DNA from: an uncultured Gammaproteobacteria bacterium
GTDB lineage: Bacteria > Patescibacteriota > Microgenomatia > Daviesbacterales > UBA10151
Length of the DNA stretch: 64,000 nucleotides
Direction of reading: 5' to 3'
Assembly (NCBI GenBank): GCA_964396715.1
Contig: CAYNFQ010000001.1
Span: forward strand, 117,873-181,872
The notes under the pieces are model-generated. The model searched no databases. It saw only the letters and a list, made by a program, of their open reading frames with translations, and was not told the origin of the DNA. The translations under genes were made by a program, and so were the position numbers. Below are positions 1 through 64,000 of this stretch, one piece after another (within the stretch, counting starts at the first letter, position 1; the number at the start of each line of letters is the position of its first letter).

Positions 1-868
1 TTGGGAATATAATTAGTATGCTTAAAGTAAAGAATAGACCAACGGCAACTAAACTATGAATGAATAAAATGAATCCGTCAATTGTAGCGGGTGCTCCAAA
101 ATGATCAAACCCCCAAGCAGTTTTAGGTAATTGTCCTAGCCAATGAACTACCCCCTCTGAAATATTTGGAAAAGTTATATTAATCGGCCAAGCTAGAATA
201 AAACCTCCAAGAGAGATAAATCCTATCAAAGGGATAACAATAGATGAAATTAAGATATAGATTTTATTTTCTTTAAAGAGAAATATGTTGGAGATTATTT
301 GGCCTATTGAAAAAAGGACTAGAAACGACAAAATTGCATATAAGAAATTATTATATCCGCCTGTAAGAACTCTGGAGGCTCCCAAAAATTCTGCCACACC
401 GATGTGGTAATAAGCAAGGTAATCAGGTTGCCAGGGTGTATGCATAGGGTAATCACCTCTTATGAAAGATGAGGAAAGTGAATAATGCATGGTTGAATCA
501 GCGCTAATTGAACCACCGCTTGTAGCAGTAATAATAATCAAAAAAATAGACCAAAAAGAAATTGAAATAAGCCATAAAAATAGAGAAGAATTTTTTGGAA
601 AATTAATTTTTTCTACTGGAAAATTATACTTAATTAACCAGGCAATGATGATTTCCGCAATCAGGCTGATATAAAATCCTGGAGGGCCTTTAATCAGGTG
701 TACTACAGCATTAATTAGGAAAATATAAAAAGCGATTCCCAATATAATCCCCGAAGGGATAACTATTTGCGCTCTAGTTTCGTTGACAACTCTTTTAAGA
801 ATGGTAATTCCACAGATAATCAGTACGGAAAAAAACAAAATGGTTTTAAAATATACTAAAAATTCCAT
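1..868 (-). CDS. Partial (N-terminal ~289 aa) polytopic membrane protein, family-A paralog of 870..3143 and 5314..7656; start ATG at 868-866, runs off the window start
   Basis: Manual reverse-strand translation gives MEFLVYFKTILFFSVLIICGITILKRVVNETRAQIVIPSG...HTPWQPDYLAYYHIGVAEFLG, collinear with N-termini of the two downstream paralogs (shared ITxTS, RGDxPxHTPWQPDY motifs); not in ORF track because no stop inside window. Confidence 0.6.
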   Translation of the reverse strand, partial: MEFLVYFKTILFFSVLIICGITILKRVVNETRAQIVIPSGIILGIAFYIFLINAVVHLIKGPPGFYISLIAEIIIAWLIKYNFPVEKINFPKNSSLFLWLISISFWSIFLIIITATSGGSISADSTMHYSLSSSFIRGDYPMHTPWQPDYLAYYHIGVAEFLGASRVLTGGYNNFLYAILSFLVLFSIGQIISNIFLFKENKIYILISSIVIPLIGFISLGGFILAWPINITFPNISEGVVHWLGQLPKTAWGFDHFGAPATIDGFILFIHSLVAVGLFFTLSILIIFP

Positions 869-869
869 T

Positions 870-3143
870 TTAATTTGTGCTCCATAATTTTAAACCATTG
901 CCAAAGCCTTCCCATATTACCTCGGGGTCACAATTACAAATACTCTTAGGGTCCTTCCCCTGTCTCAAAATCAGATAGTCATAGTGATCTAAATTACCAA
1001 GTATTGGTATTTTTCCCTCAATTCTACTCCAATAGTTGTGGGCACCATAAATATCTCTTTCTCTTAACGTCATCACCATGGCTCGATAAAATTCAATTGA
1101 GTCTTGGTCAATGTAAATTGATCCATCTGATGGAGCTATTCTTGCTAGTTCCTCTAAAGTGCCGCTTAGGGTTTGAGAATTTTCTATATAAGAGGGTAGT
1201 ACCTTTAGGATTGTTTCCGTTGGATCGGAGTAAACTTTTTGAAAATAATCCGGATTTAACAGATCCTGTTTTCTTAAATTAGGCAGGCTGGAGTAATAAA
1301 AGTTATTGATCATTAAATATTCTACCTTGAGGTTTTTTAGTATTCCAGGATTTAAAGTGTAGTATAAATCCACATATGATGGACCTGCATCAAAATTTTC
1401 ATATGCTCTTAAATCAGGGCCAAAAACAGGGGTAAAAACTCCAATCTGTGTTGCCAAATCCATATTGGTTGAGGGAATAGTATTCCCATCAGTTAAGGCA
1501 ACAATTCTTTTCTCCACAGGTAAATTATTTTTTATCCACTCAAAGCTGGGTCTTTTGATTTCTTGAACAATTTTAAACCAAGATAAATCCGATCTTCTGG
1601 GAAAAAGCCTGGCAAATGGTGGAACCAAAGAAAATATTAATATCCAAAGGATCAAAATTTTTAAAACTATGTATTTTTTGCCTTGATGGCTTAACCACCA
1701 ATTTATGATAAAAAATCCAATGCCTATTCCTGATAATTGATATGAAATTGCCAGGAATCTCCATCCATTTGTATGGAACAGTTTTGGCACCAACCCATGG
1801 TAGGCAATCAATGCTGAAAGGGAAGAAATGAGTATTAATGCTAAAATAGTATTAAATTCATAATCTTTTTTTTTAGTTAAGTAAAATACAACAATAATAA
1901 GAAGGGCAAGGAGTTGCCAAATAATACCTATCTGCAACCATCTAAAAGGTTGGAACCTAGGAAGATCTTCAAATAAAGTGGATGCTTGTGAATGCAATCT
2001 AAGACTTCTGAAATTCTCATAAGGATTATTTGGATTATCAGCGGGGAATATTAATATTCCTGAGCCCGTGTGGTATCTATTCAATATAGCTTCTTTGATT
2101 ATTCCGCCCTGAAAAGAAATGATAAACAAAATAGCTAGAGTAGTTAATATCCATAATTTAATTTTTCTTTCAAAGCAAAAAAAGGATACCAAAAATATGG
2201 CAGGTAATATAGAAATTAAAACTGATTCATCAAGCAAAGCAATCGATGCGATCGAAATTATAAGAACAAGGCTAGTTAATAGATTTTTCCTATTGGGATA
2301 CAAAAGGAGAGGAATTAAGCTTAAAAAAATTGAAGTAGAGACTAACCTATGCAATATATAAATTAAGGGATCTAGAAATCCCGCCGAAGCATTAGAAATC
2401 TCAATACTTGGTAGCTTATTTAGCCAGTTTAAAATTCCATTATCAAGATTAGGAAGTGCAAGTTTGCTTGGCCAGACTATCATAAACGCTCCCAAGGAAA
2501 TAAAGCCTATAAAACCCGACAGTGAAAACAATAAAATATTAGAAGATTTTTTAGAAAATAAAATCCAGGTTATGATTTGGATAGAGCAAAATAAAGAGAT
2601 AAGTGCTAAAACAGCATGTATAAAATGATATGAACCTCCAGTTAGAAACCTAACCGCTGCCAGAAGTTGAGAAATGCCTAAATGGGAATAGCTCACATAA
2701 TCAGGTTGCCAGGGAGTATGTATTGGAAAATCTCCTCTTAAAAAAACAGAAGCCTGAGTAAAATAAAAAGTATTATCAGATCCATTAAAGGGGGATGTAT
2801 TGGTAATAATAAGAAAAAATGCACCCCAAAAAAATAAGGTAACAAACCAAGCAATCCTTTGTTTTCCTTGAGGAAATTCTAGTGGATTGGTTTTAATAAG
2901 CTTTACTATGATAAAGGTCAGAAGTAGTTGGATTATTACAGCCGAATAAAATAGTGGCCAGCCTTTTATAAAATGCGCTGAAAAATTTATTAAAAATAAA
3001 AATAGCGATATTCCAAACAAACAACCGGCTGGTAATATGATTTCTGCTCTTCGGGTAGATAACACTCTTTTTGTGATTGTAATTCCACAGTATAGTAGGA
3101 TGGAAAACAAAATTAGTGTTTTAAAGTAAATATACAAAGTCAT
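870..3143 (-). CDS. Polytopic membrane protein (family A), ~12 N-terminal TM helices plus C-terminal soluble domain; possible GT-C-type glycosyltransferase
   Basis: 757-aa ORF; hydrophobic N-terminal two thirds; motifs ITNTSPFNG, HTPWQPDY, HTNGWRFL, RLFPRRSDLSW, LTDGNTIPSTNMDLATQIG shared with 5314..7656. Confidence 0.7.
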   Translation of the reverse strand: MTLYIYFKTLILFSILLYCGITITKRVLSTRRAEIILPAGCLFGISLFLFLINFSAHFIKGWPLFYSAVIIQLLLTFIIVKLIKTNPLEFPQGKQRIAWFVTLFFWGAFFLIITNTSPFNGSDNTFYFTQASVFLRGDFPIHTPWQPDYVSYSHLGISQLLAAVRFLTGGSYHFIHAVLALISLFCSIQIITWILFSKKSSNILLFSLSGFIGFISLGAFMIVWPSKLALPNLDNGILNWLNKLPSIEISNASAGFLDPLIYILHRLVSTSIFLSLIPLLLYPNRKNLLTSLVLIISIASIALLDESVLISILPAIFLVSFFCFERKIKLWILTTLAILFIISFQGGIIKEAILNRYHTGSGILIFPADNPNNPYENFRSLRLHSQASTLFEDLPRFQPFRWLQIGIIWQLLALLIIVVFYLTKKKDYEFNTILALILISSLSALIAYHGLVPKLFHTNGWRFLAISYQLSGIGIGFFIINWWLSHQGKKYIVLKILILWILIFSLVPPFARLFPRRSDLSWFKIVQEIKRPSFEWIKNNLPVEKRIVALTDGNTIPSTNMDLATQIGVFTPVFGPDLRAYENFDAGPSYVDLYYTLNPGILKNLKVEYLMINNFYYSSLPNLRKQDLLNPDYFQKVYSDPTETILKVLPSYIENSQTLSGTLEELARIAPSDGSIYIDQDSIEFYRAMVMTLRERDIYGAHNYWSRIEGKIPILGNLDHYDYLILRQGKDPKSICNCDPEVIWEGFGNGLKLWSTN

Positions 3144-3203
3144 AACTAGTTTAAATTAACAATAAAAAGATAATCCATACATTATTTAGCTTTGAGCGAT
3201 TCT

Positions 3204-3953
3204 TTATTTTTTGATTACTGCCAATAACGATATGCCAAAAGGATAATTTATAAATTTACTAAATGCTATTTCTGTTTTAAATATTGTGAGCAATATTTTA
3301 TTGATTATTCTGATTTTAGCTAAGTTAAAATTTAACTGGGAATCATGCTCTCCTAATCCCTTGAATAGACTAATCTTGGATAAAAATCTTATTATTACTA
3401 TGGGAAAAGAAAGTAGAAAATTAAAAAAGACCATATTTAGTATTTTTAGGTTAGCATTTTCTGCCAAAGATTCAATTTCATCTCTCCTGTACCTTCTATG
3501 GTGATTTTGCATGCTATCATGTTGAGACCAAATTATAGGGAGCGCAGGGACGGTTATTATTATAAGACCATTTTTTTTTAGTACACGTTTAGCTTCCTTA
3601 ATTGCTAACTCGTCATTTTCAATATGTTCTAAAACATCTAAGAAAACAACTACATCAAACATGCGGTTCCTATAAGGTAATTTACATGCATTTGCCAATT
3701 TTACCTTCTTTGCCCCCTTTTTTTTACAGTAGTCAATTGCTAGTTTCATATTGTCTATTCCGTGAACATTGCCGAAATTGGATAAAAATTTAATATTGCT
3801 ACCTGTACCACAACCTATATCTAAAATAACTACATCTTCTAGTTTTTTTTGTAGAAATTTCTTAAAAATTTTGCTAAGAATTTGTCTTCTTCCCTCAAAC
3901 CACCAATGAAAATCTTCAATCTCGGTAAATTTATCAATTAAATAAGCGTTCAT
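3204..3953 (-). CDS. Class I SAM-dependent methyltransferase
   Basis: Motif I VILDIGCGTGSN, acidic loop, LDVLEHI motif; 249 aa. Confidence 0.8.
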   Translation of the reverse strand: MNAYLIDKFTEIEDFHWWFEGRRQILSKIFKKFLQKKLEDVVILDIGCGTGSNIKFLSNFGNVHGIDNMKLAIDYCKKKGAKKVKLANACKLPYRNRMFDVVVFLDVLEHIENDELAIKEAKRVLKKNGLIIITVPALPIIWSQHDSMQNHHRRYRRDEIESLAENANLKILNMVFFNFLLSFPIVIIRFLSKISLFKGLGEHDSQLNFNLAKIRIINKILLTIFKTEIAFSKFINYPFGISLLAVIKK

Positions 3954-4030
3954 AGGTATTTTAATATCATAAAAAGGTCAAATAAAATTTTAACATAGCT
4001 TTTTTAGATACAAAGCCATCTTAGTAAATT

Positions 4031-5359
4031 CTAGACGATTATTTCTCTAGAGATAATTTCTGCTATGGCCCCCCCCATTTCTATTGCATAGTTTGTTCCT
4101 CTGTCCCAGGGATAAACCATATCCAAATTAGCCAGATAAACATTTTTTAAAGGAGTTTTAAATGTAGGGATTAAATCTTTGTAGTTTGTGGTGACAATGG
4201 GTTGGGCAAAGGGGCCGACAAATTTGTGATAAGTGATAAGTGATAAGTGATAAGTTGGGTTGATTTTTTTAAGATATGGATCAAATTTTTTCAAAATTGA
4301 CTTGGCGGTCATTTTTAAAAACGGATGATCAGATGGTAAGTAATTACCAATATAAATAATGTGCTTCCCCCCATAATGTTTGGGATCCATGAAGTTGGTG
4401 TGTTCTGCAATTATCAAAAATGGGAAGCTGCTGTCAGTGATATTTAACCAGTAAGTTTTTTCCATAAACGGTTTTTTGAGAACCAGAATTAAAACTAAAG
4501 CATGAAGATGGGGGATGGAGCATATTTTTTTAACATATGTTTTTGGAAGATTTGTTGTTATTTTAGCAAAAATGGGGGATGGCAGTGTAATTATTGCTTT
4601 ATCAAAAATGAGTTTTTTAGCACCAGTTTTTATCCTAACATTTTTTCCCGCGGATAACGAGGTAACTGATGTGCCAGTCAAAATTTCTCCTCCCATTTTT
4701 TTAATTTCCTCCCCAAGTCTGTCGGCAAAAGCTTTAAACCCTCCTTCCGGATAAGCAAGCCTTGGAGTTCTTTTTTTAATTCTTGCCCAAAACCAGGATA
4801 ATGCAATATTATCTTTGTAAGAGCCGAACTTTCCGGAAAATAACGGCTCCCACAGCATTTTAGCAGCCCTCTCCCCCATAAAACGCTTAATCCAGGATAA
4901 AGCAAATTTATTTTCAAATTTATCGTAACGGTTGATTAATTTTAGGTACAAAAGGGAAATTCCAACACGCAAACGGTCAATAATTGGGAGCGGAATAAAT
5001 GTTAAAAGAGATTTAGGGCTATCAAAAGGGAATCGCTTACCGTTTACTAAAACATCTGTAGACGGTCTTTTAATTATAACTTTATGTCTCAATTCCCTTG
5101 TTAGATTAAAAGCTGCCTGATCATTAGTAAACCAGTGATGATAGGCTTTCTCCAGTGTCCACCGCCATTTGGGATTTGAAAATCCAATAGCCAGACCGCC
5201 AAGTTCGGATTCTTTTTCAAAAATAGTCACCTTGTAGCCTTTTTTTAGCAAGGTGTATGCGGCTGATAAACCTGTGAAGCCTGCCCCAAGAATTGCAACT
5301 TTATCGGCCCTTTTCATTTTGTTTTCCATAAATTTACTCTTCCGTCCAATCCTGACCAC
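4031..5359 (-). CDS. FAD/NAD(P)-binding oxidoreductase (amine-oxidase/protoporphyrinogen-oxidase/UGM-like superfamily)
   Basis: N-terminal Rossmann dinucleotide motif VAILGAGFTGLSAAYTL...EKESELGGL; 442 aa. Confidence 0.65.
   Translation of the reverse strand: MVRIGRKSKFMENKMKRADKVAILGAGFTGLSAAYTLLKKGYKVTIFEKESELGGLAIGFSNPKWRWTLEKAYHHWFTNDQAAFNLTRELRHKVIIKRPSTDVLVNGKRFPFDSPKSLLTFIPLPIIDRLRVGISLLYLKLINRYDKFENKFALSWIKRFMGERAAKMLWEPLFSGKFGSYKDNIALSWFWARIKKRTPRLAYPEGGFKAFADRLGEEIKKMGGEILTGTSVTSLSAGKNVRIKTGAKKLIFDKAIITLPSPIFAKITTNLPKTYVKKICSIPHLHALVLILVLKKPFMEKTYWLNITDSSFPFLIIAEHTNFMDPKHYGGKHIIYIGNYLPSDHPFLKMTAKSILKKFDPYLKKINPTYHLSLITYHKFVGPFAQPIVTTNYKDLIPTFKTPLKNVYLANLDMVYPWDRGTNYAIEMGGAIAEIISREIIV
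4226..4253. repeat. Perfect heptanucleotide tandem repeat (GTGATAA)x4 inside the oxidoreductase CDS (encodes TYHLSLITYH on minus strand)
   Basis: Read directly: gtgataagtgataagtgataagtgataag. Confidence 0.9.
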
Positions 5360-7656
5360 AGTAATTCAGCCTGGCAATGGCAGATTGATTGAATGTCTAA
5401 ATTATGACCGCCTACAATATAATCATAATGATCTGAACTGATGCCGTAAAAAGGGATATTAATGCTCAATCTGCTATTCCAATAATCTGTTACCCCATAA
5501 AATTTCCTGTCACGTAATATTAAAAGAAGAGGTCTGTACAGGTCGAAAAATTCCTGAGCTGATTTATGATCTATAAAAAAACTTCCCTTTTTCGGTAGTA
5601 TTTTTTCGAGTTCCTCTAAAGTACCCTTCAGATTCTTGCCCTCTTCTAAATATTTAGGCAGTATCTTTACTATTACTTCTCCCGACGGGTCATTTAAGAC
5701 TGGTTGAAAAAACTCACTATTAAATATGTCAGACTTTCTTACTTGGGATAATTGAGATAGATAAAGGTTATCTATTATCAAATAAGAAGGTTTAAGTTTC
5801 TTAAGTGAATTTGGATTTAAAGTATAGTAAAGATCGATATAAGTGGGGCTTATATCAAATCCGTCGTAATTACGGATATCATCGGGCCAAATAGGGGTAT
5901 AAGCTCCAATTTGTTTGACGAGATTCATATTGGAAGAAGGAGTAGGGTTGTCATCGGTTAATGCCAATATTCTTTCGGAAATTGGGATGTTTTGTTTTAC
6001 CCATTCGTAAATTTGTTTTTTCGGTTCAGGTCGTACTGTGATCCATGAGAGATCGGGACGTCTTGGGAAAAGACGCAAGAAGGAGGGAACAAAGGAAAAA
6101 ATCAAAATCCACACAATAAGAAATTTCAAAAAGAAAAATTTTCTTGGAATTTTGCCCCAAAAAAATATTAAAGAGAAACCCACACCAATACCCGCCAGTT
6201 TATATGATAAAAATAAAAACCGCCAGCCATTAGTATGAAAAGGGTTTGGAACTATAATATGGAAAGCAAGAAAGGCGCCTAAAGAGGAAAAAAACATTAT
6301 CAAAATCATAAGTTTTAGTCTTTTTTCTTCCTCATTGTTTTCTTTTTTGGTAAATAATGTAACGTAGGAAGACATAAACAGCAGAAAACCCAGTAGCCAG
6401 ATAATTCCCACTCTAAACCACCTGAATGGTTGCAATGTTGCTAAATCATCATATAGATATGAAGATTGATATGCCAGTCTCCAGCTTCTAAATTTCTCAA
6501 AAGGATTTTCCCTATCCCCAGGCAAAATTAATGTTCCGGAACCCATTTTGTAGCGGTCTAATAGAACCTCTGTGACAGTGCCGCCTTGAATTGCTATTGT
6601 AGCAATTGATAAAAGTACGAAAATGGTTAAGGGGAGCAATCTTCTAAATGTAAATATTGCTATAAAAAAGACCGCTGGCATTGCGGGGATTAATACTGAT
6701 TCATCGGTTAATGCGATTGTTGCAAGAAAGATAACTAAGGTACCTATTGAGATAAGATATTTTTTATTTTCTGATGGAGATAAAAGAACCGGAAGTAAGC
6801 CAATAAAAAAAGACATGGCAGTGACTCTTTGCAGGAAAAGAATGACTGCATCTATTGAAATATAGTCAAGATAGCCAAGGTAAGGAAATTGCGGAGGATT
6901 TGGCATTTCCAAAGCAGGCAGTGATGTTAACCAGTTAACCAAACTGCCATTTATATCAGGTAAAGCTATTTTGGCAGGCCAGGCAAGCATGAAACTGCCT
7001 ACGGAGATAATACCTGCAAAAGGAGGAATAGATAAAATAAGGAAGGACCGGAAACTTTTTGTTTTTTTAAAATCTAAAAGCCAAGTTAGGATTTGACTGC
7101 AAGAAAACAAAGCAAGAAACGCTATGAATGCTTGAATAAAATAATAATTAGCGCCTGTTAAAATCTTAAAAGACCCCAAAAGTTGTGAGGCACCCAAATG
7201 AAGAAAGGCAATATAGTTTGGCTGCCATGGGGCGTGTAGCGGTAAACCCTCTCTAGTAAAGAGGGCTGCAAAGGATTGATATTCAGTATCATGTCCTCCG
7301 TTAAAAGGTGAGGTATTTGTGATAATAAAGAGCAGGACTCCCCAGAAAACAGCTGAAATTATCCAAAATAGCCTTAATGTTTTAGTTGGAAACTCCAGCG
7401 GTTGCACCTTTTGTTTTATATGAATAATTAAAGCTAGGATTATTTCTACTGCTAAACTTATATAAAAAAGGGGTGATCCTTTTATAAAATAGGCAAAGGC
7501 ATTAGTCAAAAAAAGATATAGTGAGAGGCCAAAAATAAGCGCGGTAGGTGCAAGTATTTGTAAACGGTTATCTTTAGTTGCTCTTCTGATAATGGCCATT
7601 CCGCTTAAGAAAATAATTAATGTAAAAATTAAAGTTTTAAGGTATATAAAAAGCAT
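5314..7656 (-). CDS. Polytopic membrane protein (family A paralog); start trimmed to Met98 of the 877-aa ORF by alignment with the 870..3143 paralog
   Basis: MLFIYLKTLIFTLIIF aligns with MTLYIYFKTLILFSIL; trimming also removes the head-to-head overlap with the divergent GT2 gene; motifs ITNTSPFNG, HAPWQPNY, HTNGWRFL, RLFPRRPDLSW, LTDDNPTPSSNMNL. Confidence 0.7.
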   Translation of the reverse strand: MLFIYLKTLIFTLIIFLSGMAIIRRATKDNRLQILAPTALIFGLSLYLFLTNAFAYFIKGSPLFYISLAVEIILALIIHIKQKVQPLEFPTKTLRLFWIISAVFWGVLLFIITNTSPFNGGHDTEYQSFAALFTREGLPLHAPWQPNYIAFLHLGASQLLGSFKILTGANYYFIQAFIAFLALFSCSQILTWLLDFKKTKSFRSFLILSIPPFAGIISVGSFMLAWPAKIALPDINGSLVNWLTSLPALEMPNPPQFPYLGYLDYISIDAVILFLQRVTAMSFFIGLLPVLLSPSENKKYLISIGTLVIFLATIALTDESVLIPAMPAVFFIAIFTFRRLLPLTIFVLLSIATIAIQGGTVTEVLLDRYKMGSGTLILPGDRENPFEKFRSWRLAYQSSYLYDDLATLQPFRWFRVGIIWLLGFLLFMSSYVTLFTKKENNEEEKRLKLMILIMFFSSLGAFLAFHIIVPNPFHTNGWRFLFLSYKLAGIGVGFSLIFFWGKIPRKFFFLKFLIVWILIFSFVPSFLRLFPRRPDLSWITVRPEPKKQIYEWVKQNIPISERILALTDDNPTPSSNMNLVKQIGAYTPIWPDDIRNYDGFDISPTYIDLYYTLNPNSLKKLKPSYLIIDNLYLSQLSQVRKSDIFNSEFFQPVLNDPSGEVIVKILPKYLEEGKNLKGTLEELEKILPKKGSFFIDHKSAQEFFDLYRPLLLILRDRKFYGVTDYWNSRLSINIPFYGISSDHYDYIVGGHNLDIQSICHCQAELLWSGLDGRVNLWKTK

Positions 7657-7738
7657 ACCCTGATACATTATCAAAAAGGTTATGCTTAGTAAAGCTATTG
7701 TTGTAAGCAATTTCACAACTTCAGTTATAATTAGTAAT
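7657..7738. promoter_or_regulatory. Divergent intergenic region between family-A membrane protein gene and GT2 gene; probable bidirectional promoter
   Basis: Only non-coding gap between divergently oriented genes; AT-rich. No consensus elements confirmed. Confidence 0.25.
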
Positions 7739-8455
7739 ATGAAAAATGATTTGAAACAAATGGCTGGGGTGTCTTTAATTATTCCCGTTTTAGATGAAGA
7801 AAAAACTTTAACCGATATAATTTCCAAATGCTCAAAAGAGACAGTAGTGAAACAGCTCGTTATTGTAAATGATGGTTCAACAGATAAGACTAAAAATATC
7901 CTGGATAGATTAAGCAGTGAGAATAAGAATAGTAGGCCTCTTATCACGGTTACTCATCATTCAAAGAATTTAGGGAAAGGTGCAGCTATTAAAACTGGGT
8001 TAACTAGAGTTTTAGGAAAATATGTCATGGTTCAGGATGCGGATTTGGAATATTCTCCTGATGAAATTAAATACCTGTTTAATGAGGCGAAAAAAGAAAA
8101 CAGAATTGTTTTTGGCACAAGATCTCATCATAAAAAAAAGGGTTATCTTCTTGCCCAACTTGGTAACTGGTATTTAAATGTAATGTTTAATTTATTATTT
8201 GGTTACAGTTTAACAGACAGCTATACTTGTTATAAATTGATCCCCCAGACTATTTGGAAAAAAATGAATCTTGTATCAAATGGGTTTGAAATTGATGCCG
8301 AATTAATTTCTAAACTGGGTGTAAATGGTTATAAAATTAAAGAAATTCCTATATCATATTTTCCCAGAAAATATTCAGAGGGTAAAAAAATTAAGTGGTT
8401 GGATCTTTTTAAAGCAACTGCAGTAGCACTAAGGATTCGTTTTAGTCATTTGTAA
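7739..8455 (+). CDS. GT2 glycosyltransferase, polyprenyl-phosphate sugar synthase type (DPM1/ArnC-like)
   Basis: SLIIPVLDEE...VIVNDGSTDKT, DxD motif QDADLEY, C-terminal amphipathic tail; start could be 7682, 7739 or 7760; paralog of 51785..52525. Confidence 0.75.
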   Translation: MKNDLKQMAGVSLIIPVLDEEKTLTDIISKCSKETVVKQLVIVNDGSTDKTKNILDRLSSENKNSRPLITVTHHSKNLGKGAAIKTGLTRVLGKYVMVQDADLEYSPDEIKYLFNEAKKENRIVFGTRSHHKKKGYLLAQLGNWYLNVMFNLLFGYSLTDSYTCYKLIPQTIWKKMNLVSNGFEIDAELISKLGVNGYKIKEIPISYFPRKYSEGKKIKWLDLFKATAVALRIRFSHL

Positions 8456-9393
8456 TGTTTTAAAGCTACCGCTTGGCCATTATTTTCTACAGATTGTTCT
8501 ATTGCAGAGAGCACTTTTACTACTTTAACCCCAAAATTTATATCCGATGTAATTTTTTTGAAACCCTGAATTGCTTTTACAAACTCCGATAATTCTTCGG
8601 TTAATGCTGAATCAGGCTTATATTTTGGATACTCTGGAGGCGTATCCATTTTATGTAATAAGATTTTTTGATCTGTAGTATTTGTAAAATCTAACTCTAA
8701 TTTTTCGCTTCCCCCCTTAACTATTAGTCTTCTAACCTTGTGAGATCCAAACCAACTAATACGAATTGTTGATTTGATACCGTTGATAAAATAGATTAAA
8801 GCTTCAACGCTATCGTATAGGGTGTTTCCGGCTTTTTTTGAACCGGTTGCACTTACTTTTAATATTGGATATTTGACTAAATCAAGTAGTAAAGAAACCG
8901 GATGAGGTCCCCAGTCCCAAATAACGGAAACATCTTTTCTGACAGGGCTGCTCGTACCCTCAAAAAATATTGACTTGACTTTTTTAATCCGTTTAAACTT
9001 TTTTCTAAATACCTGATATGCAGGGTTATATAAATATAGGTGCCCTATTAAAACCTTCGGTTTTTTCATTTGCCAGATTTTTTTAAGCTGTAAAGCCTGA
9101 TCGTAACTTATTGCCAGCGGTTTTTCTATCAATAAATTGCACCCTAAAGATAAAAGTTGATTGGCTATAGCAAAATGTGTACTTGCAGGGCTTGCAATGA
9201 TAAAACCGTCTACCCCTCTTTTTTTAAGCAAATTTTTAACAGATAGTATTTGAATGTATGTATCAGGCAAAAGATCTAATGTTTTCTTACTTCGCGCGCA
9301 AATATATTTGATTTTAACATTGGCTAAAGTGGTAGCGGTATTCAGATAATTTTTACCCCATTTACCTACACCAATAAGCGCTAGAGTAATCAT
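8446..9393 (-). CDS. Gfo/Idh/MocA-family NAD(P)-dependent sugar oxidoreductase
   Basis: N-terminal ALIGVGKWGKNY Rossmann, EKPLA motif; 1-nt TAATG overlap with upstream gene. Confidence 0.75.
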   Translation of the reverse strand: MITLALIGVGKWGKNYLNTATTLANVKIKYICARSKKTLDLLPDTYIQILSVKNLLKKRGVDGFIIASPASTHFAIANQLLSLGCNLLIEKPLAISYDQALQLKKIWQMKKPKVLIGHLYLYNPAYQVFRKKFKRIKKVKSIFFEGTSSPVRKDVSVIWDWGPHPVSLLLDLVKYPILKVSATGSKKAGNTLYDSVEALIYFINGIKSTIRISWFGSHKVRRLIVKGGSEKLELDFTNTTDQKILLHKMDTPPEYPKYKPDSALTEELSEFVKAIQGFKKITSDINFGVKVVKVLSAIEQSVENNGQAVALKHYK

Positions 9394-10451
9394 TACAGTT
9401 GATATGTTTGTTTAAACCAATTGATAGTTTGTTTAAGGCCTGTTCTAAGATCTACTTTTGGTTGGTAATTTAAGTGATTTTTAATCTTTGTTAAATCCGG
9501 GCAGCGTCTTTGCGGTTCTCCGGCAGGATAATTTTCGGGATAATTTTTTCTTCTGGGTTTTACTCCGCTCCCTATCATATCTGCTATTGTTTGGGCCAGT
9601 TCAAACATACCGATTTCCGGATTGTCATTTCCAATATTATAAACCTCACCTTTTTTTCCCGAGATTAATACTTTAAAAATTGCCACAATTGCATCTGTAA
9701 CATAGCAAAAAGTTCGTGTTTGAATTCCTTTGTCATGTACTGGTAAATCTCTCCCGCTTAAGCCACTATAAATAAATGTAGGTATAACTCGGTAGTCAAC
9801 ATGTTTCATACCAGGCCCATAAATATTAAAGGGTCTGACAATTTTAATTGGTATATCATAAAGCTGATGATAAGTAATACATAAAGTTTCGGTGAGCCTT
9901 TTGGATTCATCATAGCAGGCTCTTGGTCCTATGCTGGAAACATGTCCGGCATAAGTTTCCGGAGTTGGGACAAATTTTGGATCCGGATCACCATAAATCT
10001 CGCTTGAGGAAAAAAACAAAAAACTTGCAGGCCTTGAAACCTTTGCCAGTTCCAAAAGATTTTTTGCGCCCAATATTGCACTTTCAATTGTTTCCAATGG
10101 ATATTTTTTATAATAGTATGGAGAAGCAAGCCCTGCGGCGTGGATTATATAATCCACTTTTTCATTAAGGGCAATAGGCTGTCTTATATCTGCATTGAGA
10201 AGTTTAAAATTTTTATCTTTTAAATTTACTAAAAAATTCTCCTTTGATCCTGTTATATAATTATCAATGGAAATAACCCTACATTTATTTTTCAGCACTT
10301 TTTTGTTAAGAAGATACAAAACCGCATTAATATAACTTCCTATAAACCCCGATCCTCCTGAAATAAGTACAATCTTGCCCTCTAAGGCTTTCGCTTCCTT
10401 CTCTATGCTTTTAATGATAGTTTTTAAATCTTTGTCGTTAATTTTTGACAT
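9393..10451 (-). CDS. Extended SDR, UDP-glucuronate decarboxylase (UXS/ArnA-C-terminal)-like NDP-sugar epimerase/dehydratase
   Basis: GGSGFIGS; SEIYGDP...GHVSSIGPRACYDESKRLTETLC closely matches UXS signature SEVYGDP...GPRACYDEGKRVAETMC. Confidence 0.8.
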   Translation of the reverse strand: MSKINDKDLKTIIKSIEKEAKALEGKIVLISGGSGFIGSYINAVLYLLNKKVLKNKCRVISIDNYITGSKENFLVNLKDKNFKLLNADIRQPIALNEKVDYIIHAAGLASPYYYKKYPLETIESAILGAKNLLELAKVSRPASFLFFSSSEIYGDPDPKFVPTPETYAGHVSSIGPRACYDESKRLTETLCITYHQLYDIPIKIVRPFNIYGPGMKHVDYRVIPTFIYSGLSGRDLPVHDKGIQTRTFCYVTDAIVAIFKVLISGKKGEVYNIGNDNPEIGMFELAQTIADMIGSGVKPRRKNYPENYPAGEPQRRCPDLTKIKNHLNYQPKVDLRTGLKQTINWFKQTYQL

Positions 10452-10454
10452 TTA

Positions 10455-11708
10455 TTAAATTATTGTAGGATCTGGAACGGGTATTATAAAGCTACCCCCG
10501 CGCCTTTTATAATCTTTTAATCTTTCCATTATTGAATCTGCAAAATTCCAGGCCAAAATTAATATGTAATCAGGGTTTGTTTCATCTATTTTGTCAGAGG
10601 GGACAACTAAAATATGGGTGCCCGGTGTATATAAGCCTTGTTTATATTTACTGTCATCCACTATATAATCTAAAATTTTTGGTTCTATTTTAAAATAATT
10701 TAAAAGTGTATTTCCTTTGGCAGGAGCGCCGTATCCTACGATAGTTTTATTTTTTGATTTAAGCTTTTTTAAAATATGCATTAACTTCTTTTTATTTTTC
10801 TCAATTTTTTTAGCAAACCTTAAATAAATTCCTGTTTTATTGAGCCCAAGTCTTTTTTCGTTATTAATATAATCAGCGACAGATTTTTGTATTTTGTATT
10901 TTGCTCCAAGTTTTTTAACATAAACTCTTAAAGATCCTCCGTGTGAATTTACCTTTTTGACATCAAAAATTTCCATGCCAAGCCTTTTAAAAATAGCAGA
11001 TAGAGGTCGGATTGAAAGATAAGATAAATGTTCATGATAAATTGTATCGAATAAGTTTTTTTCTATGAAATCAACTAAATATGGGAATTCAATTACAAAA
11101 ACGCCATTCTCGCCTGTTAAAATTTTTACCGATTCTATTATTTCGTCTAAGTTATGAATATGGGCAAATGCGTTGTTTGCAGTTACTACTTTTGCATGCC
11201 CGAATTTTTTAACAATATCCTTAGCAAGCTTTATGTTTAGAAAATTTGGTAAAGTTTTAATACCAGAGAGCGTTGCCTTTTTTGCTATGGCAACAGCCGG
11301 ATCTACACCCAACACTTTCACCAGAGCCTTTTTAAGAGGCTTAAGCAGGATGCCGTCATTTGAGCCAATATCAATTACCATAGATTTCTTATCCAATTCA
11401 AACCTCTTAATTAAATCCCGAGCATACTCTTCAAAGTGTGCTATAAACACAGGCGAAGTAGATGAAACGTAAACGTAGTTTCTAAAAAGCAAGTCGGGGG
11501 AAACAACGTGGGTAAGTTGTAGCTGATTGCAGTCTAAACAGAAATTAACCTCAAGAGGGAAAAAATGCTCTTTTTTTCTTAAATCAGTTTTCTTTAAAAA
11601 AGCATTGGCAGGAGGGGTCGCAGACAAGGAGATCACGCTTTTTAAATTCTTGCCTTTACACATTCTGCAAAAGTTTAGTTTAAATACCAGGAGATTATTC
11701 TTTTTCAT
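10455..11708 (-). CDS. NDP-hexose C-methyltransferase-like (Zn-ribbon N-terminus + class I MTase + C-methyltransferase C-terminal domain; TylCIII-like)
   Basis: N-terminal CRMC...CLDC zinc-binding pattern typical of sugar C3-methyltransferases; MTase core VIDIGSNDG. Confidence 0.65.
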   Translation of the reverse strand: MKKNNLLVFKLNFCRMCKGKNLKSVISLSATPPANAFLKKTDLRKKEHFFPLEVNFCLDCNQLQLTHVVSPDLLFRNYVYVSSTSPVFIAHFEEYARDLIKRFELDKKSMVIDIGSNDGILLKPLKKALVKVLGVDPAVAIAKKATLSGIKTLPNFLNIKLAKDIVKKFGHAKVVTANNAFAHIHNLDEIIESVKILTGENGVFVIEFPYLVDFIEKNLFDTIYHEHLSYLSIRPLSAIFKRLGMEIFDVKKVNSHGGSLRVYVKKLGAKYKIQKSVADYINNEKRLGLNKTGIYLRFAKKIEKNKKKLMHILKKLKSKNKTIVGYGAPAKGNTLLNYFKIEPKILDYIVDDSKYKQGLYTPGTHILVVPSDKIDETNPDYILILAWNFADSIMERLKDYKRRGGSFIIPVPDPTII

Positions 11709-12144
11709 CTGAAGTAATTTTAACTCTTACCGTATCCCCTTCATATTTACTTTGTTCTCTGGGTTCGGTTGTAACAGCCAAAAAAACACTATCCTCCAAA
11801 AACTCCATAGAATGTGCGATCATTGGTTTAGAAAGTACAAGGTCCCCCGGATTTAAAATTACCGATTCTATTTTAGAATTTGGGTCAGCCATATTTTTTT
11901 CCGAATACTTAAACTTTCCGCTTACGCAATATACAAAATGATAGTCTTTTTTATGATAATGATTGCCTCTTTCGGTTCCTGCTTTGCTTGTTATATATAG
12001 AACAGCCATAAATTGCGTTTTACCACCGTCAATCAATCGGGTTATATAACCTCTCTCATCTTCAAACTCGGGTTTTGTATGGGTAACTTTTATCGCCATA
12101 TTTAATTTAGGCTTAAGTGTATAGAGGATTTTATTCCTTGTCAA
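11695..12144 (-). CDS. Cupin-fold sugar isomerase/epimerase (WxcM/FdtA-like dTDP-4-keto-6-deoxyhexose isomerase family)
   Basis: GNHYHKKDYHFVYCVSGKF cupin metal/His motif; 149 aa; paralog of 28160..28552. Confidence 0.6.
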   Translation of the reverse strand: MTRNKILYTLKPKLNMAIKVTHTKPEFEDERGYITRLIDGGKTQFMAVLYITSKAGTERGNHYHKKDYHFVYCVSGKFKYSEKNMADPNSKIESVILNPGDLVLSKPMIAHSMEFLEDSVFLAVTTEPREQSKYEGDTVRVKITSDEKE

Positions 12145-12185
12145 ATATTTCTTTAATTGAAGATAAGCTAATTGGATATTATGAT

Positions 12186-13037
12186 ATGATTTGTTTTATG
12201 TTATTGGTCTCCATTATTATAACCACCAAAAACGAGCAGAAGAATATTGGCAGACTGCTTGATTCAATAAACGCCCAGAGCTATAAAAATATTGAAACTA
12301 TTTTGGTTGATAATAACTCTTCTGATCAGACTAAAGATGTTGCGAAAAAACTGGGAGCTAAAGTTTACAATTTTGGTCCGGAAAGATCTGCCCAGAGAAA
12401 TTTTGGCGCTAAAGTAGCCAGGGGAAAATACTTATTATTTGTTGATGCGGATATGGAACTTTCAAAAGATGTAGTTTTACAATGTGTCAAATTAATGGAG
12501 AAAAATGAGGAAACAGTAGCTTTAGCCATACCGGAAAATCCAATCGCCAGCACTTTTTGGGATAAAGTGAAAGCACATGAAAGATTAATCTATAACAGGG
12601 AAGGCGATCCGGTAACCGATGCCGCAAGATTTTTTAGAAAAGAAATTTTTATGAGGGTCGGCGGATATGATGAAACAATAACCGGTCCTGAAGATTGGGA
12701 TTTACCGGAAACAATAAAAGAGGCGGGTTTTAAAATAGGCAGGATTTCAGGGTATATCAATCATAGGGAGAGGGTACTTTCCCCTCTAACTCTGGCAAGG
12801 AAGAAATTCTACTACGGCTTGGGCGCTCACAGATATTTGGAAAAGCACAAAATTCCTATAGTTGGCCCTAAAACCGTCTATTTTTTAAGGCCGATATTCT
12901 ATAAAAACTGGCTTAAGCTTATCAAAAATCCTTTTTTAACTTTGGCTATGATATTCATGATGACGGCAGAGCTTTTAGGCGGAGGATTGGGCTATTTAAT
13001 TGGGCTATATAATAGTAGAAGGATTAAAAGATTATGA
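12186..13037 (+). CDS. GT2 glycosyltransferase
   Basis: VSIIITTKNEQKNI...VDNNSSDQT, DAD motif; start moved to Met24 to avoid overlap with convergent cupin gene. Confidence 0.75.
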   Translation: MICFMLLVSIIITTKNEQKNIGRLLDSINAQSYKNIETILVDNNSSDQTKDVAKKLGAKVYNFGPERSAQRNFGAKVARGKYLLFVDADMELSKDVVLQCVKLMEKNEETVALAIPENPIASTFWDKVKAHERLIYNREGDPVTDAARFFRKEIFMRVGGYDETITGPEDWDLPETIKEAGFKIGRISGYINHRERVLSPLTLARKKFYYGLGAHRYLEKHKIPIVGPKTVYFLRPIFYKNWLKLIKNPFLTLAMIFMMTAELLGGGLGYLIGLYNSRRIKRL

Positions 13038-14158
13038 AGGTGTTACAAATTTCAACCCATTTCCTGCCAAATCTGGGGGGTATCGAGACCCATCTTGGGG
13101 ATTTAACAAAGGCTTTGGTAAAAAGACATTGGCAGGTTTTTGTATTGGCATACAGGCCGCTTACCACAAAAACCGACTGGAAAATATATGAGATGGAGGG
13201 AAATTTAAAAGTTTTAAGAATTCCCTGGATACCGGGTTTTTTCTATAAACTTGTTCAAAGTCCTGTTTTGGAATTTTTATACCTTGTTCCGGGTCTTTTC
13301 CTTGCCACCCCAATACTGCTGCTGCTATACAATCCCGAAGTGATAAACGGACACGGATTGGTCGCCGGATTTGTTTCAGTTTTTTGGGGAAGGCTGTTTG
13401 GTAAAAAAGTTGTTGTTTCCACCCACAGTATTTACCATTTTCCAAAAAGAGGTTTATACAAACAATTTGTCCGTTGGATTTTCTCTAAATCAGATTTTGT
13501 TTTGGGACTTTCCAAGCAGGCTGTTTCGGAGATTAAATCATTGAATCCTGAGAATTCCAGGGTTGACAACTTTACTTATTGGGTAGATTTAAATAAGTTT
13601 AAAGTGCAAAGTGCAAAGTTCAAAGTGAAAAAACAGTTGGGGTGGGATGATAAATTTGTGATTTTGTTTGTGGGAAGACTGGTTTTAGAAAAAGGCATAA
13701 AGGAGCTTTTGCAGGCAGCAGGTATTTGGAATAAAAATATCCGGCTGGCAATTATCGGAAGCGGGCCTCTTGAAGGATACCTAAGGAGTCGATTTTCTCG
13801 CGCAAACATTCACTTTGCAGGAAAAATTGAGCAGGATAAATTGCCTGACTTTTATAACGCGGCGGATTTGTTAGTCGTACCTTCAATTCATGAAGAAGGA
13901 TTTGGCAGAGTGATTTTGGAATCGCTGTCTTGCGGATTGCCGGTTGTAGGAGCAAACCGCGGCGCTATTCCCGAAGCCATGGATGAAACCGTAGGAAAAC
14001 TTATTGACATTACTGTGCAAAACATTAAAAATGCCGTAGAGTATTTTTATTTGCATCAAGATGAATTAAGGAAATTAGCCAAAAACTGCCGCAACTTTGC
14101 AGAAAGGAGATATTCGGAAAAAAATGTTGAAAAAATCATCAAAGCCTACCTTGGATAA
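13034..14158 (+). CDS. GT4 (GT-B) glycosyltransferase
   Basis: C-terminal EEGFGRVILESLSCGLPVV signature; ATGA overlap with upstream gene. Confidence 0.8.
   Translation: MKVLQISTHFLPNLGGIETHLGDLTKALVKRHWQVFVLAYRPLTTKTDWKIYEMEGNLKVLRIPWIPGFFYKLVQSPVLEFLYLVPGLFLATPILLLLYNPEVINGHGLVAGFVSVFWGRLFGKKVVVSTHSIYHFPKRGLYKQFVRWIFSKSDFVLGLSKQAVSEIKSLNPENSRVDNFTYWVDLNKFKVQSAKFKVKKQLGWDDKFVILFVGRLVLEKGIKELLQAAGIWNKNIRLAIIGSGPLEGYLRSRFSRANIHFAGKIEQDKLPDFYNAADLLVVPSIHEEGFGRVILESLSCGLPVVGANRGAIPEAMDETVGKLIDITVQNIKNAVEYFYLHQDELRKLAKNCRNFAERRYSEKNVEKIIKAYLG
13593..13627. repeat. Imperfect heptanucleotide tandem repeat (CAAAGTK)x5 inside GT4 CDS, encoding NKFKVQSAKFKVK
   Basis: Read directly: taagttt aaagtg caaagtg caaagtt caaagtg; same unit as the tract at 48356-48390. 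Confidence 0.85.
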
Positions 14159-14189
14159 GCTGAAGAATCTTTTGGCAAATGTTGGGGAT

Positions 14190-14966
14190 ATGGCTCTTAA
14201 AGCAAGGGCTGTAAATATTGTTTTGGGCTTGGGTCTAGAAGATCAAGACAAAATATTAGATATAGGCTGCGGAAATGGTTATTATTTATATCTTTTAAAT
14301 AATTTAGAGGTTAAAGTTGCATTAACAGGTGTAGATAGTGATGATAATGCCTTGAAATCAGCACGAGAGATTGTAGATAACAAAAATATAAAACTGCTTA
14401 AAGCAGATGCTACAAAGCTACCATTTAAAGACTTAAGTTTTGATAAAGTTTTAATGTCCGAGGTGATTGAGCATATAGATGCGGAGGAAAAGGCTTTGTC
14501 TGAGATCAAAAGAGTACTTAAGCCTGGTGGGTTGCTTGTTTTGACTACCTGCAATATTGACTATCCTTTTTTTTGGGATCCAATAAATTGGATACTCCAG
14601 GGTTTGTTTAATACTCACATAAGGTCTGGTTTTTGGGCAGGAATTTGGAACCACCATATAAGATTATACAAGATGGACAGGTTAAAAAAATTAATAGTAA
14701 AAGAAGGATTTATGGTGGAGGAAATTAAACCGTTGACATTCTGGTGTATTCCATTTAACCACTATCTTGTTAATTTTATGGCCAGGTTATTTTATTCAGA
14801 TAAGCTGCCAAAGAATATTTCCCGGGGCATAAATAAATTTGATACAGGCAGACAAATTCCTATGGTAAAGTTTATATTCTGGTTAGTCAATAAAATAGAT
14901 TATTTGAATGAATTATTTCCACAAAAGAGCGGTGTGTCAATTTTTGTTAAAGCTGTTAGAAAATGA
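14190..14966 (+). CDS. Class I SAM-dependent methyltransferase
   Basis: ILDIGCGNGYY motif I, SEVIEHI; ORF opens at 14097 but Met at 14190 avoids overlap with GT4 gene. Confidence 0.7.
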   Translation: MALKARAVNIVLGLGLEDQDKILDIGCGNGYYLYLLNNLEVKVALTGVDSDDNALKSAREIVDNKNIKLLKADATKLPFKDLSFDKVLMSEVIEHIDAEEKALSEIKRVLKPGGLLVLTTCNIDYPFFWDPINWILQGLFNTHIRSGFWAGIWNHHIRLYKMDRLKKLIVKEGFMVEEIKPLTFWCIPFNHYLVNFMARLFYSDKLPKNISRGINKFDTGRQIPMVKFIFWLVNKIDYLNELFPQKSGVSIFVKAVRK

Positions 14967-15007
14967 TTTATGTTGACGATTAGTAAACTTTAGGCTAAAC
15001 TCAGCTC

Positions 15008-16018
15008 ATGTTAAATTGCGCATTGATAGGATATGGATACTGGGGACCCAATATTGCCAGATCTTTAGCAAGGATTAAAAATGTTAATCTTTCAATAATT
15101 TGTGATAAAGATAAAGAAAAACTTGAAAGTGCAAAACTTTTATATCCTCAGGTTTTGATTACGGATGATTTAGATAAAGTTTTAGAAAATTCCAAAGTTG
15201 ACGCAGTGATCATTGCAACCCCTGCCAGCAGCCATTTTACTTTGGCCTCAAAAGCGCTCAAAAAGGATAAGCACATCTTGATTGAGAAGCCAATTACCAT
15301 AAATACCATTGAGGCTCAAATTTTAATAGAGCTTAATAAAAAGCTAAAAAAGATCGTCATGGCCGGGCATACTTTTGAATATAATCCCACAGTTTTAAAA
15401 ATGAAGGAAATAATAGAGAATGATAGTTTTGGAAAAGTTTACTATATTTATTCAACGAGGGTAAATTTGGGACAAATCAGGGGAGATGTGAATGCCCTTT
15501 GGAATCTGGCACCGCACGATGTCTCGATTTTAAATTTCCTTCTAGGAATTTATCCTGATGAAGTTATGGCATCCGGCGCCAGCTTTTTACAAAAGGGGAT
15601 AGATGATGTAGTTTTTGTAATCCTCCGGTATTCAAACAATGTGTTGGCTAAGATTCATGTCAGTTGGCTTGATCCTGCCAAGGAAAGAAAAATGATAGTG
15701 GTGGGTTCAAAAAAAATGCTTGTTTTTGATGATTTAGACAACGAGATGCCCCTAAAAATTTATGATAAAAGAGCGGATACCGGTGAGATTGCCAAGGGTT
15801 TGTCTACGGAATATAAAATTAAGCTTCACTCCGGGGATATTTATGCTCCTCAAATTGAGAATAAAGAACCACTTCTTGAAGAATTAAAACATTTTTTTGA
15901 TTGCATTGAAAAAAATAAACAGCCTGCCACAGGTTTGAATAACGGTTTAAATGTGGTACGTGTTCTGCAAGCTGCACAGGAATCTTTAAGAGATAATAGT
16001 AAATGGATAAAAATTTAA
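15008..16018 (+). CDS. Gfo/Idh/MocA oxidoreductase, UDP-GlcNAc(A) 3-dehydrogenase (WbpB/WlbA)-like
   Basis: ALIGYGYWGPN Rossmann, EKPI motif; operon context with LbH acetyltransferase and DegT aminotransferase. Confidence 0.7.
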   Translation: MLNCALIGYGYWGPNIARSLARIKNVNLSIICDKDKEKLESAKLLYPQVLITDDLDKVLENSKVDAVIIATPASSHFTLASKALKKDKHILIEKPITINTIEAQILIELNKKLKKIVMAGHTFEYNPTVLKMKEIIENDSFGKVYYIYSTRVNLGQIRGDVNALWNLAPHDVSILNFLLGIYPDEVMASGASFLQKGIDDVVFVILRYSNNVLAKIHVSWLDPAKERKMIVVGSKKMLVFDDLDNEMPLKIYDKRADTGEIAKGLSTEYKIKLHSGDIYAPQIENKEPLLEELKHFFDCIEKNKQPATGLNNGLNVVRVLQAAQESLRDNSKWIKI

Positions 16019-16587
16019 GCCCGGTTTCTATTGATTCAATAATTGGTGCCGATTCCCAAATAGAAGAGTTTGTGGTTATCAAAGGAAATACAACAATCGG
16101 AAAAAACAGTTTAATCCGCTCACATACGGTAATTTATCCGGGGAATAAAATCGGGGATAACTTTAAAACAGGCCATGGAGTTTTAATCAGGGAGAACAAC
16201 ATTATTGGTAAAAACGTAAGTATTGGAAGCCACACAGTTTTAGAACATGACGTGATAATTGGCAGCAGTTGCAGAATTCATTCGGGAGCCTTTATTCCGG
16301 AGTTCACAGCTATAGAAGAAGGAGCGTGGATTGGTCCTGCTGTTGTGATTACAAATGCGAAATATCCAAACTCCCCTACGGCCAAGAATAAATTAAAAGG
16401 GGTCACAATTAAAAAGAATGCAAAGATCGGGGCGGGAGCGGTGATCTTACCAGGTGTTATAATAGGCCAAAATGCTTTGGTTGGGGCGGGAGCTGTTGTG
16501 ATTAAAGATGTTTTGGATGGAGAAGTGGTTGTCGGCAATCCCGCAAGAGTTATCAAAAGAATTTCGGAGATTAAAGATTATGAGTAA
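16003..16587 (+). CDS. Left-handed beta-helix (hexapeptide) N-acetyltransferase, WbpD/WlbB-like
   Basis: Repeated [LIV]G-x4 hexapeptides throughout (IGKNVSIGSHTVLEHDVIIGSSCRI...). Confidence 0.8.
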   Translation: MDKNLSPVSIDSIIGADSQIEEFVVIKGNTTIGKNSLIRSHTVIYPGNKIGDNFKTGHGVLIRENNIIGKNVSIGSHTVLEHDVIIGSSCRIHSGAFIPEFTAIEEGAWIGPAVVITNAKYPNSPTAKNKLKGVTIKKNAKIGAGAVILPGVIIGQNALVGAGAVVIKDVLDGEVVVGNPARVIKRISEIKDYE

Positions 16588-17695
16588 TATAAAAAACGTT
16601 TCACTGATGGATTTACCGGGACAATACCGGCTGGTTGAAAAACAGGTTTTACCCAAGATAAAAGAAGTCTTAAAATCCGGCCGTTATATCATGGGGCCGG
16701 AAGTTACCAAATTTGAGGAAAATTTCGCCAAATATTGTCATGTAAAGCATTGTATTGGTACGAGTTCAGGAACGGAATCATTATATCTTTCGCTGCTCGC
16801 GCTTGGTATAGGAGCAGGGGATGAGGTTATCACGGTCCCTAATACCTTTACAGCTACGGCAGAGGTGATAGTTTTGGTGGGTGCAACTCCTGTTTTTGTT
16901 GATGTTGACCCAAAGACTATGAATTTGGATCCCAAGGCGCTAAAATCTAAAATCACCGGTAAAACCAAAGCGGTAATTCCCGTTCATTTGCACGGTAACC
17001 CGGTTGATCTGGATGAAATTTATAAAATTACCTTTCCCAAAAAGATTGCGGTGATTGAAGATGCGGCCCAGGCCCATGGCGCAAAATATAAAGGCAAAAT
17101 TATCGGATCATCAAAATCTGAATTTATCTGTTTTAGTTTTCATCCTGTCAAAAATTTGGGAGCATTTGGTGATGCGGGAGCAATTGTGACAAACGATTCC
17201 AAATTGGCTGAAATTGTCAGAAAACTTTCCAACCACGGAAGGGAAGATCACTATTTTCATAGCTTGATTGGTACAACCGGCAGGTTGGATGCGCTACAAG
17301 GGGCGATTTTGGATATTAAGCTCAAAAAACTTAACAAATGGACAAGGGCAAAAACAAAATGGGCAGGTTATTATAAAAAGAAGTTGTCTGGTATCTGTAA
17401 ATTTATTGAAACAACAACAGGGGGAGAGAGTGCGCACCATGTAGTAGCGTTATTAACTGACCGCAGAGATGAGTTGTCGACATACCTTAAAAGTTTCGGT
17501 ATTGAAACAGGGGTACATTATCCGACGCCGTTGCATATTCAGCCGGCATACAAATTTTTAGGTCATAAAAAGGGTGATTTCCCGGTTGCCGAAAAATACG
17601 CAGAAGAAACTCTTTCCCTACCTCTTTATCCGCATATGAAAAAAGAGGAAATAGATTTTGTTATCCAAAAAATTCATCAATTTTATGACCAGTAA
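16580..17695 (+). CDS. DegT/DnrJ/EryC1/StrS-family PLP-dependent sugar aminotransferase (WbpE/ArnB-like)
   Basis: Start ATG 16580 preceded by ggaga, 8-nt overlap with upstream stop; family-typical GTESL, DAAQAHG, FSFHPVKNLGAFGDAGA motifs. Confidence 0.85.
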   Translation: MSNIKNVSLMDLPGQYRLVEKQVLPKIKEVLKSGRYIMGPEVTKFEENFAKYCHVKHCIGTSSGTESLYLSLLALGIGAGDEVITVPNTFTATAEVIVLVGATPVFVDVDPKTMNLDPKALKSKITGKTKAVIPVHLHGNPVDLDEIYKITFPKKIAVIEDAAQAHGAKYKGKIIGSSKSEFICFSFHPVKNLGAFGDAGAIVTNDSKLAEIVRKLSNHGREDHYFHSLIGTTGRLDALQGAILDIKLKKLNKWTRAKTKWAGYYKKKLSGICKFIETTTGGESAHHVVALLTDRRDELSTYLKSFGIETGVHYPTPLHIQPAYKFLGHKKGDFPVAEKYAEETLSLPLYPHMKKEEIDFVIQKIHQFYDQ

Positions 17696-18659
17696 AAAAA
17701 TATTAATCACCGGAGGCGGAGGTTTTATCGGCAGTTTTCTGACGGAAAAATTTTACAAAGATAATCAAGTTACTTTATTTGATAATGGCCGCAGAAATTC
17801 TTTCCATTTTCTTGACCAAACAATCCGTAAGCAGGTTAATTTTGTAAGCGGCGATATCAGGGACGACGAGAAAGTTTCAAAGATTGTTAAGGGTCAGGAT
17901 ATCGTTATTCATATGGCGGCAATTGCAGGAGCATCTTTTTATGAAACCGATCCGCTTTTGACTTTGGACGTAAATCTCTTTGGGACTGCCAATCTGCTCA
18001 AAGCTCTTATAAAATCAAAAGCGGAAAAAATAATTACTTTTTCCACCTCGGAAGTTTACGGATCTTTGGCAGCTGATGTTTCAGAAGATGATCCAACCTG
18101 CATTGGTCCCGTATCGGAAGGACGGTGGTCGTATGCTGTTTCTAAAATAGCTTCCGATCATCTGGCCAGGGCGTATTTTAAAAAATATAGCCTGCCGGTT
18201 AATATGATAAGACCTTTTAATATTTACGGGCCAAGGCAGGTAGGGGAAGGGGCTGTCAGTAATATGTTAACTCAAGCAATAAAGACGGGAAAGATTTATG
18301 TTTCAGGAGACGGCGCACAAAAAAGGGCATGGTGTTATATATCAGATATGGTTGAAGCTGTAAAGTTGGCTTTGGAAGAAGATGTCTTGGGAGAGTGTTT
18401 TAATGTGGGTAATTCTGATGCTTATGTTACTATTCTGGAGCTTGCAAAAAAAATCCAAAGTCTTGTTAAAGGCTCGGAGATAATTTTTACCGAAGAGAGA
18501 AAGGTGGAAGTTTTGGATAGAAAACCAAATGTAGACAAGGCCAAAAGAGTGCTCGGCTACTCACCTAAAGTTACACTTGAGCAGGGACTTGGATTGACTT
18601 ATAGATGGTGGACTGACAATATTTTAAATTTTAAAAACTTGGGTAGTTGCGGTTTCTAA
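17685..18659 (+). CDS. NAD-dependent NDP-sugar epimerase/dehydratase (extended SDR)
   Basis: ITGGGGFIGS, YAVSK catalytic YxxxK; start at Met10 overlapping upstream stop. Confidence 0.8.
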   Translation: MTSKKILITGGGGFIGSFLTEKFYKDNQVTLFDNGRRNSFHFLDQTIRKQVNFVSGDIRDDEKVSKIVKGQDIVIHMAAIAGASFYETDPLLTLDVNLFGTANLLKALIKSKAEKIITFSTSEVYGSLAADVSEDDPTCIGPVSEGRWSYAVSKIASDHLARAYFKKYSLPVNMIRPFNIYGPRQVGEGAVSNMLTQAIKTGKIYVSGDGAQKRAWCYISDMVEAVKLALEEDVLGECFNVGNSDAYVTILELAKKIQSLVKGSEIIFTEERKVEVLDRKPNVDKAKRVLGYSPKVTLEQGLGLTYRWWTDNILNFKNLGSCGF

Positions 18660-20138
18660 AAGCAAAGATTTGGAGTTTAAATTTAGCTCCTTGCTATTTG
18701 CATAATCTTTTTTAAGGACCAAAATATTTAAATTATATTTTTTAGCAAGTTCACGGATTGGCTTTTTTATTATTGGAAATATATCATTGATTCTCCCCAG
18801 GTGTCCTGCCTGAATTTCCACCATTACCTTGGCACGGGTATTATATAAGACCATAGTAGTTATTTGATGGGGAATGCAAAGGATCCTGGGTTGGGGTTTT
18901 AATTTATTTAATAATTTAAAAACCTGATTCATATCTTTAGTCATAGTCCTGTTTTTATCGGCAATAATTCCCTTTATTTGTAAAAATATTGTTAAAGCAA
19001 TATTTGTGATAAATATTACAATATAGCCGGGAATAGCAATATTTTTATAAGGGCTCCCACTCAGGGCAAAAAAGGCGATTGCAGAAATTATGGCTGTTGG
19101 GGCAATTGACATTTCCATATATCTTTGCCCCTCCCCTATCGGGGTAAGCGGTTTAATAGTTAGAACTAAAATTGAAAAGAGATAGAAGAAGATTACCCAG
19201 ACACTCATTTTTATCATCAATGGGTCATTTAGTGAATAAAGACTGGTTGAGGCAATAGGAATATGGAAATAATTGGCAATAAGAAGGGCAATTGGGATTA
19301 TTATCCAAAGATTGGTTCCGATTAATGTGACAGGACTAAAAGTGCCCAGCAGTTTGTAAATTTTACCTACCAGATCTATTTTTTTAGGGGGAACCAGTCC
19401 CCTAACCTGATGGGCAAATCGGTAGTGATAATTTTTTACCCAGAAGAGAATATTATCAATGTGACCCCTCAAGATTCTCAGATAGTATCCTTTGGAGATT
19501 GCTATAGCAAGCCCCATTCCGGTAAAAAATAAAAGTAAGTAAAAAGGATTTTTCTCGATGATGGAGAAAAAAATGCTTATAAAAAAAAGCGATTGGAGCG
19601 CAAATTTGTGAGTAAAAAAAAGGATTATCAAAAAAATTAAGCCAATGGTTAAATATAGAAGATTTGGGGCCAGCGTATATAAAATTATCGGATAGAAAGC
19701 CAAAGTAAAGTTTAAATAGCCCATCGACCTTGGGGTTAGGTAGCTATTTTCCAAAATCGTTAGGGGAATTGATGCATATATAGCTTGTGAAAGCAGAGCT
19801 GCTTCCAACCTGTTTGTTAACTGCAGAGTTATTAGAAAGACCAGGTAGTTTTGGATGATATCAAAAAGAGGGGCAATAAACCCCTGTATCTTAAAAACTA
19901 CACCTTTAGGAATAAAGGAGAGCATCCAGGGAAGAGCCGGAGGGTAATTTAAATATCCATCAAGAATGAAACCGCCGGAAATTTTTTCCAAAGGGAGCTT
20001 GTGATTATTTTTCCTGAAGTATTCAGCCTCAATCATCCGGGTCCAAACATCCACCCCAAAATATTTATTAAAAAGCCGAGGGTATGTTTGTAATAAGTAG
20101 CTAAGCAAAGGTATAATCAGTCCCAAGAGAAAAAACAT
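18624..20138 (-). CDS. Polytopic integral membrane protein, possible polysaccharide polymerase or GT-C-like transferase
   Basis: 504 aa, ~12 hydrophobic segments; no recognisable soluble enzyme motif. Confidence 0.5.
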   Translation of the reverse strand: MFFLLGLIIPLLSYLLQTYPRLFNKYFGVDVWTRMIEAEYFRKNNHKLPLEKISGGFILDGYLNYPPALPWMLSFIPKGVVFKIQGFIAPLFDIIQNYLVFLITLQLTNRLEAALLSQAIYASIPLTILENSYLTPRSMGYLNFTLAFYPIILYTLAPNLLYLTIGLIFLIILFFTHKFALQSLFFISIFFSIIEKNPFYLLLFFTGMGLAIAISKGYYLRILRGHIDNILFWVKNYHYRFAHQVRGLVPPKKIDLVGKIYKLLGTFSPVTLIGTNLWIIIPIALLIANYFHIPIASTSLYSLNDPLMIKMSVWVIFFYLFSILVLTIKPLTPIGEGQRYMEMSIAPTAIISAIAFFALSGSPYKNIAIPGYIVIFITNIALTIFLQIKGIIADKNRTMTKDMNQVFKLLNKLKPQPRILCIPHQITTMVLYNTRAKVMVEIQAGHLGRINDIFPIIKKPIRELAKKYNLNILVLKKDYANSKELNLNSKSLLLETATTQVFKI

Positions 20139-20188
20139 AAGTTTTGATTATATTATATAATCAAAAGGATTTTAAGTAATTTTTAAAT
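20139..20188. promoter_or_regulatory. Divergent promoter region between minus-strand block and the long plus-strand gene array
   Basis: 50-nt AT-rich gap between divergent genes containing tattatataat (-10-like). Confidence 0.3.
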
Positions 20189-21106
20189 ATGACAAAAATA
20201 CTTTTTATAGGCGGTCGGGAAAAAGGCTTAAAAACACTTGAAGAATTAATAAAACAAGGAGGGAAGGTCTCATACTCATATATCCTTGAAGAAGATGAAC
20301 ATGAAGTAGAAAAATTTTCAGCCGAGATAGCGGATTTTTGTAAAAAAAGAAATATTGGTTTTACTATAACCAAAAGCATTAAAGGCAAAGAGGAAGAGAT
20401 TAAGAAATTAAATCCGGATTTGATTGTGGTTTCCGGCTGGAGAACCCTGATTCCCCCGTCGGTTATCTATATTCCTAAATTAGGAACTGTTGCCCTGCAT
20501 GAATCTTTGCTTCCAAAATACAGAGGATTTGCCCCAATTAATTGGGCGCTAATAAATGGTGAGAAATATACAGGAGTAAGCCTGTTTTATATAACTGAGG
20601 GTATAGATGATGGGGATATAATTGCCCAGGAGAAAATTGAGATTGGCCCAAACGAAACTGCTTTCGAGATTTATAAAAAATCCATTAATACTTGTGTTGT
20701 TCTGATAAGAAAATACTATCCGCTGATAATTTCCAAAAGGGCTTCCCGGACAAAACAAAATGAAAAGGAAGCGACCTATCTTTGCGTAAGGACTCCGGAT
20801 GATGGAAGAATAAACTGGATGAATTCAGCTGTCAATATACATAACTTGATCCGGGGGCTTTCACATCCTTATCCGGGGGCTTTTTGCTTTCATAAAGGAA
20901 TAAAGATTACTATACAGAAATCGGAAATCCCAAAACAATTAAACTGGGTTGGTAGAATTCCCGGCAGGATTGTTTCTATAAAGAGAGATTTTGGGATGGA
21001 GGTTTTAACCGGAGATGGATCTATTCTAATAACCTCCATAGAGGTCGACAAAAAAATATATAATCCAGCGGATTATTTTAAATCGATCAAAGATATTTTA
21101 GTATGA
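20189..21106 (+). CDS. Formyltransferase (Fmt/ArnA-N-terminal-like), probable sugar N-formyltransferase with C-terminal Fmt-like subdomain
   Basis: Catalytic signature HESLLPKYRGFAPINWALING; 305 aa; polysaccharide context. Confidence 0.8.
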   Translation: MTKILFIGGREKGLKTLEELIKQGGKVSYSYILEEDEHEVEKFSAEIADFCKKRNIGFTITKSIKGKEEEIKKLNPDLIVVSGWRTLIPPSVIYIPKLGTVALHESLLPKYRGFAPINWALINGEKYTGVSLFYITEGIDDGDIIAQEKIEIGPNETAFEIYKKSINTCVVLIRKYYPLIISKRASRTKQNEKEATYLCVRTPDDGRINWMNSAVNIHNLIRGLSHPYPGAFCFHKGIKITIQKSEIPKQLNWVGRIPGRIVSIKRDFGMEVLTGDGSILITSIEVDKKIYNPADYFKSIKDILV

Positions 21107-21654
21107 AGCAAAATATTAAAAAAATAATTTCGGAGATTGACTTAATTTTATCAACTATTTCGGATAAAGAAGTCGAAAGGCTGGTAGATGAAATTATTAA
21201 GGCAAGAAAAATTATCACAATTGGGGCTGGAAGGGTTGGCATGATGGCAAGAGCCTTTGCCATGAGACTGGGGCATTTAGGGCTTCAGTCTTTTACCACA
21301 GCTGATGCGACAATTCCTGCCATAGGGAAAGAGGATTTATTGATAGTCTGTTCGGGTTCAGGTGAAACACAGGCAATATATGATTTAGTTTTAATCGGGA
21401 AAACACACGGTGTTAAAGTTTGCGCAATAACGGCAAGAGTAAATTCTAAAATTGGCAAAGCAGCAGACTTTATTGTCAGTTTGAAAGCTCCGACCAAAGT
21501 GGATAAAGATCCAAAAATAAAATCTATTCAGCCAATGACAACCTTAAATGAACAATGCCTGATGATTTTTTTCGATGCTGTTGTGTTAGAATTAATGCGT
21601 GAACTGAATGAGACAGAGGACAGTATGTGGAGCAGGCATTCCAATTTAGAATGA
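21103..21654 (+). CDS. hxlB: SIS-domain 6-phospho-3-hexuloisomerase (HxlB/PHI)-like sugar-phosphate isomerase
   Basis: GAGRVGMMARAFAMRLGHLG, CSGSGET, C-terminal IQPMTTLNEQ...HSNLE closely match PHI signatures. Confidence 0.75.
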   Translation: MKQNIKKIISEIDLILSTISDKEVERLVDEIIKARKIITIGAGRVGMMARAFAMRLGHLGLQSFTTADATIPAIGKEDLLIVCSGSGETQAIYDLVLIGKTHGVKVCAITARVNSKIGKAADFIVSLKAPTKVDKDPKIKSIQPMTTLNEQCLMIFFDAVVLELMRELNETEDSMWSRHSNLE

Positions 21655-22313
21655 AATATCAACTGGCAGCATCTATCATTTGCGCAAAATTAATCGCTTT
21701 GAAAACACAGTTAAAGCTTCTGGAAAAAGGTAGAATTGACCGCATTCATTTTGACGTAATGGACGGAGTATTTGTGCCAAGATACGGCTTGCCTCCTGAA
21801 ATATTAAAAGAAGTACACCAAGTTACCAATATCCCAGTTACAGTTCATCTGATGGTTTCTGACCCCGAGCCATATATTGAAGTTTTTGCCAAAGCAGGGG
21901 CAGATGCTTTTGTTTTTCATATTGAGCCGGTATTTCATGTAAACAGAGTAATAAAAAAAATTAAAGAGGTCGGTATGAAAGCAGGGGTTGCCTTAAATCC
22001 GGCTACTCCCCTTTCCGTTTTGGATTATGTTTTGCAGGATTTGGATGTAGTAATGCTGATGGTAATAAACCCTGGAATTTTAGGCCATAAATTGATTCCC
22101 GAAATGCTTTTTAAAATTGCCGATTTAAAAAATAAATTAAAAAATTATCCCGATATCAAAATAGAAATTGACGGTGGAGTAACGTCTGAAAGCGCTCCCA
22201 AAATGATTGCAAACGGCGCTGATATCCTGGTCTGCGGAAATTCCAGCATTTTCAAAAACGACTCATCCGTTGATAAGACAATAAAAGAATTTAGAAGGGT
22301 AATAGAAAAATGA
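21651..22313 (+). CDS. rpe: Ribulose-phosphate 3-epimerase family (RPE/allulose-6-P epimerase-like)
   Basis: HFDVMDGVFVP, VHLMV, LNPATPL, DGGV motifs collinear with RPE; ATGA overlap with upstream. Confidence 0.8.
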   Translation: MKYQLAASIICAKLIALKTQLKLLEKGRIDRIHFDVMDGVFVPRYGLPPEILKEVHQVTNIPVTVHLMVSDPEPYIEVFAKAGADAFVFHIEPVFHVNRVIKKIKEVGMKAGVALNPATPLSVLDYVLQDLDVVMLMVINPGILGHKLIPEMLFKIADLKNKLKNYPDIKIEIDGGVTSESAPKMIANGADILVCGNSSIFKNDSSVDKTIKEFRRVIEK

Positions 22314-23902
22314 AAAGCAATTATAAAGTTTTAATTACCACTTCCGGGTTAGGACAAAGGTTGGGGGAGCTGACTAAATATACCAATAAATCTTTAATCA
22401 GGATTGGCAAAAAACCGGCAATCTCCTATATTATAGAAGCTTACCCAAAGGAAACCGAGTTTGTAATCACCGTCGGCCATTTTGGCAACCAGATAAAGGA
22501 TTTTATAAAAATTGCCTACCCAAATTTAAAAGTGACTTTTGCGGAGGTTGATAAATACCAGGGTTCGGGTTCAAGTTTGGGATATTCCATGCTGGCGGCA
22601 AAAAAATATTTGCAGTGTCCTTTCATCTTTCATGCATCAGATACTATAGTAACTGAACCGATTCCGACTCCTGATAAAAATTGGAACGGAGGGTTTAAAG
22701 GAGTTAGTTCTGCCAACTATTCTACTTTTACTGTTTCAAAAAATATGGTGGGTAGCATAAATGATAAAGGAGCCCTGGAGTATGATTTTATCCATATTGG
22801 ACTGGTGGGAATTAAAGATTTTAAGTCTTTTTGGTATAACCTTGAATCGCTATATTTGGGATCTATTTATAAAGATCCCAATGATACTTCATTAAATGAC
22901 TGCAAAGTTTTAAACGTGATGCTTAATGAGGGTAAAATATTCGAGGCAGTAGAGTTTAAAAGCTGGCATGACATAGGTAATGTTGACGTCTTAAATCAGA
23001 TCAGAAAAGAAATAGTGGAGAAGTTTGAAAACCTTGATAAGCCGGGGGAGGCAATTTTTATCTTTCCTAAATTCGTCATTAAATTTTATTTTGATAAAGA
23101 ACTTGTCGAAAAAAAGATTAAAAGGGCAGAAACCCTAAAAGGGCTCGTTCCTGATATTGAGAGATCAATTGGTAATTTTTTCAGATATAAATATGAAGAG
23201 GGGGATCTTTATTCAGAAAGTATTACGGTTTCTGATTTTGAAAGATTTCTGAATTGGTGTAAAGAAAATCTTTGGATTAAGAAAAATATTCTGGTTGATA
23301 AAAAATTCAAAGATCTGTGCGGCAATTTTTATATAGATAAAACAAAACAAAGAGTCCACGATTTTTTGGAGATAACTAAAATAGGAGATACAGAGGAAAT
23401 TATTAACGGAGATAGGGTACCTTCTGTCTCAGAACTTTTGAAACAGATTGATTTTGCTTGGCTATCAGATGGTATCCAGGCTCTTATGCACGGCGATTTA
23501 ATACTGGAGAATATTATCAAGACGAAAGAGGGATATAAGCTTTTGGACTGGAGGCAGGATTTTGGGGGGAATATGGAGATTGGGGATATGTATTATGATC
23601 TTGCCAATTTAAATAAGAACTTTACCTTAAATCATGAATTAGTGAATAAAGGACATTTTTTTATTGAAAAAAAAGGTAAGAATATGAGATGCGACATTCT
23701 GGAAAGCCATAATCTGGTTGAGTGCCAGTTGACTTTGTGGGATTTTATTCAGAAAGAAGGACTTGATCTTAAAAAAGTAAAAGTTTTAACATCTCTTAAA
23801 TGGCTTTCTATGTCCCCCCTGCACCCAACTCCTGTAAACTTTAATTTGTTTTTATATTATTTTGGCAGATTAAATTTGTACAGGTCATTGAAAGGCATAT
23901 AA
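22310..23902 (+). CDS. Bifunctional fusion: N-terminal sugar-phosphate nucleotidyltransferase (LicC/MobA-like) + C-terminal APH/choline-kinase-like phosphotransferase
   Basis: N-terminal LITTSGLGQRLG nucleotidyltransferase motif; C-terminal HGDLILENII...LLDWRQDFG kinase catalytic/Mg-binding motifs. Confidence 0.7.
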   Translation: MKSNYKVLITTSGLGQRLGELTKYTNKSLIRIGKKPAISYIIEAYPKETEFVITVGHFGNQIKDFIKIAYPNLKVTFAEVDKYQGSGSSLGYSMLAAKKYLQCPFIFHASDTIVTEPIPTPDKNWNGGFKGVSSANYSTFTVSKNMVGSINDKGALEYDFIHIGLVGIKDFKSFWYNLESLYLGSIYKDPNDTSLNDCKVLNVMLNEGKIFEAVEFKSWHDIGNVDVLNQIRKEIVEKFENLDKPGEAIFIFPKFVIKFYFDKELVEKKIKRAETLKGLVPDIERSIGNFFRYKYEEGDLYSESITVSDFERFLNWCKENLWIKKNILVDKKFKDLCGNFYIDKTKQRVHDFLEITKIGDTEEIINGDRVPSVSELLKQIDFAWLSDGIQALMHGDLILENIIKTKEGYKLLDWRQDFGGNMEIGDMYYDLANLNKNFTLNHELVNKGHFFIEKKGKNMRCDILESHNLVECQLTLWDFIQKEGLDLKKVKVLTSLKWLSMSPLHPTPVNFNLFLYYFGRLNLYRSLKGI

Positions 23903-24409
23903 ATGAAAAATTTTATTATTGATGTGGATGGTTGTTTAACAACCGGACAGTTTCTATATTCTATCAAGGGTAAGGTGATGAAAGTGTTTGGGCCTGATGA
24001 TGCGGATGCCCTGTCAATACTAAAAAATAAAATCAATATCAGAATGATCTCAGGAGACAAGAGAGGATTTGCTATTACAAAAAAAAGAATAGATGATATG
24101 GGATTTCCTCTTGATCCGGTAAGCACTTTTGAGAGGATTAAGTGGTTTGAGGAAAAATTTCACCTGAATGAGACAATCTATATGGGGGATGGAATATATG
24201 ATAGCCTGGTTTTTGAAAAAGTTGCCTACAGTATTGCTCCGGCAAATGCTTTTTATCTAACCAAAAAGAAAGCTAAATTTGTGACACAAAGCAAAGGTGG
24301 TGAAGGAGCTGTTGCTGAAGCTTGTATACACATAATGGAAAAGTTTTTTGAGCCATTTGATCTTGCATCGCTTGATTTTTCATCAGGATCGGGCACATGG
24401 CAAAAATGA
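23903..24409 (+). CDS. HAD-superfamily phosphatase, KdsC (Kdo-8-P phosphatase)/GmhB-like
   Basis: IIDVDGCLTTG (DxDG), GDGIYD motif IV, ~168 aa typical of KdsC family. Confidence 0.7.
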   Translation: MKNFIIDVDGCLTTGQFLYSIKGKVMKVFGPDDADALSILKNKINIRMISGDKRGFAITKKRIDDMGFPLDPVSTFERIKWFEEKFHLNETIYMGDGIYDSLVFEKVAYSIAPANAFYLTKKKAKFVTQSKGGEGAVAEACIHIMEKFFEPFDLASLDFSSGSGTWQK

Positions 24410-25458
24410 ATTTTCCCCTGGTTTCCGTACTAATACTGACATATAACCGTGCTGATTTACTAAAGACGGCCTTGTCTTCGGCCTTAAAATCAGACTATCC
24501 CAATCTTGAATTTATTGTTGTTGATAATGAATCATCAGAGGACATTTCCGGATTTGTTAAGAAAACATTTCCAAAAGACAAAGTAAAAGTCGTCAGATTA
24601 AAAAAGAATAAAGGTTTAACAGGAGGCTTTAATTTTGGTTTTAAATACTGTCAAGGTAAATATACCATGTTGCTTTGTAATGATACTAAAATAGATAAAA
24701 AAGCCGTAACTTTAATGGTGAAGATAATGGAAAAAGATTCTCAGCTTGGGATGGTAGTGCCAAAAGTTATCCAAATGAGAAAGCCGACGGAGCTTCATAG
24801 CGCGGGAGGTTTTGTGACAATCTATGGCATGCTTTACCACTACGGAGTTTACCAGAATAAGCACGATAAGAAATATCAAAAAATTTATTATGTATTTACG
24901 GGAACAGGAGCCGGTTATTTAATCAAAACATTTGTGGGTAAAACAGTTGGTTTATATGATGATGATTTCTATATAGCATATGACGATATTGACCTTTGCC
25001 ATAAAATATGGCTTTCCGGTTATAAAATAGTTTATTGCCCAAAGGCAGAATTATTGCATTATTGGAGTGCCACCCTGAATGCTTCGGCACCCAAACTTTG
25101 GTACTGGGCGCACAGAAACGGCATTTCATCATATATTCAAAACCTTTCCCTGCCGTATCTTTTTATAATCTTACCTATGCTCTTTCTCTGTTACGGAGTG
25201 CTTTTTGCCGAAAGAATTATCAAAAGAAAGTTTGGTGTGGCATTATCGATCCCAAGCGCTTATATTTGGCACATTTTCAACATAAGAAAGACTCTCAAAA
25301 AAAGAAATATAATACAGCGGGAAATTCGTAAGGTTTCTGATGGGGAAATTTTTAAATATACAATGGTTAACCCCGGTTGGAGGTATTACTTGATTTCTTG
25401 GAATAGGCGCTTTGATGATGTGGAGCTACCGGAGAGAGTTTTGTACTTTGATAAATAA
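24397..25458 (+). CDS. GT2 glycosyltransferase
   Basis: VSVLILTYNRADLL...FIVVDNESSED, DD motif. Confidence 0.75.
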   Translation: MAKMNFPLVSVLILTYNRADLLKTALSSALKSDYPNLEFIVVDNESSEDISGFVKKTFPKDKVKVVRLKKNKGLTGGFNFGFKYCQGKYTMLLCNDTKIDKKAVTLMVKIMEKDSQLGMVVPKVIQMRKPTELHSAGGFVTIYGMLYHYGVYQNKHDKKYQKIYYVFTGTGAGYLIKTFVGKTVGLYDDDFYIAYDDIDLCHKIWLSGYKIVYCPKAELLHYWSATLNASAPKLWYWAHRNGISSYIQNLSLPYLFIILPMLFLCYGVLFAERIIKRKFGVALSIPSAYIWHIFNIRKTLKKRNIIQREIRKVSDGEIFKYTMVNPGWRYYLISWNRRFDDVELPERVLYFDK

Positions 25459-26158
25459 TATTTGTGTCATTCGCGTAGACTTTTTTATAACCCACTTTTG
25501 ATAAAAATCGCCTAATTTCCATCCGTTCTTTACTTTTAGAACGATCTCTTTTAAATGTAAATGATTCCACACATACAAGCTTAGGATTAAAATTTTCCCA
25601 GTTATTGGATTTTAGGACTTCCATCTCAAATCCTTCCGTATCTATTGACAGAAAATCAATTTTTTTAATTCGGAATTTGTGAAGAATTTTATCCAACCTT
25701 TCAACTTTTACCTTAGATTTGTCAATAATTTCAAATCCAATTTTTTGATATTTTATGGCATCAATTTTTGAAAATGTTGAAAGAGTATCAGGAAATAAAT
25801 TATAAAAATCAAGATTTGCCCTTTTTGCGCAGATGCCGATATTAAGATTATAGTCTCTAGGGCGGGCTGTAACAAATTTTTTGTAATTGTGCACATTAGG
25901 TTCAATATTTATTCCCTTCCATCCTCTTTTATAAAATCTGTAGGTATTGCTGAAGCGATAAGGGTCATAGGATCCAATGTCTACATAAAAGCCCGTTTTC
26001 TTATAATTTAGCAGTTTATCGATAATTAAATCTTCACCGTTTTGGCTGAAGGAACCATTAATAATTTGCGTATAAAAAATACTTTTCAGCTCTGAATAGG
26101 CAAAGGAGATAAATTGCCGGAGTCCATATAATTTAATTTTTTTGAAGGCATTAATCAT
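25367..26158 (-). CDS. FkbM-family methyltransferase
   Basis: YVDIGSYDP and IDTEGFEMEVL motifs characteristic of FkbM domain; convergent 92-nt overlap with GT2 3' end. Confidence 0.55.
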   Translation of the reverse strand: MINAFKKIKLYGLRQFISFAYSELKSIFYTQIINGSFSQNGEDLIIDKLLNYKKTGFYVDIGSYDPYRFSNTYRFYKRGWKGINIEPNVHNYKKFVTARPRDYNLNIGICAKRANLDFYNLFPDTLSTFSKIDAIKYQKIGFEIIDKSKVKVERLDKILHKFRIKKIDFLSIDTEGFEMEVLKSNNWENFNPKLVCVESFTFKRDRSKSKERMEIRRFLSKVGYKKVYANDTNIIYQSTKLSPVAPHHQSAYSKKSSNTSNRG

Positions 26159-26172
26159 TCCGATATTATATA

Positions 26173-27354
26173 ATGAATGGCGTGATGTTTAGAGACTATA
26201 CTTTTATTATAGCCTTTCATGAAGCCATTCCCATTGGACCCTCCTTTGATTTGAAAAAGTTTCTCTTTATTACTCCCCCAAAAAAGCTTTTTTTTATATC
26301 ACACCCGCTTCTTTATAACAAATTAGCATACAAAAACAGTTCGTGGTATGAATATCATGAGAATGGCAGATTGATTTTCAAAAGAAAAGCCTTTCACTGG
26401 ATTTTACCCGAACCGGTCCACTATATCAAAGATGTTTTGTATACATTCTTTTGGTGCAGTCGGATAAGTGGCAAATTTGATGTTTTTGTAGGTTTAAACC
26501 CCCTTAATGCGCTGGTGGGGATATTATTAAAAAGATTTGGTAAAGTTAAAAAAGTTGTTTATTATTCAATCGATTATTTTCCTCAAAGATTTGAAAATTC
26601 TCTGATGAATAATATTTATCACTCTACAGACAAACTGGCCGTAAAATTTTCAGATGAAACCTGGAATGTTTCTCCCAACATGGCTATTTCAAGGAATGAG
26701 TATCATCATGATCCAAATTTGTTTAAAAAGCAGTTTACAGTTCCGATAGTAGCCTGGGTAAGGGGTACTAAAAGAGTAAAATTTAACGAGATTGATAAAA
26801 AAAAATTAGTTTTTATAGGACTGCTAGATAAATCTTCGGGGTTGGAGCTTATTATTAAAGCGCTTCCTAAAATAATAAACAAAATTAAAAATGTTAAATT
26901 AGAAGTTATTGGGGGAGGACCGAATTTAGACTATTTGAAACAGCTGGCAAAAAAATTTAAAGTGGATTCTAATATTATTTTTCATGACTGGATAATAAAC
27001 AGAGAGAAAGTTGAAGAAATAATTTCACACTCGGCTGTGGGGTTAGTTTTATTTAATACAAGAGAATTCGGTACAGAAATAAAAAATGCCGACCCGATGA
27101 AGATAAAAGATTATATGTCATTAGGTCTCACTATAATTTCAACGGATGCCATTTTGACTGCAGATGAAATAATAAAAGCAAAATCAGGGATTATCATACA
27201 CTTTGATGTGAATGAATTGGCAGATGCGGTAATTAAATTACTGGGGGATGAGAAGTTACTCAAAGCTTATAGAAAAAATGCGCTAGATTATATTAAGAAA
27301 TTTGATGCGGAGAAGGTATTTGGAGATAATCTGACAAGATTATTATCAGTATGA
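26173..27354 (+). CDS. GT4 (GT-B) glycosyltransferase
   Basis: 393 aa, two Rossmann-like halves, KxxE-rich C-domain. Confidence 0.7.
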   Translation: MNGVMFRDYTFIIAFHEAIPIGPSFDLKKFLFITPPKKLFFISHPLLYNKLAYKNSSWYEYHENGRLIFKRKAFHWILPEPVHYIKDVLYTFFWCSRISGKFDVFVGLNPLNALVGILLKRFGKVKKVVYYSIDYFPQRFENSLMNNIYHSTDKLAVKFSDETWNVSPNMAISRNEYHHDPNLFKKQFTVPIVAWVRGTKRVKFNEIDKKKLVFIGLLDKSSGLELIIKALPKIINKIKNVKLEVIGGGPNLDYLKQLAKKFKVDSNIIFHDWIINREKVEEIISHSAVGLVLFNTREFGTEIKNADPMKIKDYMSLGLTIISTDAILTADEIIKAKSGIIIHFDVNELADAVIKLLGDEKLLKAYRKNALDYIKKFDAEKVFGDNLTRLLSV

Positions 27355-28163
27355 ATAGAGTGATAATTACTGGCGCAACAGGTTTTATTGGTAAAAATTT
27401 AGTTGAAAACCTTAATTCTAAAAACTTTATAGTTTCAATTTTTGATCGAAAGAAACATGACTTATTCCAAATCAATTCACTTAAGGATTTATTAAAAGGG
27501 CAAGATGTAATAGTTCATCTGGCGGGTGTTAATAAAGACGGTTCACTAAAAGATATCTTAAGGGTAAACATTTTGGGAACTAAAAAATTACTAGATGCTG
27601 CTTTAAAATATTGCCCGAACGCAAAATTTATTTTCGCCTCATCCTCTCAAGTTTACGATGAAGATGATGTTTCCGGGCTTTCAAAATTAATAGCAGAGGA
27701 GTTGATAAAAGATTATGTAAAAAACAAACTCTTAAAAGGTGCAATAATTCTTAGATTTTCCAATATCTTTGGAAAAGGCTCAAAACCATTTACAAATTCT
27801 GCTCTGTCAACTTTTGCCTATTTAATAAAGGAGGGTAGAGAAATTACCATTAACGGAATAGGGGAACAAACCAGAGATTTTCTCTATATTGACGATGCCA
27901 TAAACGCTATAATAAGGGCAATTGACTTTGATCCTAAAGGGATAGAAACCTTTGATATATGTACAGGTAAATTGACTTCAATAAATCAACTTATACAAAA
28001 ATTGATGCAAATCTTAAAAATTAAGGTTCCAATAAGGTATAATAGGGGGAACCAATCAATAAAAAAGGTGCTGAAAAATTATCAAAAAGCAAAAAAAATA
28101 TTGGGTTGGCAGCCAGTAATACTATTGGAAGAAGGATTAAGACAATTTATAGAAAAAATATGA
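27351..28163 (+). CDS. Short-chain dehydrogenase/reductase, CapF/WbjC N-terminal (4-reductase) domain-like
   Basis: ITGATGFIGKNLV Rossmann; 270 aa; directly followed by cupin ORF and CapE/CapG homologs. Confidence 0.6.
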   Translation: MNRVIITGATGFIGKNLVENLNSKNFIVSIFDRKKHDLFQINSLKDLLKGQDVIVHLAGVNKDGSLKDILRVNILGTKKLLDAALKYCPNAKFIFASSSQVYDEDDVSGLSKLIAEELIKDYVKNKLLKGAIILRFSNIFGKGSKPFTNSALSTFAYLIKEGREITINGIGEQTRDFLYIDDAINAIIRAIDFDPKGIETFDICTGKLTSINQLIQKLMQILKIKVPIRYNRGNQSIKKVLKNYQKAKKILGWQPVILLEEGLRQFIEKI

Positions 28164-28552
28164 AAATTGACATAAGGAAGCTTGATGTAAAAAAAGACGA
28201 AAGAGGTTGGCTGACAGAAGCCATAAAACCTGGTGATGTCGTGGAAGCTTCCTTTGGGTTGATTCACATAACCTGTGCAAAGCCGGGATACGAAAGAGGT
28301 GGCCACTATCATAAAAGAAAAACAGAATGGTTTTGCGTGATAAAAGGAGAGGGAAAATTTTTTCTAAAAGATCTCAAGTCAGGCGATAAAAAAACTTTAA
28401 AAGTAGGAAGGGAAAACATGTCACTTATAAAAATTCCGCCTTACATTTTTCATTCAATTAAAAACACAGGAAAAGATGATATGTATATTTTAGCTTACGT
28501 TAATGAGGGATTTGATCCCAAAGATACGGATACTTACAGGGAGCTTAGTTAA
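28160..28552 (+). CDS. Cupin domain protein, CapF/WbjC C-terminal (3-epimerase) domain-like
   Basis: GGHYHKRKTEWFCVIKGEGKF; ATGA overlap with SDR gene; CapF is known as an SDR+cupin fusion. Confidence 0.6.
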   Translation: MKIDIRKLDVKKDERGWLTEAIKPGDVVEASFGLIHITCAKPGYERGGHYHKRKTEWFCVIKGEGKFFLKDLKSGDKKTLKVGRENMSLIKIPPYIFHSIKNTGKDDMYILAYVNEGFDPKDTDTYRELS

Positions 28553-28554
28553 TT

Positions 28555-29628
28555 ATGGATAAGGATTTTTCCAAAAAAATTAAAGATAAGCAAAGTTTGT
28601 TACTTCATAATAAAGTGATTTTAATAACCGGGGGGACGGGTTCATTTGGTACAGCAGTTGTTGCTAAGTTGCTAAGCTTCACTCCCAAAAGAATAATTAT
28701 ATTCTCAAGAGACGAAAAAAAACAGTTTGACATGCGAAATTTCTATGACAGCCCGCTTTTAAAATTTGTCATAGGTGATGTTCGTGATAAAGAAAGTCTA
28801 GATAAAGTTATGAGTGGAGTGGATTATGTTTTCCATGCGGCAGCTTTAAAACAAGTACCATCCTGCGAGTTTTTTCCGATTGAAGCTGTTAAAACTAATG
28901 TACTGGGCGCAAATAATGTTATAGAACTTGCCGAACATCACAATGTGGAACGTCTGGTTATTTTATCAACAGATAAAGCTGTTTATCCGATTAATGCCAT
29001 GGGTATGACCAAGGCCTTGATGGAAAAAGTGATGATAGCGGCTGCCAGAAAAATCAGCGAGGCAAATAACAAAAGTACAACCTTATGTGGTGTGAGGTAT
29101 GGAAATGTGATGTATTCCAGGGGATCTGTAATTCCTTATTTTGTAGATTTAATAAAACAGGGAAAACCTTTGGCGGTTACAGATCTCAATATGACGAGAT
29201 TTCTATTGCCTTTGCCGGATTCTGTTGATTTGGTTCTTTTTGCTTTGACTTTTGGTGAGAATGGGAATATGTACGTCAGGAAATCTTCTGCGTCAACAAT
29301 TGAGATTTTAGCCAAAGCTTTGTGTAAGATATTTGACCACAAGACTGGCATTCAAGAGGTAGGGGTGAGGGCAGGAGAAAAAATACATGAAACATTAGTA
29401 TCTGAAGAGGAATTTTTAAGAGCAAAGGATTTGGGTGATTATTACAAAATTCCGTCTGAAACTCAAGGGTTGGATTATAATAAATATTTTATCAGAGGCA
29501 GAGAAATTGAAGATGGTCGTCTAGAGCCGTTTACTTCCGAAAATACCAGACGACTGAGTTTAAAAGAAACAATAGAGTTACTTATGACTCTTCCCGAAAT
29601 TCAACAGGAATTGAAAAATTTATCATGA
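28555..29628 (+). CDS. UDP-GlcNAc 4,6-dehydratase/5-epimerase, CapE/WbjB/FnlA-like (CapD family)
   Basis: KVILITGGTGSFGTAVVAKLL; catalytic region MGMTKALMEK with Met replacing Tyr, as in CapE. Confidence 0.85.
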   Translation: MDKDFSKKIKDKQSLLLHNKVILITGGTGSFGTAVVAKLLSFTPKRIIIFSRDEKKQFDMRNFYDSPLLKFVIGDVRDKESLDKVMSGVDYVFHAAALKQVPSCEFFPIEAVKTNVLGANNVIELAEHHNVERLVILSTDKAVYPINAMGMTKALMEKVMIAAARKISEANNKSTTLCGVRYGNVMYSRGSVIPYFVDLIKQGKPLAVTDLNMTRFLLPLPDSVDLVLFALTFGENGNMYVRKSSASTIEILAKALCKIFDHKTGIQEVGVRAGEKIHETLVSEEEFLRAKDLGDYYKIPSETQGLDYNKYFIRGREIEDGRLEPFTSENTRRLSLKETIELLMTLPEIQQELKNLS

Positions 29629-30761
29629 CTCAAAAACTTAAAATCTTAACTATACTGGGAACGAGACCGGAAATCATCAGGCTTTCCCGCATATTACCCA
29701 AAATGGATGAATATTTCAATCATGTAATTGTTCATACCCGACAAAGTTACGACTTCGAGTTAAGTAAAATCTTTTTTGAAGAACTTGAGCTTAGGAAGCC
29801 TGATTATTTGCTCGAAGTAAAATCAGATACACTGGGCGGACAAATAGGAAATATTTTAAAACAGACTGAAGAGGTTATGAAAAAAGAAAAACCGGATGCA
29901 ATTTTGATTCTTGGTGATACGAACAGTTCTTTGTCGGCAATTATGGCAAAACGGCTGGGTATTTTGATATTTCATATGGAGGCCGGCAGCAGGTGTTTTG
30001 ATTTTGAGGTGGCAGAGGAAACAAACAGGGCTTTGGTTGATGTGATCAGTGATTATAATGTACCATACACACAAAGAAGTAAAGAATACTTAATTCATAG
30101 CGGAATACATCCGAGGACCATTTTAGTGACCGGTTCTCCACTGGCTGAAGTATACGATTTCTTTAAAGAAAAGATCGACTCTTCTTCGATCATTGAGGAT
30201 TTAGATCTCAAGCCAAACCAGTATTTCGTAGTCAGTGCTCACAGGGAAGAAAATGTAGATAATCCAGCTAATCTTAAAGAATTATTTGAATCTTTAAATT
30301 TTTTAACGGATTTATATAAATTACCAATTATTATCACGCTGCATCCAAGAACCAAAAAAAGGCTAAGTGACAATAAGATTAAAATTAATCCAAAGATATT
30401 GTTGCATAAACCGTTTGGGATTTTGGAATATATCAAATTGGAACAGAATTCACTTTGTACAATTTCCGACAGCGGTACTATCCAGGAAGAATCCTCCATA
30501 TTAGGTTTTAATGCCATTCAAATAAGGGCCAATTTGGAAAGGCCGGAGGCTTTTGACAAAGGAGCAATAATCCTAGCAGGTTTGAATAAAAACACTATTG
30601 TTAATGCAATAGAGATGACTATAAAAGAAAAAGAATTAGGACAAAAAATAGTAACACCAGATGATTATAAGGACATTAATGTTTCTTCCAAAGTAGTGAG
30701 GTTAATAATGGGGCTTTCAGCTGCTAAAAAATATCACAATAAAGCACCTCACGGATTTTGA
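29625..30761 (+). CDS. UDP-N-acetylglucosamine 2-epimerase, non-hydrolysing (WecB/CapG/WbjD-like)
   Basis: ILTILGTRPEIIRL, VSAHREENVDN, signature collinear with WecB. Confidence 0.85.
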   Translation: MTQKLKILTILGTRPEIIRLSRILPKMDEYFNHVIVHTRQSYDFELSKIFFEELELRKPDYLLEVKSDTLGGQIGNILKQTEEVMKKEKPDAILILGDTNSSLSAIMAKRLGILIFHMEAGSRCFDFEVAEETNRALVDVISDYNVPYTQRSKEYLIHSGIHPRTILVTGSPLAEVYDFFKEKIDSSSIIEDLDLKPNQYFVVSAHREENVDNPANLKELFESLNFLTDLYKLPIIITLHPRTKKRLSDNKIKINPKILLHKPFGILEYIKLEQNSLCTISDSGTIQEESSILGFNAIQIRANLERPEAFDKGAIILAGLNKNTIVNAIEMTIKEKELGQKIVTPDDYKDINVSSKVVRLIMGLSAAKKYHNKAPHGF

Positions 30762-31491
30762 TCTTTTTCAATGTGGGCATCAGTAAAAAAGATTTTTTTA
30801 CCATCTTTACAAACTATATACGCATTAGGATAGGGATTAGCAAGGCTTCTTATAAAATTATAAAGCTCATCAGATGTTTTTGTTTGAAAATCCTTAACAG
30901 TTAATTCACTCTGTTCAGGTTTTCTTCTTTTGAATGTAGTAACTATTGAAGGATCTTGCGGTACAGGTTGAAGAGTTCCATTGCTAATCCCTCTCAGAAT
31001 TCTAAGGGTTGTTGAAGTTCCTTCATTAATTATTCGTTTGAATATTTGATCTAGAGATCCCTTAAGAGAAAACGGAGATTGGCCATAGATTGGTCCGGAA
31101 TCCAGTCCAGCATCTGCTTTAAAAATGGTCACAGCAGACGTTTTTTCCCCTGCTATAATCTGATGTTGTAAGGGAGATCCACCTCGATATTTAGGCAGGG
31201 GAGAGATATGCAGTGTTAAAGTCAGATATTTTTCAAAAATTTCTTTTGGTATAAACCATAACCATCCAAAAATGAGTAAAATATCTGCCTTTTGTTTCTT
31301 TATTATTTCAACCAGGCCTTTTTTATCAAGAGGATCAAGTTTATAACAAGGAACAGATAAATTTTCAAACTTGCCTCTGGATTTGGTGTTGTAACTGTCG
31401 CACGAATTTTCCAATTAGTGTTTTTTTGTTGTAAGAGTTTTCTTAAAATCTGATAAGCCCATTTTCTATACCCGAAGTAGATAACGTTCAT
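30749..31491 (-). pseudogene. Frameshifted formyltransferase (PurN/Fmt-like); N-terminal 62-aa ORF (31303..31491) and 221-aa catalytic ORF (30749..31414) in different frames
   Basis: MNVIYFGYRKWAYQILRKLL... matches Fmt N-terminal Rossmann; second frame carries HISPLPKYRGGSPLQHQII; frames must join near 31381-31395. Confidence 0.55.
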
Positions 31492-32166
31492 AATGATGCT
31501 TTAAGGAGATTATAGCCTTCCGCATATTTCACGCCTATTTCAGTCCCCCTTATTCCTGCCATCCTTTCTAAATTTTGAGGGCTTCTGGGAAAAGGGTCTT
31601 CCCGTAGCTGAGTTTCGTGGCATTTTAAAAGTTCTATTTTTTCTTTAAAAATTTCAGAAATATCAAAATAAAAATTAGGTTTGAATCCATCCCGGTTAGT
31701 CCAGCTATATGGCTCTTCAGCTTCCAGTATGATTTTTGGCTGATGGCGCAAATTTTTAGGAATTGGTCTAAGAGCCGTGATAGATGCGGAAAAAAGCGCT
31801 CTATGGTCCTGATCAAAGCTGTCCCTAAATGGTATGCAAATTATATCAGGTTCAAACGCTTCAATTTTATCTTCTATATTTTCAATAAGTCTCTTTTGCG
31901 GCACACTGTCAAGTTTCATAAATTCCTCACCTTGAAACATTATTGAGTATTCAAAACCACCATACTTTGAAGCTTTTTTTGCCTCATCAAGACGACTTGC
32001 AGAATTTGTTTTTCCGGTAACCAACTGCCTTGATGAGCCAATAGATCCATACATCACGAATACTCTTGCACCAGTTTTTTTTTGCAAGCATGATCAACCC
32101 ACCACAGCAAATGGCTTCATCATCGGGATGAGGTGCAATAATCAAAATTTTTTTACCCTTAAGCAT
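31488..32166 (-). CDS. PIG-L/LmbE-family N-acetylglucosaminyl deacetylase, interrupted by a frameshift in an A9 homopolymer (plus-strand T9 at 32075-32083)
   Basis: Upstream frame encodes MLKGKKILIIAPHPDDEAICCGGLIMLAKK (PIG-L motif), downstream frame continues TGARVFVMYGS...; removing one A restores one ORF. Confidence 0.6.
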
Positions 32167-32226
32167 ATAAGTTCCAAAATTGCATTATGTAAGCAGAACA
32201 ACTGTATTATACAATATATAGATCTT

Positions 32227-34377
32227 ATGATGGATATTAAAAAAAATTTGAGTCCACTAATTATTTTAATAGTTTGTTTGATCCTTATTTTTGTATGGTT
32301 TAACAAGGGTTTGCTTTTTGCAGGTGGAGAGGGGGGAATCCCTTTTTATAACCTTTCAAAAACTGCAGAGCGCATTTCTTATCTTTGGATAGATGAAGAG
32401 GCTGGTTATCCGGGTGTAGGCAATCTAACAGAAGTCCCTTACTATGCATTGCTTAAGATCCCTTTGCAGTTTGGTGTGCCTTCAAATCTGGTTCAGGCTT
32501 TTCATTTTTTCTTGGTTATGTTTACCGGCGTGGTTTCTGTATATTTTCTGATAAAAATAACCATAGAGGAAGAACTTAAAAAAAATCTTAATTTTTGGGG
32601 CGCAAAATATATATCTTTGATTGGCGCTATCTTCTATTTATTAAATCCTTTTTCCATGTCGCAGGTTTTTGGCAGGAGTTTAAATATTCAATATCTTTCT
32701 TTTGTATTGCTGCCTTTATTTCTCCTGCTGTATATCAGGGGACTTAAAACAAGAAATCTAATATATGGCTTTTTAAGCTTGATACCTTCTTTTATCTTCT
32801 CAGGAGCGTATGGCAGTTTTGGATATATACCAGCACTTTGGTTTCTGGTATTTCTTTATACTGTATTTTACCTTTGGAAAAATAGAAGTAAAAGAGAAAT
32901 TATTTTTGGTATTTTTTTCTTATCTTTTGTTTTTCTCAGCTGGATCATGGTAAATCTTTTTTGGATTATTCCGGTTTTTAAATTAGGGGGACAACAACTG
33001 GCAGCTTCCCTTAATGCGACAGAGGAAAATCTTGGGTCTTTAAGAGGGGTGAGTAAGCATTTTTCTCTGCCTATTCTTATCAGGCTTCTTCATACAGGAT
33101 ATTTCTATGAGGATTTATACGGGATTGTTTATTCAAGTTTATTCTTTGTGATTATAAGTTGGATAATTCCTGTAGTGTCATTTTTTTCATTAACCCTTTT
33201 TAAGAAAGTAACCAGTTTTAAATTCTACCTGACTTTATTTGTAATTTCCCTTTTTATATCTTTAGGTTCTAATTTCCCAACAGGCTGGTTATTTGAATTC
33301 ATATTTGAAGCTGTACCTGCATTTCAAATGTACAGGAATCCTTATGAAAAATTTGGGCTGATTTTTCTTTTAGCCTATACCCCATTTTTTGCATTGGGGA
33401 CTCTGGTTTTGTCAGAAAAATTAGCTGCCTTTTTTAAACATCAACGTTTAAAGTATTTTTGGGTGGTGCTCATTCTTTTTCTGGTGAGTGGCATTTTTGT
33501 TTGGCCAATGTGGAAGGGAATTTTTGCAGGAGGTTACAGGATCAATACCTGGATAAACGTACCTGATTATTATAAAAATGCTAACGATTGGTTAAATCAG
33601 CAGGATGGAGATTTTAGATTGTTGCATCTTCCTTTAATTCCAGGAGATGGCATAAGGTATAAGTGGGATCATCCATATCAAGGCATTGAACCGTCTGAAT
33701 TTTTATTTGATAGAGCATCAATAGCTCAAAATATTCCTTTTAACAAACAATATTACAATGTTTTACTTCAGCGCATTGGGATTTTCCAGCCAAATATTTT
33801 TGGTTCTGATCCTGATTTGACAAATTCGGAATTTAAATCCGAAAAATTAGGGGAAGAGTTAGCGAAATTAAATATTCGATATATAGTTTTACATAATGAT
33901 ATTGATGTTAGTTTCGGTGGTTTCAAAACACCACAAGAAACTGCAGTCTATTTGGCCAAAGATAAAAAAATAATCAAAGTTAAAAGTTTCGGTCAGCTGG
34001 ATATATATGAGGTGGAAATTCCCCAAAATATTCAAATTATTTATTCTCCATCAACTACTTTAATCTATGAAAAAATTAACCCCGCTTTTTATAAAGTAAA
34101 AGTTACTGATGAAGTTAAACCTTTTAATTTGAATTTTCTTATGTCTTACAATTCAAATTGGCACGCTGTTATTGATGGTGAAGTAATACAGGATCATGTA
34201 AAATTATTTTCGTATGGAAATTCCTGGGAAGTTAACAAAACCGGCAGTTTTGAAATAGATTTAGTTTATAAACCGCAGGAACTGGTTAAACAGGGACAAA
34301 TAATTTCAACGTTTTCGTTTATAGTAATATCTCTGCTGATGGTCTGTTACCAAATTATATGGAAAAAAAGAATTTAA
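32227..34377 (+). CDS. Large polytopic membrane protein, family B (N-terminal multi-TM GT-C-like domain + C-terminal extracytoplasmic beta-rich domain)
   Basis: Shares WFxxGLxFxGGxxGxxFxN, RNPYEKFG, LLHLPLIPGDGIRYKWDHPYQGIEPSEF, IRYIVLHND motifs with the giants at 38636, 42468 and 46347. Confidence 0.65.
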   Translation: MMDIKKNLSPLIILIVCLILIFVWFNKGLLFAGGEGGIPFYNLSKTAERISYLWIDEEAGYPGVGNLTEVPYYALLKIPLQFGVPSNLVQAFHFFLVMFTGVVSVYFLIKITIEEELKKNLNFWGAKYISLIGAIFYLLNPFSMSQVFGRSLNIQYLSFVLLPLFLLLYIRGLKTRNLIYGFLSLIPSFIFSGAYGSFGYIPALWFLVFLYTVFYLWKNRSKREIIFGIFFLSFVFLSWIMVNLFWIIPVFKLGGQQLAASLNATEENLGSLRGVSKHFSLPILIRLLHTGYFYEDLYGIVYSSLFFVIISWIIPVVSFFSLTLFKKVTSFKFYLTLFVISLFISLGSNFPTGWLFEFIFEAVPAFQMYRNPYEKFGLIFLLAYTPFFALGTLVLSEKLAAFFKHQRLKYFWVVLILFLVSGIFVWPMWKGIFAGGYRINTWINVPDYYKNANDWLNQQDGDFRLLHLPLIPGDGIRYKWDHPYQGIEPSEFLFDRASIAQNIPFNKQYYNVLLQRIGIFQPNIFGSDPDLTNSEFKSEKLGEELAKLNIRYIVLHNDIDVSFGGFKTPQETAVYLAKDKKIIKVKSFGQLDIYEVEIPQNIQIIYSPSTTLIYEKINPAFYKVKVTDEVKPFNLNFLMSYNSNWHAVIDGEVIQDHVKLFSYGNSWEVNKTGSFEIDLVYKPQELVKQGQIISTFSFIVISLLMVCYQIIWKKRI

Positions 34378-35528
34378 AAATTTATATTTTTGCCCTAGCT
34401 GCAACAGGTTCGGGAATTTCTGGTTCTGACAGGATTTTTATTGAATTTACTAGAAAGTGGAGTAAAGAAGTTCCAGTGATAGTCTATCTATGGAGGGAGG
34501 GTTATGAGATGTGCCAAAGGCAAAATCTGGGAATATCAAATATTGAATATCGAATATCGAATATGAAATCATGGAGACCTTTTAGATTTCTAATAAATTA
34601 CATAGTTAGAATTATAGAGGGGATAAAACTAGGGACTATCTTAAAATTAAAAAATACTCCCCAAATCATTATTTATTCAGCTTCGGAATTTTGGATGGAT
34701 TCATTGCTGGCATTTTTATTAAAATTGCGCTTTCCCAAGGTTAAATGGGCTGCAGCATGGTATCAAACTGCACCTAGTCCGCTAAAAGGATTTTCCGGGT
34801 CTTTAATTTATTGGTTAGTTCAACTTCCAATAAAACCTCTGATTGATAGATTTGCTAACTTTGTTTTAGTAAATAATGATATGGAGAAGAAGGTTTTCAA
34901 GAGACTGAACAGAAAAAATAAAGCAATAGTTGTTTTGGGAGCAATAGATCTAGAGGGAATAAAAAAGTGGCAAAAGATTATCGGTAAAAAGAAGAAAATT
35001 TATGACGGAGTATTTCAAGGCAGGTTTCATCCGCAAAAAGGAGTTTTGGAGCTTATTGGTATATGGAAGAAGGTGGTTGATAAGAAACCGGATGCAAAAT
35101 TGGTAATGATAGGGGATGGGCCACTGATGGAAAATGTCAAATTACAAATTACAAATTACAAATTAAACAAAAACATCATTCTCAAAGGGTATATGTTTGA
35201 TGGGGAAGAGAAATATAAGATATTTGCCCAAAGCAAAATTGTGGTGCATCCTGCCATCTTTGATTCCGGCGGTATGGCATCGGCCGAGGCAATGGCTTTT
35301 GGATTGCCTTGCGTGGGTTTTAATTTAAAATCATACATTTACTATTACCCTTCAGGAATGGAAAAGGTTGATGAAGGAAATACCGAAGCTTTTGCCAAAA
35401 AAATACTTGAGCTTCTAAGTAATAAAACTTTATATGAAAAAGTATCCAAAGAAACATTGTATCTAATTAATTATAAATGGTCATGGGAATATAGGGCTCG
35501 TCAAATACTACAAGCAGTGTTAGAATAA
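34359..35528 (+). CDS. GT4 (GT-B) glycosyltransferase
   Basis: C-terminal GGMASAEAMAFGLPCVGF GT4 signature. Confidence 0.75.
   Translation: MEKKNLKIYIFALAATGSGISGSDRIFIEFTRKWSKEVPVIVYLWREGYEMCQRQNLGISNIEYRISNMKSWRPFRFLINYIVRIIEGIKLGTILKLKNTPQIIIYSASEFWMDSLLAFLLKLRFPKVKWAAAWYQTAPSPLKGFSGSLIYWLVQLPIKPLIDRFANFVLVNNDMEKKVFKRLNRKNKAIVVLGAIDLEGIKKWQKIIGKKKKIYDGVFQGRFHPQKGVLELIGIWKKVVDKKPDAKLVMIGDGPLMENVKLQITNYKLNKNIILKGYMFDGEEKYKIFAQSKIVVHPAIFDSGGMASAEAMAFGLPCVGFNLKSYIYYYPSGMEKVDEGNTEAFAKKILELLSNKTLYEKVSKETLYLINYKWSWEYRARQILQAVLE
34531..34572. repeat. Imperfect heptanucleotide tandem repeat (GAATATC)x6 within GT4 CDS (encodes GISNIEYRISNMKS)
   Basis: gaatatc aaatatt gaatatc gaatatc gaatatg aaatcat. 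Confidence 0.85.
35138..35165. repeat. Perfect heptanucleotide tandem repeat (CAAATTA)x4 within the same GT4 CDS (encodes KLQITNYKL)
   Basis: caaattacaaattacaaattacaaatta. Confidence 0.9.
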
Positions 35529-35535
35529 TTTCTTA

Positions 35536-36447
35536 ATGAAAAATTATCCCGGCGTTTCGGCAGTAATCCCGAGTTTTAATGATAAGAAAAAAGTTTTCCG
35601 GCTTTTGGATTCTTTAAAAAAATCAAAATATAAAAAATTGGAAATTATTGTTGTTATAAACGGGTTGATAGATACCCTTTTGGAGGGAAAGATTAAATAC
35701 AAATGGGTCCGCTGGATTGATGCGGGAAGGGAAAATATTGGCCAGACCGGATGCTACAATTTAGGTTTTGCGCATGCTAATAGAAAAAATCACATACTTT
35801 ATGTTGATTCCGATGTGGTTGTAGATAAGGAGATGGTTTCTAAATTGGTAGAAAGAGCCCAGTCAGATAAAAAAATTGGTATAGTTACCCCCATGATTTT
35901 ATATTTATCCGATAAAGATTGGGTTAATCAGGCAGGGGCAAGTGTGAATTTGATAACAGGAAAAGTAACAGTGGGCTGGGGTCCAAAAAAGGATTTTTTA
36001 ATAGCAAAAGAAGTGCAAAATTCTGGTACCCTGATGCTTTTTAAAAGACAGGTGGTTGATAAAATCGGAGGAGTTGATGATTGGTTCCTTTGTTATTTTG
36101 ACCCGGACTATTGTCTGAGAGCCAAAAAGGCAGGGTTTATAACCTGGTATGAGCCGAAAGCAATCTGTTACCATGATCAGTCTAAAAACCCAAATGTCTG
36201 GAGACCAAGAGTATTAACAAGGGCATATCTTTTGGGAAGAAACAGGGTTTTATTTATGAGAAGGCATGGAAATATAGTTACTTTCTCCTTTTTTTTGCCC
36301 TTAATTTTAGGTTTTTATCTTTTTGAATGCATTAAATTTGGACAAATTATTAAATTCTTTAAACTTTTGTGGGGGAGTATTGTAGGGTATTTTTATCCAT
36401 TAAGATCAGGTAATTTTATCCCGCTGCCAAAAGTAAACCGCACATGA
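35536..36447 (+). CDS. GT2 glycosyltransferase
   Basis: VSAVIPSFNDKKKV...EIIVVING, DSD motif. Confidence 0.7.
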   Translation: MKNYPGVSAVIPSFNDKKKVFRLLDSLKKSKYKKLEIIVVINGLIDTLLEGKIKYKWVRWIDAGRENIGQTGCYNLGFAHANRKNHILYVDSDVVVDKEMVSKLVERAQSDKKIGIVTPMILYLSDKDWVNQAGASVNLITGKVTVGWGPKKDFLIAKEVQNSGTLMLFKRQVVDKIGGVDDWFLCYFDPDYCLRAKKAGFITWYEPKAICYHDQSKNPNVWRPRVLTRAYLLGRNRVLFMRRHGNIVTFSFFLPLILGFYLFECIKFGQIIKFFKLLWGSIVGYFYPLRSGNFIPLPKVNRT

Positions 36448-38000
36448 AAAACAAATTAGCTTCGGTTGTAATAGTCACACATAATAGGAAGAAAGACTTG
36501 CTGGAATGTATAGATTCTTATTTTAAGTCAAGTTATCACCCGATTGAAGTAATTGTTGTAGATAATGCCTCAAATCCTGCCGTAAAAACATATCTTCCAA
36601 AAAAATATCCTAAGGTAAGAGTAATAACCAATAATAGAAACCTGGGGGCAGCGGAAGGAAGAAATATAGGTTTGGATACCTCAGTGGGGGAGTATATCCT
36701 GTTTTCGGATGATGATGCTTTTTGCGATAAAGATATGGTTAAGTATTTGGTTGAGGCATTCAAAAAAAAGCGTAAGGCAGGGATAATCCAGCCTTTGGTT
36801 TATGACAAACAAAAGAAAAATTATTTACAGGGGGCAGGTCATGATATTGATCTAACAACTGGAAGAATTAAGGCCTGGGGAGTCAGAGAAGAAGATAAGG
36901 GCCAATATGAAGGTTTAAGAAAAGTGCCAATGGTAGGATGTGTCTGGATGGTTAGAAAAGAAGTGTTTGAACAGGTGGGTAAATTTGATGCGGAATACTT
37001 TATTCCCTATGAAGACAGCGATTTTTGTTTGAGAGCATCAAATGCCGGTTTTGAAATTTATTGTTACTCAATGGCTAAATCTTGGCATTTGGGTCTTAAA
37101 ACAACTCATGTACATCCCCTGGTAGAGTGGTTAGGAATAACAACTCCGGAAAGATCGTATAGAGTTGCCAGAAACAAAATAATTTTTATGGCAAAAAACT
37201 CAAAATTTCCCAACAATTTGTTATTTTTCGGGCTATTTATGCCTGCATATTTGATTTTGCACTCATTAGTAATAATGTTGAGCGGTAGGTGGGATTTGTT
37301 AACAAGATACTGGCAGGGTGTTATCTCCGGGATATGGTATGGAATAAGGAGATTATTTAATAAAGCGACCATCATTATACTTTCCTTCACTGATCCGCTC
37401 CCATGGGTTTTGGATAAAAAGACAACAAGCATTTTAGACGTAGGGTGTGGAGAGGGTTTACCTATGAAGTTAATTAAAATAAGACTTAAGATAGAAAATT
37501 CAACCGGAGTAGATTTATTCAAGCCCTATATAGAAAAGGGAAGACAGTTTCAAATACATGATAATTACAAAATTCAGGATATAAGAAAGATAAATTTTAA
37601 AAATAGGTCTTATGATACGGTTATAGCGTCTCATGTTTTGGAACATCTTCCCAAAGATGATGCATTGAACCTTTTGCAAAAAATAGAGAAAATTGCCTCA
37701 AGACAAATAATTATAGCTTGCCCGATTGGACAGATGTATCACCCTGAAACAGACGGAAATAAACTGCAATTACACCTTTCGGCTTTTGAACCGGAAGAAT
37801 TTGAAAAAAGGGGTTATAAAATTATTAGGTATGGGTTCAGATGGTTGTTGGGAGAAGGAGGGATAATGGAATCATTTTCTAATATTTTCATCACGGAGAT
37901 TTGTTTTACTATTCACTTGCTATTTACGCCTATTTTTTATATATTTCCCAATATTGGAAGCTACACATTTGTGGCCTACAAAAAATGTAATGAAGCATAA
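36444..38000 (+). CDS. Fusion protein: N-terminal GT2 glycosyltransferase + hydrophobic linker + C-terminal class I SAM methyltransferase
   Basis: ASVVIVTHNRKKDLL...VIVVDNAS, DDD; then ILDVGCGEGLP...SHVLEHLPK MTase motifs; 518 aa. Confidence 0.7.
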   Translation: MKNKLASVVIVTHNRKKDLLECIDSYFKSSYHPIEVIVVDNASNPAVKTYLPKKYPKVRVITNNRNLGAAEGRNIGLDTSVGEYILFSDDDAFCDKDMVKYLVEAFKKKRKAGIIQPLVYDKQKKNYLQGAGHDIDLTTGRIKAWGVREEDKGQYEGLRKVPMVGCVWMVRKEVFEQVGKFDAEYFIPYEDSDFCLRASNAGFEIYCYSMAKSWHLGLKTTHVHPLVEWLGITTPERSYRVARNKIIFMAKNSKFPNNLLFFGLFMPAYLILHSLVIMLSGRWDLLTRYWQGVISGIWYGIRRLFNKATIIILSFTDPLPWVLDKKTTSILDVGCGEGLPMKLIKIRLKIENSTGVDLFKPYIEKGRQFQIHDNYKIQDIRKINFKNRSYDTVIASHVLEHLPKDDALNLLQKIEKIASRQIIIACPIGQMYHPETDGNKLQLHLSAFEPEEFEKRGYKIIRYGFRWLLGEGGIMESFSNIFITEICFTIHLLFTPIFYIFPNIGSYTFVAYKKCNEA

Positions 38001-38682
38001 TCACCGGCATGAATTTGAAAAAGATTCACAGAGCAAGTTTAAATTATTTTTAATGGCTATATCCGATCCATTGTCTTGGGTTGTTGATAAATCGGTAAGG
38101 TCAATATTGGATTTGGGGTGCGGTCAGGGCAAGCCAATGGCTATGATCAAACTTTGGCACAAAATAGATACTGCGGTGGGAGTTGAGCTATATAAGCCGT
38201 ATATTAAACTTGCAAGAAAGCAGAAGTTACACGATAAATATATTATTGGAGATGTAAGAGAGGTTAATTTTAAACCAAAATCTTACGATTTAGTTTTAGC
38301 CTCCCATGTTCTAGAGCATCTTCCTAAAAAGGATGCATGGAAACTTTTGAGCAAGATGGAAAAAATTGCCAAGATGCAAATTATTGTGGCAACGCCGATC
38401 GGAGCAATTTATCAACCTGCTTTTGATGATAATAAACTCCAGCAACACAAATCACATTTTCTGCCGGAAGAATTTGAAAAAAGAGGTTACAAGGTGATCA
38501 AATACGGTTTAAGATTTCTTTTGGATGAACATTCCGGGGGATTAGTTTACAAATTTAGCAATCCTACTGTTAAAAAAATTATCTATATTGTTAATTTTTT
38601 AATGACTCCTCTTTACTATCTATTCCCTCAAATTTGTGATTATTCGTTTGTGGCCTACAGGAGTATTAATAGTGAAAATTAA
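37990..38682 (+). CDS. Class I SAM methyltransferase, tandem paralog of the C-terminal domain of 36444..38000
   Basis: ILDLGCGQGKP...ASHVLEHLPKKDAWKLL...FLPEEFEKRGYKVIKYGLRFLL collinear with fused domain; start at Met13 of ORF. Confidence 0.7.
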   Translation: MKHNHRHEFEKDSQSKFKLFLMAISDPLSWVVDKSVRSILDLGCGQGKPMAMIKLWHKIDTAVGVELYKPYIKLARKQKLHDKYIIGDVREVNFKPKSYDLVLASHVLEHLPKKDAWKLLSKMEKIAKMQIIVATPIGAIYQPAFDDNKLQQHKSHFLPEEFEKRGYKVIKYGLRFLLDEHSGGLVYKFSNPTVKKIIYIVNFLMTPLYYLFPQICDYSFVAYRSINSEN

Positions 38683-41600
38683 AGATTACCTCTCAGTTGC
38701 CTTTTTATTTATTTTGTCAACTATACTTATTTTGATTTGGTTTAAGCAAGGACTGGCATTTGGCGGAGGAGACGTAGGTTTGCCCACTTTTAACCCCCAA
38801 AGGATTTTTCAATTTATCAGTCATATCTGGTGGGAAGCATCAGCCCCGGGTTTTCCAAGACCCCAGGGAATAACGGGTACCCCCTTTTATTTTTTGTTGT
38901 CCTTATTACAAAAAATAATTCCCTCATATGTATTAATGCAGGCTTTAATCTTCTGGTTGGTACTTTTTTTTATGGGGCTGGGTATGTACCTGGTTTCAAA
39001 AAGCGTTTTCGGAAAAGAAAAAGTGCTAATACCTCTTGTCTCCAGCATACTGTATCTCGTTAATCCTTATATGCAAATTTCAGTTTGGCATAGGTTTGTG
39101 CACACCACTTTTTTTCTGGCATCGACACTGCCTTTTTTGTTTATTTTTTGGCGCAGGTGGATTACATCAGGAAAACGATTAGATCTTCTTATTTTTTCTT
39201 TAATTAATGTTTTAGGTGCAATAATTTTCAGCACTTTGGGGTTTGTGATCAGTTTGTGGGTTTTTTTATTTTTTACCTCTTTTTTTATTATTTTTATACC
39301 GCGAAAAAGTTTATTCGAGGCAAAAACAATTATAGTAAGATCTACTGCGGGATTTATTGTTTGGGTATTTATATCTTTGTGGTGGATTTTGCCCCTTTTT
39401 GCTACTTCGCAGGCGATTTTTTCCAGACAGCACTCTTCAGCTGAGAGTGTAACAAACTTAATTGTTTTAAGCAACCAAACGGCAATTCCCAATACCTTGC
39501 AGGGAATTAACCCTTTTTATTTGTTTGAAGAAAAAGAATGGGGGGAAATTTACAATCAGTGGTATTTTCTACTGATGCCATTCATCCTAGTTACCCTGGC
39601 AGTTTTGGGGTTTGTAAGGGGTTTGGGTGATCGCAAATTTATTTTTTGGAGCCTGCTTTTTTTAGTAAGCATAATTTTTGCCAAAGGGGCGGCAGCCCCT
39701 TTTGGAGGCGGTTTTGTATATTTGTTTAGTAAATTTTTTGTATTGGGAGTTTTGAGAAATCCGTTTGAGAAAATAGGTATTTTTATACCCTTTACTTACG
39801 CCATCCTTATCCCGATAGGCTTGATCACTTTTTTTAAATTTGCCAAAAAAGCGAAACTTCAATATATAGTTATGCCATTTGTATCTATATTGCTGATTTT
39901 GATTTTAGTCATTTGGCATTGGCCATTTTGGCAGGGAAAATTATTCGGAAGCCAATATAGTCCGCCCGAAGTTCAGGTACCGGATTATTATTTAAAGGCA
40001 GATAATTGGATAAAGGAACAAGGAAAGGATGGAAGAATTCTTCACCTGCCGCTGGTTGTCGGTGAAGCAACTGCGTATAAGTGGGAGTATGGCTACAGAG
40101 GTGTTGAGCCGAGCCAGGTTTTTTTCACTTCAAATCCTTCTCTGTCCCAGGGGTTTAATTTAAGCTTTTTGGATGATGCGCTAGCAACGCTGCAGATATT
40201 TTTAAACAGGAGTGATTTTGTTGATGAAGATCAAATCAGGCAACTTCTTAAAATTTTTGGGATCCGATACATTGTTTTACATCTTGATATGGATCCAACA
40301 TATATGGACGTATACAACCCAATAAGGCTTAAAAAACAATTGGGTCAGCTTAAGTTTCTAAAAAAACAGAATGAATTCGGCAAACTTATTATATATGAGG
40401 TTCTGGAAGAAAACCCTATCATTTTTACAGCTTCATCTTTTGATTATTTACTAATGGGAGAGAAAAATCAATTTTGGCCCTGGTTAATTAAGAATAAAAA
40501 CAATCAACTTATCTCAGGGATAGACTTGGATGAAGATTCGATTCATACGGATCATTCGATAGTAGTTGCTTCTTTCTCATTTGATACACCGCCCTCAAAT
40601 CCCGTGGAAGAAAAAATAGAATTGGATCAGCTTCCATCTGTCCGGATACTACCAGGATCCCCCTTTTATTTTTTAATAAGGCTGAAAGAGTACTTTGAAA
40701 CATATTCTGTTTTTGGGAAAGAACGTATTTCAAAACAAATCCTCTTTGCCAGTAAAAGGCTTGTGGAAGCGGTTAAGATAAAGGAACTTGATAAAAACAA
40801 CCAAATCTCGGCAATTTTAACAGATTATTCAGACCTTTTGGACAAGCTGAAACTATCATTAAAAGGGGCATTTCCCTATGAAAAATCTGCAGTTGATGCA
40901 ATATTTGCAAGACATAGTGTTATTTTAGATTCACTTACAGATTCCGCTGTTACAGGTAGTGAGAAGGAAATTGTAGTAAAAGCTAAAGAAAAATTGGCCG
41001 AAGATTTGAGTTTATGGGGTTTGCGGCCTCTTATCGCTTTTAATAAAGAAACATCATTGTATAACAGAAGAGTATTTACATTTCAGGTTTCGAAAACAGG
41101 GGATTATGAGGTTTTATTCGGCCTGGATAAAGGAAATAGCTTTGATGAAATTTTTGATATAGCTTTGGATGGAAAACCGATCTTAAAAAATAATCCGACT
41201 GATCTGGAACAACCGGTCAAAATAATAAGTTTCGGCAAAATATATTTAGAGCCAGGTTATCATGAATTAAGTTACCGTTCCAAAAAAATTCCCGTAAATA
41301 TTTTATCGCTTGATAAGTGGTTTAAGTCGGAAAAAGGCGAGTTTAGCGGAAACTCAGATGAGATGAGTATAAGCAGTGAGATAAATGAAACAGCGAGCAT
41401 GCAATTGCCTATGAAAGATTTTATTGCCGGGAATACTTATATACTTCGATTTGAATACTGGGTTCAAAAAGGCAAGGGGCCGATAGTGCAAGTACTTTCG
41501 GATAACGACCCAATAATAAAAGGTAAAAGAGAGATGAAAGCAGATAAGCAGTTTGCCGCCGAAACCTATAACCGTTATTGGCAAAATGCGTTTGTGAGTT

Positions 41601-42139
41601 TTGAACCCCGTTTGTCAGCCGATGATACTTTAATTGAGATATCGGTTGAACCCTGGAATGATTGTGAGATAATCAGCCCGATTCGTTCGACTTGCAAGAT
41701 TAAGAAATTTAGAAAACAATTTGACAGAAAAAGCACATTGATTGTCAAAAATGTTGTCCTTGAAAGAATTTCCAGGTCTGAGATTTTTCTTAAAACCTCA
41801 AATAGCAAAATTAAAGAGTCTACAAATTCAGGCAGGGTTGAATATGCTAGGGAAAACCCTTCTTTTGTCAGGGGGAAATTAAAAATCGATAAACCCCAAG
41901 TTTTGGTATTCGCTGAAACTTTCGATAAGGGTTGGAAGTTAGATTTATTTAAAGAGGGTAGAAAAATTAATCCTCAGGAGCATTTATTGGTAAACGGTTA
42001 TGCTAATGGTTGGTTGGTAAAGGAAGCTGGAGAATATGAATTCTCTATCAATTTTGACGCCCAGAAACTAGTCAACATAGGCGGTATAATATCTATGATA
42101 ACTTTGGGGGGATTACTATTATGGCTTATCAGAAAATAA
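38636..42139 (+). CDS. Giant (1167 aa) polytopic membrane protein, family B; N-terminal ~570-aa multi-TM GT-C-like module and ~600-aa C-terminal extracytoplasmic domain
   Basis: WFKQGLAFGGGDVGLPTFNPQRI...WWEASAPGFPRPQG, VLRNPFEKIG, ILHLPLVVGEATAYKWEYGYRGVEPS, IRYIVLHLDMD, C-terminal NGYANGW; alternative GTG start at 38672. Confidence 0.7.
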   Translation: MIIRLWPTGVLIVKIKDYLSVAFLFILSTILILIWFKQGLAFGGGDVGLPTFNPQRIFQFISHIWWEASAPGFPRPQGITGTPFYFLLSLLQKIIPSYVLMQALIFWLVLFFMGLGMYLVSKSVFGKEKVLIPLVSSILYLVNPYMQISVWHRFVHTTFFLASTLPFLFIFWRRWITSGKRLDLLIFSLINVLGAIIFSTLGFVISLWVFLFFTSFFIIFIPRKSLFEAKTIIVRSTAGFIVWVFISLWWILPLFATSQAIFSRQHSSAESVTNLIVLSNQTAIPNTLQGINPFYLFEEKEWGEIYNQWYFLLMPFILVTLAVLGFVRGLGDRKFIFWSLLFLVSIIFAKGAAAPFGGGFVYLFSKFFVLGVLRNPFEKIGIFIPFTYAILIPIGLITFFKFAKKAKLQYIVMPFVSILLILILVIWHWPFWQGKLFGSQYSPPEVQVPDYYLKADNWIKEQGKDGRILHLPLVVGEATAYKWEYGYRGVEPSQVFFTSNPSLSQGFNLSFLDDALATLQIFLNRSDFVDEDQIRQLLKIFGIRYIVLHLDMDPTYMDVYNPIRLKKQLGQLKFLKKQNEFGKLIIYEVLEENPIIFTASSFDYLLMGEKNQFWPWLIKNKNNQLISGIDLDEDSIHTDHSIVVASFSFDTPPSNPVEEKIELDQLPSVRILPGSPFYFLIRLKEYFETYSVFGKERISKQILFASKRLVEAVKIKELDKNNQISAILTDYSDLLDKLKLSLKGAFPYEKSAVDAIFARHSVILDSLTDSAVTGSEKEIVVKAKEKLAEDLSLWGLRPLIAFNKETSLYNRRVFTFQVSKTGDYEVLFGLDKGNSFDEIFDIALDGKPILKNNPTDLEQPVKIISFGKIYLEPGYHELSYRSKKIPVNILSLDKWFKSEKGEFSGNSDEMSISSEINETASMQLPMKDFIAGNTYILRFEYWVQKGKGPIVQVLSDNDPIIKGKREMKADKQFAAETYNRYWQNAFVSFEPRLSADDTLIEISVEPWNDCEIISPIRSTCKIKKFRKQFDRKSTLIVKNVVLERISRSEIFLKTSNSKIKESTNSGRVEYARENPSFVRGKLKIDKPQVLVFAETFDKGWKLDLFKEGRKINPQEHLLVNGYANGWLVKEAGEYEFSINFDAQKLVNIGGIISMITLGGLLLWLIRK

Positions 42140-42483
42140 AATCAGTATCCATAAGGTTGTTTATTTTGTTTCTTTCAATAGTATTGATTTATTATACTAA
42201 TGGTAATGCCGGCAGTGAATCTTTTGGAAATATTCAATCTGCAATTTTGTCAGCAGGTTTGATTGTTGCAGTGTATTTACCTGCTAAGAGGCCTTTCATA
42301 CTTCTCTTTGCCATTTTAATGTGGTCTGTTATGATAGGATTTTACCTGGTAGAAGCTCGGGATTATGCTTACTTTTTCGGCAGTATAGGTTTTGGGATAA
42401 TATTTCTGGTAATCTTAACTTATGTTCCGGAACTTTTAAAAACAGGTTATATAGCCGATTTTCAAAAATGGTTCAAAGATTAA
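42121..42483 (+). CDS. Small (120 aa) 3-4 TM membrane protein following giant B1
   Basis: Hydrophobic; C-terminal GSIGFGIIFLVILTYVPELLKTGY resembles GSLGIGILAILIFSYFGDFVKRGF of 45935..46264. Confidence 0.5.
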   Translation: MAYQKIKSVSIRLFILFLSIVLIYYTNGNAGSESFGNIQSAILSAGLIVAVYLPAKRPFILLFAILMWSVMIGFYLVEARDYAYFFGSIGFGIIFLVILTYVPELLKTGYIADFQKWFKD

Positions 42484-45400
42484 CAAAATTTTTTTTCAAT
42501 AATAATTTGAACAGTCATTTTTTTGCGTTATTTACGTTTTTTTTACTCAGTGTATTTCTTGTTTTCAGCTGGTTTAGACAAGGCTTAATTTACGGGGGAG
42601 GAGATGTTGGTTTGCAGACCTTTAATCCCCAAAGGATACTGGAAATCTCCCAATTTATCTGGTGGGAAGCAACCGCCCCCGGTATTCCGGTTCCCCAGGG
42701 TTTAACCGCCATACCATTCAATTTTGCCTTTTCTATTTTACAATCCATAGGTTTTAGCCCGTTTTTACTTCAGGCAAGCTTGTTTTTTCTTATACTTTTC
42801 TTCTGTGGTCTGGGAATGTATTTTCTTATTTTATTTTTGTTTGGGGACAGGTATAAAATTTATGCAATTTTGGCGGGATTATTCTATATGGTTAATCCAT
42901 ACATGATGATTTCGGTTTGGCACAGGTTTGTCCACTCAACGTTCTTCTTTATTTCGGCTCTGCCTTTTTTAACTATTTTCTGGCTGAAGTGGATCAGGAA
43001 CAAAAATCCGATATCACTCCTGATTTTTTTATTAATTAACCTTATTTCCTTGTATGCTTTCGGGACGATTGCCTATATTCTTACCCTCTGGCTTTTCCTT
43101 TTTCTAATCACTATTCCTGAAATAATTTTTTCCTGGCAAGGCCTAAAAAATTTTAAGAAAATATTGACGGTTTTTTTAGTAGGTTTCTTTTTTTGGGTTT
43201 TGACAAATGCCTGGTGGTTGGTGCCTATATTTAAAATCTCTCCGACTGCTTTGTCGGAGCAACACAGTAATGAAGAAACTTTATCTACACTAATAAATAT
43301 AAGCAGACAAACTATACTTCCCTACTCATTACAAATGATCAATCCTTTCTATTTATTTTACCAGCTGGATTTGGGGAAAAGTTACCAGAATGTTTTTATC
43401 CGTGTCCTCCCTTGGATTTTTGTTTCAGTTATTTTTATCGGATTAATAAGGGCTTTGTTCAATAAAGACATGGCAAGATGGACTCTGGTTTATCTTGCCG
43501 TAATATTTTTTGCCAAAGGCGCGGCTTCCCCCTGGGGTTTTATATATATCTTTGCCTTAAAATATTTTTTCCCCCTCGGGGTGCTGCGGAACCCGTTTGA
43601 AAAAATTGGTATTCTGTTACCTCTGGTAAGCACAATTTTATTTATCATTGGATTAAAATTTGTTTATGAAAGCCTAAGACATAAATTCAGCGTGAGGGTT
43701 GCAGCAGTTAGCCTGGTAGTTGTTTTTGGATCTGTTTTTATTTTTTGTTTGCCCTTATTCGGAGGGAGAATATTTGGTAGGTTTGATAAACCGGAATTTG
43801 TAAGTGTACCGCAATCTTATAAGGATGCGGATAATTGGATTAAATCCGACTATGAAAAGAATAAAAATCAAAATCCAGGCAAGATTTTACATTTGCCCCT
43901 GACAAGAGGTGAAAGCATTAATTATAATTGGGAATATGGCTACAGCGGACTGGAATCCAGTGCATTATTCTTTACAGCCGCCCCTTCTATTTCTCACGGG
44001 TTCAATCTCAGGAGAACTGATGATTCTTTGACAACGCTTTATTATTCGCTTCGAAATAGTCATTTATTTGATCAGAATATTACAAAAAGACTCTTGAGTG
44101 ATTTTAATATTGCCTACATTGTGTTGCATAAAGATGTGAAATGGCAGGGTTCTGATTTGTACAATCCCGCAGAGACAGAGGAGGTTTTAAATAAATTAAA
44201 TTTTATTAAACTTGAAAAAACCTTTGGAGATTTAATGATTTATAAAGTATTGGAAGAGAATTTTAATCCGAAGATTTTCATAAGCGGAAACTATCACATA
44301 ATTTATCCTCCCAATACTTTTAGCGTACAGCCCTGGATAGAAGCGTCAGGTAGTTCCATCATAACTTCCGTAGATATTGAAGATAATCGAAAATTGGAGG
44401 AATTTTCCCGAAGCACTACAATTTTTTCTAAAAGCTCCTTTGTTTATACAGAGGCATCATCTTCTTCAATTGTGTCAACTATAAATGCATTGGTTTCCAA
44501 TCCGGCAAGTAAAGACTTATGGTTAGATTCATTAATTAAAATCAGGCCGATTTTGAAACAAAATGGTGAGATCCAGGCAGAAGAATTTAGCAGTCAAATA
44601 ATTTATGCCAGTGAAAAAATTTTAAAAATAATGAGAGGATTTGCTTTAGAGAAAAATGATCCTTCCCCAAAAGAGGTAGACGATTATGGTCAAATAGTTA
44701 AAAACCTCTTTTCTGCCAATACCTACAGTCCCAGACTACAACTTTACGCTAACAGTACACAGCTCAGTCAGATATTCCAGATTCATTTATACATTCTCAA
44801 AATAATTTCTGAAATAACCCAATCAGAAACCAGAAACAATTTGATAAGGGTTTTAGATCTGTTAAAAGAAAATTTATCCAGAAATAATCTTATTCCCGAT
44901 TCTTCGGAGATGCAGGCTATCTCATCAAGAAGAGATGTTTATAAATTTGAAGTGCCTTATGATTCGGATTACAAAATTATCCTTGCATTTTCCAAGGACA
45001 AATCTATTTATCAAAATAAATTAGATAAGCTATTTTTTATCCTTGACGGTAAACCACTTAATTTTAAGGGAGAGGTAGAAAATGACCTAATTTCATTTGG
45101 TCCTGTATCCATTGCAAAGGGGTCACACATGATTAGTTTTCCGGTCCTTTTATCGGATAATTTATCAGTTATCGCTAATTTTATTAAGGGGGGGGAGGTT
45201 AATTTATCAGATGATGGTAATTTTTATCTTAAGGGGGCTGACACTAATTTAAGCTTTCTAGAAAGTAGAATAAACAATACTTTTGGACAAGACATATTTA
45301 AAGTAAACTTCGATGTAAAAGTAGAAAAAGGAAACGGTTTTAATTTTCAACTTTTGCAGGATACGGACACCATTGATCAAACCGGCCAGCCGAATTTGGC

Positions 45401-45938
45401 AATAAATCAGAAGATTTTCCAACCGGAGGGAACAGATTGGCTAGAGTATGATTTTTTTCTGCCGCCTCTCAGGTTTAATACGGATACTGTTGCCATAAGA
45501 TTTGTAGCTAATTCTCCCATAAAAGTAAGAAATTTAAAAATTGAGAGAGTATTTAACGGAGACGTTTTTTTAAGGGATATTAAATCTTTTAATAAGATAA
45601 ATGATAAAGGAGCGGGTAAGGTAGATTTCTATCAAAAAAACCCTGCCCTTTACAGAGGTAAGATTTATTTGGATAAACCATCCTTTATAATATTTTCAGA
45701 ATCTTTTCATCCCGGTTGGAAATTAGTTTTATCTAAACAGGGCAAAGATTATATTCCTACCATTCATACAATGGCAAACCTTTATGCAAATGCCTGGTAT
45801 ATTGATAAAGACGGCGAATATGATTTTAAGCTGGAATTTGAACCTGAAAGAATAGTGAAAATTGGCTCTCTATTGGCATTAGCAGGTTATTTGAGTCTTA
45901 TAATCTATATTATCTTAAAAAATAGAAAAAATAGATGA
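42468..45938 (+). CDS. Giant (~1156 aa) polytopic membrane protein, family B paralog
   Basis: WFRQGLIYGGGDVGLQTFNPQRI...WWEATAPGIPVPQG, VLRNPFEKIG, ILHLPLTRGESINYNWEYGYSGLESS, IAYIVLHKDVKW, LYANAW; start at Met50 of ORF (overlaps 3' end of small protein gene). Confidence 0.7.
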   Translation: MVQRLTKFFFNNNLNSHFFALFTFFLLSVFLVFSWFRQGLIYGGGDVGLQTFNPQRILEISQFIWWEATAPGIPVPQGLTAIPFNFAFSILQSIGFSPFLLQASLFFLILFFCGLGMYFLILFLFGDRYKIYAILAGLFYMVNPYMMISVWHRFVHSTFFFISALPFLTIFWLKWIRNKNPISLLIFLLINLISLYAFGTIAYILTLWLFLFLITIPEIIFSWQGLKNFKKILTVFLVGFFFWVLTNAWWLVPIFKISPTALSEQHSNEETLSTLINISRQTILPYSLQMINPFYLFYQLDLGKSYQNVFIRVLPWIFVSVIFIGLIRALFNKDMARWTLVYLAVIFFAKGAASPWGFIYIFALKYFFPLGVLRNPFEKIGILLPLVSTILFIIGLKFVYESLRHKFSVRVAAVSLVVVFGSVFIFCLPLFGGRIFGRFDKPEFVSVPQSYKDADNWIKSDYEKNKNQNPGKILHLPLTRGESINYNWEYGYSGLESSALFFTAAPSISHGFNLRRTDDSLTTLYYSLRNSHLFDQNITKRLLSDFNIAYIVLHKDVKWQGSDLYNPAETEEVLNKLNFIKLEKTFGDLMIYKVLEENFNPKIFISGNYHIIYPPNTFSVQPWIEASGSSIITSVDIEDNRKLEEFSRSTTIFSKSSFVYTEASSSSIVSTINALVSNPASKDLWLDSLIKIRPILKQNGEIQAEEFSSQIIYASEKILKIMRGFALEKNDPSPKEVDDYGQIVKNLFSANTYSPRLQLYANSTQLSQIFQIHLYILKIISEITQSETRNNLIRVLDLLKENLSRNNLIPDSSEMQAISSRRDVYKFEVPYDSDYKIILAFSKDKSIYQNKLDKLFFILDGKPLNFKGEVENDLISFGPVSIAKGSHMISFPVLLSDNLSVIANFIKGGEVNLSDDGNFYLKGADTNLSFLESRINNTFGQDIFKVNFDVKVEKGNGFNFQLLQDTDTIDQTGQPNLAINQKIFQPEGTDWLEYDFFLPPLRFNTDTVAIRFVANSPIKVRNLKIERVFNGDVFLRDIKSFNKINDKGAGKVDFYQKNPALYRGKIYLDKPSFIIFSESFHPGWKLVLSKQGKDYIPTIHTMANLYANAWYIDKDGEYDFKLEFEPERIVKIGSLLALAGYLSLIIYIILKNRKNR

Positions 45939-46264
45939 AAAAAATGTTGCTTAAAACTTTTTTTGTAATAATGTCTTTTTTTATCTTTTGGTGGCTGGAA
46001 TCCGGCTTGAAAATAGAAGAAATTAGCGCAATTATTAAGCCTTTAATATTTGCCCTCTCAGTTTCAATGACTTTTTCAATTAAACTTCGAAGGTATTTAT
46101 TATACATAAGTTTCTTGTTTTATTGTCTGATGATTTTTCTATATTTAATTTGGCAAATAAGCTTAGCAAACCTTGCAGGAAGTTTAGGAATTGGGATACT
46201 GGCTATCTTGATATTTAGCTATTTTGGTGATTTTGTAAAAAGGGGTTTTGTTGAGAAGCTATGA
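45935..46264 (+). CDS. Small (109 aa) membrane protein following giant B2
   Basis: ATGA overlap with giant stop; 3 hydrophobic segments; C-terminal motif shared with 42121..42483. Confidence 0.5.
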   Translation: MKKMLLKTFFVIMSFFIFWWLESGLKIEEISAIIKPLIFALSVSMTFSIKLRRYLLYISFLFYCLMIFLYLIWQISLANLAGSLGIGILAILIFSYFGDFVKRGFVEKL

Positions 46265-46350
46265 AATACCTATTCTCACTTATTTTATTTTTTCTGATAG
46301 TAGCATCGGTATTTTTTTATATTTTGGGGGTTAGATTTAAGAAAAAATGA
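46261..46350 (+). CDS. Micro-ORF, 29-aa single-TM peptide MKYLFSLILFFLIVASVFFYILGVRFKKK
   Basis: ATG overlaps upstream TGA (46261-46264), its TGA overlaps ATG of giant B3 (46347-46350); below ORF-track length cutoff. Confidence 0.35.
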   Translation: MKYLFSLILFFLIVASVFFYILGVRFKKK

Positions 46351-49031
46351 AGAAAAGAATTGCCTTAATGTTTTTTCTGATCTTACCCTTTTTTTGGATT
46401 TTTTGGTTACCTGGCCCTAGGGTGGCAACAGATTATCACCTGACCACAAAGGAAACCCAGCTGGATAACCTGTTTCCCTGGATCTGGAGAGAAACCAGTG
46501 TGGCAGATGGTTTGGGGGAATATACTGCTATTACTCTTTGGTCACAGCCGCTTCATTCATTTTTCGCCAGTCTATATCAGATTAATTTACCTTTTTCATT
46601 TTTGACAAAGCTGCTTGTCGGATTAATTATCCTGCTTAGTATTATTTCCATGCTCAAGCTTTTAGATTATTTGAAAATTAAAAGTCCGTATCAAGAAGTT
46701 GGTGTAATTTTTTACATATTAAATACATTTTTTTTACTTCTCCTTGACGGTGGACAGTTGGCCTTGACACTTGCTTACGCAGTTTTTCCTCTCTCGGTTT
46801 ATTGTTTTCTGCTACTCATGCAAACAGCAAATTTGAAAAGAAGACTTTTATTTGCTTTCAGCGTCCTGGCAATTTCCATATTTGATATCAGGATTGTTTA
46901 TTTGCTGTTTATGGTCTGTGCCATTTTTGTCCTGTTTAAATTTTTTTTATCACCTTCAAAAAAAGAAGTTGTTTTAGTTTTTAAAGAGGTTTTACTATCA
47001 GCAATATTTACCATACTGATAATTTTTCCCTTTCATGCTTACTGGATACTACCTGCTTTAGTTGTTAAGACACCACAGTTGCCGCAGACTTATGAGAGAG
47101 TTTCCCAGATAGATTTTTTAAGCTTTTCCACACTGCTTCATTCCCTAATTTTGAATCAGCCCCACTGGTATAAAAATATCTTTGGTAAAATATCAGAGGT
47201 AAGTTTTGAGTTTTTGCTGATTCCCGCAACAGCTTTTATCTCTTTAGCCCTAGTTAGGAGAAATACCCAGGTTGCTTTCTGGTCACTTATTGCAATCTTG
47301 GGAATTTTTCTCTCCAAGGGTTCAAATCCACCCCTGCCTCAAATTTATTCTTATCTTTTTGCCAGCATTCCCGGATTTTCAATTTTCCGTGATCCTGCCA
47401 AATTTTATTTTCTAATTTGTATCGCGTACACAATATTAATAGGATTTTCTCTTCAGGCGATGGGTAAGTTAGCAAAAATTATCCCATTTGTTTTTCTTTT
47501 GTATATAGTCTGGCTTGCCAGGCCGGTATATCTTGGACAAATGAGCGGACTATTTTCCTTCCCATCTTTTGAAAAAGAATTTAATTTACTATCAGAGGTA
47601 ATAAAAGAAGACAAACAATTCTCCCGGGTTTTCTGGATTCCCAATTCAGCACCTTTAGGTTATGTTGGTCCCAATCACCCGCAAGTTGAAGCTTCCAGGT
47701 TATCTAAAAAAAGGCCTTTTGCCGCAGCAACAGTAGGAACTTATGAGACATTTAATTTCTTAAGAGAGGCACCTTTCATGGGAGAAATTTTTGATGTGTC
47801 GGGGATTGGATATATTGCATATCCCTATATAGACAAACAAAGGGAGGAGGCGGATTTTGATAAAGAAAAATATTACTACACATTTTTAAATCAACTGTCC
47901 AAACTTCCCTGGGTTTCCAAAGTTGAATATTCGGGTATGCCGCTGCTTAAAGTCAAAAATCACCAGGATAAATTTTTTGTTACGGGAAATACCTGGTGGA
48001 TAATAGGGGATGATAGTTTATATAAAGAGTCAACCAAAAGTGCTACGCTTAAATTATCCAAAAACAGTTTGATTTTTACCGAAGAGCATGCGGGTTTGGG
48101 GAAAAGACTGGATGAGGTTTCGGATGCCAAAATTATACTGAATAAAAAAAGCAACATAGACCTTGCAGCAAGTTTTATTGATGCCTCAAAACTTTTTTTT
48201 CCGGCAAAAAGCCTTAATTTCAGTCCCGATGAATCAGGTTGGTGGAAAAGGGAGGCGGTGGATTTGGTTTGGTGGAGAGATTTTTTACAAAACAAATACG
48301 GGATAGATAATAAGGATTTTGATTTAGGAGGAGGATGGGCGGTGGGGGAAGGGTATTCAAAGTTCAAAGTTCAAAGTTCAAAGTTCAAAAAGGACAATAT
48401 TTTGCTGGCAAGAGTAATGGAAAGTTCCAGAAGTGGGAATTTGAAATTTTATCAAGACAATCAACTAATCGGGGAAGTGGGAACTAAAATTAACGGAGAT
48501 GCCAATGTTAGATGGTTTGAAGTAGGGGAGTTAAGTGGAAATGGTAGCGGGATTGCTATAGAGTCCACAGGAGATATTAATGTGGTTAATACATTGGCAG
48601 TTTTGGACAAAAACGACTGGGATAGTTTAAAGGATAAAGCCGATAAGCTGCAGGGGAGAGTGGTAAGTTTTGATGACAAGAGTATACAAAATGTAACCGG
48701 CTCCATGGTTTCTTACCGGAGGATAAACCCCACTAAATATATTGTAAATATAGACGGTTTAACAAAGCCGTCATTGTTAGTATTTTCCCAAAATTATGAT
48801 AGTTTATGGAAGATGAGTGGTCAGACTCCCCTGCCACGTTCAGCTAACATGAACGTGGCTCTGCCGGTGTATAGTTTGCTGAATGGATTTAGAGTGGAAC
48901 AGGACGGAGAGTATATTGTTGAATTTGAGGCGCAAAAGTATGTTTATTTAGGGTTAGCAATCTCCATAATGACTTTGCTTACAATAACTTTTCTACTCAT
49001 CTTAGGCACCAGGAGATCATCTAGGCTATAA
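46347..49031 (+). CDS. Giant (894 aa) polytopic membrane protein, divergent family B paralog
   Basis: N-terminal multi-TM, FRDPAKFYFL (aligns to RNPFEKIG), C-terminal LLNGF...DGEYIVEFEAQKYV like DGEYEFSINFDAQK of B1. Confidence 0.65.
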   Translation: MKKRIALMFFLILPFFWIFWLPGPRVATDYHLTTKETQLDNLFPWIWRETSVADGLGEYTAITLWSQPLHSFFASLYQINLPFSFLTKLLVGLIILLSIISMLKLLDYLKIKSPYQEVGVIFYILNTFFLLLLDGGQLALTLAYAVFPLSVYCFLLLMQTANLKRRLLFAFSVLAISIFDIRIVYLLFMVCAIFVLFKFFLSPSKKEVVLVFKEVLLSAIFTILIIFPFHAYWILPALVVKTPQLPQTYERVSQIDFLSFSTLLHSLILNQPHWYKNIFGKISEVSFEFLLIPATAFISLALVRRNTQVAFWSLIAILGIFLSKGSNPPLPQIYSYLFASIPGFSIFRDPAKFYFLICIAYTILIGFSLQAMGKLAKIIPFVFLLYIVWLARPVYLGQMSGLFSFPSFEKEFNLLSEVIKEDKQFSRVFWIPNSAPLGYVGPNHPQVEASRLSKKRPFAAATVGTYETFNFLREAPFMGEIFDVSGIGYIAYPYIDKQREEADFDKEKYYYTFLNQLSKLPWVSKVEYSGMPLLKVKNHQDKFFVTGNTWWIIGDDSLYKESTKSATLKLSKNSLIFTEEHAGLGKRLDEVSDAKIILNKKSNIDLAASFIDASKLFFPAKSLNFSPDESGWWKREAVDLVWWRDFLQNKYGIDNKDFDLGGGWAVGEGYSKFKVQSSKFKKDNILLARVMESSRSGNLKFYQDNQLIGEVGTKINGDANVRWFEVGELSGNGSGIAIESTGDINVVNTLAVLDKNDWDSLKDKADKLQGRVVSFDDKSIQNVTGSMVSYRRINPTKYIVNIDGLTKPSLLVFSQNYDSLWKMSGQTPLPRSANMNVALPVYSLLNGFRVEQDGEYIVEFEAQKYVYLGLAISIMTLLTITFLLILGTRRSSRL
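48356..48390. repeat. Heptanucleotide tandem repeat (TTCAAAG)x4 + 1 imperfect inside giant B3 CDS (encodes SKFKVQSSKFKK)
   Basis: ttcaaagttcaaagttcaaagttcaaagttcaaaa; same CAAAGTT unit as 13593-13627. Confidence 0.9.
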
Positions 49032-49040
49032 TAAGTTAAT

Positions 49041-50303
49041 ATGCTCAGGACGATCTTAAAAACAGCTACTTTGAGACAATCGAGTATTACTTTTGTAGGG
49101 ACAGTTTTAAATGGGTTTTTGGGAGCACTGTTCTACATAGTTATCGCCAGAATTTTGGGGCCCGCGGAATTTGGCTTACTCACTATCTCCATTACCACCT
49201 TAACACTGATTGCCGACATTTCTGATATAGGTACCAATACCGGCTTAATCAGATTTGTTTCTGCCAATTTAGTATCCAGTAAAGATAAGGCATTAAGGTT
49301 TTTAAGACTCAGTTTAGAGGTAAAATTTTTAGTTTGGGCAGCAGTCTCGGTAATAATTTATTTTGCCTCACCATTTTTAGCAGAAATGGTATTTCATAAA
49401 GAAGAACTGGTTACTCCTCTTCGTCTAGCGGTCATCGGTGTAGGGGGAGCCCTTCTTTTTACATTTGCTACCTCTTCACTTCAGGCTTATCAAAGATATT
49501 TTCTGTGGAGTACAATTAATATTTTGACCAATGCCTTAAGACTTATTTTAATAATTATCTTAGGTACTTTTATACATCTTAATATTGAAAATAGTTTGCT
49601 TATTTATATTACTTTACCTTTTTTTGGTTTTTTTGTTGCCCTATTTTTTCTACCAGCTAGAGAAATTTTAAGAAGTAAAAATGAATTCAGTTTAGCAAAG
49701 GAGCTTTTTCAATATAATATCCCGGTGGCGATTTTTACAGTGATCGCAGCTTTCTCAGCCAGATTAGATATCTACTTAAACGCTGCTCTACTGAGCGCCC
49801 ATAAGGTAGGTATTTATGGAGCAGCCACTCAACTGGTTCAGGTGATGCCGCAACTGGTATCGGCTATTGGATTGGTTGCTGCGCCCAAATTTGCCAGCTT
49901 TCAAAACGATGAACAGATGTTAGTGTATTTAAAAAAACTACAGCTTTTAGTGACAGGGTTATGCTTAGCAGGAATTCTATTCATCCCTTTTGTTATTTAC
50001 CTGATACCGCTGCTTTTCGGAACCCAATATCAGGAGGCAATATTACCCTTTATATTTTTATTTTTTGCTATGTTAGTATTTCTTTTCTCAGTACCCGTTC
50101 ATAACAGTGTGATTTTTTATTTTGGCAGACCGGATGTTTTCATCTGGGTTTCCATAGGACATTTATTAATAATCGGGGGGTTAGGGTATTTGATGATTTC
50201 CAACTTGGGAATGGTGGGAGCATCGATTACAGTACTGATAGGAACAACTTTTAACTTTTTATATCCATTAGCGTGGATGCTTTTGAAGTTAAGGAAAAAA
50301 TAA
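49041..50303 (+). CDS. Wzx-like oligosaccharide flippase (MOP/polysaccharide biosynthesis protein family)
   Basis: 420 aa, ~12 TM segments, N-terminal pattern typical of PF01943-type flippases. Confidence 0.7.
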   Translation: MLRTILKTATLRQSSITFVGTVLNGFLGALFYIVIARILGPAEFGLLTISITTLTLIADISDIGTNTGLIRFVSANLVSSKDKALRFLRLSLEVKFLVWAAVSVIIYFASPFLAEMVFHKEELVTPLRLAVIGVGGALLFTFATSSLQAYQRYFLWSTINILTNALRLILIIILGTFIHLNIENSLLIYITLPFFGFFVALFFLPAREILRSKNEFSLAKELFQYNIPVAIFTVIAAFSARLDIYLNAALLSAHKVGIYGAATQLVQVMPQLVSAIGLVAAPKFASFQNDEQMLVYLKKLQLLVTGLCLAGILFIPFVIYLIPLLFGTQYQEAILPFIFLFFAMLVFLFSVPVHNSVIFYFGRPDVFIWVSIGHLLIIGGLGYLMISNLGMVGASITVLIGTTFNFLYPLAWMLLKLRKK

Positions 50304-50304
50304 A

Positions 50305-51096
50305 ATGAAAATATTTGCCAACACCATAGTTAATAATGAGGAAAATTTTATCTGGTTTGCAATCATGAGTGTAGTGGACTTTGTTGATAAAGTTCTGGTT
50401 TGGGATACTGGCTCAACAGATAAAACTGTGGAGATTATCCAGGAAATAAGAAAGCTTAAAGGGGATAAGGTAGATTTTAGGGAAGTGGGTTCGGTAGATA
50501 AATACCAGTTTACAAAGATGAGACAAGCCATGCTTGATGAGTCCAATTGCGACTGGCTGCTGATTTTAGACGGTGATGAAATCTGGTGGGAAGATTCAAT
50601 AAGGAAAGTAGTGAATGAGATTAAGGAAAATGGTTTAAGGATAGAGGGAATAGTTGTGCCGTTTGTAGTCCCGATTGGTGATATTTATCATTTTCAAAAA
50701 GAGTCGGCCGGGCAATATCAGCTGTTGGGACGCAAGGGGCACCTAAGTTTGCGGGCAATTAACAAAAAAATCCCAGGATTGCATGTAGATTGGCCTTATG
50801 GAAAGGAAAGTTATCTGGATATGAATAATAAACCTATCCAGCAGAGAAAAGGAATGATCTTCCTGGATGCTCAATACTTACATGTGACTCATTTAAAAAG
50901 GTCAAGTTCAAAAAGATTTCCTGACAAATTCAAATTTGAATTAGGAAGCAGTAAAAAAGATTTTAAATACCCGGAGGTTTTTTATAATGATACCCCCCTT
51001 TTTGTATCTTCACCCTGGATAAAGATATCCGGACAGGATCTTATTAAATCTCAGATATTGACACCTTTAAGGAAGATAAAAAGAAAATTTATATGA
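50305..51096 (+). CDS. GT-A fold glycosyltransferase (GT2-like)
   Basis: VWDTGSTDKT and LILDGDE (DxD) motifs. Confidence 0.65.
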   Translation: MKIFANTIVNNEENFIWFAIMSVVDFVDKVLVWDTGSTDKTVEIIQEIRKLKGDKVDFREVGSVDKYQFTKMRQAMLDESNCDWLLILDGDEIWWEDSIRKVVNEIKENGLRIEGIVVPFVVPIGDIYHFQKESAGQYQLLGRKGHLSLRAINKKIPGLHVDWPYGKESYLDMNNKPIQQRKGMIFLDAQYLHVTHLKRSSSKRFPDKFKFELGSSKKDFKYPEVFYNDTPLFVSSPWIKISGQDLIKSQILTPLRKIKRKFI

Positions 51097-51788
51097 GTGA
51101 TCCTTCTTCTTTTCAAACATTGGAATCAATGAGTCAGGCTGTCTGGTATAACCAGTGGACTTTAAAACTCTTTGCCAAATATTTAAAAGGAGATATCCTG
51201 GAGGTTGGTTGCGGAATAGGAAATTTTACCAAATCTTTACTAAAATACGGTAAAGTTTGGGCCGTAGATATTAATAGAATATATATAAGCAATATTAAAA
51301 AAGAACAGGGGGATAAAGTGCGGGTTGGGTTTGGTGATATTGCAAAAGGAAAATATTTTTTTGGTAAGCGGAATTTTGATAGCATCGTTTGCCTAAATGT
51401 TCTGGAACATATTGAGAAAGACGATACGGCATTAAAAAATTTATTTGATCTTTTACAAAACAACGGAACTTTAATTCTACTAGTGCCGGCCCACCCTTTT
51501 CTTTATGGCGAAATTGACAGATCAATAGGTCACTTCAGAAGGTATTCTAAAAAAGAATTATTAAACATAATGGAAAGTATAGGCTTTAATATTATTGAAT
51601 CCTGGAGAATAAACTTTTTGGGGGCAATAGGTTGGTTTATTGCGGGAAGGATTTTGAACGAAAATAAAGTTGAAAATGAAAAAATAAAAATATTTAATTT
51701 ATTGGCACCCTTTTTTTTGGCGATTGAAAATATCATTGAACCGCCAATCGGGACTTCTATACTGGTAGTTGCGCAGAAAAAAATATGA
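51093..51788 (+). CDS. Class I SAM-dependent methyltransferase
   Basis: ILEVGCGIGNFTKSL motif I, LNVLEHIEKDD. Confidence 0.75.
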   Translation: MSDPSSFQTLESMSQAVWYNQWTLKLFAKYLKGDILEVGCGIGNFTKSLLKYGKVWAVDINRIYISNIKKEQGDKVRVGFGDIAKGKYFFGKRNFDSIVCLNVLEHIEKDDTALKNLFDLLQNNGTLILLVPAHPFLYGEIDRSIGHFRRYSKKELLNIMESIGFNIIESWRINFLGAIGWFIAGRILNENKVENEKIKIFNLLAPFFLAIENIIEPPIGTSILVVAQKKI

Positions 51789-52525
51789 AAACGCTTTCCA
51801 TTATTATTCCTGTATATAACGAGGAAAAAACTGTTGGAGTATTATTAGGAAAGGTAGTAGATGCGAAATTACCCGCAGGTTTCAAAAAAGAAATAATTAT
51901 TATTGATGATGGATCAACCGATAAAACTGAATCAGTTTTATCGAAATGTCAAATGTCAAACCTGTCTGCCGTCAGGCAAGATGTCAAATGTCAAATTTTT
52001 AGACATAATACAAATCAGGGTAAAGGTGCTGCCATAAGAACAGGTTTAAAGCATGTGACAGGAGACTATATTATTATCCAGGATGCGGACTTGGAATATA
52101 ATCCTGCTGATTATAAAGAGTTGCTTAAGCCGATTTTGGAAAAAAAGGCTAAGGTAGTATACGGCACCAGGTTAAAAAACTATCCATTAAGGTTGTGGGG
52201 GGAAAATAAGACAATACTGCCCTTGCATTTAATAGCAAATAAGTTTTTAACTTTTATGACAAATATGCTTTATGGAAGTAAACTCTCTGATATGGAAACC
52301 TGTTATAAATTATTGACAAAAAATGTCCTAACTGGTTTTGATTTGCAATCAAACAGATTTGAAATTGAACCGGAGATAACCGCCAAAATATTAAAAAGAG
52401 GATTTTCAATTTTAGAAATCCCGATCAAAGTTACTCCCAGAACACACAAAGAAGGTAAAAAAATCAGCTGGAAAGATGGATTTAGGGCTGTATTTAGCTT
52501 AGTTAAATATCGATTTTATGACTAG
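51785..52525 (+). CDS. GT2 polyprenyl-phosphate sugar synthase (DPM1/ArnC-like), paralog of 7739..8455, carrying an in-frame repeat insertion
   Basis: LSIIIPVYNEEKTV...IIIDDGSTDKT, QDADLEYNP; insertion CQMSNLSAVRQDVKCQI absent from paralog. Confidence 0.75.
   Translation: MKTLSIIIPVYNEEKTVGVLLGKVVDAKLPAGFKKEIIIIDDGSTDKTESVLSKCQMSNLSAVRQDVKCQIFRHNTNQGKGAAIRTGLKHVTGDYIIIQDADLEYNPADYKELLKPILEKKAKVVYGTRLKNYPLRLWGENKTILPLHLIANKFLTFMTNMLYGSKLSDMETCYKLLTKNVLTGFDLQSNRFEIEPEITAKILKRGFSILEIPIKVTPRTHKEGKKISWKDGFRAVFSLVKYRFYD
51944..51994. repeat. Composite element inside GT2 CDS: (AAATGTC)x2 - 20-nt core cctgtctgccgtcaggcaag - (ATGTCAA)x2; the core is the reverse complement (1 mismatch) of the 28-nt repeat unit at 61240-61312
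   Basis: Read directly; reverse complement of cttgcctgtcggcagacagg (61255-61274) is cctgtctgccgacaggcaag. Confidence 0.8.
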
Positions 52526-53984
52526 AAAAATTATATTTTTTTTAGGGTTAATAGTATTATTATCAGCTTTCTTAAGATTTTATCATCTGGGAAACAATTA
52601 TATTTTTGGGTTTGATGAAGAGTATCAGGCCACATATGCTATGACTTTGGTTAAGGATATTCATCCTATTTGGATTGGTGTAAGCGCCTCATTTTTGGAT
52701 TATTATTTAGGCCCTTACTTTACTTATTTTAGTGCTTTCTGGCTGATGCTTTCCCAGGGCGATCCTCTGATGACAGCCTATGTTGCCGCTACTGCGGGTG
52801 TTATTACGACAATCGTGATATTTTTTGTGGGGTGGAAATTTTTCAATTTAACTGCCGGAGTGGTCAGCTCGCTTCTCTACGGTGGATTGTCATTGATTGT
52901 TTTTTATGACCAAAAATATTGGAATCCGATGTTTGTCCCCCTCATTGTGCTTTTGATGTTTACTTCCCTTTTGCTGATAAAAAGATCGCCCTGGTGGTGG
53001 TTGCTTTACTCTGCAACGGTAGGGGCAATCTTTGAAACCGACCTTGCTCCCCTGCCGCTGGTGTTAATTGGAGTTTGGTATTTTATAAAAGGAAAATATT
53101 TTCTCAACAAGAGGCTTACTTTAGGCTGTCTTGCGGTATTCCTTTTGTTTTATTGGCCGCTTTTAGTTTTTGACTATCACCATAACTTTAGCAATCTGAC
53201 GGTTTTAGCAAGATACAGTCAGCAGGCAAAACAATCCGGAGCTAAATTTGACCCCAAGAGTAAATTAATGTCAGTTGCAGATACCATGGGCAGGTTTTGG
53301 TATTTAAAACCGGGAGCTCCTAATGCTGATGAATTAAATATTTTTTGCAACTCTCAAAGAACATATCCCTCTCCCTGGGTTTCCGGCATATCTGCTATCT
53401 TACTTTTATATTTTATTAGTACAAGTATTAAAACAGGGAAGAGAGCACATAAGATGCTGGTATATTTTTTGGTAGTATCACTGGGATTTTATTTAATTTA
53501 TACAGGCGGTTCTTTTGAATATTATCTTCATGGTTTCATCACTTTGTTTACTTTAACTGTGGGGATTTTAGTCAGCCAACTTAATAAAAAACTTCAGCCG
53601 GCAGCTTTAATTTTAGTAGCAGTGATTTTAGTATTAGGATTTAACACGGTTTTAAATTCATCAGACAAATATAGCTTGGCACCAAAGAAAAAATTAATAG
53701 CTGAAGTAATGTCGGTGGTTGGCCCCAACAGTTTTTCCATAGATCAGATGGGTACTTGCCACATTTATGAAGGGTGGAGGTATTTATTTAAAATTTACGG
53801 AAAAACACCCTCCATGAGTTTTACAGATCAAAACTTTGCCTGGTTATATCCCCAAGAGGTTAATGATGGCTCCCTCAACTATCATGTAATTTTATCGGAA
53901 TATGGAGTAACTCCGGATCGAGATTTAAGCGGATACGTTAATATTAATGAAGGAGGTTTTTCCGCCTATATTAAAAAAAATTGA
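52518..53984 (+). CDS. GT-C fold membrane glycosyltransferase, ArnT/PMT-like (GT39/GT83)
   Basis: N-terminal LRFYHLGNNYIFGFDEEYQATYAMTL (DE motif in first loop), 488 aa, ~11 TM; follows a polyprenyl-P-sugar synthase GT2. Confidence 0.7.
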   Translation: MTRKIIFFLGLIVLLSAFLRFYHLGNNYIFGFDEEYQATYAMTLVKDIHPIWIGVSASFLDYYLGPYFTYFSAFWLMLSQGDPLMTAYVAATAGVITTIVIFFVGWKFFNLTAGVVSSLLYGGLSLIVFYDQKYWNPMFVPLIVLLMFTSLLLIKRSPWWWLLYSATVGAIFETDLAPLPLVLIGVWYFIKGKYFLNKRLTLGCLAVFLLFYWPLLVFDYHHNFSNLTVLARYSQQAKQSGAKFDPKSKLMSVADTMGRFWYLKPGAPNADELNIFCNSQRTYPSPWVSGISAILLLYFISTSIKTGKRAHKMLVYFLVVSLGFYLIYTGGSFEYYLHGFITLFTLTVGILVSQLNKKLQPAALILVAVILVLGFNTVLNSSDKYSLAPKKKLIAEVMSVVGPNSFSIDQMGTCHIYEGWRYLFKIYGKTPSMSFTDQNFAWLYPQEVNDGSLNYHVILSEYGVTPDRDLSGYVNINEGGFSAYIKKN

Positions 53985-53985
53985 T

Positions 53986-54927
53986 ATGAAAATTGCATTT
54001 TTAAGCAGGTATCAGGGTCAAATTCATCGGGGGGCAGAGAATTTTGTCAGTGAAATTATTCTCCGGTTATCTAAAAAATATGAGGTAGAAATACTGGCGG
54101 GTAAAGAGGCGGATGCTTTGACTAAAATATTAGCAGGACACTACGATATTGTAATTCCCGTCAATGGCAGGTTGCAAAGTCTGATGGCTTCATTGGGAAG
54201 ATTGACAGGGGGATATAAACTGCTGATCACTGGTCACAGCGGCATTGGCCGGGATGACATTTGGAATATCGCAGTTGCAAAGCCTGATGTATTTGTGGCA
54301 CTAACGGATTACATGGCAAACTGGGCCAAAAAATGGGCTTGGGGTACAAAGGTTGTAAAAATCCCAAACGGTATAGACATAAACAAATTTACCCCCAATG
54401 GAGAAAAAATCATAATTGACTTACCCAGACCGATCATTTTATCTGTCGGAGCTTTGGTTTGGTACAAACATCATGAAAGGGTAATCAGGGCAATTAGGGA
54501 TATTGGATATGGGTCGGTTTTAATTGTCGGCGGGGGGCCGGAAAAAGAAAACTTGGAAAAATTAGGCAGAAATCTTTTGGGTAAAAGATTTAAGTTGGCA
54601 AGTTTTAAATATGAGGATATGCCGAAAGTATACAGGTCTTGTAACCTGTTTAGTCTGCCTTCCTGGGATCGGGAAGCCTTTGGTTTGGTTTATCTTGAGG
54701 CGCTCTCTTCTGGTTTAGGAATTGTTGCGCTTGATGATTTATCCAGACGTGAGATAATAGGGGAGGTGGGGATATTAACCGATGTGTCTGATGTCAAAAA
54801 ATATGCCCAGGCTATAAAAGCAGCTTTGGCGGTTAATTGGGAAAGCAGGGCAGTTGAGCAGGCCAAAAAATTTTCCTGGGATAAAGTGGCTAAAAAATAT
54901 GAGGAGGTAATTGAGGAAATTTTATGA
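53986..54927 (+). CDS. GT4 (GT-B) glycosyltransferase
   Basis: REAFGLVYLEALSSGLGIVALDD signature; start at Met14 of ORF, just after upstream stop. Confidence 0.7.
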   Translation: MKIAFLSRYQGQIHRGAENFVSEIILRLSKKYEVEILAGKEADALTKILAGHYDIVIPVNGRLQSLMASLGRLTGGYKLLITGHSGIGRDDIWNIAVAKPDVFVALTDYMANWAKKWAWGTKVVKIPNGIDINKFTPNGEKIIIDLPRPIILSVGALVWYKHHERVIRAIRDIGYGSVLIVGGGPEKENLEKLGRNLLGKRFKLASFKYEDMPKVYRSCNLFSLPSWDREAFGLVYLEALSSGLGIVALDDLSRREIIGEVGILTDVSDVKKYAQAIKAALAVNWESRAVEQAKKFSWDKVAKKYEEVIEEIL

Positions 54928-55682
54928 TTTCAACAGTGGTAGTGACTTTCAATGAAGCGGGACTTTTGAAAGATTGTTTGGCATCTGTCGTTCAAGAGAG
55001 TGATGAAATTGTTATCCTAGATTTAGGATCAGAGGATGACACTTTAAAAATTGCCAAAAGCTTGCAAGCTAAAATTTTTACCCATGCAAGGGTTGAGTAT
55101 GTAGAAGGGGTCCGTGATTTTGCTGTTGCAAAAGCAAAAGGGGATTGGATACTGGTTTTGGATCCCGATGAGAGAATGACTCCTAATTTATGGAAGAAAC
55201 TGAAGGAGATAATCTCAGATGATAAATATGTGGCGGTAAAGATCCCCAGAAAAAATATTTTCTTTGGTCATTGGATTGCCCATACTAATTGGTGGCCTGA
55301 TCAGCATGTCAGGTTTTTCAAAAAAGGAAAAGTCAGTTGGTTACCTAAAATCCACCTTTATCCTAAGGTAGATGGTCAAGTTTTAGAATTGAGTGCCACA
55401 GAAGATTTAGCCATGGTGCATTATGGTTATCAAAGTGTAAACCAGTTTATTAACAGACAAAGCAGGTACGCCACAATCAAGGCACAAAATTTATATGATG
55501 AGGGTATGAGATTTTCCTGGGTTTCCTTTTTTGGGAACCCGGTCAGGGAATTTCTGGTCAGATACATCAGGCATTTAGGCTTTTTGGACCACTTTTATGG
55601 TTTTGCCCTGACATATCTGATGATGGTTTATCAGATTGAGGTGCAGATTAAACTGTGGGAGCTTAAGAAAAACCAAACATGA
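54924..55682 (+). CDS. GT2 glycosyltransferase
   Basis: ISTVVVTFNEAGLLKDCLASV, LDLGSEDDT, DPDE motif. Confidence 0.7.
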   Translation: MISTVVVTFNEAGLLKDCLASVVQESDEIVILDLGSEDDTLKIAKSLQAKIFTHARVEYVEGVRDFAVAKAKGDWILVLDPDERMTPNLWKKLKEIISDDKYVAVKIPRKNIFFGHWIAHTNWWPDQHVRFFKKGKVSWLPKIHLYPKVDGQVLELSATEDLAMVHYGYQSVNQFINRQSRYATIKAQNLYDEGMRFSWVSFFGNPVREFLVRYIRHLGFLDHFYGFALTYLMMVYQIEVQIKLWELKKNQT

Positions 55683-57082
55683 TATGGGCAATTCTTTTAT
55701 TGGGGTTAATATTAAGGCTGATCAGCTTAGATCAAAGCCTTTGGCTGGATGAGGCAATTAATGTTTTGGCAACCCAAAAGTATTCTTTTGCAGGCATGAT
55801 AACAGAATATGCCAAGGCTGATTTTCACCCACCCGGCTTTTTTATCATCTTGTGGTTTTGGACCAAACTTTTCGGATACTCTGAAATTGCTGTCAGGATT
55901 CCTTCGGTGATTTTTGGGGTGGTAACAATTGGGAGCATCTATTTAATCGGCAAAAAGCTGCATTCCCGAAAAGCAGGACTTATTGCCGCTTTGCTTTTAA
56001 GTATTAACCCCTTGCACATTTATTACAGCCAGGAAGCCAGGATGTATGCACTGGCTACTTTGGCAGTCTCGATAAATATGTTTTTAGTGATAAAATTTGT
56101 CAGAGAAGAAAAATTCAACTTAATTTTTTTGGCTATCAGTAATTTGGCAGTTTTGGCATCTGATTATGTTGCCTACTTTATTTTTCCCGCCCAAGCTTTT
56201 TTTCTGCTGATGATTGGGAAAAAGGAGATAATCAGGAAATGGACTATAGCGTTAGTTAGCGCCTTGGCTTTAGGTTTATGGTGGCTGCCGGTATTTTTGA
56301 ACCAGCTAAATGTCGGATCTATTGCATCTGCCAATTTACCGACCTGGAAATTTGTGGCGGGAGCTTTTGATTTTAAAACTTTGCCTCTCACCTTTGTAAA
56401 ATTTATCATCGGCAGAATAAATCTTTCTGATAAGCTTACTTATGCAGCAGTTTTATTGCCACTTTGCACTCTTTGGGGGTATCTCTTATTAAGAGGCGTT
56501 AAATCATGGAGTAATTCCTTGAGGAAATTACTTATTGTCTGGATTGTTATTCCCCTTGCATTAGCAACTCTTATTTCATTTGTAGTGCCTGTATACAATT
56601 ATTTTAGAGTTTTATATGTTTTACCTGCATTTATTATTTTGCTATCTTTGGGGATTTTGTCTTTTGAAAGCAAAAAAAAGTATATTTTTTTGAGCGCGGT
56701 GGTGTTAATAGAACTATTTTGCGCGCTGGTTTATTTATTAAATCCCGCATATCAGAGGGAAGACTGGAAGGGACTAGTTAATTATTTTGAAAACTTGGAT
56801 TCAATTATTTTATTTGAAAGTTCCGGGACGCTGCCCCCTTTTGATTATTATGCAAAGGGTAGATTGAAAGCAAAAGGAGCCTTAAAAGATTTTCCTATCA
56901 GAGATGAGAGGGGTGTTGTTGATTTGGAAGATGGTGAAAAAGATGTTTATCTTGTTGATTATTTGGTGCAAATAAGCGACCCCGACAGGTTGGTTGCCAA
57001 AAAACTCACAGGTTTAGGATACAATGTTTCTGATACAAAAGATTTCAGGGGAGTGGGATTTGTTTATCATTATACCAAGTAA
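55679..57082 (+). CDS. GT-C fold membrane glycosyltransferase, GT39 (ArnT/PMT-like, polyprenyl-phosphate-sugar dependent)
   Basis: LISLDQSLWLDEAI, DFHPPGFF, RIPSVIFG, YYSQEARMYA - canonical GT39/83 N-terminal motifs. Confidence 0.8.
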   Translation: MIWAILLLGLILRLISLDQSLWLDEAINVLATQKYSFAGMITEYAKADFHPPGFFIILWFWTKLFGYSEIAVRIPSVIFGVVTIGSIYLIGKKLHSRKAGLIAALLLSINPLHIYYSQEARMYALATLAVSINMFLVIKFVREEKFNLIFLAISNLAVLASDYVAYFIFPAQAFFLLMIGKKEIIRKWTIALVSALALGLWWLPVFLNQLNVGSIASANLPTWKFVAGAFDFKTLPLTFVKFIIGRINLSDKLTYAAVLLPLCTLWGYLLLRGVKSWSNSLRKLLIVWIVIPLALATLISFVVPVYNYFRVLYVLPAFIILLSLGILSFESKKKYIFLSAVVLIELFCALVYLLNPAYQREDWKGLVNYFENLDSIILFESSGTLPPFDYYAKGRLKAKGALKDFPIRDERGVVDLEDGEKDVYLVDYLVQISDPDRLVAKKLTGLGYNVSDTKDFRGVGFVYHYTK

Positions 57083-57085
57083 TCT

Positions 57086-58423
57086 ATGAGCAAATTAATG
57101 CTTATTTTGATAATCGCGGCACACTTGTCTGTTTTGTCCAAACTGATTTTTTTTCCTTACCCGGAATTTTTTGTTTATCCCTATTTAACCAATGCAGGCT
57201 TAAAACCATACAGCCAGATACTGGATCAACATTTTCCGGGGCTGATGTTTTTGCCCTTCAATTTTGATAATTTGGGGATGAATGATGAGATTGTTGCCAG
57301 AATGTGGTTGATGGCCCTTGTTATTATAACCCAGCTGTTAATTTTTTTTGTAAGCAGGGAAATATTCAAAAGCGAAAAAAAGGCTCTAGTTGTTAATTTG
57401 CTTTATTTAATTTGGCAGCCTTTTTTTGAAGGTTGGGTTCTTTGGATCGATACTTTTTTGCCATTAATTTTATTGCCAGCTTTTTATGCTTTGTATAAAG
57501 ATAAGATTTTTTTAACAGGACTTTTACTGGGAATGGGTATAGTTTTTAAACAGGTACTGATCCCGCTCTCGGGGTTGGTTTTAATTTATTTGATCTGGGA
57601 GATCAGGAAGATGAGGGTGATTGGGAGATATCTATTTGGCTTAAGTTTGCCTGTTATTTTAATGGTTACCTACTTTTTTTCAATAGGGGTCATAAAAGAT
57701 TTTTGGTATTGGACAATTGTTTTTAATCTGACAACTTTTGCACAGTATGGCAGAAAAGGGCCATTTTTTACAGGAGTTGCCAGAGTAGGTTTTGCCATTG
57801 CCGCCTCATGTGGGGTCTTTTTCTCAAAAGATAAAAGGATGGTTAAAACTCTGATTATTTTTGTTCTTGGATCACTGGCGGCGCTTTATGCCCGTTTTGA
57901 TTTTGTTCATTTTCAACCGGCATTGCCTTTTGTGTTGATTGCCACAGTTTTAGGATTTAGTGCAATATGGAAACAAAAATGGGCCCGATTGATACTAACA
58001 GGTTATCTTGTGGTGATTGTTTGGTGGTTATCAGTTTTTTACAGCGGGCATTTATCAAACAAGGTCATGTTTTTTGATGAGCACACCAAAGCAATTGCTC
58101 AAAAGATCAGACAATATACAAAAGAGGGAGATAAAATTTTTATTTTTGGGGCAGTGCCGCATCTTTACCAGATGACAAAAACAAAACCTGCTGGAGATGT
58201 ATTTGTTTTTCAATTCCCCTGGTTTGTCATGGTAACAGAGGAAAGACTACTTGAGGGTTTAAAAAAAGATCATCCGGAAATTGTGGTTTCGGACAGGACT
58301 GTTGCAATAGAAGGGCAAAAGATCACTGAATTTGGGAAAGGATTGGATGAATATATTCAGCAAAATTACCAAGCGGTTGACCAAGTAGGATCTACCCAAA
58401 TTTTGCGTAAATTTACCCACTAA
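57086..58423 (+). CDS. Polytopic membrane protein with C-terminal soluble domain; possible GT-C (GT87/DUF2029-like) transferase
   Basis: 445 aa, ~9-10 hydrophobic segments then hydrophilic ~110-aa tail; no firm motif. Confidence 0.45.
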   Translation: MSKLMLILIIAAHLSVLSKLIFFPYPEFFVYPYLTNAGLKPYSQILDQHFPGLMFLPFNFDNLGMNDEIVARMWLMALVIITQLLIFFVSREIFKSEKKALVVNLLYLIWQPFFEGWVLWIDTFLPLILLPAFYALYKDKIFLTGLLLGMGIVFKQVLIPLSGLVLIYLIWEIRKMRVIGRYLFGLSLPVILMVTYFFSIGVIKDFWYWTIVFNLTTFAQYGRKGPFFTGVARVGFAIAASCGVFFSKDKRMVKTLIIFVLGSLAALYARFDFVHFQPALPFVLIATVLGFSAIWKQKWARLILTGYLVVIVWWLSVFYSGHLSNKVMFFDEHTKAIAQKIRQYTKEGDKIFIFGAVPHLYQMTKTKPAGDVFVFQFPWFVMVTEERLLEGLKKDHPEIVVSDRTVAIEGQKITEFGKGLDEYIQQNYQAVDQVGSTQILRKFTH

Positions 58424-58441
58424 TCTGCTAGAATGTAGATT

Positions 58442-59464
58442 ATGAGAAAAATTAGAGTGGGAATGGATATCTCCCAGCTTGCCCACAAAGGCGGAGTGGC
58501 AATATATACGCAAAATTTAGCTTCAGAACTTGCTAAGATGAAAGATTTGGAAATGGTTTATTTCTATTCATCATTAAGGAAACCCTATAGGGGTAAGCTT
58601 AAAAATGTTAAGTCATACAGGCTTCCCCCGACCCTTTTTGAGATGTTGTTTAATAGGTGGAGAAATGTTTCCATTGAGAAATTTTTGGGACCTTTGGATG
58701 TATTGCACTCATCCGATTGGACCCAACCACCATCCAAGGCAAAAAAGGTGACAACTTATCATGATGTAATACCCATAAAATATCCCCAGTGGTCACATCC
58801 CAAGATAGTTTCGGTACACAAAAGAAGATTAAAAATTGTGGAGACTGAGATAGATTGTGTGATTGCAGTATCCGAGGCCACAAAAAAAGATTTGTTGACA
58901 GTTTCCAAAATACCGGAGGAAAAAATAATGGTGATTTATGAAGGCCCGACTGCAGATTTTAAACCGCAGTCTGAAGAAAAGACCGCACTGTTTAAAAAGA
59001 AATATCATCTGCCCCAAAATTTTGTCCTGGCAATTGGAGGGATAGGAGAGAGGAGAAATTTGGGAAGGATTAAACAGGCTGCTAAAGATTATCACCTGGT
59101 TATTGCAGGTCAAACTGTTCCCTGGCTTGATCTTGAAGAGCTGGAACTTTTGTATGCATCTGCGGATGTCTTACTTTATGTTTCTTTATATGAGGGATTC
59201 GGATTGCCAATCTTAGATTCATTTTCAGTTGGTGTGCCGGTTATCACCTCCAATGTTTCATCAATGCCGGAGGTTGGAGGAGCAGGGGCTTTATATGTTG
59301 ATCCCACTGATATTGAGGATATCAAAAAGACATTAAAAAATGTTTTAGAAGATCGTGCGTTGCGTGAGGATATGATTAAAAAAGGCTTTGAACAAATGAA
59401 AAAATTTTCCCGGGAAAAAGCTGCCAAGGAAACTGCCGGAGTTTATCGGAGGCTGATAGAGTGA
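58442..59464 (+). CDS. GT4 (GT-B) glycosyltransferase
   Basis: YEGFGLPILDSFSVGVPVITSNVSSMPEVGG. Confidence 0.8.
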   Translation: MRKIRVGMDISQLAHKGGVAIYTQNLASELAKMKDLEMVYFYSSLRKPYRGKLKNVKSYRLPPTLFEMLFNRWRNVSIEKFLGPLDVLHSSDWTQPPSKAKKVTTYHDVIPIKYPQWSHPKIVSVHKRRLKIVETEIDCVIAVSEATKKDLLTVSKIPEEKIMVIYEGPTADFKPQSEEKTALFKKKYHLPQNFVLAIGGIGERRNLGRIKQAAKDYHLVIAGQTVPWLDLEELELLYASADVLLYVSLYEGFGLPILDSFSVGVPVITSNVSSMPEVGGAGALYVDPTDIEDIKKTLKNVLEDRALREDMIKKGFEQMKKFSREKAAKETAGVYRRLIE

Positions 59465-60579
59465 AAATTTGGATAGATGGATATGAGGCAAATGTTTTAC
59501 AAAGATTGGGTTCTTCCCAGGTGGCTTTTGAACTATTGAAACAATTTGAGGATTTGGATCACGAAAATGACTATACAATTTTATTGCCCAGTCCCCCGCT
59601 GGGCGACCTGCCAAAAGAAAGAGTTGGGTGGAAATATAAAATACTTCGGCCCAAAAAGCTTTGGACCAGAATTGCTCTGCCACTAGCTCTTTATTTATCC
59701 AAAAACAAACCGGACGTGTTTTTCTCACCTACACATTATATTCCGCGGTTTTCTCCGGTGAAACGAGTTTGTACTATTTTTGATCTGTCATTTCTTCATT
59801 TTCCGGAAACTTTTACCAAAAAAGATCTCTGGCAGCTAAAAAACTGGACTCAATTTTCAGTCGAGAACGTGGAACATATTATTACCATATCTGACTCCTC
59901 AAAAAAGGATATAGTAGCGACCTATGGAGTGGATAACAATAAAGTGACTGTTGCCTACCCCGGGTTTAATGAAGAAATATTTCACTTAGTAGATGATCAG
60001 GCAAAGACTGACAAAGTCTTTAAAAAATATAAAATGAAGGATCCCTACATTATATATATAGGAACTGTCCAACCAAGGAAGAATATTGTTAGGTTAGTAG
60101 AAACAGTCTCAAGAGTTGAGGATTTAAAATTGGTAATTGTAGGTAAGATGGAGGGTGAGGGTAGAGGGGGGTGGATGTATACAGAGAGCTTGAATGCTCC
60201 TAAAAAATTTGAGATAGAGGGTAGAGTAAAGTTTTTGGGATTTGTCCCGACAGAGGATTTACCCTTTCTTTTATCTGGTGCAAAAGCTTTTATCCTGCCT
60301 TCTCTTTGGGAAGGCTTTGGGATCCCGGTTTTAGAGGCCATGGCTTGCGGAGTACCGGTTCTGGTTTCCAATGTTTCATCTTTGCCCGAAGTAGTTGGTG
60401 AGGTGGGATTAACTTTTGATCCATATTCAATTGATCAGATAGAACAGGCAATCAGGATAGTTTTGACAGACAGAAAGTTAAGACAAAAATTATCCAAAGC
60501 TGGACTGATACAAGCCCAAAAATTTTCCTGGGATAAAATGGCAAAAACCGTCTTAAAAGTTTTTGAAAACTTTGCTTGA
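59461..60579 (+). CDS. GT4 (GT-B) glycosyltransferase
   Basis: WEGFGIPVLEAMACGVPVLVSNVSSLPEVVG. Confidence 0.8.
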   Translation: MKIWIDGYEANVLQRLGSSQVAFELLKQFEDLDHENDYTILLPSPPLGDLPKERVGWKYKILRPKKLWTRIALPLALYLSKNKPDVFFSPTHYIPRFSPVKRVCTIFDLSFLHFPETFTKKDLWQLKNWTQFSVENVEHIITISDSSKKDIVATYGVDNNKVTVAYPGFNEEIFHLVDDQAKTDKVFKKYKMKDPYIIYIGTVQPRKNIVRLVETVSRVEDLKLVIVGKMEGEGRGGWMYTESLNAPKKFEIEGRVKFLGFVPTEDLPFLLSGAKAFILPSLWEGFGIPVLEAMACGVPVLVSNVSSLPEVVGEVGLTFDPYSIDQIEQAIRIVLTDRKLRQKLSKAGLIQAQKFSWDKMAKTVLKVFENFA

Positions 60580-60591
60580 AAGATTGAGCTC

Positions 60592-61209
60592 ATGTATAAT
60601 CTTTACATGAGTATTTTTACAGACAGGATGGGAAGGGGTTTAACGGCCGCGCAGGCTTTGGGGAAAATCCTGGGAAGGATTTATAATTGGGTTTTGGATA
60701 TTGAACTGCTTGTGGTGACCTGGGCAGGTTTGGTTCCCCTGCATTCATTTCGCCTTTTTATTTACTTTTTGGCTGGTATGAAGATAGGCAAAGATTCAAG
60801 GATTCATATTGGCGCCCGCTTTTTTTATCCGGCAAATATTACGATTGGAAATGGGACTATTATTGGAGATAACGCATTTTTGGATGGGAGGGATAAACTT
60901 ACTATTGGTGATCATGTGGATATTGCCTCGCAAGTTTTGATCTATAACAGTGAGCATGATATCAATTCAGATGACTTTCACGCGGTAAATGGGATTGTGG
61001 AGATTGGCGATTATGTTTTTATCGGTCCCAGGGTAATCATACTGCCGGGAGTAAAGATAGGCAGGGGAGCAGTTGTTGCGGCAGGAGCTGTGGTGACAAA
61101 AGATGTAGAAAATTTCGCCATAGTCGGAGGAGTGCCGGCAGAAGTGATAGGCGAACGAAAGATTCACAACTTACATTATCAGCTTGGGAGGGCACGCTTA
61201 TTCCAATGA
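60592..61209 (+). CDS. Hexapeptide-repeat (LbH) O-acetyltransferase, WcaF/WbbJ-like
   Basis: [59 protein letters not shown] hexapeptide repeats. Confidence 0.8.
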
Positions 61210-61847
61210 AGAAATTTCCAATCTCTCGACTTCGCTCGAGACAGGTTTTCAATCTTGCCTGTCGGCAGACAGGTTTTCAATCTTGCCTGTCGGCAGACAG
61301 GTTTTCAATTTTTTTACTGTTCTCTTTTTTACTGTTTATTTATATGGTTTGGCCTTCACCTTCTGCCATAGCGGATTTTAAGTCTCTGCCAAATTCTCAA
61401 AAATCGCGCCTGGAGGGTGACACAATACAAATCCCCAATGTTGCCGCTTATTTTTCCAATCACTACCGTGAATTTGTGGTGCCTTTTTATGCAAAAAATT
61501 ACCGGTTAAAGGTGAATTTGCCAATTCCCCCGCTCAGATTAAATCACCCGCCCGAATTTTCCTGGATTACAATAAAAAAACATACGGATTCCACCTATCT
61601 TGAGGAGTTGGTTTATCCTTTAAGAGATTCGTTGTTTGTAAACGGATATGAGCCATTTTATCCTGATGGGTCACCTAAATTTTGGGGGTCAACAAAATTT
61701 GAGGTTGACGGAAATCTTTGGGAGACCAAAACTACCTTGAGGTTTTACCACTCGAGTATTTGGATCAGACTGCTTGTTTGGTTTGGAATAACTTTATCCA
61801 TTTTTCTGCTATATAAAATGACTAAAAAAATTATATTTAATAAATGA
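61206..61847 (+). CDS. Hypothetical bitopic membrane protein (N- and C-terminal TM segments, central extracytoplasmic domain); 5' coding region contains the 28-nt tandem repeat
   Basis: ATGA overlap with acetyltransferase stop; residues 12-36 encoded by the repeats in shifting frames; no family recognised. Confidence 0.45.
61240..61312. repeat. Tandem direct repeat, 28-nt unit gacaggttttcaatcttgcctgtcggca x2.6; adjacent units form hairpin CCTGTC-ggca-GACAGG
   Basis: Read directly; two perfect copies (61240-61267, 61268-61295) plus 17-nt partial third. Confidence 0.9.
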
Positions 61848-63256
61848 AAATATTTTTTTTTGAAAAACTACTTTTTTATTCGGTTGTATTTCTTTTTGTC
61901 TTTATCCCCTTATATCCGAAATTTCCGCTGTTTAATATTGCCGCTACATTTGTTGCTGTCAGGATAGAAGATTTAATTATTGCCGGCTTTTTATCCTTGT
62001 GGGTTATTTATATTGTCTTATCCGGTCGGATAAAAGAAGTATTATTAACCAAGCTGACTCTTGTCATGCTTCTATTTTTTGCAATTGGAGCACTATCTAC
62101 TTTTTCTGCAATTTTTTTAACACAAACTGTTATTTGGCATTTGTCTATACTGCATTTTTTAAGAAGGGTGGAGTTTATGTTACTGATGGTTGTTGTTGCC
62201 ACAATTGTTAAAAATAGCAAACAACTGGTTACAATTTTAATTAGTTTGGCATTTGTGTTACTTTTGGTTAATCTATATGCTTTGGGCCAGCAATTTTTGG
62301 ACTGGCCAGTTATTTCCACAACCAACTCCGAATTTTCCAAAGGCTTAATTTTGAGGCTTACTCCAGGTGCAAGAGTAAATTCAACCTTTGCCGGACATTA
62401 TGATCTGGCTGTATTTTTGGCCATGGCAATCACCATACTTACTACAATGTTTTTTGCCGTCAGAAAAACTTTGAAGATTGGGGTTTTCGGACTGGGAGCT
62501 TTATCAGGACTGGTTTTAATAATGACTGCCGCCAGGCTTTCTTTTGTCGCCGCATTTGTGGGAATAATTACTGCATTGCTTTTAACACGTCAGAAAAAGT
62601 ATATACTTTTTATCATTATTGCCGTCGGGCTAATTTTAATATACCCGTCGCAACTGAGAGATAGACTTTTCTCCACCATTACGGTTAATCTATTCCAGCA
62701 GGGGCAAAGATACGAGGGGAGAAGTGAAGATCAGCAGATCAGAAGCAAATTAAACATCCCCACTTTGGCAATAAAAACATCCTCTCAATCAGCAGAAACT
62801 TCCACATTTGCAAGCGACTCAGCTGCATTTGCAACAGATATTGCCCCCGGAGAGCCGGTTGATACCACTCAGCTGGGGGTTTACAGATCTTTTCAAATTA
62901 GGCTGCAGATCGAATGGCCCAGGGCAGTCAATGCTTTTTTGAAAAACCCCTTTTTGGGAACCGGTTATTCCTCGCAAGGATTGGCAACGGATAATGATTT
63001 TTTAAGGTCTCTGGCTGAGGTTGGACTTTTGGGTACGATTGCGTTTGGGTTAATTTTAGTGGAAGTTGGAAAAAGGATCTATTGTTGTTTTAGCAATGTA
63101 AGTAAAATAATACGCTATTTTTCTGCCGGGGTTTTTGCCATGATTATCACCTTTTTGGTCAACGGCTTATTTATTGATGTTTTTGAGGCTTCCAAGGTGG
63201 CGTCACTTTTTTGGATGACAGTAGGTTTAAGTTTGGCGGCATTGAAATTTAAATGA
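61844..63256 (+). CDS. O-antigen ligase/polymerase-like (Wzy_C-type) polytopic membrane protein
   Basis: 470 aa, ~12 TM with large Ser/Thr/Ala-rich extracytoplasmic loop (residues ~290-350), conserved His in loop before TM9. Confidence 0.5.
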   Translation: MKIFFFEKLLFYSVVFLFVFIPLYPKFPLFNIAATFVAVRIEDLIIAGFLSLWVIYIVLSGRIKEVLLTKLTLVMLLFFAIGALSTFSAIFLTQTVIWHLSILHFLRRVEFMLLMVVVATIVKNSKQLVTILISLAFVLLLVNLYALGQQFLDWPVISTTNSEFSKGLILRLTPGARVNSTFAGHYDLAVFLAMAITILTTMFFAVRKTLKIGVFGLGALSGLVLIMTAARLSFVAAFVGIITALLLTRQKKYILFIIIAVGLILIYPSQLRDRLFSTITVNLFQQGQRYEGRSEDQQIRSKLNIPTLAIKTSSQSAETSTFASDSAAFATDIAPGEPVDTTQLGVYRSFQIRLQIEWPRAVNAFLKNPFLGTGYSSQGLATDNDFLRSLAEVGLLGTIAFGLILVEVGKRIYCCFSNVSKIIRYFSAGVFAMIITFLVNGLFIDVFEASKVASLFWMTVGLSLAALKFK

Positions 63257-64000
63257 AATTTTTTAAAATTTTTAAAAACCCATATGTATATTTGGTTCTG
63301 ATTATACTGGCAGGATTTTTTGTCAGGCTTTATAGAATTGATGCGCCGATTGCTGACTGGCATTCCTGGAGGCAGGCTGATACAGCTGCTGTCACCAGAA
63401 ATTTTATTAAAGAGGGGTTTAACCCATTATTACCCAGATATGATGATATGTCGGCTAATGCTGAAACGCCTATTTCCAATCCAAACAGGTTTAGATTTGT
63501 GGAGTTTCCGTTTTACAATATTTTTGTTTATCCCTTTTATTTAATATTCGGAATTAGCGAGATGTACCATAGGTTGGTTTCCATTATTTTTTCTCTGGGG
63601 AGTGTTTTATTTCTTTATTTGATTGTGAAAAAGTATGCAGATCAGATAACAGCCTTAGTGTCTGCCTTTTTCTTTGCCTTACTTCCTTTTAATGTATTTT
63701 TCTCCAGAACTACTCTGCCCGAGCCGACATTTGTTTTCTTTGCCTTGGGGATGATCTATTTTGTGGACAGGTGGATTTGGGAAGGTAGGGGTATTTTGAG
63801 ACTTTGGGGATTTGTATTTGCTGCAACTTCATTTTTGATTAAGCCCTGGGCAATATTTTTTTATTTGCCGCTTTTTTACTCAGTTTTAAAAAAGAGCATC
63901 ACCCGTAAATTATTTCTACAATTTATGCTTTTTTCTGTCATTGTTTTGCTCCCTTTTATGTTATGGAGACTTTGGATTTTGCAGCAGCCGGAAGGGATAC
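63253..64000 (+). CDS. Partial (N-terminal ~249 aa) GT-C fold GT39 family glycosyltransferase, runs off window end
   Basis: Manual translation from ATG 63253 (ATGA overlap): RLYRIDAPIADWHSWRQADTAAVTRNF - hallmark of GT39 phospholipid-carrier-dependent glycosyltransferases; no stop before 64000. Confidence 0.7.
   Translation, partial: MKFFKIFKNPYVYLVLIILAGFFVRLYRIDAPIADWHSWRQADTAAVTRNFIKEGFNPLLPRYDDMSANAETPISNPNRFRFVEFPFYNIFVYPFYLIFGISEMYHRLVSIIFSLGSVLFLYLIVKKYADQITALVSAFFFALLPFNVFFSRTTLPEPTFVFFALGMIYFVDRWIWEGRGILRLWGFVFAATSFLIKPWAIFFYLPLFYSVLKKSITRKLFLQFMLFSVIVLLPFMLWRLWILQQPEGI

Follow-up and report, generated by a model that had tools for sequence, protein, structure and literature searches.

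A four-gene unit in a Candidatus Daviesbacteria glycan locus as a probable form of a conserved, uncharacterised nucleotide-sugar cassette

Within a Candidatus Daviesbacteria genome, four consecutive genes of a large glycan locus probably constitute one form (here type A) of a conserved five-activity nucleotide-sugar pathway making a rare activated sugar for that locus. The cassette is widely conserved and uncharacterised, and is shared, with swapped enzymes, with other bacteria and many large viruses. Very likely it is dedicated to NDP-sugar biosynthesis and starts from a sugar phosphate; fructose-6-P (F6P) is somewhat favoured as the entry metabolite, and NDP-altrose is put forward tentatively as the product. 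All four open reading frames were confirmed on the + strand at positions 21103–24409 of the window (the whole 64,000-nucleotide stretch analysed), and each of the four proteins has its catalytic motifs intact (Table 1). The activities counted are those of an isomerase, an epimerase, a kinase, a nucleotidyltransferase and a phosphatase.

Table 1 Core genes of the cassette and neighbouring genes, in window coordinates.
Feature	Coordinates	Strand	Family evidence
PHI-type SIS sugar-phosphate isomerase (proposed), 183 aa	21103..21654	+	TIGR03127, Pfam SIS
RPE/AlsE-family metal-dependent 3-epimerase (proposed), 220 aa	21651..22313	+	PF00834
NTK, nucleotidyltransferase::APH/choline-kinase-fold kinase fusion, 530 aa	22310..23902	+	
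KdsC/YrbI-like capless HAD phosphatase, 168 aa	23903..24409	+	TIGR01670, PDB matches
GT2 glycosyltransferase (context, not core)	24397..25458	+	PF00535 E 7e-23
FkbM-family methyltransferase (context)	25367..26158	-	PF05050 E 2e-23
ArnA/Fmt-like formyltransferase (FMT)	20189..21106	+	PF00551 + PF02911

An earlier note on this DNA had described all four genes as ATGA-coupled. Such overlaps are present at the PHI/RPE and RPE/NTK junctions, as well as at FMT/PHI, whereas NTK and HAD abut without overlap (TAA followed directly by ATG). The start of the GT2 gene overlaps the HAD stop by 13 nt, and together these junctions indicate a coupled unit that spans, at a minimum, positions 20189 (formyltransferase) to 25458 (GT2 glycosyltransferase), the GT2 enzyme being a candidate consumer of the cassette product. 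The formyltransferase gene lies in the same operon as PHI, yet is absent beside NTK in other loci. The RPE-family gene starts at ATG 21651; GTG 21627, listed by the ORF tool, is not the real start.

The family assignments made in the earlier note were borne out for each protein. The PHI-like SIS protein scored 188.6 bits against TIGR03127 (cut-off 160) and only 16.8 bits against the GmhA model TIGR00441 (cut-off 209), matched the Bacillus subtilis YckF structures (PDB 1m3s/1viv; E 4e-36) and retains the GAGRxG, SGSGET, QPM..L.EQ and H.NLE motifs. It is proposed to act as the ketose-6-P/aldose-6-P isomerase of the pathway, although its PHI equivalog score and full set of PHI motifs suit a 2,3-carbonyl shift better than the proposed 1,2-shift. 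The 2,3-shift in question would convert hexulose-6-P to 3-hexulose-6-P and counts against an aldohexose route. The epimerase belongs to PF00834 (E 5e-61), falls just under the TIGR01163 cut-off (209.4 against 212.6 bits), exceeds that of the RPE subfamily model NF004076 (187 against 165) and stays below that of the AlsE model NF007266 (182.5 against 271); its catalytic H/D/H/D residues are retained. At the beta8 phosphate loop, GADILVCGNSSIF, the protein matches AlsE in length and exceeds E. coli Rpe, as well as five RPEs in the PDB, by one residue. Work by Chan and colleagues in 2008 reportedly found that this loop sets the preference for hexulose-6-P, so that the AlsE-length loop points to a hexulose 6-phosphate substrate, and a role as F6P to allulose-6-P 3-epimerase is proposed. 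The HAD protein scored 74.4 bits against TIGR01670, under the cut-off of 106.95, yet its best PDB matches are 2p9j and KdsC structures, i.e. the KdsC/YrbI subfamily, and its DVDG and GDG..D motifs are conserved; it would remove the distal (6-) phosphate.

The 530-aa protein is, as had been described, a fusion, with a sugar-phosphate nucleotidyltransferase in residues ~1–238 and an APH/choline-kinase-fold kinase in residues ~245–530. The best single match of the N-terminal domain is LicC (identity ~20%), and RmlA/GalU-type sugar-1-P enzymes score level with it. A Pfam scan of NTK gave no match to Choline_kinase, and the MurU model NF045761 reached 26 bits (cut-off 250).

Dozens of unrelated genomes have the gene set beside an NTK homolog, and the order PHI-RPE-NTK-HAD, or a permutation of it, recurs in CPR phyla, Bacteroidota, Limisphaerales and Proteobacteria. 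PHI and/or RPE together with HAD stand beside NTK in 18 of the 22 genome loci whose flank measures 2.5 kb or more, spanning CPR phyla, Bacteroidota, Verrucomicrobiota and Proteobacteria; the separation of PHI/RPE from NTK that the earlier note had considered is thus not the pattern found. The HAD gene adjoins NTK in 31/32 genome loci, and PHI does so in type-A loci. In a second form, type B, which is common on viral contigs, the same NTK is accompanied by a PMI-like cupin (up to 103 bits on PF01050, also matching the D-lyxose isomerase family PF07385), a GatZ-like epimerase of the class-II-aldolase fold and a mini-HAD of ~118 aa, which stand in for PHI, RPE and the KdsC-like HAD by non-orthologous displacement. 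The GatZ-like family retains the GatZ residues D87, H88, E171 and H257 (PMC11907403). Fusions link the parts in both forms: NTK::HAD (P0037, L054), NTK::cupin (P0072/L033), cupin::NTK (L072), GatZ-like::NTK (L067, L069, L070, L089, L149, L151), miniHAD::cupin and GatZ-like::CMT; PHI is also fused to an unknown family, c6 (L025, L026, L028). Synteny across phyla and these Rosetta-stone fusions uphold the view of the four genes as a functional unit, and what had been described as a self-contained four-gene set is really one version of a cassette of five activities that viruses and other lineages also have. Two loci (L027, L033) hold PHI+RPE and the cupin together, which is awkward for strict alternatives. 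A methyltransferase accompanies the cassette in 74/105 loci, and methyltransferases with a C-methyltransferase-type C-terminal domain do so in 40/105.

At 93 NTK positions identity reaches 90% or more in type A and type B alike, and the sole consistent difference is H162 in type A against Y in type B. Such near-identity suggests that both front ends, PHI+RPE and cupin+GatZ-like, probably deliver the same sugar to NTK; in a crude NJ tree of NTK, the cupin+GatZ-like+HAD loci nest among the PHI+RPE loci. The canonical reactions of PHI, AlsE and PMI take or make F6P. The same is true of GatZ (PMC11907403). The exchange of front ends around an unchanged NTK, together with the AlsE-type loop, points towards an aldohexose derived from F6P.

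We infer all substrates and products, as well as the step order and the nucleotide, from family, fold, motifs, synteny, fusions and front-end exchange. In the proposed scheme, the AlsE-like enzyme would 3-epimerise F6P to D-allulose-6-P, which the PHI-type enzyme would isomerise to an aldohexose-6-P, with D-altrose-6-P as the simplest candidate and D-allose-6-P as the alternative. The APH-fold kinase and KdsC-like HAD would then shift the phosphate from C6 to C1, either kinase first (cf. GmhA/HddA/GmhB/HddC) or phosphatase first (cf. MupP/AmgK/MurU). Either order is conceivable, since free sugars are the substrates of the APH-fold anomeric sugar kinases known to us, whereas bisphosphates are those of capless HADs such as GmhB. 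The N-terminal domain of NTK would finally make the NDP-sugar, to be consumed by neighbouring glycosyltransferases and often methylated. Altrose-6-P or allose-6-P would be the only two-step product needing both enzymes of both front ends, and D-altrose-6-P the simplest within reach of both: type A would run from F6P over allulose-6-P to altrose-6-P, and type B from F6P to Man-6-P followed by a retro-aldol flip of C3. To our knowledge, GatZ enzymes are documented solely as ketose-6-P 4-epimerases (F6P to tagatose-6-P) and not as aldose 3-epimerases, and we know of no altrose- or allose-containing glycan from these organisms. The comparative evidence thus supports the earlier reading in so far as the route would start at a central ketose phosphate and end at a nucleotide-activated donor, while favouring neither of the products suggested with it (NDP-ketose; phospho-head group of LicA/LicC type).

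An NDP-ketose, which we regard as unlikely, would arise if the HAD freed a rare ketose from its phosphate and the kinase then phosphorylated the anomeric hydroxyl of the ketofuranose for nucleotidyl transfer. Candidate ketose phosphates are allulose-6-P, 3-hexulose-6-P (e.g. D-ribo- or D-lyxo-) and tagatose-6-P. The PHI score and motifs speak for such a route, as do the frequent C-methyltransferase-type partners; PHI and AlsE-type enzymes have a 2,3-enediol intermediate in common, so 3-hexulose-6-P would keep both in canonical register, and F6P→Hu6P→4-epi-Hu6P (type A) and F6P→T6P→3-hexulose (type B) would also converge on one product. Epimerising 3-hexulose-6-P would, however, need RPE geometry, to which the AlsE-length loop is unsuited; the cupin is clearly PMI-like, an aldose-ketose isomerase; the isomerase would be redundant in a route ending at allulose-6-P or tagatose-6-P; and neither an NDP-3-hexulose nor an anomeric kinase that uses ketoses is known to us. 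Slightly less likely still is the same logic at another chain length, either ribulose-5-P to xylulose-5-P to D-lyxose-5-P or D-xylose-5-P and an NDP-pentofuranose, or sedoheptulose-7-P to D-glycero-D-altro-heptose-7-P and an NDP-heptose. The heptose version would amount to a non-orthologous GmhA/HddA/GmhB/HddC pathway with an extra epimerase. Judged by NCBI models, the RPE-like protein comes close to being an RPE, PHI geometry (carbonyl three to four carbons from the phosphate carbon) would match pentulose-5-P/aldopentose-5-P isomerisation, the cupin matches the D-lyxose isomerase family, and KdsC-type HADs prefer long sugar phosphates. The beta8 loop is nevertheless of AlsE and not RPE length, and PMI, GatZ, PHI and AlsE are hexose-6-P enzymes throughout; that non-CPR hosts such as Chitinophaga should have their own RPE, so that a plain copy would add nothing, is a weak argument, as glycan loci often hold duplicates of supply genes.

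Some NTK members carry the JGI name 'choline kinase', as would suit a kinase acting on a non-anomeric alcohol (a small alcohol or a sugar hydroxyl) and a nucleotidyltransferase making a CDP-linked phospho-donor. Models for the donor are CDP-choline, CDP-ribitol and CDP-6-fructose, for use in a teichoic-acid-like polymer or a decoration attached by phosphodiester linkage. This is improbable given the remote LicC matches, equalled by RmlA/GalU-type enzymes, and the unmatched Choline_kinase model; LicB, LicD and CDP-alcohol transferase families are absent among the Pfam-scanned window ORFs, and NTK is constantly accompanied by a phosphatase and two sugar-phosphate enzymes, in some cases fused to it. 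A phosphatase paired with a kinase makes sense only with a change of phosphate position. Finally, PHI and RPE could belong to central metabolism (RuMP or pentose-phosphate pathway) and lie by chance beside an unrelated nucleotidyltransferase-kinase and phosphatase; CPR genomes are compact, with housekeeping genes at times interspersed among other loci, and NCBI models would call the two genes PHI and RPE. Synteny across at least four phyla and the fusions effectively refute such a coincidence, against which the ATGA overlaps, the lack of an HPS partner among the scanned window ORFs and the substitution of an analogous enzyme pair around the same NTK also speak.

As the earlier note had stated, no canonical pathway was found to cover the set, nor were any characterised homolog of the cassette or paper on it. 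The NDP-heptose pathway (GmhA, HddA/HldE, GmhB, HddC/HldE) has no orthologous protein in the cassette, whose isomerase is a PHI-type SIS protein and not GmhA, whose kinase is of APH fold and not GHMP or ribokinase, whose phosphatase is KdsC-type or a mini-HAD and not GmhB, and which has an additional epimerase and probably a hexose substrate. MurNAc salvage in Pseudomonas by MupP (HAD phosphatase), AmgK (APH-fold anomeric kinase) and MurU (nucleotidyltransferase) proceeds without isomerase or epimerase and with separate proteins, whereas kinase and nucleotidyltransferase are fused in the cassette. LicC/LicA and LicCA fusions (CDP-choline) share both folds, and their order, with NTK, but the cassette differs in its distant sequence, its lack of licB/licD context in the scanned part of the window and its sugar-phosphate partners. 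The 6-phosphate in the angustmycin route is removed late, after anomeric activation, by a HAD phosphatase. E. coli D-allose catabolism (AlsE + RpiB) and angustmycin AgmD resemble the cassette in an RPE-family enzyme with a longer beta8 loop interconverting F6P and allulose-6-P, and in an isomerase connecting allulose-6-P with an aldohexose-6-P. The cassette would run in the biosynthetic direction, has a SIS/PHI-type isomerase instead of RpiB and an epimerase short of the AlsE cut-off, and would activate its sugar by kinase and nucleotidyltransferase, not by a PRPP-synthetase-like enzyme. The RuMP enzyme PHI (HxlB), which works with HPS, is matched by the SIS protein in equivalog model and motifs; the cassette version is found in a glycan operon of non-methylotrophs and is exchangeable with a PMI-like cupin.

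The four genes that the earlier note had placed at 21103-24409 were borne out by the ORF listing, all on the same strand. They encode a 6-phospho-3-hexuloisomerase (PHI)-like SIS protein, a ribulose-phosphate 3-epimerase (RPE)-like protein, a 530-aa fusion of an N-terminal nucleotidyltransferase and a kinase of the APH/choline-kinase fold (NTK), and a KdsC-like HAD phosphatase. ATGA overlaps were found at three junctions (formyltransferase/PHI, PHI/RPE and RPE/NTK), NTK and the HAD gene abut (TAA followed by ATG), and a 13-nt overlap joins the HAD gene to the GT2 gene that follows. For the RPE-family gene the ORF listing gave a GTG start at 21627, but the most probable start is the ATG at 21651, which gives the ATGA overlap with PHI. 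A hypothetical protein of Candidatus Daviesbacteria bacterium, a CPR member, matches NTK with 100% identity. Pfam scans of 29 window ORFs, all inside 5314-38000, show the cassette surroundings to be one large glycan locus, encoding GT2, GT4 and GT-C glycosyltransferases, a DegT aminotransferase, SDR enzymes, a GFO/MocA oxidoreductase, an acetyltransferase, two formyltransferases, a UDP-GlcNAc 2-epimerase, a CapD-like dehydratase and several methyltransferases; LicB, LicD, KdsA, KdsB and 3-hexulose-6-phosphate synthase (HPS)-type proteins were not found among these 29 ORFs. An Rfam scan of the whole window gave no match.

Several neighbors deserve mention in their own right. The ArnA/Fmt-like formyltransferase gene, ATGA-coupled to the PHI gene, and the genes upstream of it appear to form a distinct N-acyl/N-formyl amino-sugar pathway within the glycan locus. 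Divergent from the operon, a 504-aa multi-pass membrane protein without a Pfam match, which has a homolog (62% identity) in the related Daviesbacteria contig L001, could act as a polymerase or belong to the GT-C-type enzymes. Elsewhere in the window, a bona fide NDP-sugar C-methyltransferase of the TylC3/TcaB9 type (PF08421, PF13489 and PF08484, 200 bits) adjoins an SDR and a GFO/MocA oxidoreductase, a gene group that points to a branched-chain sugar route. A 749-aa protein with an AftD-type GT-C arabinofuranosyltransferase N-terminal domain (PF11847) is a hint that one step in this CPR glycan locus depends on a polyprenyl-phosphate sugar, and an 877-aa ORF had no Pfam match at E≤0.001.

Coordinates of the cassette, of neighboring features in the window and of recurrent partners in compared loci (L numbers denote loci of NTK homologs)
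Feature	Sequence	Coordinates	Strand
877-aa ORF	window	5314-7947	-
SDR and GFO/MocA oxidoreductase	window	8446-9393, 9393-10451	
NDP-sugar C-methyltransferase	window	10455-11708	-
GFO/MocA oxidoreductase, hexapeptide acetyltransferase, DegT aminotransferase, SDR	window	15008-18659	
504-aa membrane protein	window	18624-20138	-
ArnA/Fmt-like formyltransferase	window	20189-21106	+
PHI-like SIS protein	window	21103-21654	+
RPE-like protein	window	21651-22313	+
NTK	window	22310-23902	+
KdsC-like HAD	window	23903-24409	+
FkbM methyltransferase	window	25367-26158	
749-aa AftD-type protein	window	32128-34377	+
c6 protein	L002	499-1713	
c6 protein	L025	7570-8997	
c6 protein	L026	7518-8945	
c6 protein	L028	7496-9289	
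NTase2	L014	9995-10723	
NTase2	L018	13884-	
NTase2	L024	8438-	
NTase2	L025	11448-	
NTase2	L026	11489-	
NTase2	L028	9998-	
NTase2	L065	10097-	
Second APH-fold kinase, HAD-like protein, SDR, GHMP kinase	L172	2710-3549, 3509-4567, 11294-12346	

The individual cassette proteins were compared to curated families and structures. NTK combines a LicC-like nucleotidyltransferase fold with a ChoK/APH-fold kinase; its structure was predicted with high confidence (pLDDT 91.3), the catalytic residues of both domains are invariant across the family, and the choline-kinase signature PF01633 gave no match. The HAD protein has a capless KdsC/YrbI-type fold with motifs I-IV (DVDG...GDG..D) conserved and had 2p9j and KdsC structures as its best PDB matches; it scored under the KdsC cut-offs (TIGR01670, 74.4 bits vs 106.95; NF007019, 58.3 vs 208), and the scanned window ORFs provide no KdsA/KdsB context for it. 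The PHI-like protein exceeded the equivalog cut-off of TIGR03127 (188.6 bits vs 160), matched YckF from B. subtilis (PDB 1m3s/1viv) with an E-value of 4e-36 and keeps the full set of conserved PHI motifs. No HPS/OMPdecase-type partner was found among the 29 ORFs, and in related loci the partner of the PHI-like protein is an RPE-family protein.

The RPE-like protein matched PF00834 (E 5e-61) and retains the catalytic His/Asp/His/Asp (metal and acid/base residues) as well as the conserved HFDVMDG, VHLM and IDGG motifs. It narrowly misses the RPE equivalog cut-off (TIGR01163, 209.4 bits vs 212.6) and lies far under that of AlsE (182.5 bits vs 271), and no als genes were found nearby among the scanned window ORFs. 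When aligned with E. coli Rpe, E. coli AlsE and five RPE crystal-structure sequences, it lacked the canonical short β8 phosphate loop of RPE (G-S-A-I/V-F): its loop exceeds those of E. coli Rpe and all five PDB RPEs by one residue and equals that of AlsE in length (GADILVCGNSSIF in the RPE-like protein vs GADVFIVGTSGLF in AlsE). A functional meaning is given to this length by a result that Chan, Gerlt and co-workers reportedly published in Biochemistry in 2008, where removal of one residue from the β8 loop gave an AlsE preferring ribulose-5-phosphate.

A scan of one genome per species yielded 32 NTK loci, in 31 of which the HAD gene adjoins NTK. The PHI-RPE-NTK-HAD set, in this or a permuted order, was found again in many CPR phyla, in Sediminibacterium, Chitinophaga and Sphingobacteriaceae, in Limisphaerales, and in MAGs of Alpha- and Gammaproteobacteria. 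Adding metagenome and IMG/VR scans brought the collection to 105 loci in which NTK is complete and flanked on each side by 2.5 kb or more. The genome loci within this set have PHI and/or RPE plus HAD beside NTK in 18 cases out of 22; the PHI/RPE genes are thus not separated from the nucleotidyltransferase-kinase, and the adjacency that had been read as a module from the window alone is not coincidental. The NTK family comprises 585 representatives of 50%-identity clusters at E≤1e-30, and its hosts are almost all uncultured (CPR bacteria, Bacteroidota and Verrucomicrobiota MAGs, and the viruses of over 60 contigs, giant-virus MAGs among them). In a plasmid collection from cultured bacteria no family member was found; the only matches were remote nucleotidyltransferases from Haloferax, at 21% query coverage. 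A stand-alone paralog (~240 aa) of the N-terminal NTK domain, NTase2, lies near the cassette in several loci, and NTK itself is only ~400 aa in loci L024-L026; the nucleotidyltransferase function may be split or duplicated there.

Loci without PHI/RPE hold three other proteins: a ~110-aa cupin of the type-II mannose-6-phosphate-isomerase (PMI) kind (PF01050, up to 103 bits), a ~330-aa class-II-aldolase/GatZ-like protein and a minimal HAD phosphatase of ~118 aa (mini-HAD). We refer to this arrangement as type B and to that with PHI, RPE and KdsC-like HAD as type A. In GatZ, D87, H88, E171 and H257 have been assigned to the Zn-dependent retro-aldol C4-epimerisation of fructose-6-phosphate (PMC11907403), and all four are retained in the GatZ-like family (n = 100). 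PDB sequence searches with the GatZ-like partners and with CMT-like methyltransferase partners gave remote matches only. The c34 family was rejected as the phosphatase missing from type B, being a TylF-like methyltransferase, with the mini-HAD filling this role; nor is the cupin a simple stand-in for PHI alone, as both are present in loci L027 and L033. With the type-B replacements, every cassette encodes a predicted isomerase, epimerase, kinase, nucleotidyltransferase and phosphatase, and three of these five predicted functions would come from unrelated folds in the two types. Fusions connect all parts of the cassette (NTK::HAD, NTK::cupin, GatZ-like::NTK, cupin::NTK, mini-HAD::cupin, GatZ-like::CMT and c6::PHI), and a RuMP or pentose-phosphate housekeeping reading of PHI and RPE was rejected, with both synteny and fusions speaking against it.

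Type B prevails on viral contigs, identified as viral from their IMG/VR membership, their names or, in one case, a GenBank label, with both the cupin and the GatZ-like gene in 60 of 62. Some carrier contigs bear the name GVMAG (giant-virus MAG), carrier lengths run up to 410 kb, and the cassette is also found on a GenBank marine virus labelled Caudoviricetes (L172; MH319741.1, 9013-24551). The viral loci (L091-L170 from IMG/VR, and L172) nearly always show the form miniHAD-cupin-NTK-GatZ-like. On the marine virus contig the further genes near the cassette that are listed in the table make up a dense sugar-activation locus. The GatZ-like part of one fusion protein (P0129) is annotated by JGI as 'fructose/tagatose bisphosphate aldolase', a label that could wrongly pass for a viral glycolysis gene.

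An alignment of 31 type-A and 85 type-B NTKs contained 93 positions where one and the same residue is conserved to 90% or more in both, and the sole consistent difference was position 162 (H in type A, Y in type B). In a crude neighbor-joining tree of NTK, type B with mini-HAD was basal and the loci linked to KdsC-like HAD formed a derived clade, within which PHI+RPE loci were interleaved with cupin+GatZ-like+HAD loci. There is good evidence at the sequence level that the NTK substrate is common to both types, in which case the two front ends would be functionally equivalent.

Fructose-6-phosphate is a canonical substrate or product of PHI, AlsE, PMI and GatZ, and is therefore the likely entry point. 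From a listing of two-step products requiring both enzymes of each front end, we infer that just two solutions fit both types, an aldohexose-6-phosphate or 3-hexulose-6-phosphate. For the former, type A would convert fructose-6-phosphate to allulose-6-phosphate (C3 epimerase) and then to altrose- or allose-6-phosphate (1,2-isomerase), and type B would form mannose-6-phosphate (PMI) and from it altrose-6-phosphate by a retro-aldol flip of the β-carbon, C3 in the aldose. This solution agrees with the AlsE length of the loop and with a cupin that is clearly PMI-like, and would yield an aldose suited to the kinase, phosphatase and nucleotidyltransferase sequence; D-altrose-6-phosphate, leading to NDP-D-altrose, is favored on these grounds, if as an exact identification still a rather unlikely one. 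With 3-hexulose-6-phosphate as the common product, a live alternative, type A would take fructose-6-phosphate to 3-hexulose-6-phosphate and on to its 4-epimer, and type B would reach the same 3-hexulose through tagatose-6-phosphate. This route has in its favor the strong PHI signature and the reaction documented for GatZ, but it is at odds with the AlsE-length β8 loop, and we know of no activation chemistry for a 3-hexulose end product, which counts against it. Allose, a pentose (lyxose or xylose) and a heptose version are likewise live alternatives. Talose-6-phosphate, formed by the GatZ reaction and then a PMI-type step, was rejected as the common product, as a C3 epimerase and one isomerase cannot reach it from fructose-6-phosphate.

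Two precedents bear on the order of the later steps. In the NDP-heptose pathway, phosphorylation by the kinase comes before removal of the distal phosphate by a capless HAD (GmhB); MurNAc recycling runs the other way round, with a HAD (MupP) preceding an APH-fold kinase (AmgK), which phosphorylates the free sugar. The type-A and type-B phosphatases are both capless, so the evidence leans toward a large phosphatase substrate, a bisphosphate or an NDP-sugar-6-phosphate; pulling against this, the APH-fold sugar kinases known to us all act on free sugars.

The cassette sugar is probably methylated, since 74 of the 105 loci encode a methyltransferase no more than 6 kb from NTK, either CMT (Methyltransf_23 plus a C-methyltransferase-type C-terminal domain), TylF-like or, as near the cassette in the window, FkbM. 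In loci L155, L158, L159 and L164 the GatZ-like protein is fused to a CMT-type methyltransferase, which connects methylation closely with the first sugar-phosphate reactions; methylation may precede nucleotide activation. Recurrent transferase candidates are a GT90-like protein and c6, a family of ~380-400 aa when unfused, without a Pfam or NCBIfam match and beside the cassette in 15/105 loci. Three contigs, two from Saccharibacteria and one from the Patescibacteria group, encode c6 fused to a PHI-like domain, and c6 is a candidate for a dedicated transferase or an extra pathway enzyme.

Taken as a whole, the cassette might, as a tentative but quite possible reading, make a never-described nucleotide sugar (NDP-D-altrose, NDP-D-allose or even NDP-3-hexulose) via two new enzyme functions and an APH-fold anomeric kinase fused to its nucleotidyltransferase, in a pathway common to bacteria and viruses. 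If true, the new functions would be a PHI-fold allulose-6-phosphate/aldohexose-6-phosphate isomerase and a GatZ-fold aldose-6-phosphate 3-epimerase, the pathway would span CPR and other bacteria as well as giant and marine viruses, unrelated enzymes having taken over three of the five steps, and a rare, often methylated surface sugar would be common in these little-studied groups. The NTK cassette presents itself as a large uncharacterised nucleotide-sugar pathway family and an apparently clean case of non-orthologous displacement around a conserved core enzyme, with concrete, testable substrate and product predictions for five enzyme families. It also calls for caution toward RuMP, pentose-phosphate and glycolysis labels when PHI, RPE and 'fructose/tagatose-bisphosphate aldolase' genes of CPR bacteria and giant viruses enter metabolic reconstructions, and the enzymes could find use in rare-sugar (allulose, allose, altrose) and sugar-nucleotide synthesis.

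No description of the cassette gene set was found in the literature, and the cassette fell short of the curated cut-offs or lacked the context for each of the NDP-heptose, MupP/AmgK/MurU and LicC/LicA systems. The NDP-heptose pathway (GmhA/HddA/GmhB/HddC) shows no orthology (gmhA TIGR00441, 16.8 bits vs 209; HddC NF049965, 19.6 vs 300), and its phosphatase is GmhB whereas the cassette HAD is KdsC-like. For MurNAc salvage by AmgK/MurU/MupP, MurU NF045761 reached 26.2 bits in the cassette against a cut-off of 250. LicC/LicA (CDP-choline) has folds in common with NTK, but the choline-kinase signature and, among the scanned window ORFs, the LicB/LicD context are missing here. In predicted function the cassette would resemble the NDP-heptose and MupP/AmgK/MurU routes. 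Proteins of the isomerase, kinase, phosphatase and nucleotidyltransferase classes are all present in it and co-inherited, with their activities as putative ones, and it would belong to a known kind of system, nucleotide-sugar biosynthesis, with a possibly new product.

What the first reader, a model, noticed from the sequence alone, without database searches (positions are those of the whole stretch)
27351..30761. UDP-L-FucNAc-type pathway with CapF split into separate SDR and cupin genes and a Met-for-Tyr CapE
28555..29628 has the CapE/FnlA/WbjB hallmark (GGTGSFG plus MGMTKALMEK with Met in the catalytic Tyr position). 29625..30761 is a WecB/CapG 2-epimerase. Upstream, 27351..28163 (SDR) and 28160..28552 (cupin) together correspond to the two domains of bifunctional CapF (cupin C3-epimerase + SDR C4-reductase). 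Here they are separate ORFs in swapped order, overlapping by ATGA. A naturally split CapF would be a useful evolutionary intermediate and a structural/enzymological test case.
Basis: partly seen in the sequence, partly recalled or inferred. Interest (0 to 1): 0.55.

Follow-up and report, generated by a model that had tools for sequence, protein, structure and literature searches.

The report
Unfused CapF step in FucNAc operon
A Candidatus Daviesbacteria genome carries an ordinary operon for an N-acetyl-L-fucosamine-type sugar in which the step done by the fused enzyme CapF in Staphylococcus is encoded by two separate genes; this unfused layout is real but common and probably ancestral.

Summary
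The four ORFs, the motifs and the ATGA overlap are all present as described. The cupin (28160-28552) is closest to the C-terminal domain of S. aureus CapF. The next two genes are clearly CapE/FnlA-type and CapG-type.

- The gene order is not swapped. CapF is SDR (N-terminal) then cupin (C-terminal), the same as here.
- Met-for-Tyr is the published hallmark of the whole CapE family, not a peculiarity of this gene.

The split is not a sequencing artefact. Identical DNA recurs in six other independent assemblies. Relatives keep two genes with junctions of -4, +4, +3, -11, -14 and +211 nt, in all three relative frames.

The split is also not rare. 118 of the 150 best cluster representatives are standalone cupins, from CPR bacteria, archaea, Nitrospinota and other groups. 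In rough trees the fused forms make one clade and this gene lies outside it, so unfused is probably the ancestral state.

This is unexplained.

The pathway is ordinary and the architecture is a modest variant. Interest is about 0.3.

The parts
26173..27354 (+). GT4 glycosyltransferase. First gene of the translationally coupled block, and a candidate transferase for the sugar made downstream (inference only).
   Evidence: Pfam Glycos_transf_1 69.5 bits. Its stop overlaps the SDR start (sequence). It is syntenic in L001, L002 and L012 at 50-79% identity.
27351..28163 (+). Standalone extended SDR of 270 aa, the presumed NAD(P)H-dependent C4-ketoreductase. It has the GATGFIG cofactor motif at residue 8, Ser97/98 and Lys112, but Ser108 where the catalytic Tyr should be.
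   Evidence: The best NCBIfam hit is WbcJ NF047837, positions 2-213, 105.9 bits. PDB hits are CapF residues 3-189 at 82 bits and the full-length T. maritima GalE-like protein 4zrm at 93 bits. The AF2 model has pLDDT 93 and folds as a complete extended SDR.
28153..28163 (+). Gene junction: an A6 run (28153-28158) followed by the ATGA start/stop overlap (28160-28163). One extra A in the run would fuse the two ORFs in frame.
   Evidence: Read directly from the sequence. The same DNA is present in six other independent assemblies. Relatives have different junctions.
28160..28552 (+). Standalone cupin of 130 aa, the presumed metal-dependent C3-epimerase of the UDP-4-keto-6-deoxy-L-sugar. The canonical cupin ligands are His49, His51, Glu56 and His98.
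   Evidence: NF047837 positions 253-365, 72.8 bits. CapF residues 255-365, E 6e-15. The top five Foldseek hits are CapF structures at 32-33% identity. H49, H51, E56 and H98 are invariant in 35 standalone homologues.
28555..29628 (+). CapE/FnlA/WbjB-type UDP-GlcNAc 4,6-dehydratase/5-epimerase, with an MxxxK motif (Met149, Lys153), STDKA at residue 138 and RAGEK at residue 272.
   Evidence: PDB hits: FnlA 4j2o 374 bits, CapE 3vvb 371 bits, FlaA1 2gn4 220 bits. TIGR04130 FnlA scores 411 bits and PseB 313 bits. PF08485 scores 42.7 bits.
29625..30761 (+). CapG/FnlC-type non-hydrolysing UDP-sugar 2-epimerase.
   Evidence: Best PDB hit is S. aureus CapG 7ya2 at 394 bits, against about 100 bits for E. 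coli and B. subtilis UDP-GlcNAc 2-epimerases. TIGR00236 scores 237.7, above its cut-off of 210.
30749..31491 (-). Formyltransferase gene interrupted by a 1-nt frameshift near 31370. This is context and probably not part of the core pathway.
   Evidence: tblastn with the intact L001 and L012 orthologues places the N-terminal 43 aa in another frame. The same truncated ORF recurs in independent assemblies.
31488..32166 (-). PIG-L/LmbE-type deacetylase gene interrupted by a frameshift in an A9 run (32075-32083). The N-terminal 30 aa, which carry the PHPDDE motif, are in another frame.
   Evidence: tblastn, sequence, and recurrence in independent assemblies.

Best explanation
Genes 27351-30761 lie in a surface-glycan island of a Candidatus Daviesbacteria (CPR) genome. 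I propose that they encode the known route from UDP-GlcNAc to a UDP-2-acetamido-2,6-dideoxy-L-hexose, most likely UDP-L-PneNAc and then UDP-L-FucNAc.

Proposed steps:
1. The CapE-type enzyme performs 4,6-dehydration and C5 epimerisation.
2. The 130-aa cupin, with a His/His/Glu/His metal site, epimerises C3.
3. The 270-aa SDR reduces the 4-keto group with NAD(P)H.
4. The CapG-type enzyme epimerises C2.

Steps 2 and 3 are carried out by one fused protein (CapF/WbjC/FnlB) in the characterised bacteria. Here they are two translationally coupled genes in the same order as the CapF domains.

The two-gene form is conserved and widespread, and it is probably the ancestral state. The fused CapF looks like a single later fusion.

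Shown here: the gene identities at family level, the reality and conservation of the split, its distribution, and the tree positions. Inferred: every enzymatic activity, the product stereochemistry, and whether an SDR without the catalytic Tyr still reduces.
For: Family assignments:
- The CapE type scores 371-374 bits to solved CapE and FnlA, with the MxxxK motif.
- The CapG type scores 394 bits to solved CapG against about 100 bits to ordinary WecB enzymes.
- The cupin matches CapF residues 255-365 by sequence and by fold. The canonical cupin metal-ligand positions (H49, H51, E56, H98) are invariant. The first three align with CapF His288, His290 and Glu295.
- The SDR's best curated-family hit is WbcJ, positions 2-213.
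- In an NJ tree the cupin-adjacent SDRs are sister to the SDR domains of fused CapF, and generic GalE-like SDRs lie outside.
- The CapF chemistry and domain order come from PMC5393024 and PMC3699295.

The split is real:
- Identical DNA for 27351-28552 is present in six other independent assemblies.
- The synteny GT4-SDR-cupin-CapE-CapG is kept in L001, L002, L008 and L012.
- Junctions in relatives are -4, +4, +3 (same frame, with a stop between), -11, -14 and +211 nt.

The split is widespread:
- The whole-library search found 1788 hits at E<=1e-3.
- 118 of the best 150 representatives are 200 aa or shorter.
- All 26 genome loci are standalone, from CPR bacteria, DPANN and other archaea, Nitrospinota, Actinomycetota, Moorella and Gemmatimonadota.

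The fused form is one clade:
- All 30 canonical fused cupin domains fall in one NJ clade that excludes the query.
- In 89 of 100 bootstrap replicates at least 27 of the 30 stay together with at most 5 standalone sequences inside. The query is inside in 0 of 100.
Against: - The SDR has Ser108 at the catalytic Tyr position. In its 28-member CPR clade the position is F in 20, Y in 6, S in 1 and L in 1. The textbook SDR reduction mechanism therefore cannot be assumed.
- The SDR is the least conserved gene of the operon, at 61% identity to L001 against 74-86% for the other genes.
- By fold it resembles generic extended SDRs, and CapF is not in its top 50 hits.
- None of the equivalog cut-offs for FnlA (411 against 730) or WbcJ (106 and 73 against 500) is reached.
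- C4 stereochemistry (talo or manno) cannot be read from the sequence.
- The trees are distance-based, on short domains, midpoint-rooted, and built from sequences chosen by similarity to the query.
Confidence: 0.72

Rival explanations
1. The split is a sequencing or assembly frameshift, and the true gene is a fused CapF.
For: An A6 run lies directly before the junction, and one extra A would fuse the ORFs in frame (sequence). Two neighbouring genes in the window do carry frameshifts.
Against: Identical junction DNA is present in six other independently assembled runs. Relatives keep two genes with different junctions in all three relative frames. One of them has an in-frame stop between the genes and another a 211-nt spacer. 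The SDR ends where full-length extended SDRs end. All 33 close cupin homologues are 113-134 aa long.
Confidence: 0.02
2. The pair is a derived fission of a formerly fused CapF.
For: The short CPR SDRs share with fused CapF a roughly 16-residue deletion between the Ser and Tyr/Lys motifs. They also share the KPxxNSxxxTF motif. A few standalone cupins do sit inside the fused clade (P0254, P0268).
Against: The query cupin lies outside the fused clade in 100 of 100 bootstrap replicates. The SDR clade groups first with other cupin-adjacent SDRs that keep the loop. The SDR retains a canonical C-terminal substrate-binding subdomain that CapF has diverged from. The unfused state spans bacteria and archaea.
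Confidence: 0.1
3. The SDR/cupin pair does different chemistry from CapF. Possibilities are:
- reduction with the opposite C4 stereochemistry, giving L-RhaNAc and then L-QuiNAc, as in the V. cholerae O37 WbvB/WbvR/WbvD route (from my own knowledge);
- a cupin acting as a 3,4-ketoisomerase;
- an SDR that is catalytically inert and another reductase that does the work.
For: The catalytic Tyr is missing. The cupin also passes the FdtA Pfam threshold, at 31.8 bits against a cut-off of 23. FdtA, QdtA, RmlC and ChmJ are structural neighbours. In Nitrospinota the same cupin sits with three SDRs and no CapE-type gene, so the family serves other pathways too. A second, Tyr-type SDR lies at 17658-18659.
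Against: CapF is the best match of the cupin by both sequence and fold. The His/His/Glu/His metal site is intact. The very high similarity of the last enzyme to CapG argues for the same substrate, UDP-L-PneNAc. RmlD-type reductase models score only 38 bits on the SDR.
Confidence: 0.15

Closest known systems
S. aureus CapE-CapF-CapG (Cap5/Cap8), P. aeruginosa O11 WbjB-WbjC-WbjD and E. coli FnlA-FnlB-FnlC: the UDP-L-FucNAc pathway
   Same: The enzyme types are the same, and the first and last enzymes are very similar (371-394 bits to solved CapE, FnlA and CapG). The cupin is closest to the CapF C-domain and has the same metal-ligand pattern. The SDR-then-cupin order equals the CapF domain order.
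   Different: The CapF function is encoded by two polypeptides. The genes lie upstream of capE rather than between capE and capG. The SDR keeps a full canonical substrate-binding subdomain. It has Ser in place of the catalytic Tyr103 of CapF. Neither half reaches the WbcJ equivalog cut-off.
RmlC plus RmlD of dTDP-L-rhamnose synthesis (from my own knowledge of the pathway)
   Same: A separate cupin epimerase acts on a nucleotide-4-keto-6-deoxy sugar, and a separate SDR 4-ketoreductase follows. RmlC structures are strong fold neighbours of the cupin.
   Different: RmlC is metal-independent and epimerises both C3 and C5. The nucleotide is dTDP rather than UDP. RmlD-type models score weakly on this SDR, at 38 bits.
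FdtA/QdtA 3,4-ketoisomerases (the source of NCBI's name 'WxcM-like domain-containing protein' for this cupin)
   Same: Small standalone sugar-nucleotide cupins of about 130 aa with a His-x-His motif. The Pfam FdtA model is matched at 31.8 bits.
   Different: Similarity is much weaker than to CapF, at 19.6 against 58 bits in the PDB search. The gene context holds CapE- and CapG-type genes rather than an aminotransferase.

Membership tests
CapE/FnlA/WbjB (UDP-GlcNAc 4,6-dehydratase/5-epimerase) | MxxxK in place of the SDR YxxxK motif | tested here: met
   Met149...Lys153 (MGMTK). It aligns with INAMGISKAMMEK of the solved CapE and FnlA structures. The motif is described as absolutely conserved in PMC3699295.
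CapE/FnlA/WbjB (UDP-GlcNAc 4,6-dehydratase/5-epimerase) | Equivalents of Asp125, Lys126 and Glu257, the residues shown by mutagenesis to matter in CapE | tested here: met
   STDKA at residue 138 and RAGEK at residue 272 align with the CapE motifs. The mutant data are in PMC3699295.
CapE/FnlA/WbjB (UDP-GlcNAc 4,6-dehydratase/5-epimerase) | Score above the NCBIfam TIGR04130 FnlA equivalog cut-off of 730 bits | tested here: not met
   The score is 411 bits. FnlA is still the best family, ahead of PseB at 313 bits.
CapF/WbjC/FnlB (bifunctional C3-epimerase/C4-reductase) | A single polypeptide with an N-terminal SDR and a C-terminal cupin | tested here: not met
   There are two ORFs with an ATGA overlap. 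The two-gene state is conserved in relatives and in independent assemblies.
CapF/WbjC/FnlB (bifunctional C3-epimerase/C4-reductase) | A cupin domain with the His/His/Glu/His metal site, closest to the CapF C-domain | tested here: met
   H49, H51 and E56 align with CapF His288, His290 and Glu295. Together with H98 they are invariant in homologues. The top five Foldseek hits are CapF.
CapF/WbjC/FnlB (bifunctional C3-epimerase/C4-reductase) | An SDR domain with the Ser-Tyr-Lys catalytic set (CapF Tyr103, Lys107) | tested here: not met
   The query has Ser108 aligned to CapF Tyr103, while Lys112 is conserved.
CapF/WbjC/FnlB (bifunctional C3-epimerase/C4-reductase) | Score above the NCBIfam NF047837 cut-off of 500 bits | tested here: not met
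   The SDR scores 105.9 bits and the cupin 72.8 bits.
CapF/WbjC/FnlB (bifunctional C3-epimerase/C4-reductase) | NADPH-dependent conversion of the CapE product to UDP-L-PneNAc | not testable with these tools
   This needs enzyme assays.
CapG/FnlC/WbjD (UDP-2-acetamido-2,6-dideoxy-L-talose 2-epimerase, WecB superfamily) | Non-hydrolysing 2-epimerase family membership, and closer to CapG than to UDP-GlcNAc 2-epimerases | tested here: met
   TIGR00236 scores 237.7 against a cut-off of 210. CapG 7ya2 scores 394 bits against 97-102 bits for E. coli and B. subtilis WecB/MnaA.
FdtA/QdtA 3,4-ketoisomerases | The best family match is FdtA rather than the CapF C-domain | tested here: not met
   The FdtA Pfam model scores 31.8 bits, against 102 bits for the model that also covers the C-termini of fused CapF-like proteins. 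The PDB FdtA-domain protein scores 19.6 bits against 58 bits for CapF.

The most novel reading that the evidence does not exclude
The CPR-type SDR is a sugar 4-ketoreductase that has dispensed with the universal SDR catalytic Tyr (Phe in 20 of 28 clade members, Ser here). It could use another proton donor, such as Tyr102 of the SSxQVY turn. Alternatively it could be a nucleotide-binding partner that works only with the cupin. In either case the SDR plus cupin gene pair would be the ancestral module from which bifunctional CapF arose once, by a one-nucleotide fusion of an ATGA-overlapped pair.
Probability: 0.25. Interest if true: 0.5.

Novelty: new variant of a known kind. Interest (0 to 1): 0.3.

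Why it matters
The biology is a standard surface-sugar pathway, so the practical weight is modest. Three things are of some use:
- CapF is studied as an antibacterial target and described as having a 'unique architecture'. These data suggest that architecture is a derived fusion of a widespread two-gene module. That module offers natural single-domain versions of each half for enzymology and structure work.
- The ATGA-overlapped pair next to an A6 run is one inserted base away from an in-frame fusion, which illustrates how such fusions could arise.
- A whole clade of presumed 4-ketoreductases without the SDR catalytic Tyr is a testable oddity.

The operon also documents an L-FucNAc-type pathway in a CPR bacterium, a group whose surface glycans are essentially uncharacterised.

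Tried and rejected
- A genome scan with a 35-sequence cupin alignment failed because no stretch was conserved enough. It was repeated with 11 closer sequences. This biases the loci towards the HYHKRKTE/WFCVIKG subtype.
- The original CapF structure paper (Biochem J 2012, doi 10.1042/BJ20112049) is not held. I could therefore not check mutant data for CapF Tyr103 or the published list of Zn ligands.
- Literature searches for an unfused CapF, for PF14667, and for FucNAc in CPR bacteria found nothing relevant.
- The Pfam name 'Polysacc_synt_C' (PF14667) reported for the cupin is listed in PMC4594306 among Wzx flippase domains. I therefore did not rely on the name. I used only the fact that the same model is precomputed on the C-termini of fused CapF-like proteins.
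- The frameshift-artefact reading was considered seriously, because two adjacent genes are frameshifted. It was rejected on the evidence.
- The fission reading was rejected provisionally on the trees.
- dN/dS was not attempted. The closest relative is only 61% identical in the SDR, so synonymous sites are saturated.


Full report
**Observation.**
The SDR stop and the cupin start overlap as ATGA. The longest cupin ORF starts at a TTG at 28106. Homologue N-termini align on the ATG at 28160, so that is the real start. GGTGSFG and MGMTKALMEK are present in the 357-aa protein.

Proteins identical to the cupin and the SDR are in NCBI under Candidatus Daviesbacteria bacterium. They are named 'WxcM-like domain-containing protein' and 'NAD(P)-dependent oxidoreductase'. 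The window therefore comes from a CPR (Microgenomates) genome.

**What each gene is.**
- *CapE-type gene.* The 357-aa protein scores 374 bits to solved FnlA (4j2o) and 371 bits to CapE (3vvb), against 220 bits to FlaA1/PseB. Both solved enzymes carry Met at the Tyr position. PMC3699295 describes the M134xxxK138 motif as absolutely conserved in this subfamily. The 'Met-for-Tyr CapE' is therefore the family hallmark and not a novelty.
- *CapG-type gene.* The 378-aa protein scores 394 bits to solved S. aureus CapG (7ya2), against about 100 bits to ordinary UDP-GlcNAc 2-epimerases.
- *Cupin.* It matches CapF residues 255-365 (E 6e-15) and positions 253-365 of the WbcJ/CapF NCBIfam model. Its AF2 model (pLDDT 88.5) has the five CapF structures as its top Foldseek hits. 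These are followed by RmlC, ChmJ, FdtA and QdtA. His49, His51, Glu56 and His98 are invariant among 35 standalone homologues. The first three align with CapF His288, His290 and Glu295.
- *SDR.* Its best curated-family hit is the N-terminal part (positions 2-213) of the same WbcJ model. Its last 70 residues align with the canonical C-terminal subdomain of full-length extended SDRs. Its AF2 model (pLDDT 93) matches complete enzymes such as a T. maritima GalE-like protein and P. aeruginosa RMD. CapF is not among its top 50 hits.

**Gene order.**
CapF is N-terminal SDR (NADPH-dependent reduction) plus C-terminal cupin (Zn-dependent C3 epimerisation) (PMC5393024). The SDR gene precedes the cupin gene here. 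The order is therefore collinear with CapF and not swapped.

**Is the split real?**
An A6 run (28153-28158) sits directly before the ATGA, and one extra A would join the ORFs in frame. In addition, the two genes just downstream on the minus strand each carry a 1-nt frameshift relative to intact orthologues. I therefore took the artefact reading seriously. Three lines of evidence exclude it:
- The DNA of 27351-28552 is identical in six other independently assembled sequencing runs (SRR12113383 to SRR12113431). The stretch 27351-32200 is identical in four of them.
- Relatives at 46-61% SDR identity keep two genes in the same synteny: GT4, SDR, cupin, CapE-type, CapG-type (L001, L002, L008, L012).
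- Their junctions differ: -4, +4, +3 (same frame, with a stop between), -11, -14 and +211 nt. These cover all three relative frames.

**How common is it?**
All 33 close homologues of the cupin are 113-134 aa long. A full scan of 1.84 billion cluster representatives gave 1788 hits at E<=1e-3 and 516 at E<=1e-10. Of the best 150, 118 are 200 aa or shorter and 29 are longer than 330 aa.

A scan of one genome per species found 26 loci, all with a standalone cupin. They come from several CPR phyla, Nanoarchaeia, Woesearchaeota, Methanosarcinales, Bathyarchaeia, Nitrospinota, Actinomycetota, Moorella, Gemmatimonadota and others. That scan used motifs of the query's subtype, so it is biased towards it.

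Most of these loci have an SDR directly upstream of the cupin. A CapE-type gene lies either downstream (CPR bacteria) or upstream (for example L006, L028, L029). The Nitrospinota loci have three SDR genes and no CapE-type gene, so the cupin family also serves other pathways.

**Direction of evolution.**
In an NJ tree of the cupin domain, all 30 canonical fused proteins (330-395 aa) fall into one clade nested within the standalone diversity. The query clade lies elsewhere. In 100 bootstrap replicates, at least 27 of the 30 fused sequences stayed together with at most 5 standalone sequences inside in 89 cases. The query never fell inside.

In an NJ tree of the Rossmann part of the SDR, the relationships are as follows:
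- The 26 short CPR SDRs form one clade.
- Their nearest neighbours are other cupin-adjacent SDRs.
- That whole group is sister to the clade of fused CapF SDR domains.
- Generic GalE-like SDRs lie outside.

Both trees are rough: distance-based, on short domains, midpoint-rooted, and built from a biased sample. They agree that the SDR-cupin partnership is old, that fusion happened essentially once, and that this locus represents the unfused state and not a fission product. Three other long proteins (P0179, P0222, P0245) carry this cupin at their C-terminus and sit elsewhere in the tree, which suggests independent fusions.

**An unexplained feature.**
The SDR lacks the catalytic Tyr. Ser108-Gly-Leu-Ser-Lys112 aligns with CapF Tyr103-Gly-Glu-Ser-Lys107.

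Among 28 short (266-276 aa) CPR-type SDRs the position is Phe in 20, Tyr in 6, Ser in 1 and Leu in 1. Lys112, Ser97/98 and the GxxGxxG motif stay conserved. One Nitrospinota cupin-adjacent SDR also has Phe. All fused forms examined keep Tyr.

The SDR is also the least conserved gene of the operon, at 61% identity to L001 against 74-86% for the others.

A 4-ketoreductase without this Tyr should not work by the textbook mechanism. Possible explanations are that Tyr102 of the conserved SSxQVY turn takes over, that another proton donor is used, or that the SDR has lost catalysis. I could not discriminate between these.

**Mechanism proposed.**
1. UDP-GlcNAc undergoes 4,6-dehydration and C5 epimerisation by the CapE-type enzyme.
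2. The metal-dependent cupin epimerises C3.
3. The SDR reduces C4 with NAD(P)H to give UDP-L-PneNAc.
4. The CapG-type enzyme epimerises C2 to give UDP-L-FucNAc.
5. The upstream GT4 may then use the product.

The chemistry is taken from PMC3699295 and PMC5393024. All activities here are inferred from homology and context. The C4 stereochemistry, and hence L-FucNAc rather than L-QuiNAc, is the least secure step.

**Context.**
The operon sits in a roughly 30-kb glycan island. The island holds several GT2 and GT4 transferases, methyltransferases and two AftD-like GT-C proteins. It also holds a second amino-sugar module at 15008-18659, made up of a UDP-GlcNAc 3-dehydrogenase-like enzyme, an acetyltransferase, an aminotransferase and a dehydratase-like SDR.

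**Verdict.**
The finding is real, but it is an ordinary pathway. The two-gene CapF equivalent is common in uncultivated lineages, apparently undescribed in the literature I could search, and probably ancestral. I rate it a new variant of a known kind, with interest about 0.3. The Tyr-less SDR clade is the only truly odd element.

Noticed in passing
window 30749-31491 (-) and 31488-32166 (-): The formyltransferase and the PIG-L/LmbE deacetylase just downstream of the CapG-type gene are each broken by a 1-nt frameshift relative to intact orthologues in L001 and L012. The deacetylase shift lies in an A9 run (32075-32083) and cuts off the PHPDDE motif. The same lesions recur in independent assemblies. 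In L002 the formyltransferase is absent and the deacetylase is truncated, so this pair seems to be lost repeatedly. Phase variation at the A9 run is conceivable but untested.
   Followed up: partly
window 27351-28163, residue 108; also L010 3898-4779: The SDR catalytic Tyr is replaced by Ser here. Most of the short CPR clade has Phe at this position (20 of 28), and so does one Nitrospinota relative. Lys and Ser of the catalytic triad are conserved.
   Followed up: partly
window 28153-28163: The A6 run lies immediately before the ATGA overlap, so a single inserted A would create an in-frame 400-aa SDR-cupin fusion. This illustrates how a CapF-type fusion could arise.
   Followed up: yes
window 15008-18659 (+): A second amino-sugar module lies here. 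It holds a UDP-GlcNAc 3-dehydrogenase-like GFO/IDH/MocA enzyme, a NeuD/PglB-type hexapeptide acetyltransferase, a DegT/PseC-like aminotransferase and a 4,6-dehydratase-like SDR.
   Followed up: no
window 32128-34377 (+) and 38636-42139 (+): Two large proteins have weak matches to the AftD-type GT-C glycosyltransferase domain. The first is syntenic with the FucNAc-type operon in L001, L002 and L033. The ORFs of 504 aa (18624-20138, minus strand) and 530 aa (22310-23902) have no family match at all.
   Followed up: no
L015-L020, L023, L025 (Nitrospinota genomes): The same standalone cupin follows three consecutive SDR genes with no CapE-type gene nearby. This suggests a different nucleotide-sugar pathway that uses this cupin family.
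   Followed up: no
proteins P0179 (407 aa), P0222 (493 aa), P0245 (433 aa): These long proteins carry this cupin at their C-terminus but sit outside the canonical fused CapF clade in the tree. They may be independent fusions.
   Followed up: no
Pfam label of the cupin: The tools label the cupin model PF14667 'Polysacc_synt_C'. PMC4594306 (Table 1) lists that accession among Wzx flippase domains. The name is therefore uninformative or mismatched for this domain.
   Followed up: partly

Follow-up and report, generated by a model that had tools for sequence, protein, structure and literature searches.

Paired frameshifts in a PIG-L deacetylase gene and its formyltransferase partner point to recent loss of a sugar-modification module in a Daviesbacteria population

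Background

The zinc deacetylases of the PIG-L/LmbE family include BshB, MshB, the archaeal diacetylchitobiose deacetylase, TT1542 and BcZBP. In the teicoplanin/A40926 "acyl swap", a deacetylase of the LmbE type (Orf2*/Dbv21) acts first and an N-acyltransferase follows. Transfer of a formyl group is the business of a second family, whose Formyl_trans_N fold is common to ArnA, Fmt and the sugar N-formyltransferases. Genes that modify glycans are also among those whose reading frame can hang on a mononucleotide tract, as in the flagellin-glycan gene Cj1295 of Campylobacter jejuni and the LOS genes of Neisseria. According to Atkins et al. (2016; PMC5009743), who discuss the cases of Buchnera and Blochmannia, a run of 9 A or T residues suffices for efficient transcriptional slippage in bacteria.

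The locus described here lies in a stretch of DNA of 64,000 nucleotides (64 kb), termed the window, to which all coordinates refer unless another locus is named. The locus is carried by a metagenome-assembled genome (MAG) of Candidatus Daviesbacteria (JACPUL01) from agricultural groundwater, sequenced on Illumina HiSeq 4000/NovaSeq 6000 instruments and assembled with MEGAHIT. A deacetylase gene in the window had been predicted to be interrupted at a run of nine A residues, with homopolymer sequencing error and phase variation as the proposed causes. The analysis below confirms the interruption, finds a second one in the adjoining formyltransferase gene, and favours neither of those causes.

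The interrupted deacetylase gene

The nine A's occupy positions 32083-32075 of the minus strand (T9 at 32075-32083 of the plus strand) within ...ATCATGCTTGC-AAAAAAAAA-CTGGTGCAAGAG..., or, with a longer 5' flank, ...GGGTTGATCATGCTTGC-AAAAAAAAA-CTGGTGCAAGAG.... The frames of the two overlapping ORFs bear out the original prediction that the gene breaks at this tract (Table 1). The upstream ORF specifies MLKGKKILIIAPHPDDEAICCGGLIMLAKK followed by 29 out-of-frame residues, and the native part of its 59-aa product holds the HPDDE metal-binding motif (H13, D15, D16). The 199-aa downstream fragment (188 aa in GenBank and Logan, which call it from an ATG) lacks the HPDDE motif but has the third conserved His, H121 in the numbering of the repaired protein. 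Removal of one A restores a single ORF, as had been anticipated, of 678 nt, or 225 aa plus stop; the length of 226 aa originally given had counted the stop. Addition of two A's (A11) also yields the repaired deacetylase, with one extra Lys.

Assignment of the gene to the PIG-L/LmbE family was likewise correct: the repaired 225-aa protein scores 64.8 bits with the Pfam PIG-L profile (PF02585; gathering cutoff 28.2) and covers profile positions 1-128 of 129. Its alignment to 35 homologues needs no gaps, and none of the invariant (40/40) or near-invariant (30/30) columns is lost, with H13, D15, D16 and H121 invariant in all 36 aligned sequences. When it is aligned to 8BGN, H13/D16 (HPDD) and H121 (DQDH) coincide with the conserved HPDD and DH of that structure; in the PIG-L family, residues at these positions are the metal-binding (zinc ligand) residues. 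The domain is not encoded on one polypeptide, however, since residues 1-30 and 31-225 sit in different frames, and the deacetylase as encoded is, by the disposition of its frames, a PIG-L/LmbE family pseudogene. Because the frameshift separates H13/D16 from H121, neither fragment should be active.

Origin of the A tract

A protein search returned 538 homologues, and nearly every one of the best 120 has a length of 218-241 aa. The closest intact orthologues (P0001, P0002 and P0004, at 91%, 86% and 84% amino acid identity, respectively) come from the syntenic loci L010-L012. In these three loci the tract reads GCA AAA AAA ATT (A8) or GCA AAA AAA GTT (A7), and in more distant orthologues GCC AAA AAA CAA/GAA (A6) or GCA AAA AAA GAC (A7), always in frame; K29 is at least 90% conserved in the alignment. 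To judge from these codons, the A run is derived from a conserved Ala-Lys-Lys motif whose lysines this AT-rich genome encodes as AAA. We infer that the in-frame ancestor in this lineage read GCA AAA AAA ACT (Ala-Lys-Lys-Thr, A8), which would make the present A9 a +1 insertion. The two-frame arrangement is not conserved, every orthologue examined being a single in-frame ORF.

The short entries examined among the best 120 were the broken window gene itself (P0006), a record truncated at its C terminus (P0062), and two cases of start-codon choice (P0034 and P0109). The last two, of about 200 aa and beginning MLAKK, were considered as lineages broken at the same tract and rejected: their upstream HPDDE region is in frame, with in-frame upstream starts at a GTG (position 301 in L093) and an ATG (position 2917 in L094). 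In Logan these genes (L093 301-978, L094 2917-3606) are called from an internal ATG at 200-201 aa, giving N-terminally truncated entries that are mistakable for frameshifts.

A second frameshift in the formyltransferase gene

The formyltransferase that had been noted beside the deacetylase is indeed present (30749-31491, minus strand), although its own frameshift had gone unnoticed. Its ATG overlaps the deacetylase stop codon (ATGA). Alignment with the three syntenic loci reveals a 1-nt deletion in a run of three A's, where the window reads GAGGC-AA-GTTTG, L011 GAGGC-AAA-GTTTG, L010 GAGGC-AAAA-TTTG and L012 GAGGT-AAAA-CTCA. In a tblastn search with the repaired protein, the matches for residues 1-43 and 40-247 fell in separate frames, and no indel compensated for the shift. 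The 221-aa ORF covers positions 68-152 of the 181 in Formyl_trans_N (PF00551) and thus falls short of a full-length match; the repaired protein, of 247 aa, aligns to Fmt positions 2-250, and the orthologues at L010-L012 are intact at 243-257 aa. Read against these relatives, the partner gene is a broken member of the Formyl_trans_N family. A run of three A's is not a tract prone to hypermutation, and an Illumina homopolymer artefact is implausible there.

Elsewhere in the window, a second formyltransferase-like ORF (20189-21106, plus strand; 305 aa) is 27% identical to the broken one, and its length suggests a housekeeping fmt.

Table 1. Features of the deacetylase/formyltransferase locus and its neighbours, in window coordinates
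Feature	Position	Strand	Description
SDR reductase	27351-28163	+	intact, 270 aa
Cupin	28160-28552	+	intact, 130 aa
FnlA-like 4,6-dehydratase/epimerase	28555-29628	+	best NCBIfam match TIGR04130, below equivalog cutoff
WecB-type 2-epimerase	29625-30761	+	intact
C-terminal formyltransferase fragment	30749-31414	-	221-aa ORF; HxSxLPxxRG catalytic loop
N-terminal formyltransferase fragment	31303-31491	-	62-aa ORF; native frame to about 31373, then out of frame
1-nt deletion in formyltransferase	31371-31372	-	located by alignment with L010-L012; 3-A run
C-terminal deacetylase fragment	31488-32087	-	199-aa ORF from TTG, +1 frame
N-terminal deacetylase fragment	31987-32166	-	59 codons from ATG 32166 to TGA; first 30 codons native
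A9 homopolymer (plus-strand T9)	32075-32083	-	site of +1 A insertion relative to orthologues
GT-C (AftD-like) membrane glycosyltransferase	32227-34377	+	intact, divergent, upstream; neighbour conserved in L010-L012

Reproducibility of the lesions

An exact lookup of the neighbouring epimerase protein recovered the JACPUL01 contig and loci from eight further sequencing runs assembled in Logan. These nine independent loci, which span up to 13 kb, match the window at 100% identity from end to end, and A9 is found in each of the seven assemblies that cover the tract, namely the Illumina MAG and six independent single-run assemblies. These are consensus contigs of one clonal population, in which minor A8 subpopulations would be invisible, and "fixed" is used here to mean dominant at the sampled site only. 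The truncated 188-aa deacetylase product occurs on 10 contigs and the broken formyltransferase product (MBI3103846.1) on 8. Conversely, the exact A8 and A11 deacetylase products are absent from about 15 billion public proteins, as is the repaired formyltransferase. A search with the tract flanks, GATCATGCTTGC-N6-12-CTGGTGCAAGAGTATTCGTG, gave no match in JGI metagenome contigs or GTDB representative genomes, which do not hold this population.

Homopolymers and gene integrity across the window

The window has a GC content of 35.7%. Runs of A or T of at least 9 number 5, against 3.2 expected from shuffles, and those of at least 8 number 35 against 9.7 expected, a 3.6-fold excess, with a maximum length of 9. 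Besides the deacetylase tract, the runs of 9 lie at 1866, 3571, 26797 and 61853. Such an excess with no run longer than 9 fits richness in AAA/TTT codons if longer runs are kept out by selection or mutation pressure. All 35 of the runs of at least 8 fall inside ORFs, and the frame is broken at a single one of them, the deacetylase A9. The rest of the window consists of dense uninterrupted genes, so that the deacetylase and formyltransferase genes are the only disrupted ones in 64 kb; no second PIG-L paralogue that might compensate was found in the window.

Two further candidates were rejected. An apparent third split gene (42121-42483/42321-45938) proved to be a separate gene for a 120-aa membrane protein followed by a gene that starts at ATG 42468. 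A genetic code with UGA as a sense codon was dismissed, as the deacetylase gene and its orthologues end in TGA after ...KASL and long ORFs are found under table 11 throughout the window.

The window also encodes very large membrane proteins of 716-1167 aa (32227-34377, 38636-42139, 42468-45938 and 46347-49031, plus strand). Two of these four match the AftD-like GT-C domain, and those at 42468-45938 and 46347-49031 have no Pfam match; the proteins at 32227-34377 and 42468-45938 have in common a motif, G(L)(L/I)(F/Y)(A/G)GG(E/D)(G/V)G, near their N termini.

Conserved pairing and putative role of the module

In all seven orthologous loci examined in other lineages, where the deacetylase is 52-91% identical to the repaired protein, a formyltransferase gene begins 0-65 nt after the deacetylase gene. 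The seven (three Logan relatives and one MAG each from Levyibacteriota, Patescibacteria, an archaeon and Bdellovibrionales) represent several phyla. This conserved adjacency indicates that the two genes work together, and with it the functional tie between deacetylase and neighbouring formyltransferase that was originally proposed gains support. About sixteen distant relatives (below 35% identity, among L029-L065) also have a formyltransferase-like gene close by, mostly just upstream. The scan of GTDB loci yielded four relatives above 50% identity, and contributed evidence on synteny and little on evolution of the tract. The pairing of a PIG-L gene with a formyltransferase gene of about 245 aa was seen in L010-L015, L051, L093 and L094, which comprise CPR bacteria, the archaeal MAG and the Bdellovibrionales MAG.

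Downstream of the module and convergent with it are four intact sugar genes (27351-30761, plus strand), an arrangement that is syntenic in L010-L012. Two of these, the SDR and cupin genes, match positions 2-213 and 253-365, respectively, of one NCBIfam model of 372 positions, a WbcJ/FnlB-type reductase. The division of this reductase into SDR and cupin parts recurs in L010-L012 (271 + 130 aa) and is therefore natural, not the result of a further frameshift. A second cupin, FdtA/WxcM-like, lies at 11695-12144 on the minus strand. From their family matches, the four genes probably form a pathway to a 2-acetamido-2,6-dideoxy-L-hexose of the UDP-L-FucNAc type, and would supply the substrate sugar. 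The deacetylase would then take the N-acetyl group off a 2-acetamido sugar, and the formyltransferase would put a formyl group on the free amine. With both genes broken, the population presumably keeps the N-acetyl form of the sugar.

Age of the lesions

Pairwise dN/dS between the repaired genes and their counterparts at L010-L012 is 0.04-0.07 for the PIG-L gene and 0.12-0.14 for the formyltransferase gene, at dS values of 0.9-1.4, which are near saturation. The same values were obtained among the intact orthologues and for the neighbouring intact genes. With dS above 1 against the nearest relative, dN/dS says little about relaxed selection, and only a very recent event would fit. Neither repaired frame contains a stop, and neither gene carries a further lesion. 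Given that about 5% of substitutions would make a stop, over 1,416 sites, neutral evolution since inactivation amounts to at most about 0.042 substitutions/site (95%). The lack of stops together with this bound implies that inactivation was recent, or else that the genes are still expressed somehow. Unchanged dN/dS and the lack of further lesions fit very recent inactivation, and fit equally well genes that are still under selection.

Probable recent loss of a two-gene module

The best explanation is probably that the deacetylase/formyltransferase module was inactivated recently in one clonal Daviesbacteria population, and that the inactivation is fixed there. Replication slippage would have added one A to the ancestral A8 tract, and the insertion ends the deacetylase after 59 codons. 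An independent 1-nt deletion puts the first ~40 native residues of the translationally coupled formyltransferase out of frame. Together the two lesions would be the traces of a conserved sugar-modification module ("de-N-acetylate, then N-formylate") that has lately been lost, with the N-acetylated-sugar pathway and the glycosyltransferases staying intact. Both genes display reproducible disruption of a frame that is whole in their orthologues. By simple arithmetic, were two lesions to fall at random in 64 kb, the second would land in the same 1.4-kb module with a chance of about 2%, and clustering of this sort would be expected if the loss of one member of a functional unit relaxes selection on the rest.

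The population would have been caught shortly after losing an N-acetyl-to-N-formyl editing step while keeping its other glycan machinery, and would illustrate on a small scale how CPR bacteria go on losing genes from their surface-glycan loci. The lesion pair is ordinary in kind. Arguably of more interest than the frameshift is the intact PIG-L/formyltransferase pair of CPR bacteria and DPANN-like archaea, which appears to be uncharacterised. There is also a consequence for annotation: the GenBank entries MBI3103844-46, consisting of a 59-aa "PIG-L family deacetylase" (MBI3103844.1) and two "hypothetical proteins" of 188 aa and 221 aa (the latter MBI3103846.1), are pieces of two pseudogenes and should be flagged so. 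Of the formyltransferase gene, the 221-aa piece is the only one with a GenBank entry.

Alternative explanations

Phase variation, with slippage between A8 (ON) and A9 (OFF) toggling de-N-acetylation of a surface glycan in a sampled population that is mostly OFF, is an unlikely account of the locus. The tract does lie early in the ORF, where a change of +/-1 toggles the frame (A9 is OFF, and A8 or A11 gives the full-length product), and an otherwise pristine sequence with low dN/dS fits a gene still in use. Surface-glycan modifiers, moreover, are often phase-varied in pathogens (PMC8355987, PMC3068675). Nevertheless, the positive support that a switch calls for is wanting: the consensus is A9 in all seven tract-covering assemblies, and no ON allele turned up in the databases searched. 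The tract consists of conserved Lys-Lys codons, A6-A8 in orthologues, rather than a lineage-specific expansion, and has grown by no more than a slip of one base would add; the other 34 of the 35 A/T runs of at least 8 in the window are in frame. Furthermore, the co-transcribed formyltransferase is frameshifted in a 3-A run, which offers no useful rate of switching back, so that an ON deacetylase would not restore the unit. A literature search found no paper joining Patescibacteria with phase variation.

Leaky or programmed rescue, whereby RNA polymerase slippage on the T9 template, or a tRNA-Lys +1 shift on AAA AAA A, yields some full-length deacetylase, is to be doubted to the same degree. 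An A9 run at the junction of two frames is prone to slippage (PMC5009743), transcripts with two extra A's or one fewer restore the frame (the A11 product differing by one Lys), and the lack of signs of decay fits retained function. On the other hand, the out-of-frame arrangement occurs in no orthologue examined, so that this is no evolved recoding site, and a +1 site like that of prfB is unlikely since the shift site has no in-frame stop or rare codon. The sequence around the formyltransferase lesion (GAG GCA AGT) is not slippery either, and rescue would accordingly not extend to the whole module. Any slippage that does restore the deacetylase may be accidental leakage and not a mechanism evolved for that purpose.

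The two mechanisms can be merged into a reading in which A9 is a stochastic or leaky switch, operated by slippage of DNA and/or RNA polymerase, that tunes de-N-acetylation of a surface L-hexosamine in an episymbiotic CPR bacterium, the deacetylase acting alone after loss of the formyltransferase. If so, it would give Patescibacteria their first described case of glycan variation under the control of a homopolymer, but the reading is quite improbable.

Least credible, and very improbable, is the view that the true genome has A8 and an intact gene and that A9 is a sequencing or assembly error: homopolymers are classic sites of indel error and the repaired ORF is perfect, but A9 recurs in seven assemblies from different Illumina runs and two pipelines (the MEGAHIT MAG and Logan) while the frame is kept through each of the other 34 runs of 8-9, which together rule out stochastic assembly error, contradict the error originally suspected and leave a systematic miscall at A9 very unlikely, and the equally reproducible second frameshift, in a 3-A run, is implausible as a homopolymer error.

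Comparison with known systems

As an enzyme, the repaired deacetylase resembles the characterized PIG-L/LmbE zinc deacetylases, in that it spans the full PF02585 domain and can be aligned over its whole length with 1UAN, 2IXD and two diacetylchitobiose deacetylases of solved structure (8BGN and 3WE7). Its best NCBIfam match is BshB1, yet the score of 67 bits compares with an equivalog cutoff of 182; with scores far under the BshB1 and BshB2 equivalog cutoffs, it is neither enzyme. Unlike these members of the family, the ORF in the window is interrupted as encoded. The window formyltransferase has the Formyl_trans_N fold in common with ArnA, Fmt and the sugar N-formyltransferases, all of which it matched, and its best match in the PDB is 1ZGH, an uncharacterised 260-aa "Fmt-like" protein.

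The logic of the intact module may be likened to that of the teicoplanin/A40926 acyl swap, in that an N-acetyl group would be taken off and the amine re-acylated, here presumably with formyl from N10-formyl-THF. In contrast to the teicoplanin and ArnA systems, the pair in the window is known from sequence, and might act on a polymer or on a sugar linked to a nucleotide or to a lipid.

With the phase-variable genes of C. jejuni (Cj1295) and Neisseria, the deacetylase gene has in common an intragenic mononucleotide tract that sets the frame of a glycan modifier (PMC3068675, PMC8355987). Tracts of that type are usually poly-G/C, differ in length from cell to cell and strain to strain, and are not imposed by residue conservation, whereas the tract in the window does not vary in length in seven assemblies, encodes a conserved Lys-Lys and belongs to an operon whose partner gene is irreversibly broken.

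There is also a likeness in circumstance to the poly(A) pseudogenes of Buchnera and Blochmannia, which are partly rescued by polymerase infidelity (PMC5009743). Those organisms are likewise AT-rich, small in genome and host-dependent, and there too a single-base indel in a coding tract of A8-A9 interrupts an otherwise intact gene. The two situations differ in that the window is known from DNA alone and in that its neighbour gene is broken where there is no poly(A) tract, a feature that points to loss of the module and not to frameshifts tolerated because they are rescued.

Follow-up and report, generated by a model that had tools for sequence, protein, structure and literature searches.

The window analysed here, a 64,000-nucleotide stretch of contig CAYNFQ010000001.1 (assembly GCA_964396715.1), comes from an uncultured, Daviesbacteria-like (Microgenomates/CPR) bacterium and carries a sugar locus that exceeds 50 kb and encodes GT2 and GT4 enzymes, methyltransferases, sugar-nucleotide enzymes, Wzx, and Wzy-like proteins. 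Within this locus lies an array of four large + strand genes that together take up about 12 kb, G1 (32227..34377), G2 (38672..42139), G3 (42468..45938) and G4 (46347..49031), whose products we refer to as the giants. The four open reading frames reported in an initial annotation are all present, at the coordinates given there or close to them, with the start of G2 moved to 38672. The longest reading frame for G2 extends from a GTG at 38636 to 42139 and would encode 1167 amino acids (aa), but an identical public protein (P0001) begins at 38672 and is 1155 aa long. For G1 the longest reading frame begins at 32128, and the gene call on identical contigs gives a protein of 716 aa. An automatic gene call shortens G3 to 1108 aa, as against 1156 aa from position 42468, and because the shorter version loses TM1 and the conserved GGGD loop, the start at 42468 is the better one. 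G4, the divergent member of the set, is 894 aa long.

The four giants are homologous as judged by sequence similarity, which is far above chance. In BLAST comparisons G2 and G3 align along their full length (E = 0.0; 34% identity over about 1190 columns), G1 matches G2 at 1e-62 and G3 at 3e-58, and G4 is matched by G1 at 2e-17, by G2 at 9e-8 and by G3 at 2e-5; alignment of the G4 family with the G2/G3 family using hhalign yields a probability of 100% and an E value of 1.6e-38 across 850 aligned columns. A set of loop motifs had been described as common to all four proteins, which is overstated, since exact matches are present in G2 and G3 only; G1 has degenerate versions (WFNKGLLFAGGEGGIP, MYRNPYEKFG and LHLPLIPGDGIRYKWDHPY), and G4 retains only traces (VATDYHL and FRDPAKFY). 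The acidic loop residue that is expected of a GT-C enzyme is kept in all four paralogs, as a D or E in the first outer loop, and so is the E of the G-x-E-x-S motif. The N-terminal stretch W-F-x-x-G...GGGDVG is invariant across alignment A3, and residues W23, F24, G27, G31-33, D34, W139-H140-R141, R362, N363, E366, K367 and H458-L459-P460 are invariant in 24 relatives, with E479 nearly so. Positions that G4 keeps invariant among 11 orthologs include the loop-1 D29, K324/G325, the R-D-P-x-K motif (R348/D349/K352) and an E in the soluble domain. G1 presents the layout in its shortest form, with an N-terminal domain of multiple TM helices, a soluble alpha/beta domain, a single beta-domain towards the end and a lone C-terminal TM helix, and lacks the entire middle region. 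In all four proteins a C-terminal beta-domain leads into a single terminal TM helix, and 2–9 mostly basic residues come after this hydrophobic stretch.

These proteins had initially been left without a named family, but they do belong to one, GT-C_AftD (Pfam PF11847, formerly DUF3367), which G1 matches at 1.5e-11 (43.4 bits) and G2 at 4.3e-11 (41.9 bits), the curated gathering cut-off being 26 bits. For G3 and G4 taken alone no Pfam family reaches threshold, and they are tied to G1 and G2 through the BLAST and hhalign comparisons. PF11847 is also the precomputed annotation on most relatives of the giants, some of which have already been named 'alpha-(1->3)-arabinofuranosyltransferase family protein' by NCBI. 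When a profile built from all four paralog types (A7) is compared with the PDB, the top sequence match is AftD (6W98, E 2.4e-8), and the match is colinear, with 40-255 aligned to 47-251 and 401-567 to 408-570; the narrower profiles A1 and A3 do not match AftD in the PDB. An AlphaFold model of G2 (pLDDT 79.4, pTM 0.72) predicts about 11 TM helices (11 or 12), a soluble alpha/beta domain, a helical DUF5667-like domain at approximately 661-796 for which the Pfam match is weak, beta-sandwich domains at approximately 797-1128, and a single C-terminal TM helix. The best three PDB matches to this model in Foldseek are all AftD (6w98, 6wby and 6wbx, E 5e-16 to 3e-14), the best of them having a TM-score of 0.48/0.42; structurally aligned residues are about 10% identical, and the beta-rich region resembles CBM-bearing GH101 enzymes and Cry/Vip3 toxin domains. 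Pfam, the A7 profile and the structural search agree on the GT-C/AftD assignment that had first been guessed at. For YfhO, named alongside it, none of the four giants matches a family model in Pfam or NCBIfam at E <= 0.1. The oligosaccharyltransferases STT3, PglB and AglB share a GT-C membrane core and a soluble domain with the giants, but the match is far weaker than that to AftD (STT3/PglB rank after it in Foldseek, at E 1e-5 to 1e-3), and those relatives to which the searches attach a name are either uncharacterised or AftD-family, with no oligosaccharyltransferase name among them. We regard the family membership, fold and paralogy of the giants as established.

The likeness to AftD extends over much of the architecture, including the N-terminal GT-C domain of multiple TM helices with a soluble alpha/beta domain after it, the huge extracytoplasmic region with beta-sandwich domains, the re-entry into the membrane by a single helix, and the acidic residue conserved in the first outer loop. 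In AftD the soluble region has been described as containing three carbohydrate-binding modules and a structural beta-sandwich, and the conserved charged residues K39, D41, E251, K361 and D474 surround the active-site cavity. Profile alignment places the E of the giants' G-x-E-P-S motif against the AftD 'TRDEP' stretch, a correspondence at the level of the stretch, which lies close to D474, a residue reported to be essential. There are also differences. G2 and G3 have the helical DUF5667-like insert in their middle, and since the AftD paper describes none for AftD, the domain architectures are not the same; AftD comes from an actinobacterium and the giants from a CPR bacterium; and the giants form an operon-like array of four paralogs. 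We recognised no genes for decaprenyl-phospho-arabinose synthesis in the scanned ORFs of the window, and arabinofuranosyl activity should thus not be assumed.

Taken jointly with the mechanism and the role for the small partners proposed here, it is probable that G1–G4 are four anciently diverged AftD-family paralogs of GT-C membrane glycosyltransferases. Most likely, each giant would take a sugar from a polyprenyl-phosphate-linked donor on the external side of the cytoplasmic membrane and, as membership of this family suggests, add it to a growing cell-surface glycan. The active site would be formed by the loop-1 acidic residue (D34 of G2) together with the RNPFEK and G-x-E-P-S motifs, and the glycan acceptor may be held by the C-terminal beta-sandwich domains. 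We infer that the four enzymes make different additions, successive or branching, in the pathway of the surrounding locus, in keeping with an early suggestion that the paralogs form a specificity-diversified family. It is improbable, if conceivable, that one or more of the giants, G4 above all, act instead as polymerases, ligases or non-catalytic glycan-binding scaffolds on a GT-C chassis. G4 is without most of the G2/G3 motifs and without a Pfam match, is the most conserved giant across genomes (40-58% identity to orthologs in alignment A6), and adjoins a gene for a Wzx/MOP-type polysaccharide flippase (49041..50303, + strand; Pfam Polysacc_synt 1.2e-20), a place typical of polymerase or ligase steps. 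It is nonetheless alignable with the G2/G3 profile across those 850 columns, its D29, K324/G325, R348/D349/K352 and soluble-domain E are invariant in its orthologs, and a Wzy_C protein is encoded by a separate gene (61844-63256).

Two of the giants are followed by genes for small membrane proteins, S2 (42121..42483, + strand, 120 aa) after G2 and S3 (45935..46264, + strand, 109 aa) after G3. Small partners had been attributed to 'giants 1 and 2'; it is true that two giants have them, but these are G2 and G3, and the accompanying labels 'B1 and B2' are correct if they denote this pair. G1 and G4 have no partner gene, the gene after G1 encoding a GT4 glycosyltransferase, and when all 212 small ORFs of the window were scanned with an HMM, no third member of the partner family emerged. 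S2 and the end of G2 overlap by 19 nt, with GGGGGGA lying ahead of the S2 start, the ATG of G3 sits 16 nt within the end of S2, and the S3 start and G3 stop share a 4-nt ATGA overlap. S2 and S3 are 21% identical (E 7e-6) and both carry the C-terminal motif GS[IL]G[FI]GI...K.G[FY], as had been noticed at the outset; S3 scores 111 bits against the HMM of the partner family. The model of S2 has four TM helices (pLDDT 78.6), and the charge signs at the partner N-terminus, second loop and C-terminus fit an N-in/C-in topology.

These proteins belong to an orphan family, matched by neither a Pfam model nor a known fold, that comprises about 94 clusters at 50% identity, all members of which are 59-139 aa long and whose clusters share length, TM pattern, and the GS.G.G and K.G[YF] motifs; the invariant residues are glycines and one serine, and none is charged. 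Short ORFs that run into the adjacent genes and carry no recognised domain might be taken for chance ORFs at gene junctions, but that S2 and S3 are of this sort is hardly credible and is effectively refuted by the family of 94 clusters with their common length and motifs, by the confident four-helix model, and by the persistence of the partner gene in its place after the giant even where the giants are only about 35% identical. The trees of giants and partners are congruent (Mantel r 0.86, a value reached by 0/5000 permutations), and S2 and S3 are translationally coupled to their own giants and have co-diverged with them. At least 10 Daviesbacteria/Microgenomates genomes keep the order G1…G2-S-G3-S-G4-Wzx, and in genomes with the array the orthologs are closer to each other than are the paralogs. 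G1 orthologs are found in L005, L015 and others, and single giant-plus-small modules are found in more distant relatives (L014, L019 and L020). The congruent trees and the single modules bear out the proposal that a module of giant and small partner was duplicated, and we treat the conservation of the module and the coupling of its genes as established. The partner family is previously undescribed and genomically strictly linked to one type of enzyme.

What the partners do is suggested by a further difference from AftD, in which TM12 is followed by an 18-residue loop and then by TM13-16, a four-helix bundle that is reported to be essential, unique to AftD, and the binding site for ACP/4'-phosphopantetheine. 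This bundle is part of the AftD polypeptide but is absent from all four giants, each of which has the one terminal TM helix, and a separate four-TM gene lies downstream of G2 and G3 and not of G1 or G4. Since the giants end in one TM helix where AftD goes on to TM13-16, the partner is most plausibly a separate membrane subunit; we infer that S2 and S3 are dedicated, co-translated four-helix subunits of G2 and G3, each packing against its own giant and possibly taking the place of the TM13-16 bundle. A stronger version, in which the partner is the separately encoded counterpart of TM13-16 and a giant plus its four-TM subunit equals the 16-helix AftD in a 'split' form found in CPR bacteria, is offered tentatively and we think it rather less than probable. 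Only the helix number and the inferred N-in/C-in topology agree between the partners and the bundle. The partner profile has no match in the PDB at E <= 10, AftD included, and no partner-giant fusion was found among 1.84 billion representatives, the longest of the 94 family representatives being 139 aa; because similarity and fusions are both lacking, the idea that the partner replaces TM13-16 is a matter of topology arithmetic (about 11 + 1 + 4 helices). That G1 and G4 manage without a partner also counts against the proposed role. Were the split form real, the regulatory module that faces the cytoplasm in AftD would turn out to be a subunit that is ancient and can be detached, S2 and S3, being paralog-specific, would each regulate or stabilise the giant they belong to, and if the partner does substitute for the regulatory bundle, the array would provide a simpler two-piece system in which to study how such a bundle controls a GT-C enzyme.

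The small proteins might alternatively be dedicated flippases of polyprenyl-phosphate sugar donors for G2 and G3, like GtrA, Rv3789 or ArnE/ArnF, and not structural subunits, which we consider unlikely. Their size of about 110 aa and four TM helices are those of small flippase families, GT-C enzymes require a flipped lipid-linked donor, and a partner type of its own for each giant could mean different donors. The locus also encodes candidate donor synthases: a small soluble-type GT2 (51785..52525, + strand) resembles polyprenyl/dolichyl-phosphate sugar synthases in NCBIfam (AglJ 2.4e-32, ArnC 3.4e-17 and PpgS 1.2e-12, all under curated cut-offs) and from its sequence is a candidate maker of the lipid-linked donor, and a second candidate GT2 lies at 7682-8455. 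The logic would be that of GtrA/GtrB/GtrC, ArnC/ArnE-F/ArnT and PpgS/Rv3632/Rv3779, in which the polyprenyl-phosphate sugar produced by a small GT2 is assisted or flipped by a small membrane protein and then passed on by a GT-C enzyme outside the membrane, and candidate GT2 synthases and small membrane proteins occur both here and in relatives. The partner family, however, matches no known small-protein family of these systems, with 23 partner sequences failing to match the Pfam models for GtrA, SMR/EamA (ArnEF) or DUF2304 even at E <= 5, and its invariant residues include none with a charge. The partner gene is coupled to the GT-C gene and not, as in the three-component systems, to the GT2 gene, and this tight translational coupling suggests 1:1 assembly with a giant; the giants themselves are several times larger than GtrC- or ArnT-type enzymes. 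G1, G4 and the two PMT_2 GT-C enzymes are without such a partner. Moreover, in relatives a separate GT2+DUF2304 pair stands right after the giant-plus-small module, so that another small membrane protein is at hand there for donor handling, and these DUF2304 proteins are not matched by the partner HMM. A subunit role remains our preferred reading for S2 and S3.

AftD is essential in mycobacteria and is treated as an actinobacterial enzyme in the literature found. The locus described here represents a well-conserved, multi-paralog branch of the AftD family in CPR bacteria, a group with scarcely known cell envelopes. The expenditure of about 12 kb on four enzymes points to an elaborate surface glycan, given that CPR bacteria have very small genomes, and such a glycan could have a bearing on the episymbiotic life that these organisms are said to lead. 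The genes around the giants are conserved as well. The Wzx-type flippase directly 3' of G4 keeps its position in L001, and the interval between G1 and G2 (34359..38682) contains, all on the + strand and assigned using Pfam, the GT4 (34359-35528), a GT2 whose tail is hydrophobic (35536-36447), a fusion of GT2 and methyltransferase (36444-38000), and a paralogous methyltransferase (37954-38682), in the same gene order as in L001, L019 and L020.

The interval from 32.1 to 49.0 kb of the window, whose G+C content is low (~35%), contains four long and two short open reading frames (ORFs), all listed on the forward strand. The long ones encode giant membrane proteins, G1 (32227-34377, 716 aa), G2 (38672-42139, 1155 aa; a GTG at 38636 begins the longest ORF), G3 (42468-45938, 1156 aa) and G4 (46347-49031, 894 aa), and the short ones encode small partner proteins, S2 (42121-42483, 120 aa) and S3 (45935-46264, 109 aa). 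The G2-S2-G3-S3 junctions are tightly coupled: a GGGGGGA precedes the ATG of S2, where there is a 19-nt overlap with the G2 stop, the G3 ATG lies 16 nt within S2, and S3 overlaps G3 at ATGA; 82 nt separate S3 from G4. A public protein, P0001, is 100% identical to G2, and the metagenome contigs bearing it have the gene order of the window, with G3 called automatically from a start 48 codons later (1108 aa). We prefer the start at 42468 given in the initial annotation, because the 1108-aa call would drop the first transmembrane (TM) helix and an invariant GGGD loop common to G2 and all relatives.

The giants had been described as a tandem array of four paralogs, and the paralogy is real. BLAST relates all pairs (G2-G3, E = 0.0 with 34% identity over the full length; G1-G2, 1e-62; G1-G3, 3e-58; G1-G4, 2e-17; G2-G4, 9e-8; G3-G4, 2e-5), and hhalign comparison of 11 G4 orthologs with 24 G2/G3 relatives gives a probability of 100% (E 1.6e-38, 850 columns). 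Of the loop motifs quoted as common to all four, G2 and G3 carry exact copies, G1 recognisable but degenerate forms and G4 only vestiges. All four giants share a terminal beta-rich domain and one last hydrophobic helix followed by basic residues, and G1 is devoid of the entire middle region found in G2 and G3. In the relatives' alignment the terminal helix of the giants contains an invariant glycine (G1137).

The initial suggestion of GT-C enzymes resembling AftD, a mycobacterial arabinofuranosyltransferase, is supported by three lines of evidence, and the giants can be placed in a named family. First, G1 and G2 match the Pfam family GT-C_AftD (PF11847; 1.5e-11 and 4.3e-11, both above the 26-bit cut-off), and G2 also matches DUF5667 (PF18915) weakly; one or both families are precomputed for most relatives, a few of which carry the NCBI name 'alpha-(1->3)-arabinofuranosyltransferase family protein'. 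Second, a broad profile covering 620 N-terminal residues of 36 giants, with each of the four types represented, places AftD (6W98) first in the PDB (E 2.4e-8), with colinear stretches nearly in register (40-255 to 47-251 and 401-567 to 408-570); narrower giant profiles did not reach AftD in the PDB. Third, an AlphaFold model of G2 from a 24-sequence alignment (pLDDT 79.4, pTM 0.72) has as its best PDB matches three AftD entries (E 5e-16 to 3e-14, TM-score 0.48/0.42), with CBM-bearing GH101 enzymes, Cry/Vip3 toxin domains and the oligosaccharyltransferases STT3/PglB following ten orders of magnitude behind. Numbered from the start at 38672, the model comprises a TM bundle (residues 1-421), an alpha/beta domain (422-660), a DUF5667-like helical bundle (661-796), beta-sandwich domains (797-1128) and a single TM helix (1129-1154). 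The family is named, yet uncharacterised beyond actinobacteria.

An acidic loop residue, whose absence had been set in advance as grounds for rejecting a GT-C assignment, is present: D34, in the loop right after TM1, is invariant in the alignment of 24 relatives, and each of the four paralogs has D or E there. Also invariant among these relatives are W139-H140-R141, K338-G339, R362-N363…E366-K367 and H458-L459-P460, and E479 is nearly so. Five residues (K39, D41, E251, K361 and D474) have been shown to be essential in AftD, and in the profile alignment the glutamate of G-x-E-P-S pairs with the AftD 'TRDEP' stretch close to D474, a match at the level of the stretch.

A small protein had been reported after giants 1 and 2; the two homologous partners with their shared motif are real, but they follow G2 and G3, and the gene after G1 encodes a GT4 glycosyltransferase. 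S2 and S3 (BLAST E 7e-6, 21% identity) have GS[IL]G[FI]GI and K.G[FY] in common, and a partner-family HMM run on the window's 212 small ORFs found no third member. The modelled partner (pLDDT 78.6) has helices at 2-27, 36-52, 54-76 and 80-107 and a short C-terminal helix; its N-terminus, second loop and C-terminus are basic, which suggests from sequence that both ends are cytoplasmic. G28, G87, S88 and G109 are invariant, M71 and G90 nearly so, and the alignment contains no invariant charged residue; we interpret the invariant residues as of the small type usual where helices pack tightly. A search of 1.84 billion representatives yields 94 family members, all of 59-139 aa and none fused to a long protein, and source records call them only 'hypothetical protein'. 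In the reading that we favour, the partner is a membrane subunit in stoichiometric association with its giant. The main rival reading, a flippase for the donor, appears rather improbable; a Pfam scan of the partner family at E <= 5 returned nothing, GtrA, SMR/EamA and DUF2304 included.

As described in the AftD structure paper, the AftD chain returns to the membrane through TM12 and, after an 18-residue loop, forms a four-helix bundle (TM13-16). This essential bundle packs on TM8/9, binds the 4'-phosphopantetheine of acyl carrier protein and, of the Aft/Emb enzymes, occurs only in AftD. The giants here, in contrast, end just past the single helix, and the sum of giant (~11 + 1) and partner (4) helices equals the AftD count, which suggests that the partner may take the place of TM13-16. 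That it is specifically the functional counterpart of this bundle is a tentative idea, less likely than not; beyond topology, the fusion search and a partner profile run against the PDB (no match at E <= 10) gave nothing positive.

The named relatives belong to genomes of Candidatus Daviesbacteria, Microgenomates and Patescibacteria, which places the window in a CPR bacterium. Several genome titles (loci L008-L011, L017 and L018) read 'uncultured Gammaproteobacteria bacterium (binchicken…)', which seems to be a placeholder or an erroneous assignment and not the real taxonomy. Scanning one genome per species gave 14 loci, and ORF typing recovered the order G1 … G2-S-G3-S-G4 at L001/L013, L005, L006, L007, L008, L009, L010, L012 and L015, and incomplete forms of it where contigs are truncated; at L014 there is a single module (giant and 107-aa partner) plus a G4. 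L001 also shares the flanks of the array, with GT2, methyltransferase and GT2-methyltransferase genes upstream and Wzx, GT2 and methyltransferase genes downstream. Orthologs (identities of 39-58% for G4, 38-52% for G3 and 33-37% for G2) are nearer than paralogs, and the duplications are therefore older than the divergence of these genomes. The giant and partner trees (21 sequences each) agree for the most part, and each has a G2-type and a G3-type clade (Mantel r 0.86, reached by 0 of 5000 permutations). This bears out the proposal that the two-gene module was duplicated, giant and partner having been copied together and having diverged in step. A physical partnership is compatible with this, although linkage alone would give the same pattern. 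In remoter relatives with a single module (giants of 989-997 aa, partners of 112-113 aa), the genes run G1-like, GT4, GT2, methyltransferase(s), giant, partner, GT2 (~220 aa) and DUF2304. The last two, the DUF2304 membrane protein being ~115 aa, lie directly 3' of giant and partner (L019, 11322-12331; L020, 11322-12328). The pair resembles mycobacterial PpgS/Rv3632.

The AftD-family GT-C fold, conserved loop-1 acid and large extracytoplasmic beta domains, together with four ancient paralogs, two of which have a coupled four-helix partner that diverged along with them, are the observed basis of a proposed mechanism. By family chemistry, each giant would take a sugar from a polyprenyl-phosphate donor and, outside the membrane, pass it to a surface glycan, its beta domains would hold the polymer, and the paralogs may differ in acceptor or linkage; arabinofuranose should not be assumed as the sugar. 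The initial observation was largely right and its interpretation is supported; new here are a multi-paralog array conserved across CPR genomes, truncation at the C-terminus, a helical insert and an orphan partner family.

The giants sit in a glycan locus that takes up the whole window. It includes GT4 and GT2 enzymes, many methyltransferases, UDP-GlcNAc 2-epimerase, 4,6-dehydratases, a Wzx-type flippase, a Wzy_C protein and two tandem PMT_2-type GT-C enzymes (55679-58423; 467 and 445 aa), which with G1-G4 make at least six of GT-C type. Two small GT2s (51785-52525 and 7682-8455) look like synthases of polyprenyl/dolichyl-phosphate sugars (AglJ, ArnC, PpgS), with all matches under curated cut-offs, and are candidate makers of lipid-linked donors. 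An oxidoreductase (15008-16018), a DegT aminotransferase (16508-17695), an epimerase/dehydratase (17658-18659), a formyltransferase with both domains (20189-21106) and, on the reverse strand, a second formyltransferase-like gene (30749-31414) and a PIG-L-type deacetylase (31488-32087) recall Arn (4-amino-arabinose) logic and suggest that the glycan contains an amino sugar carrying a formyl or acyl group. Genes at 21103-23902 encode a 6-phospho-3-hexuloisomerase (HxlB, above cut-off) and a ribulose-phosphate 3-epimerase, followed by a 530-aa protein whose N-terminal region is sugar-phosphate nucleotidyltransferase-like, and may form a route to an unusual activated sugar.

Four large polytopic membrane proteins (870-3143, reverse, 757 aa, ~12 TM; 5314-7947, reverse, 877 aa, ~17 TM; 18624-20138, reverse, 504 aa; 52518-53984, forward, 488 aa) have no Pfam or NCBIfam family and no BLAST relationship to G1-G4. 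The 877-aa ORF is divergent from the GT2 at 7682-8455. In the listed coordinates the two overlap by ~266 nt, and the start of the 877-aa ORF therefore probably lies further downstream. Just upstream of G2, the methyltransferase half of a GT2-methyltransferase fusion (36444-38000) and the gene at 37954-38682 are clear paralogs and, judged from their sequences, a local tandem duplication, having in common SILD[VL]GCG.G.PM, ASHVLEHLPK, EEFEKRGYK and a similar hydrophobic tail ending in [ST]FVAY[KR].
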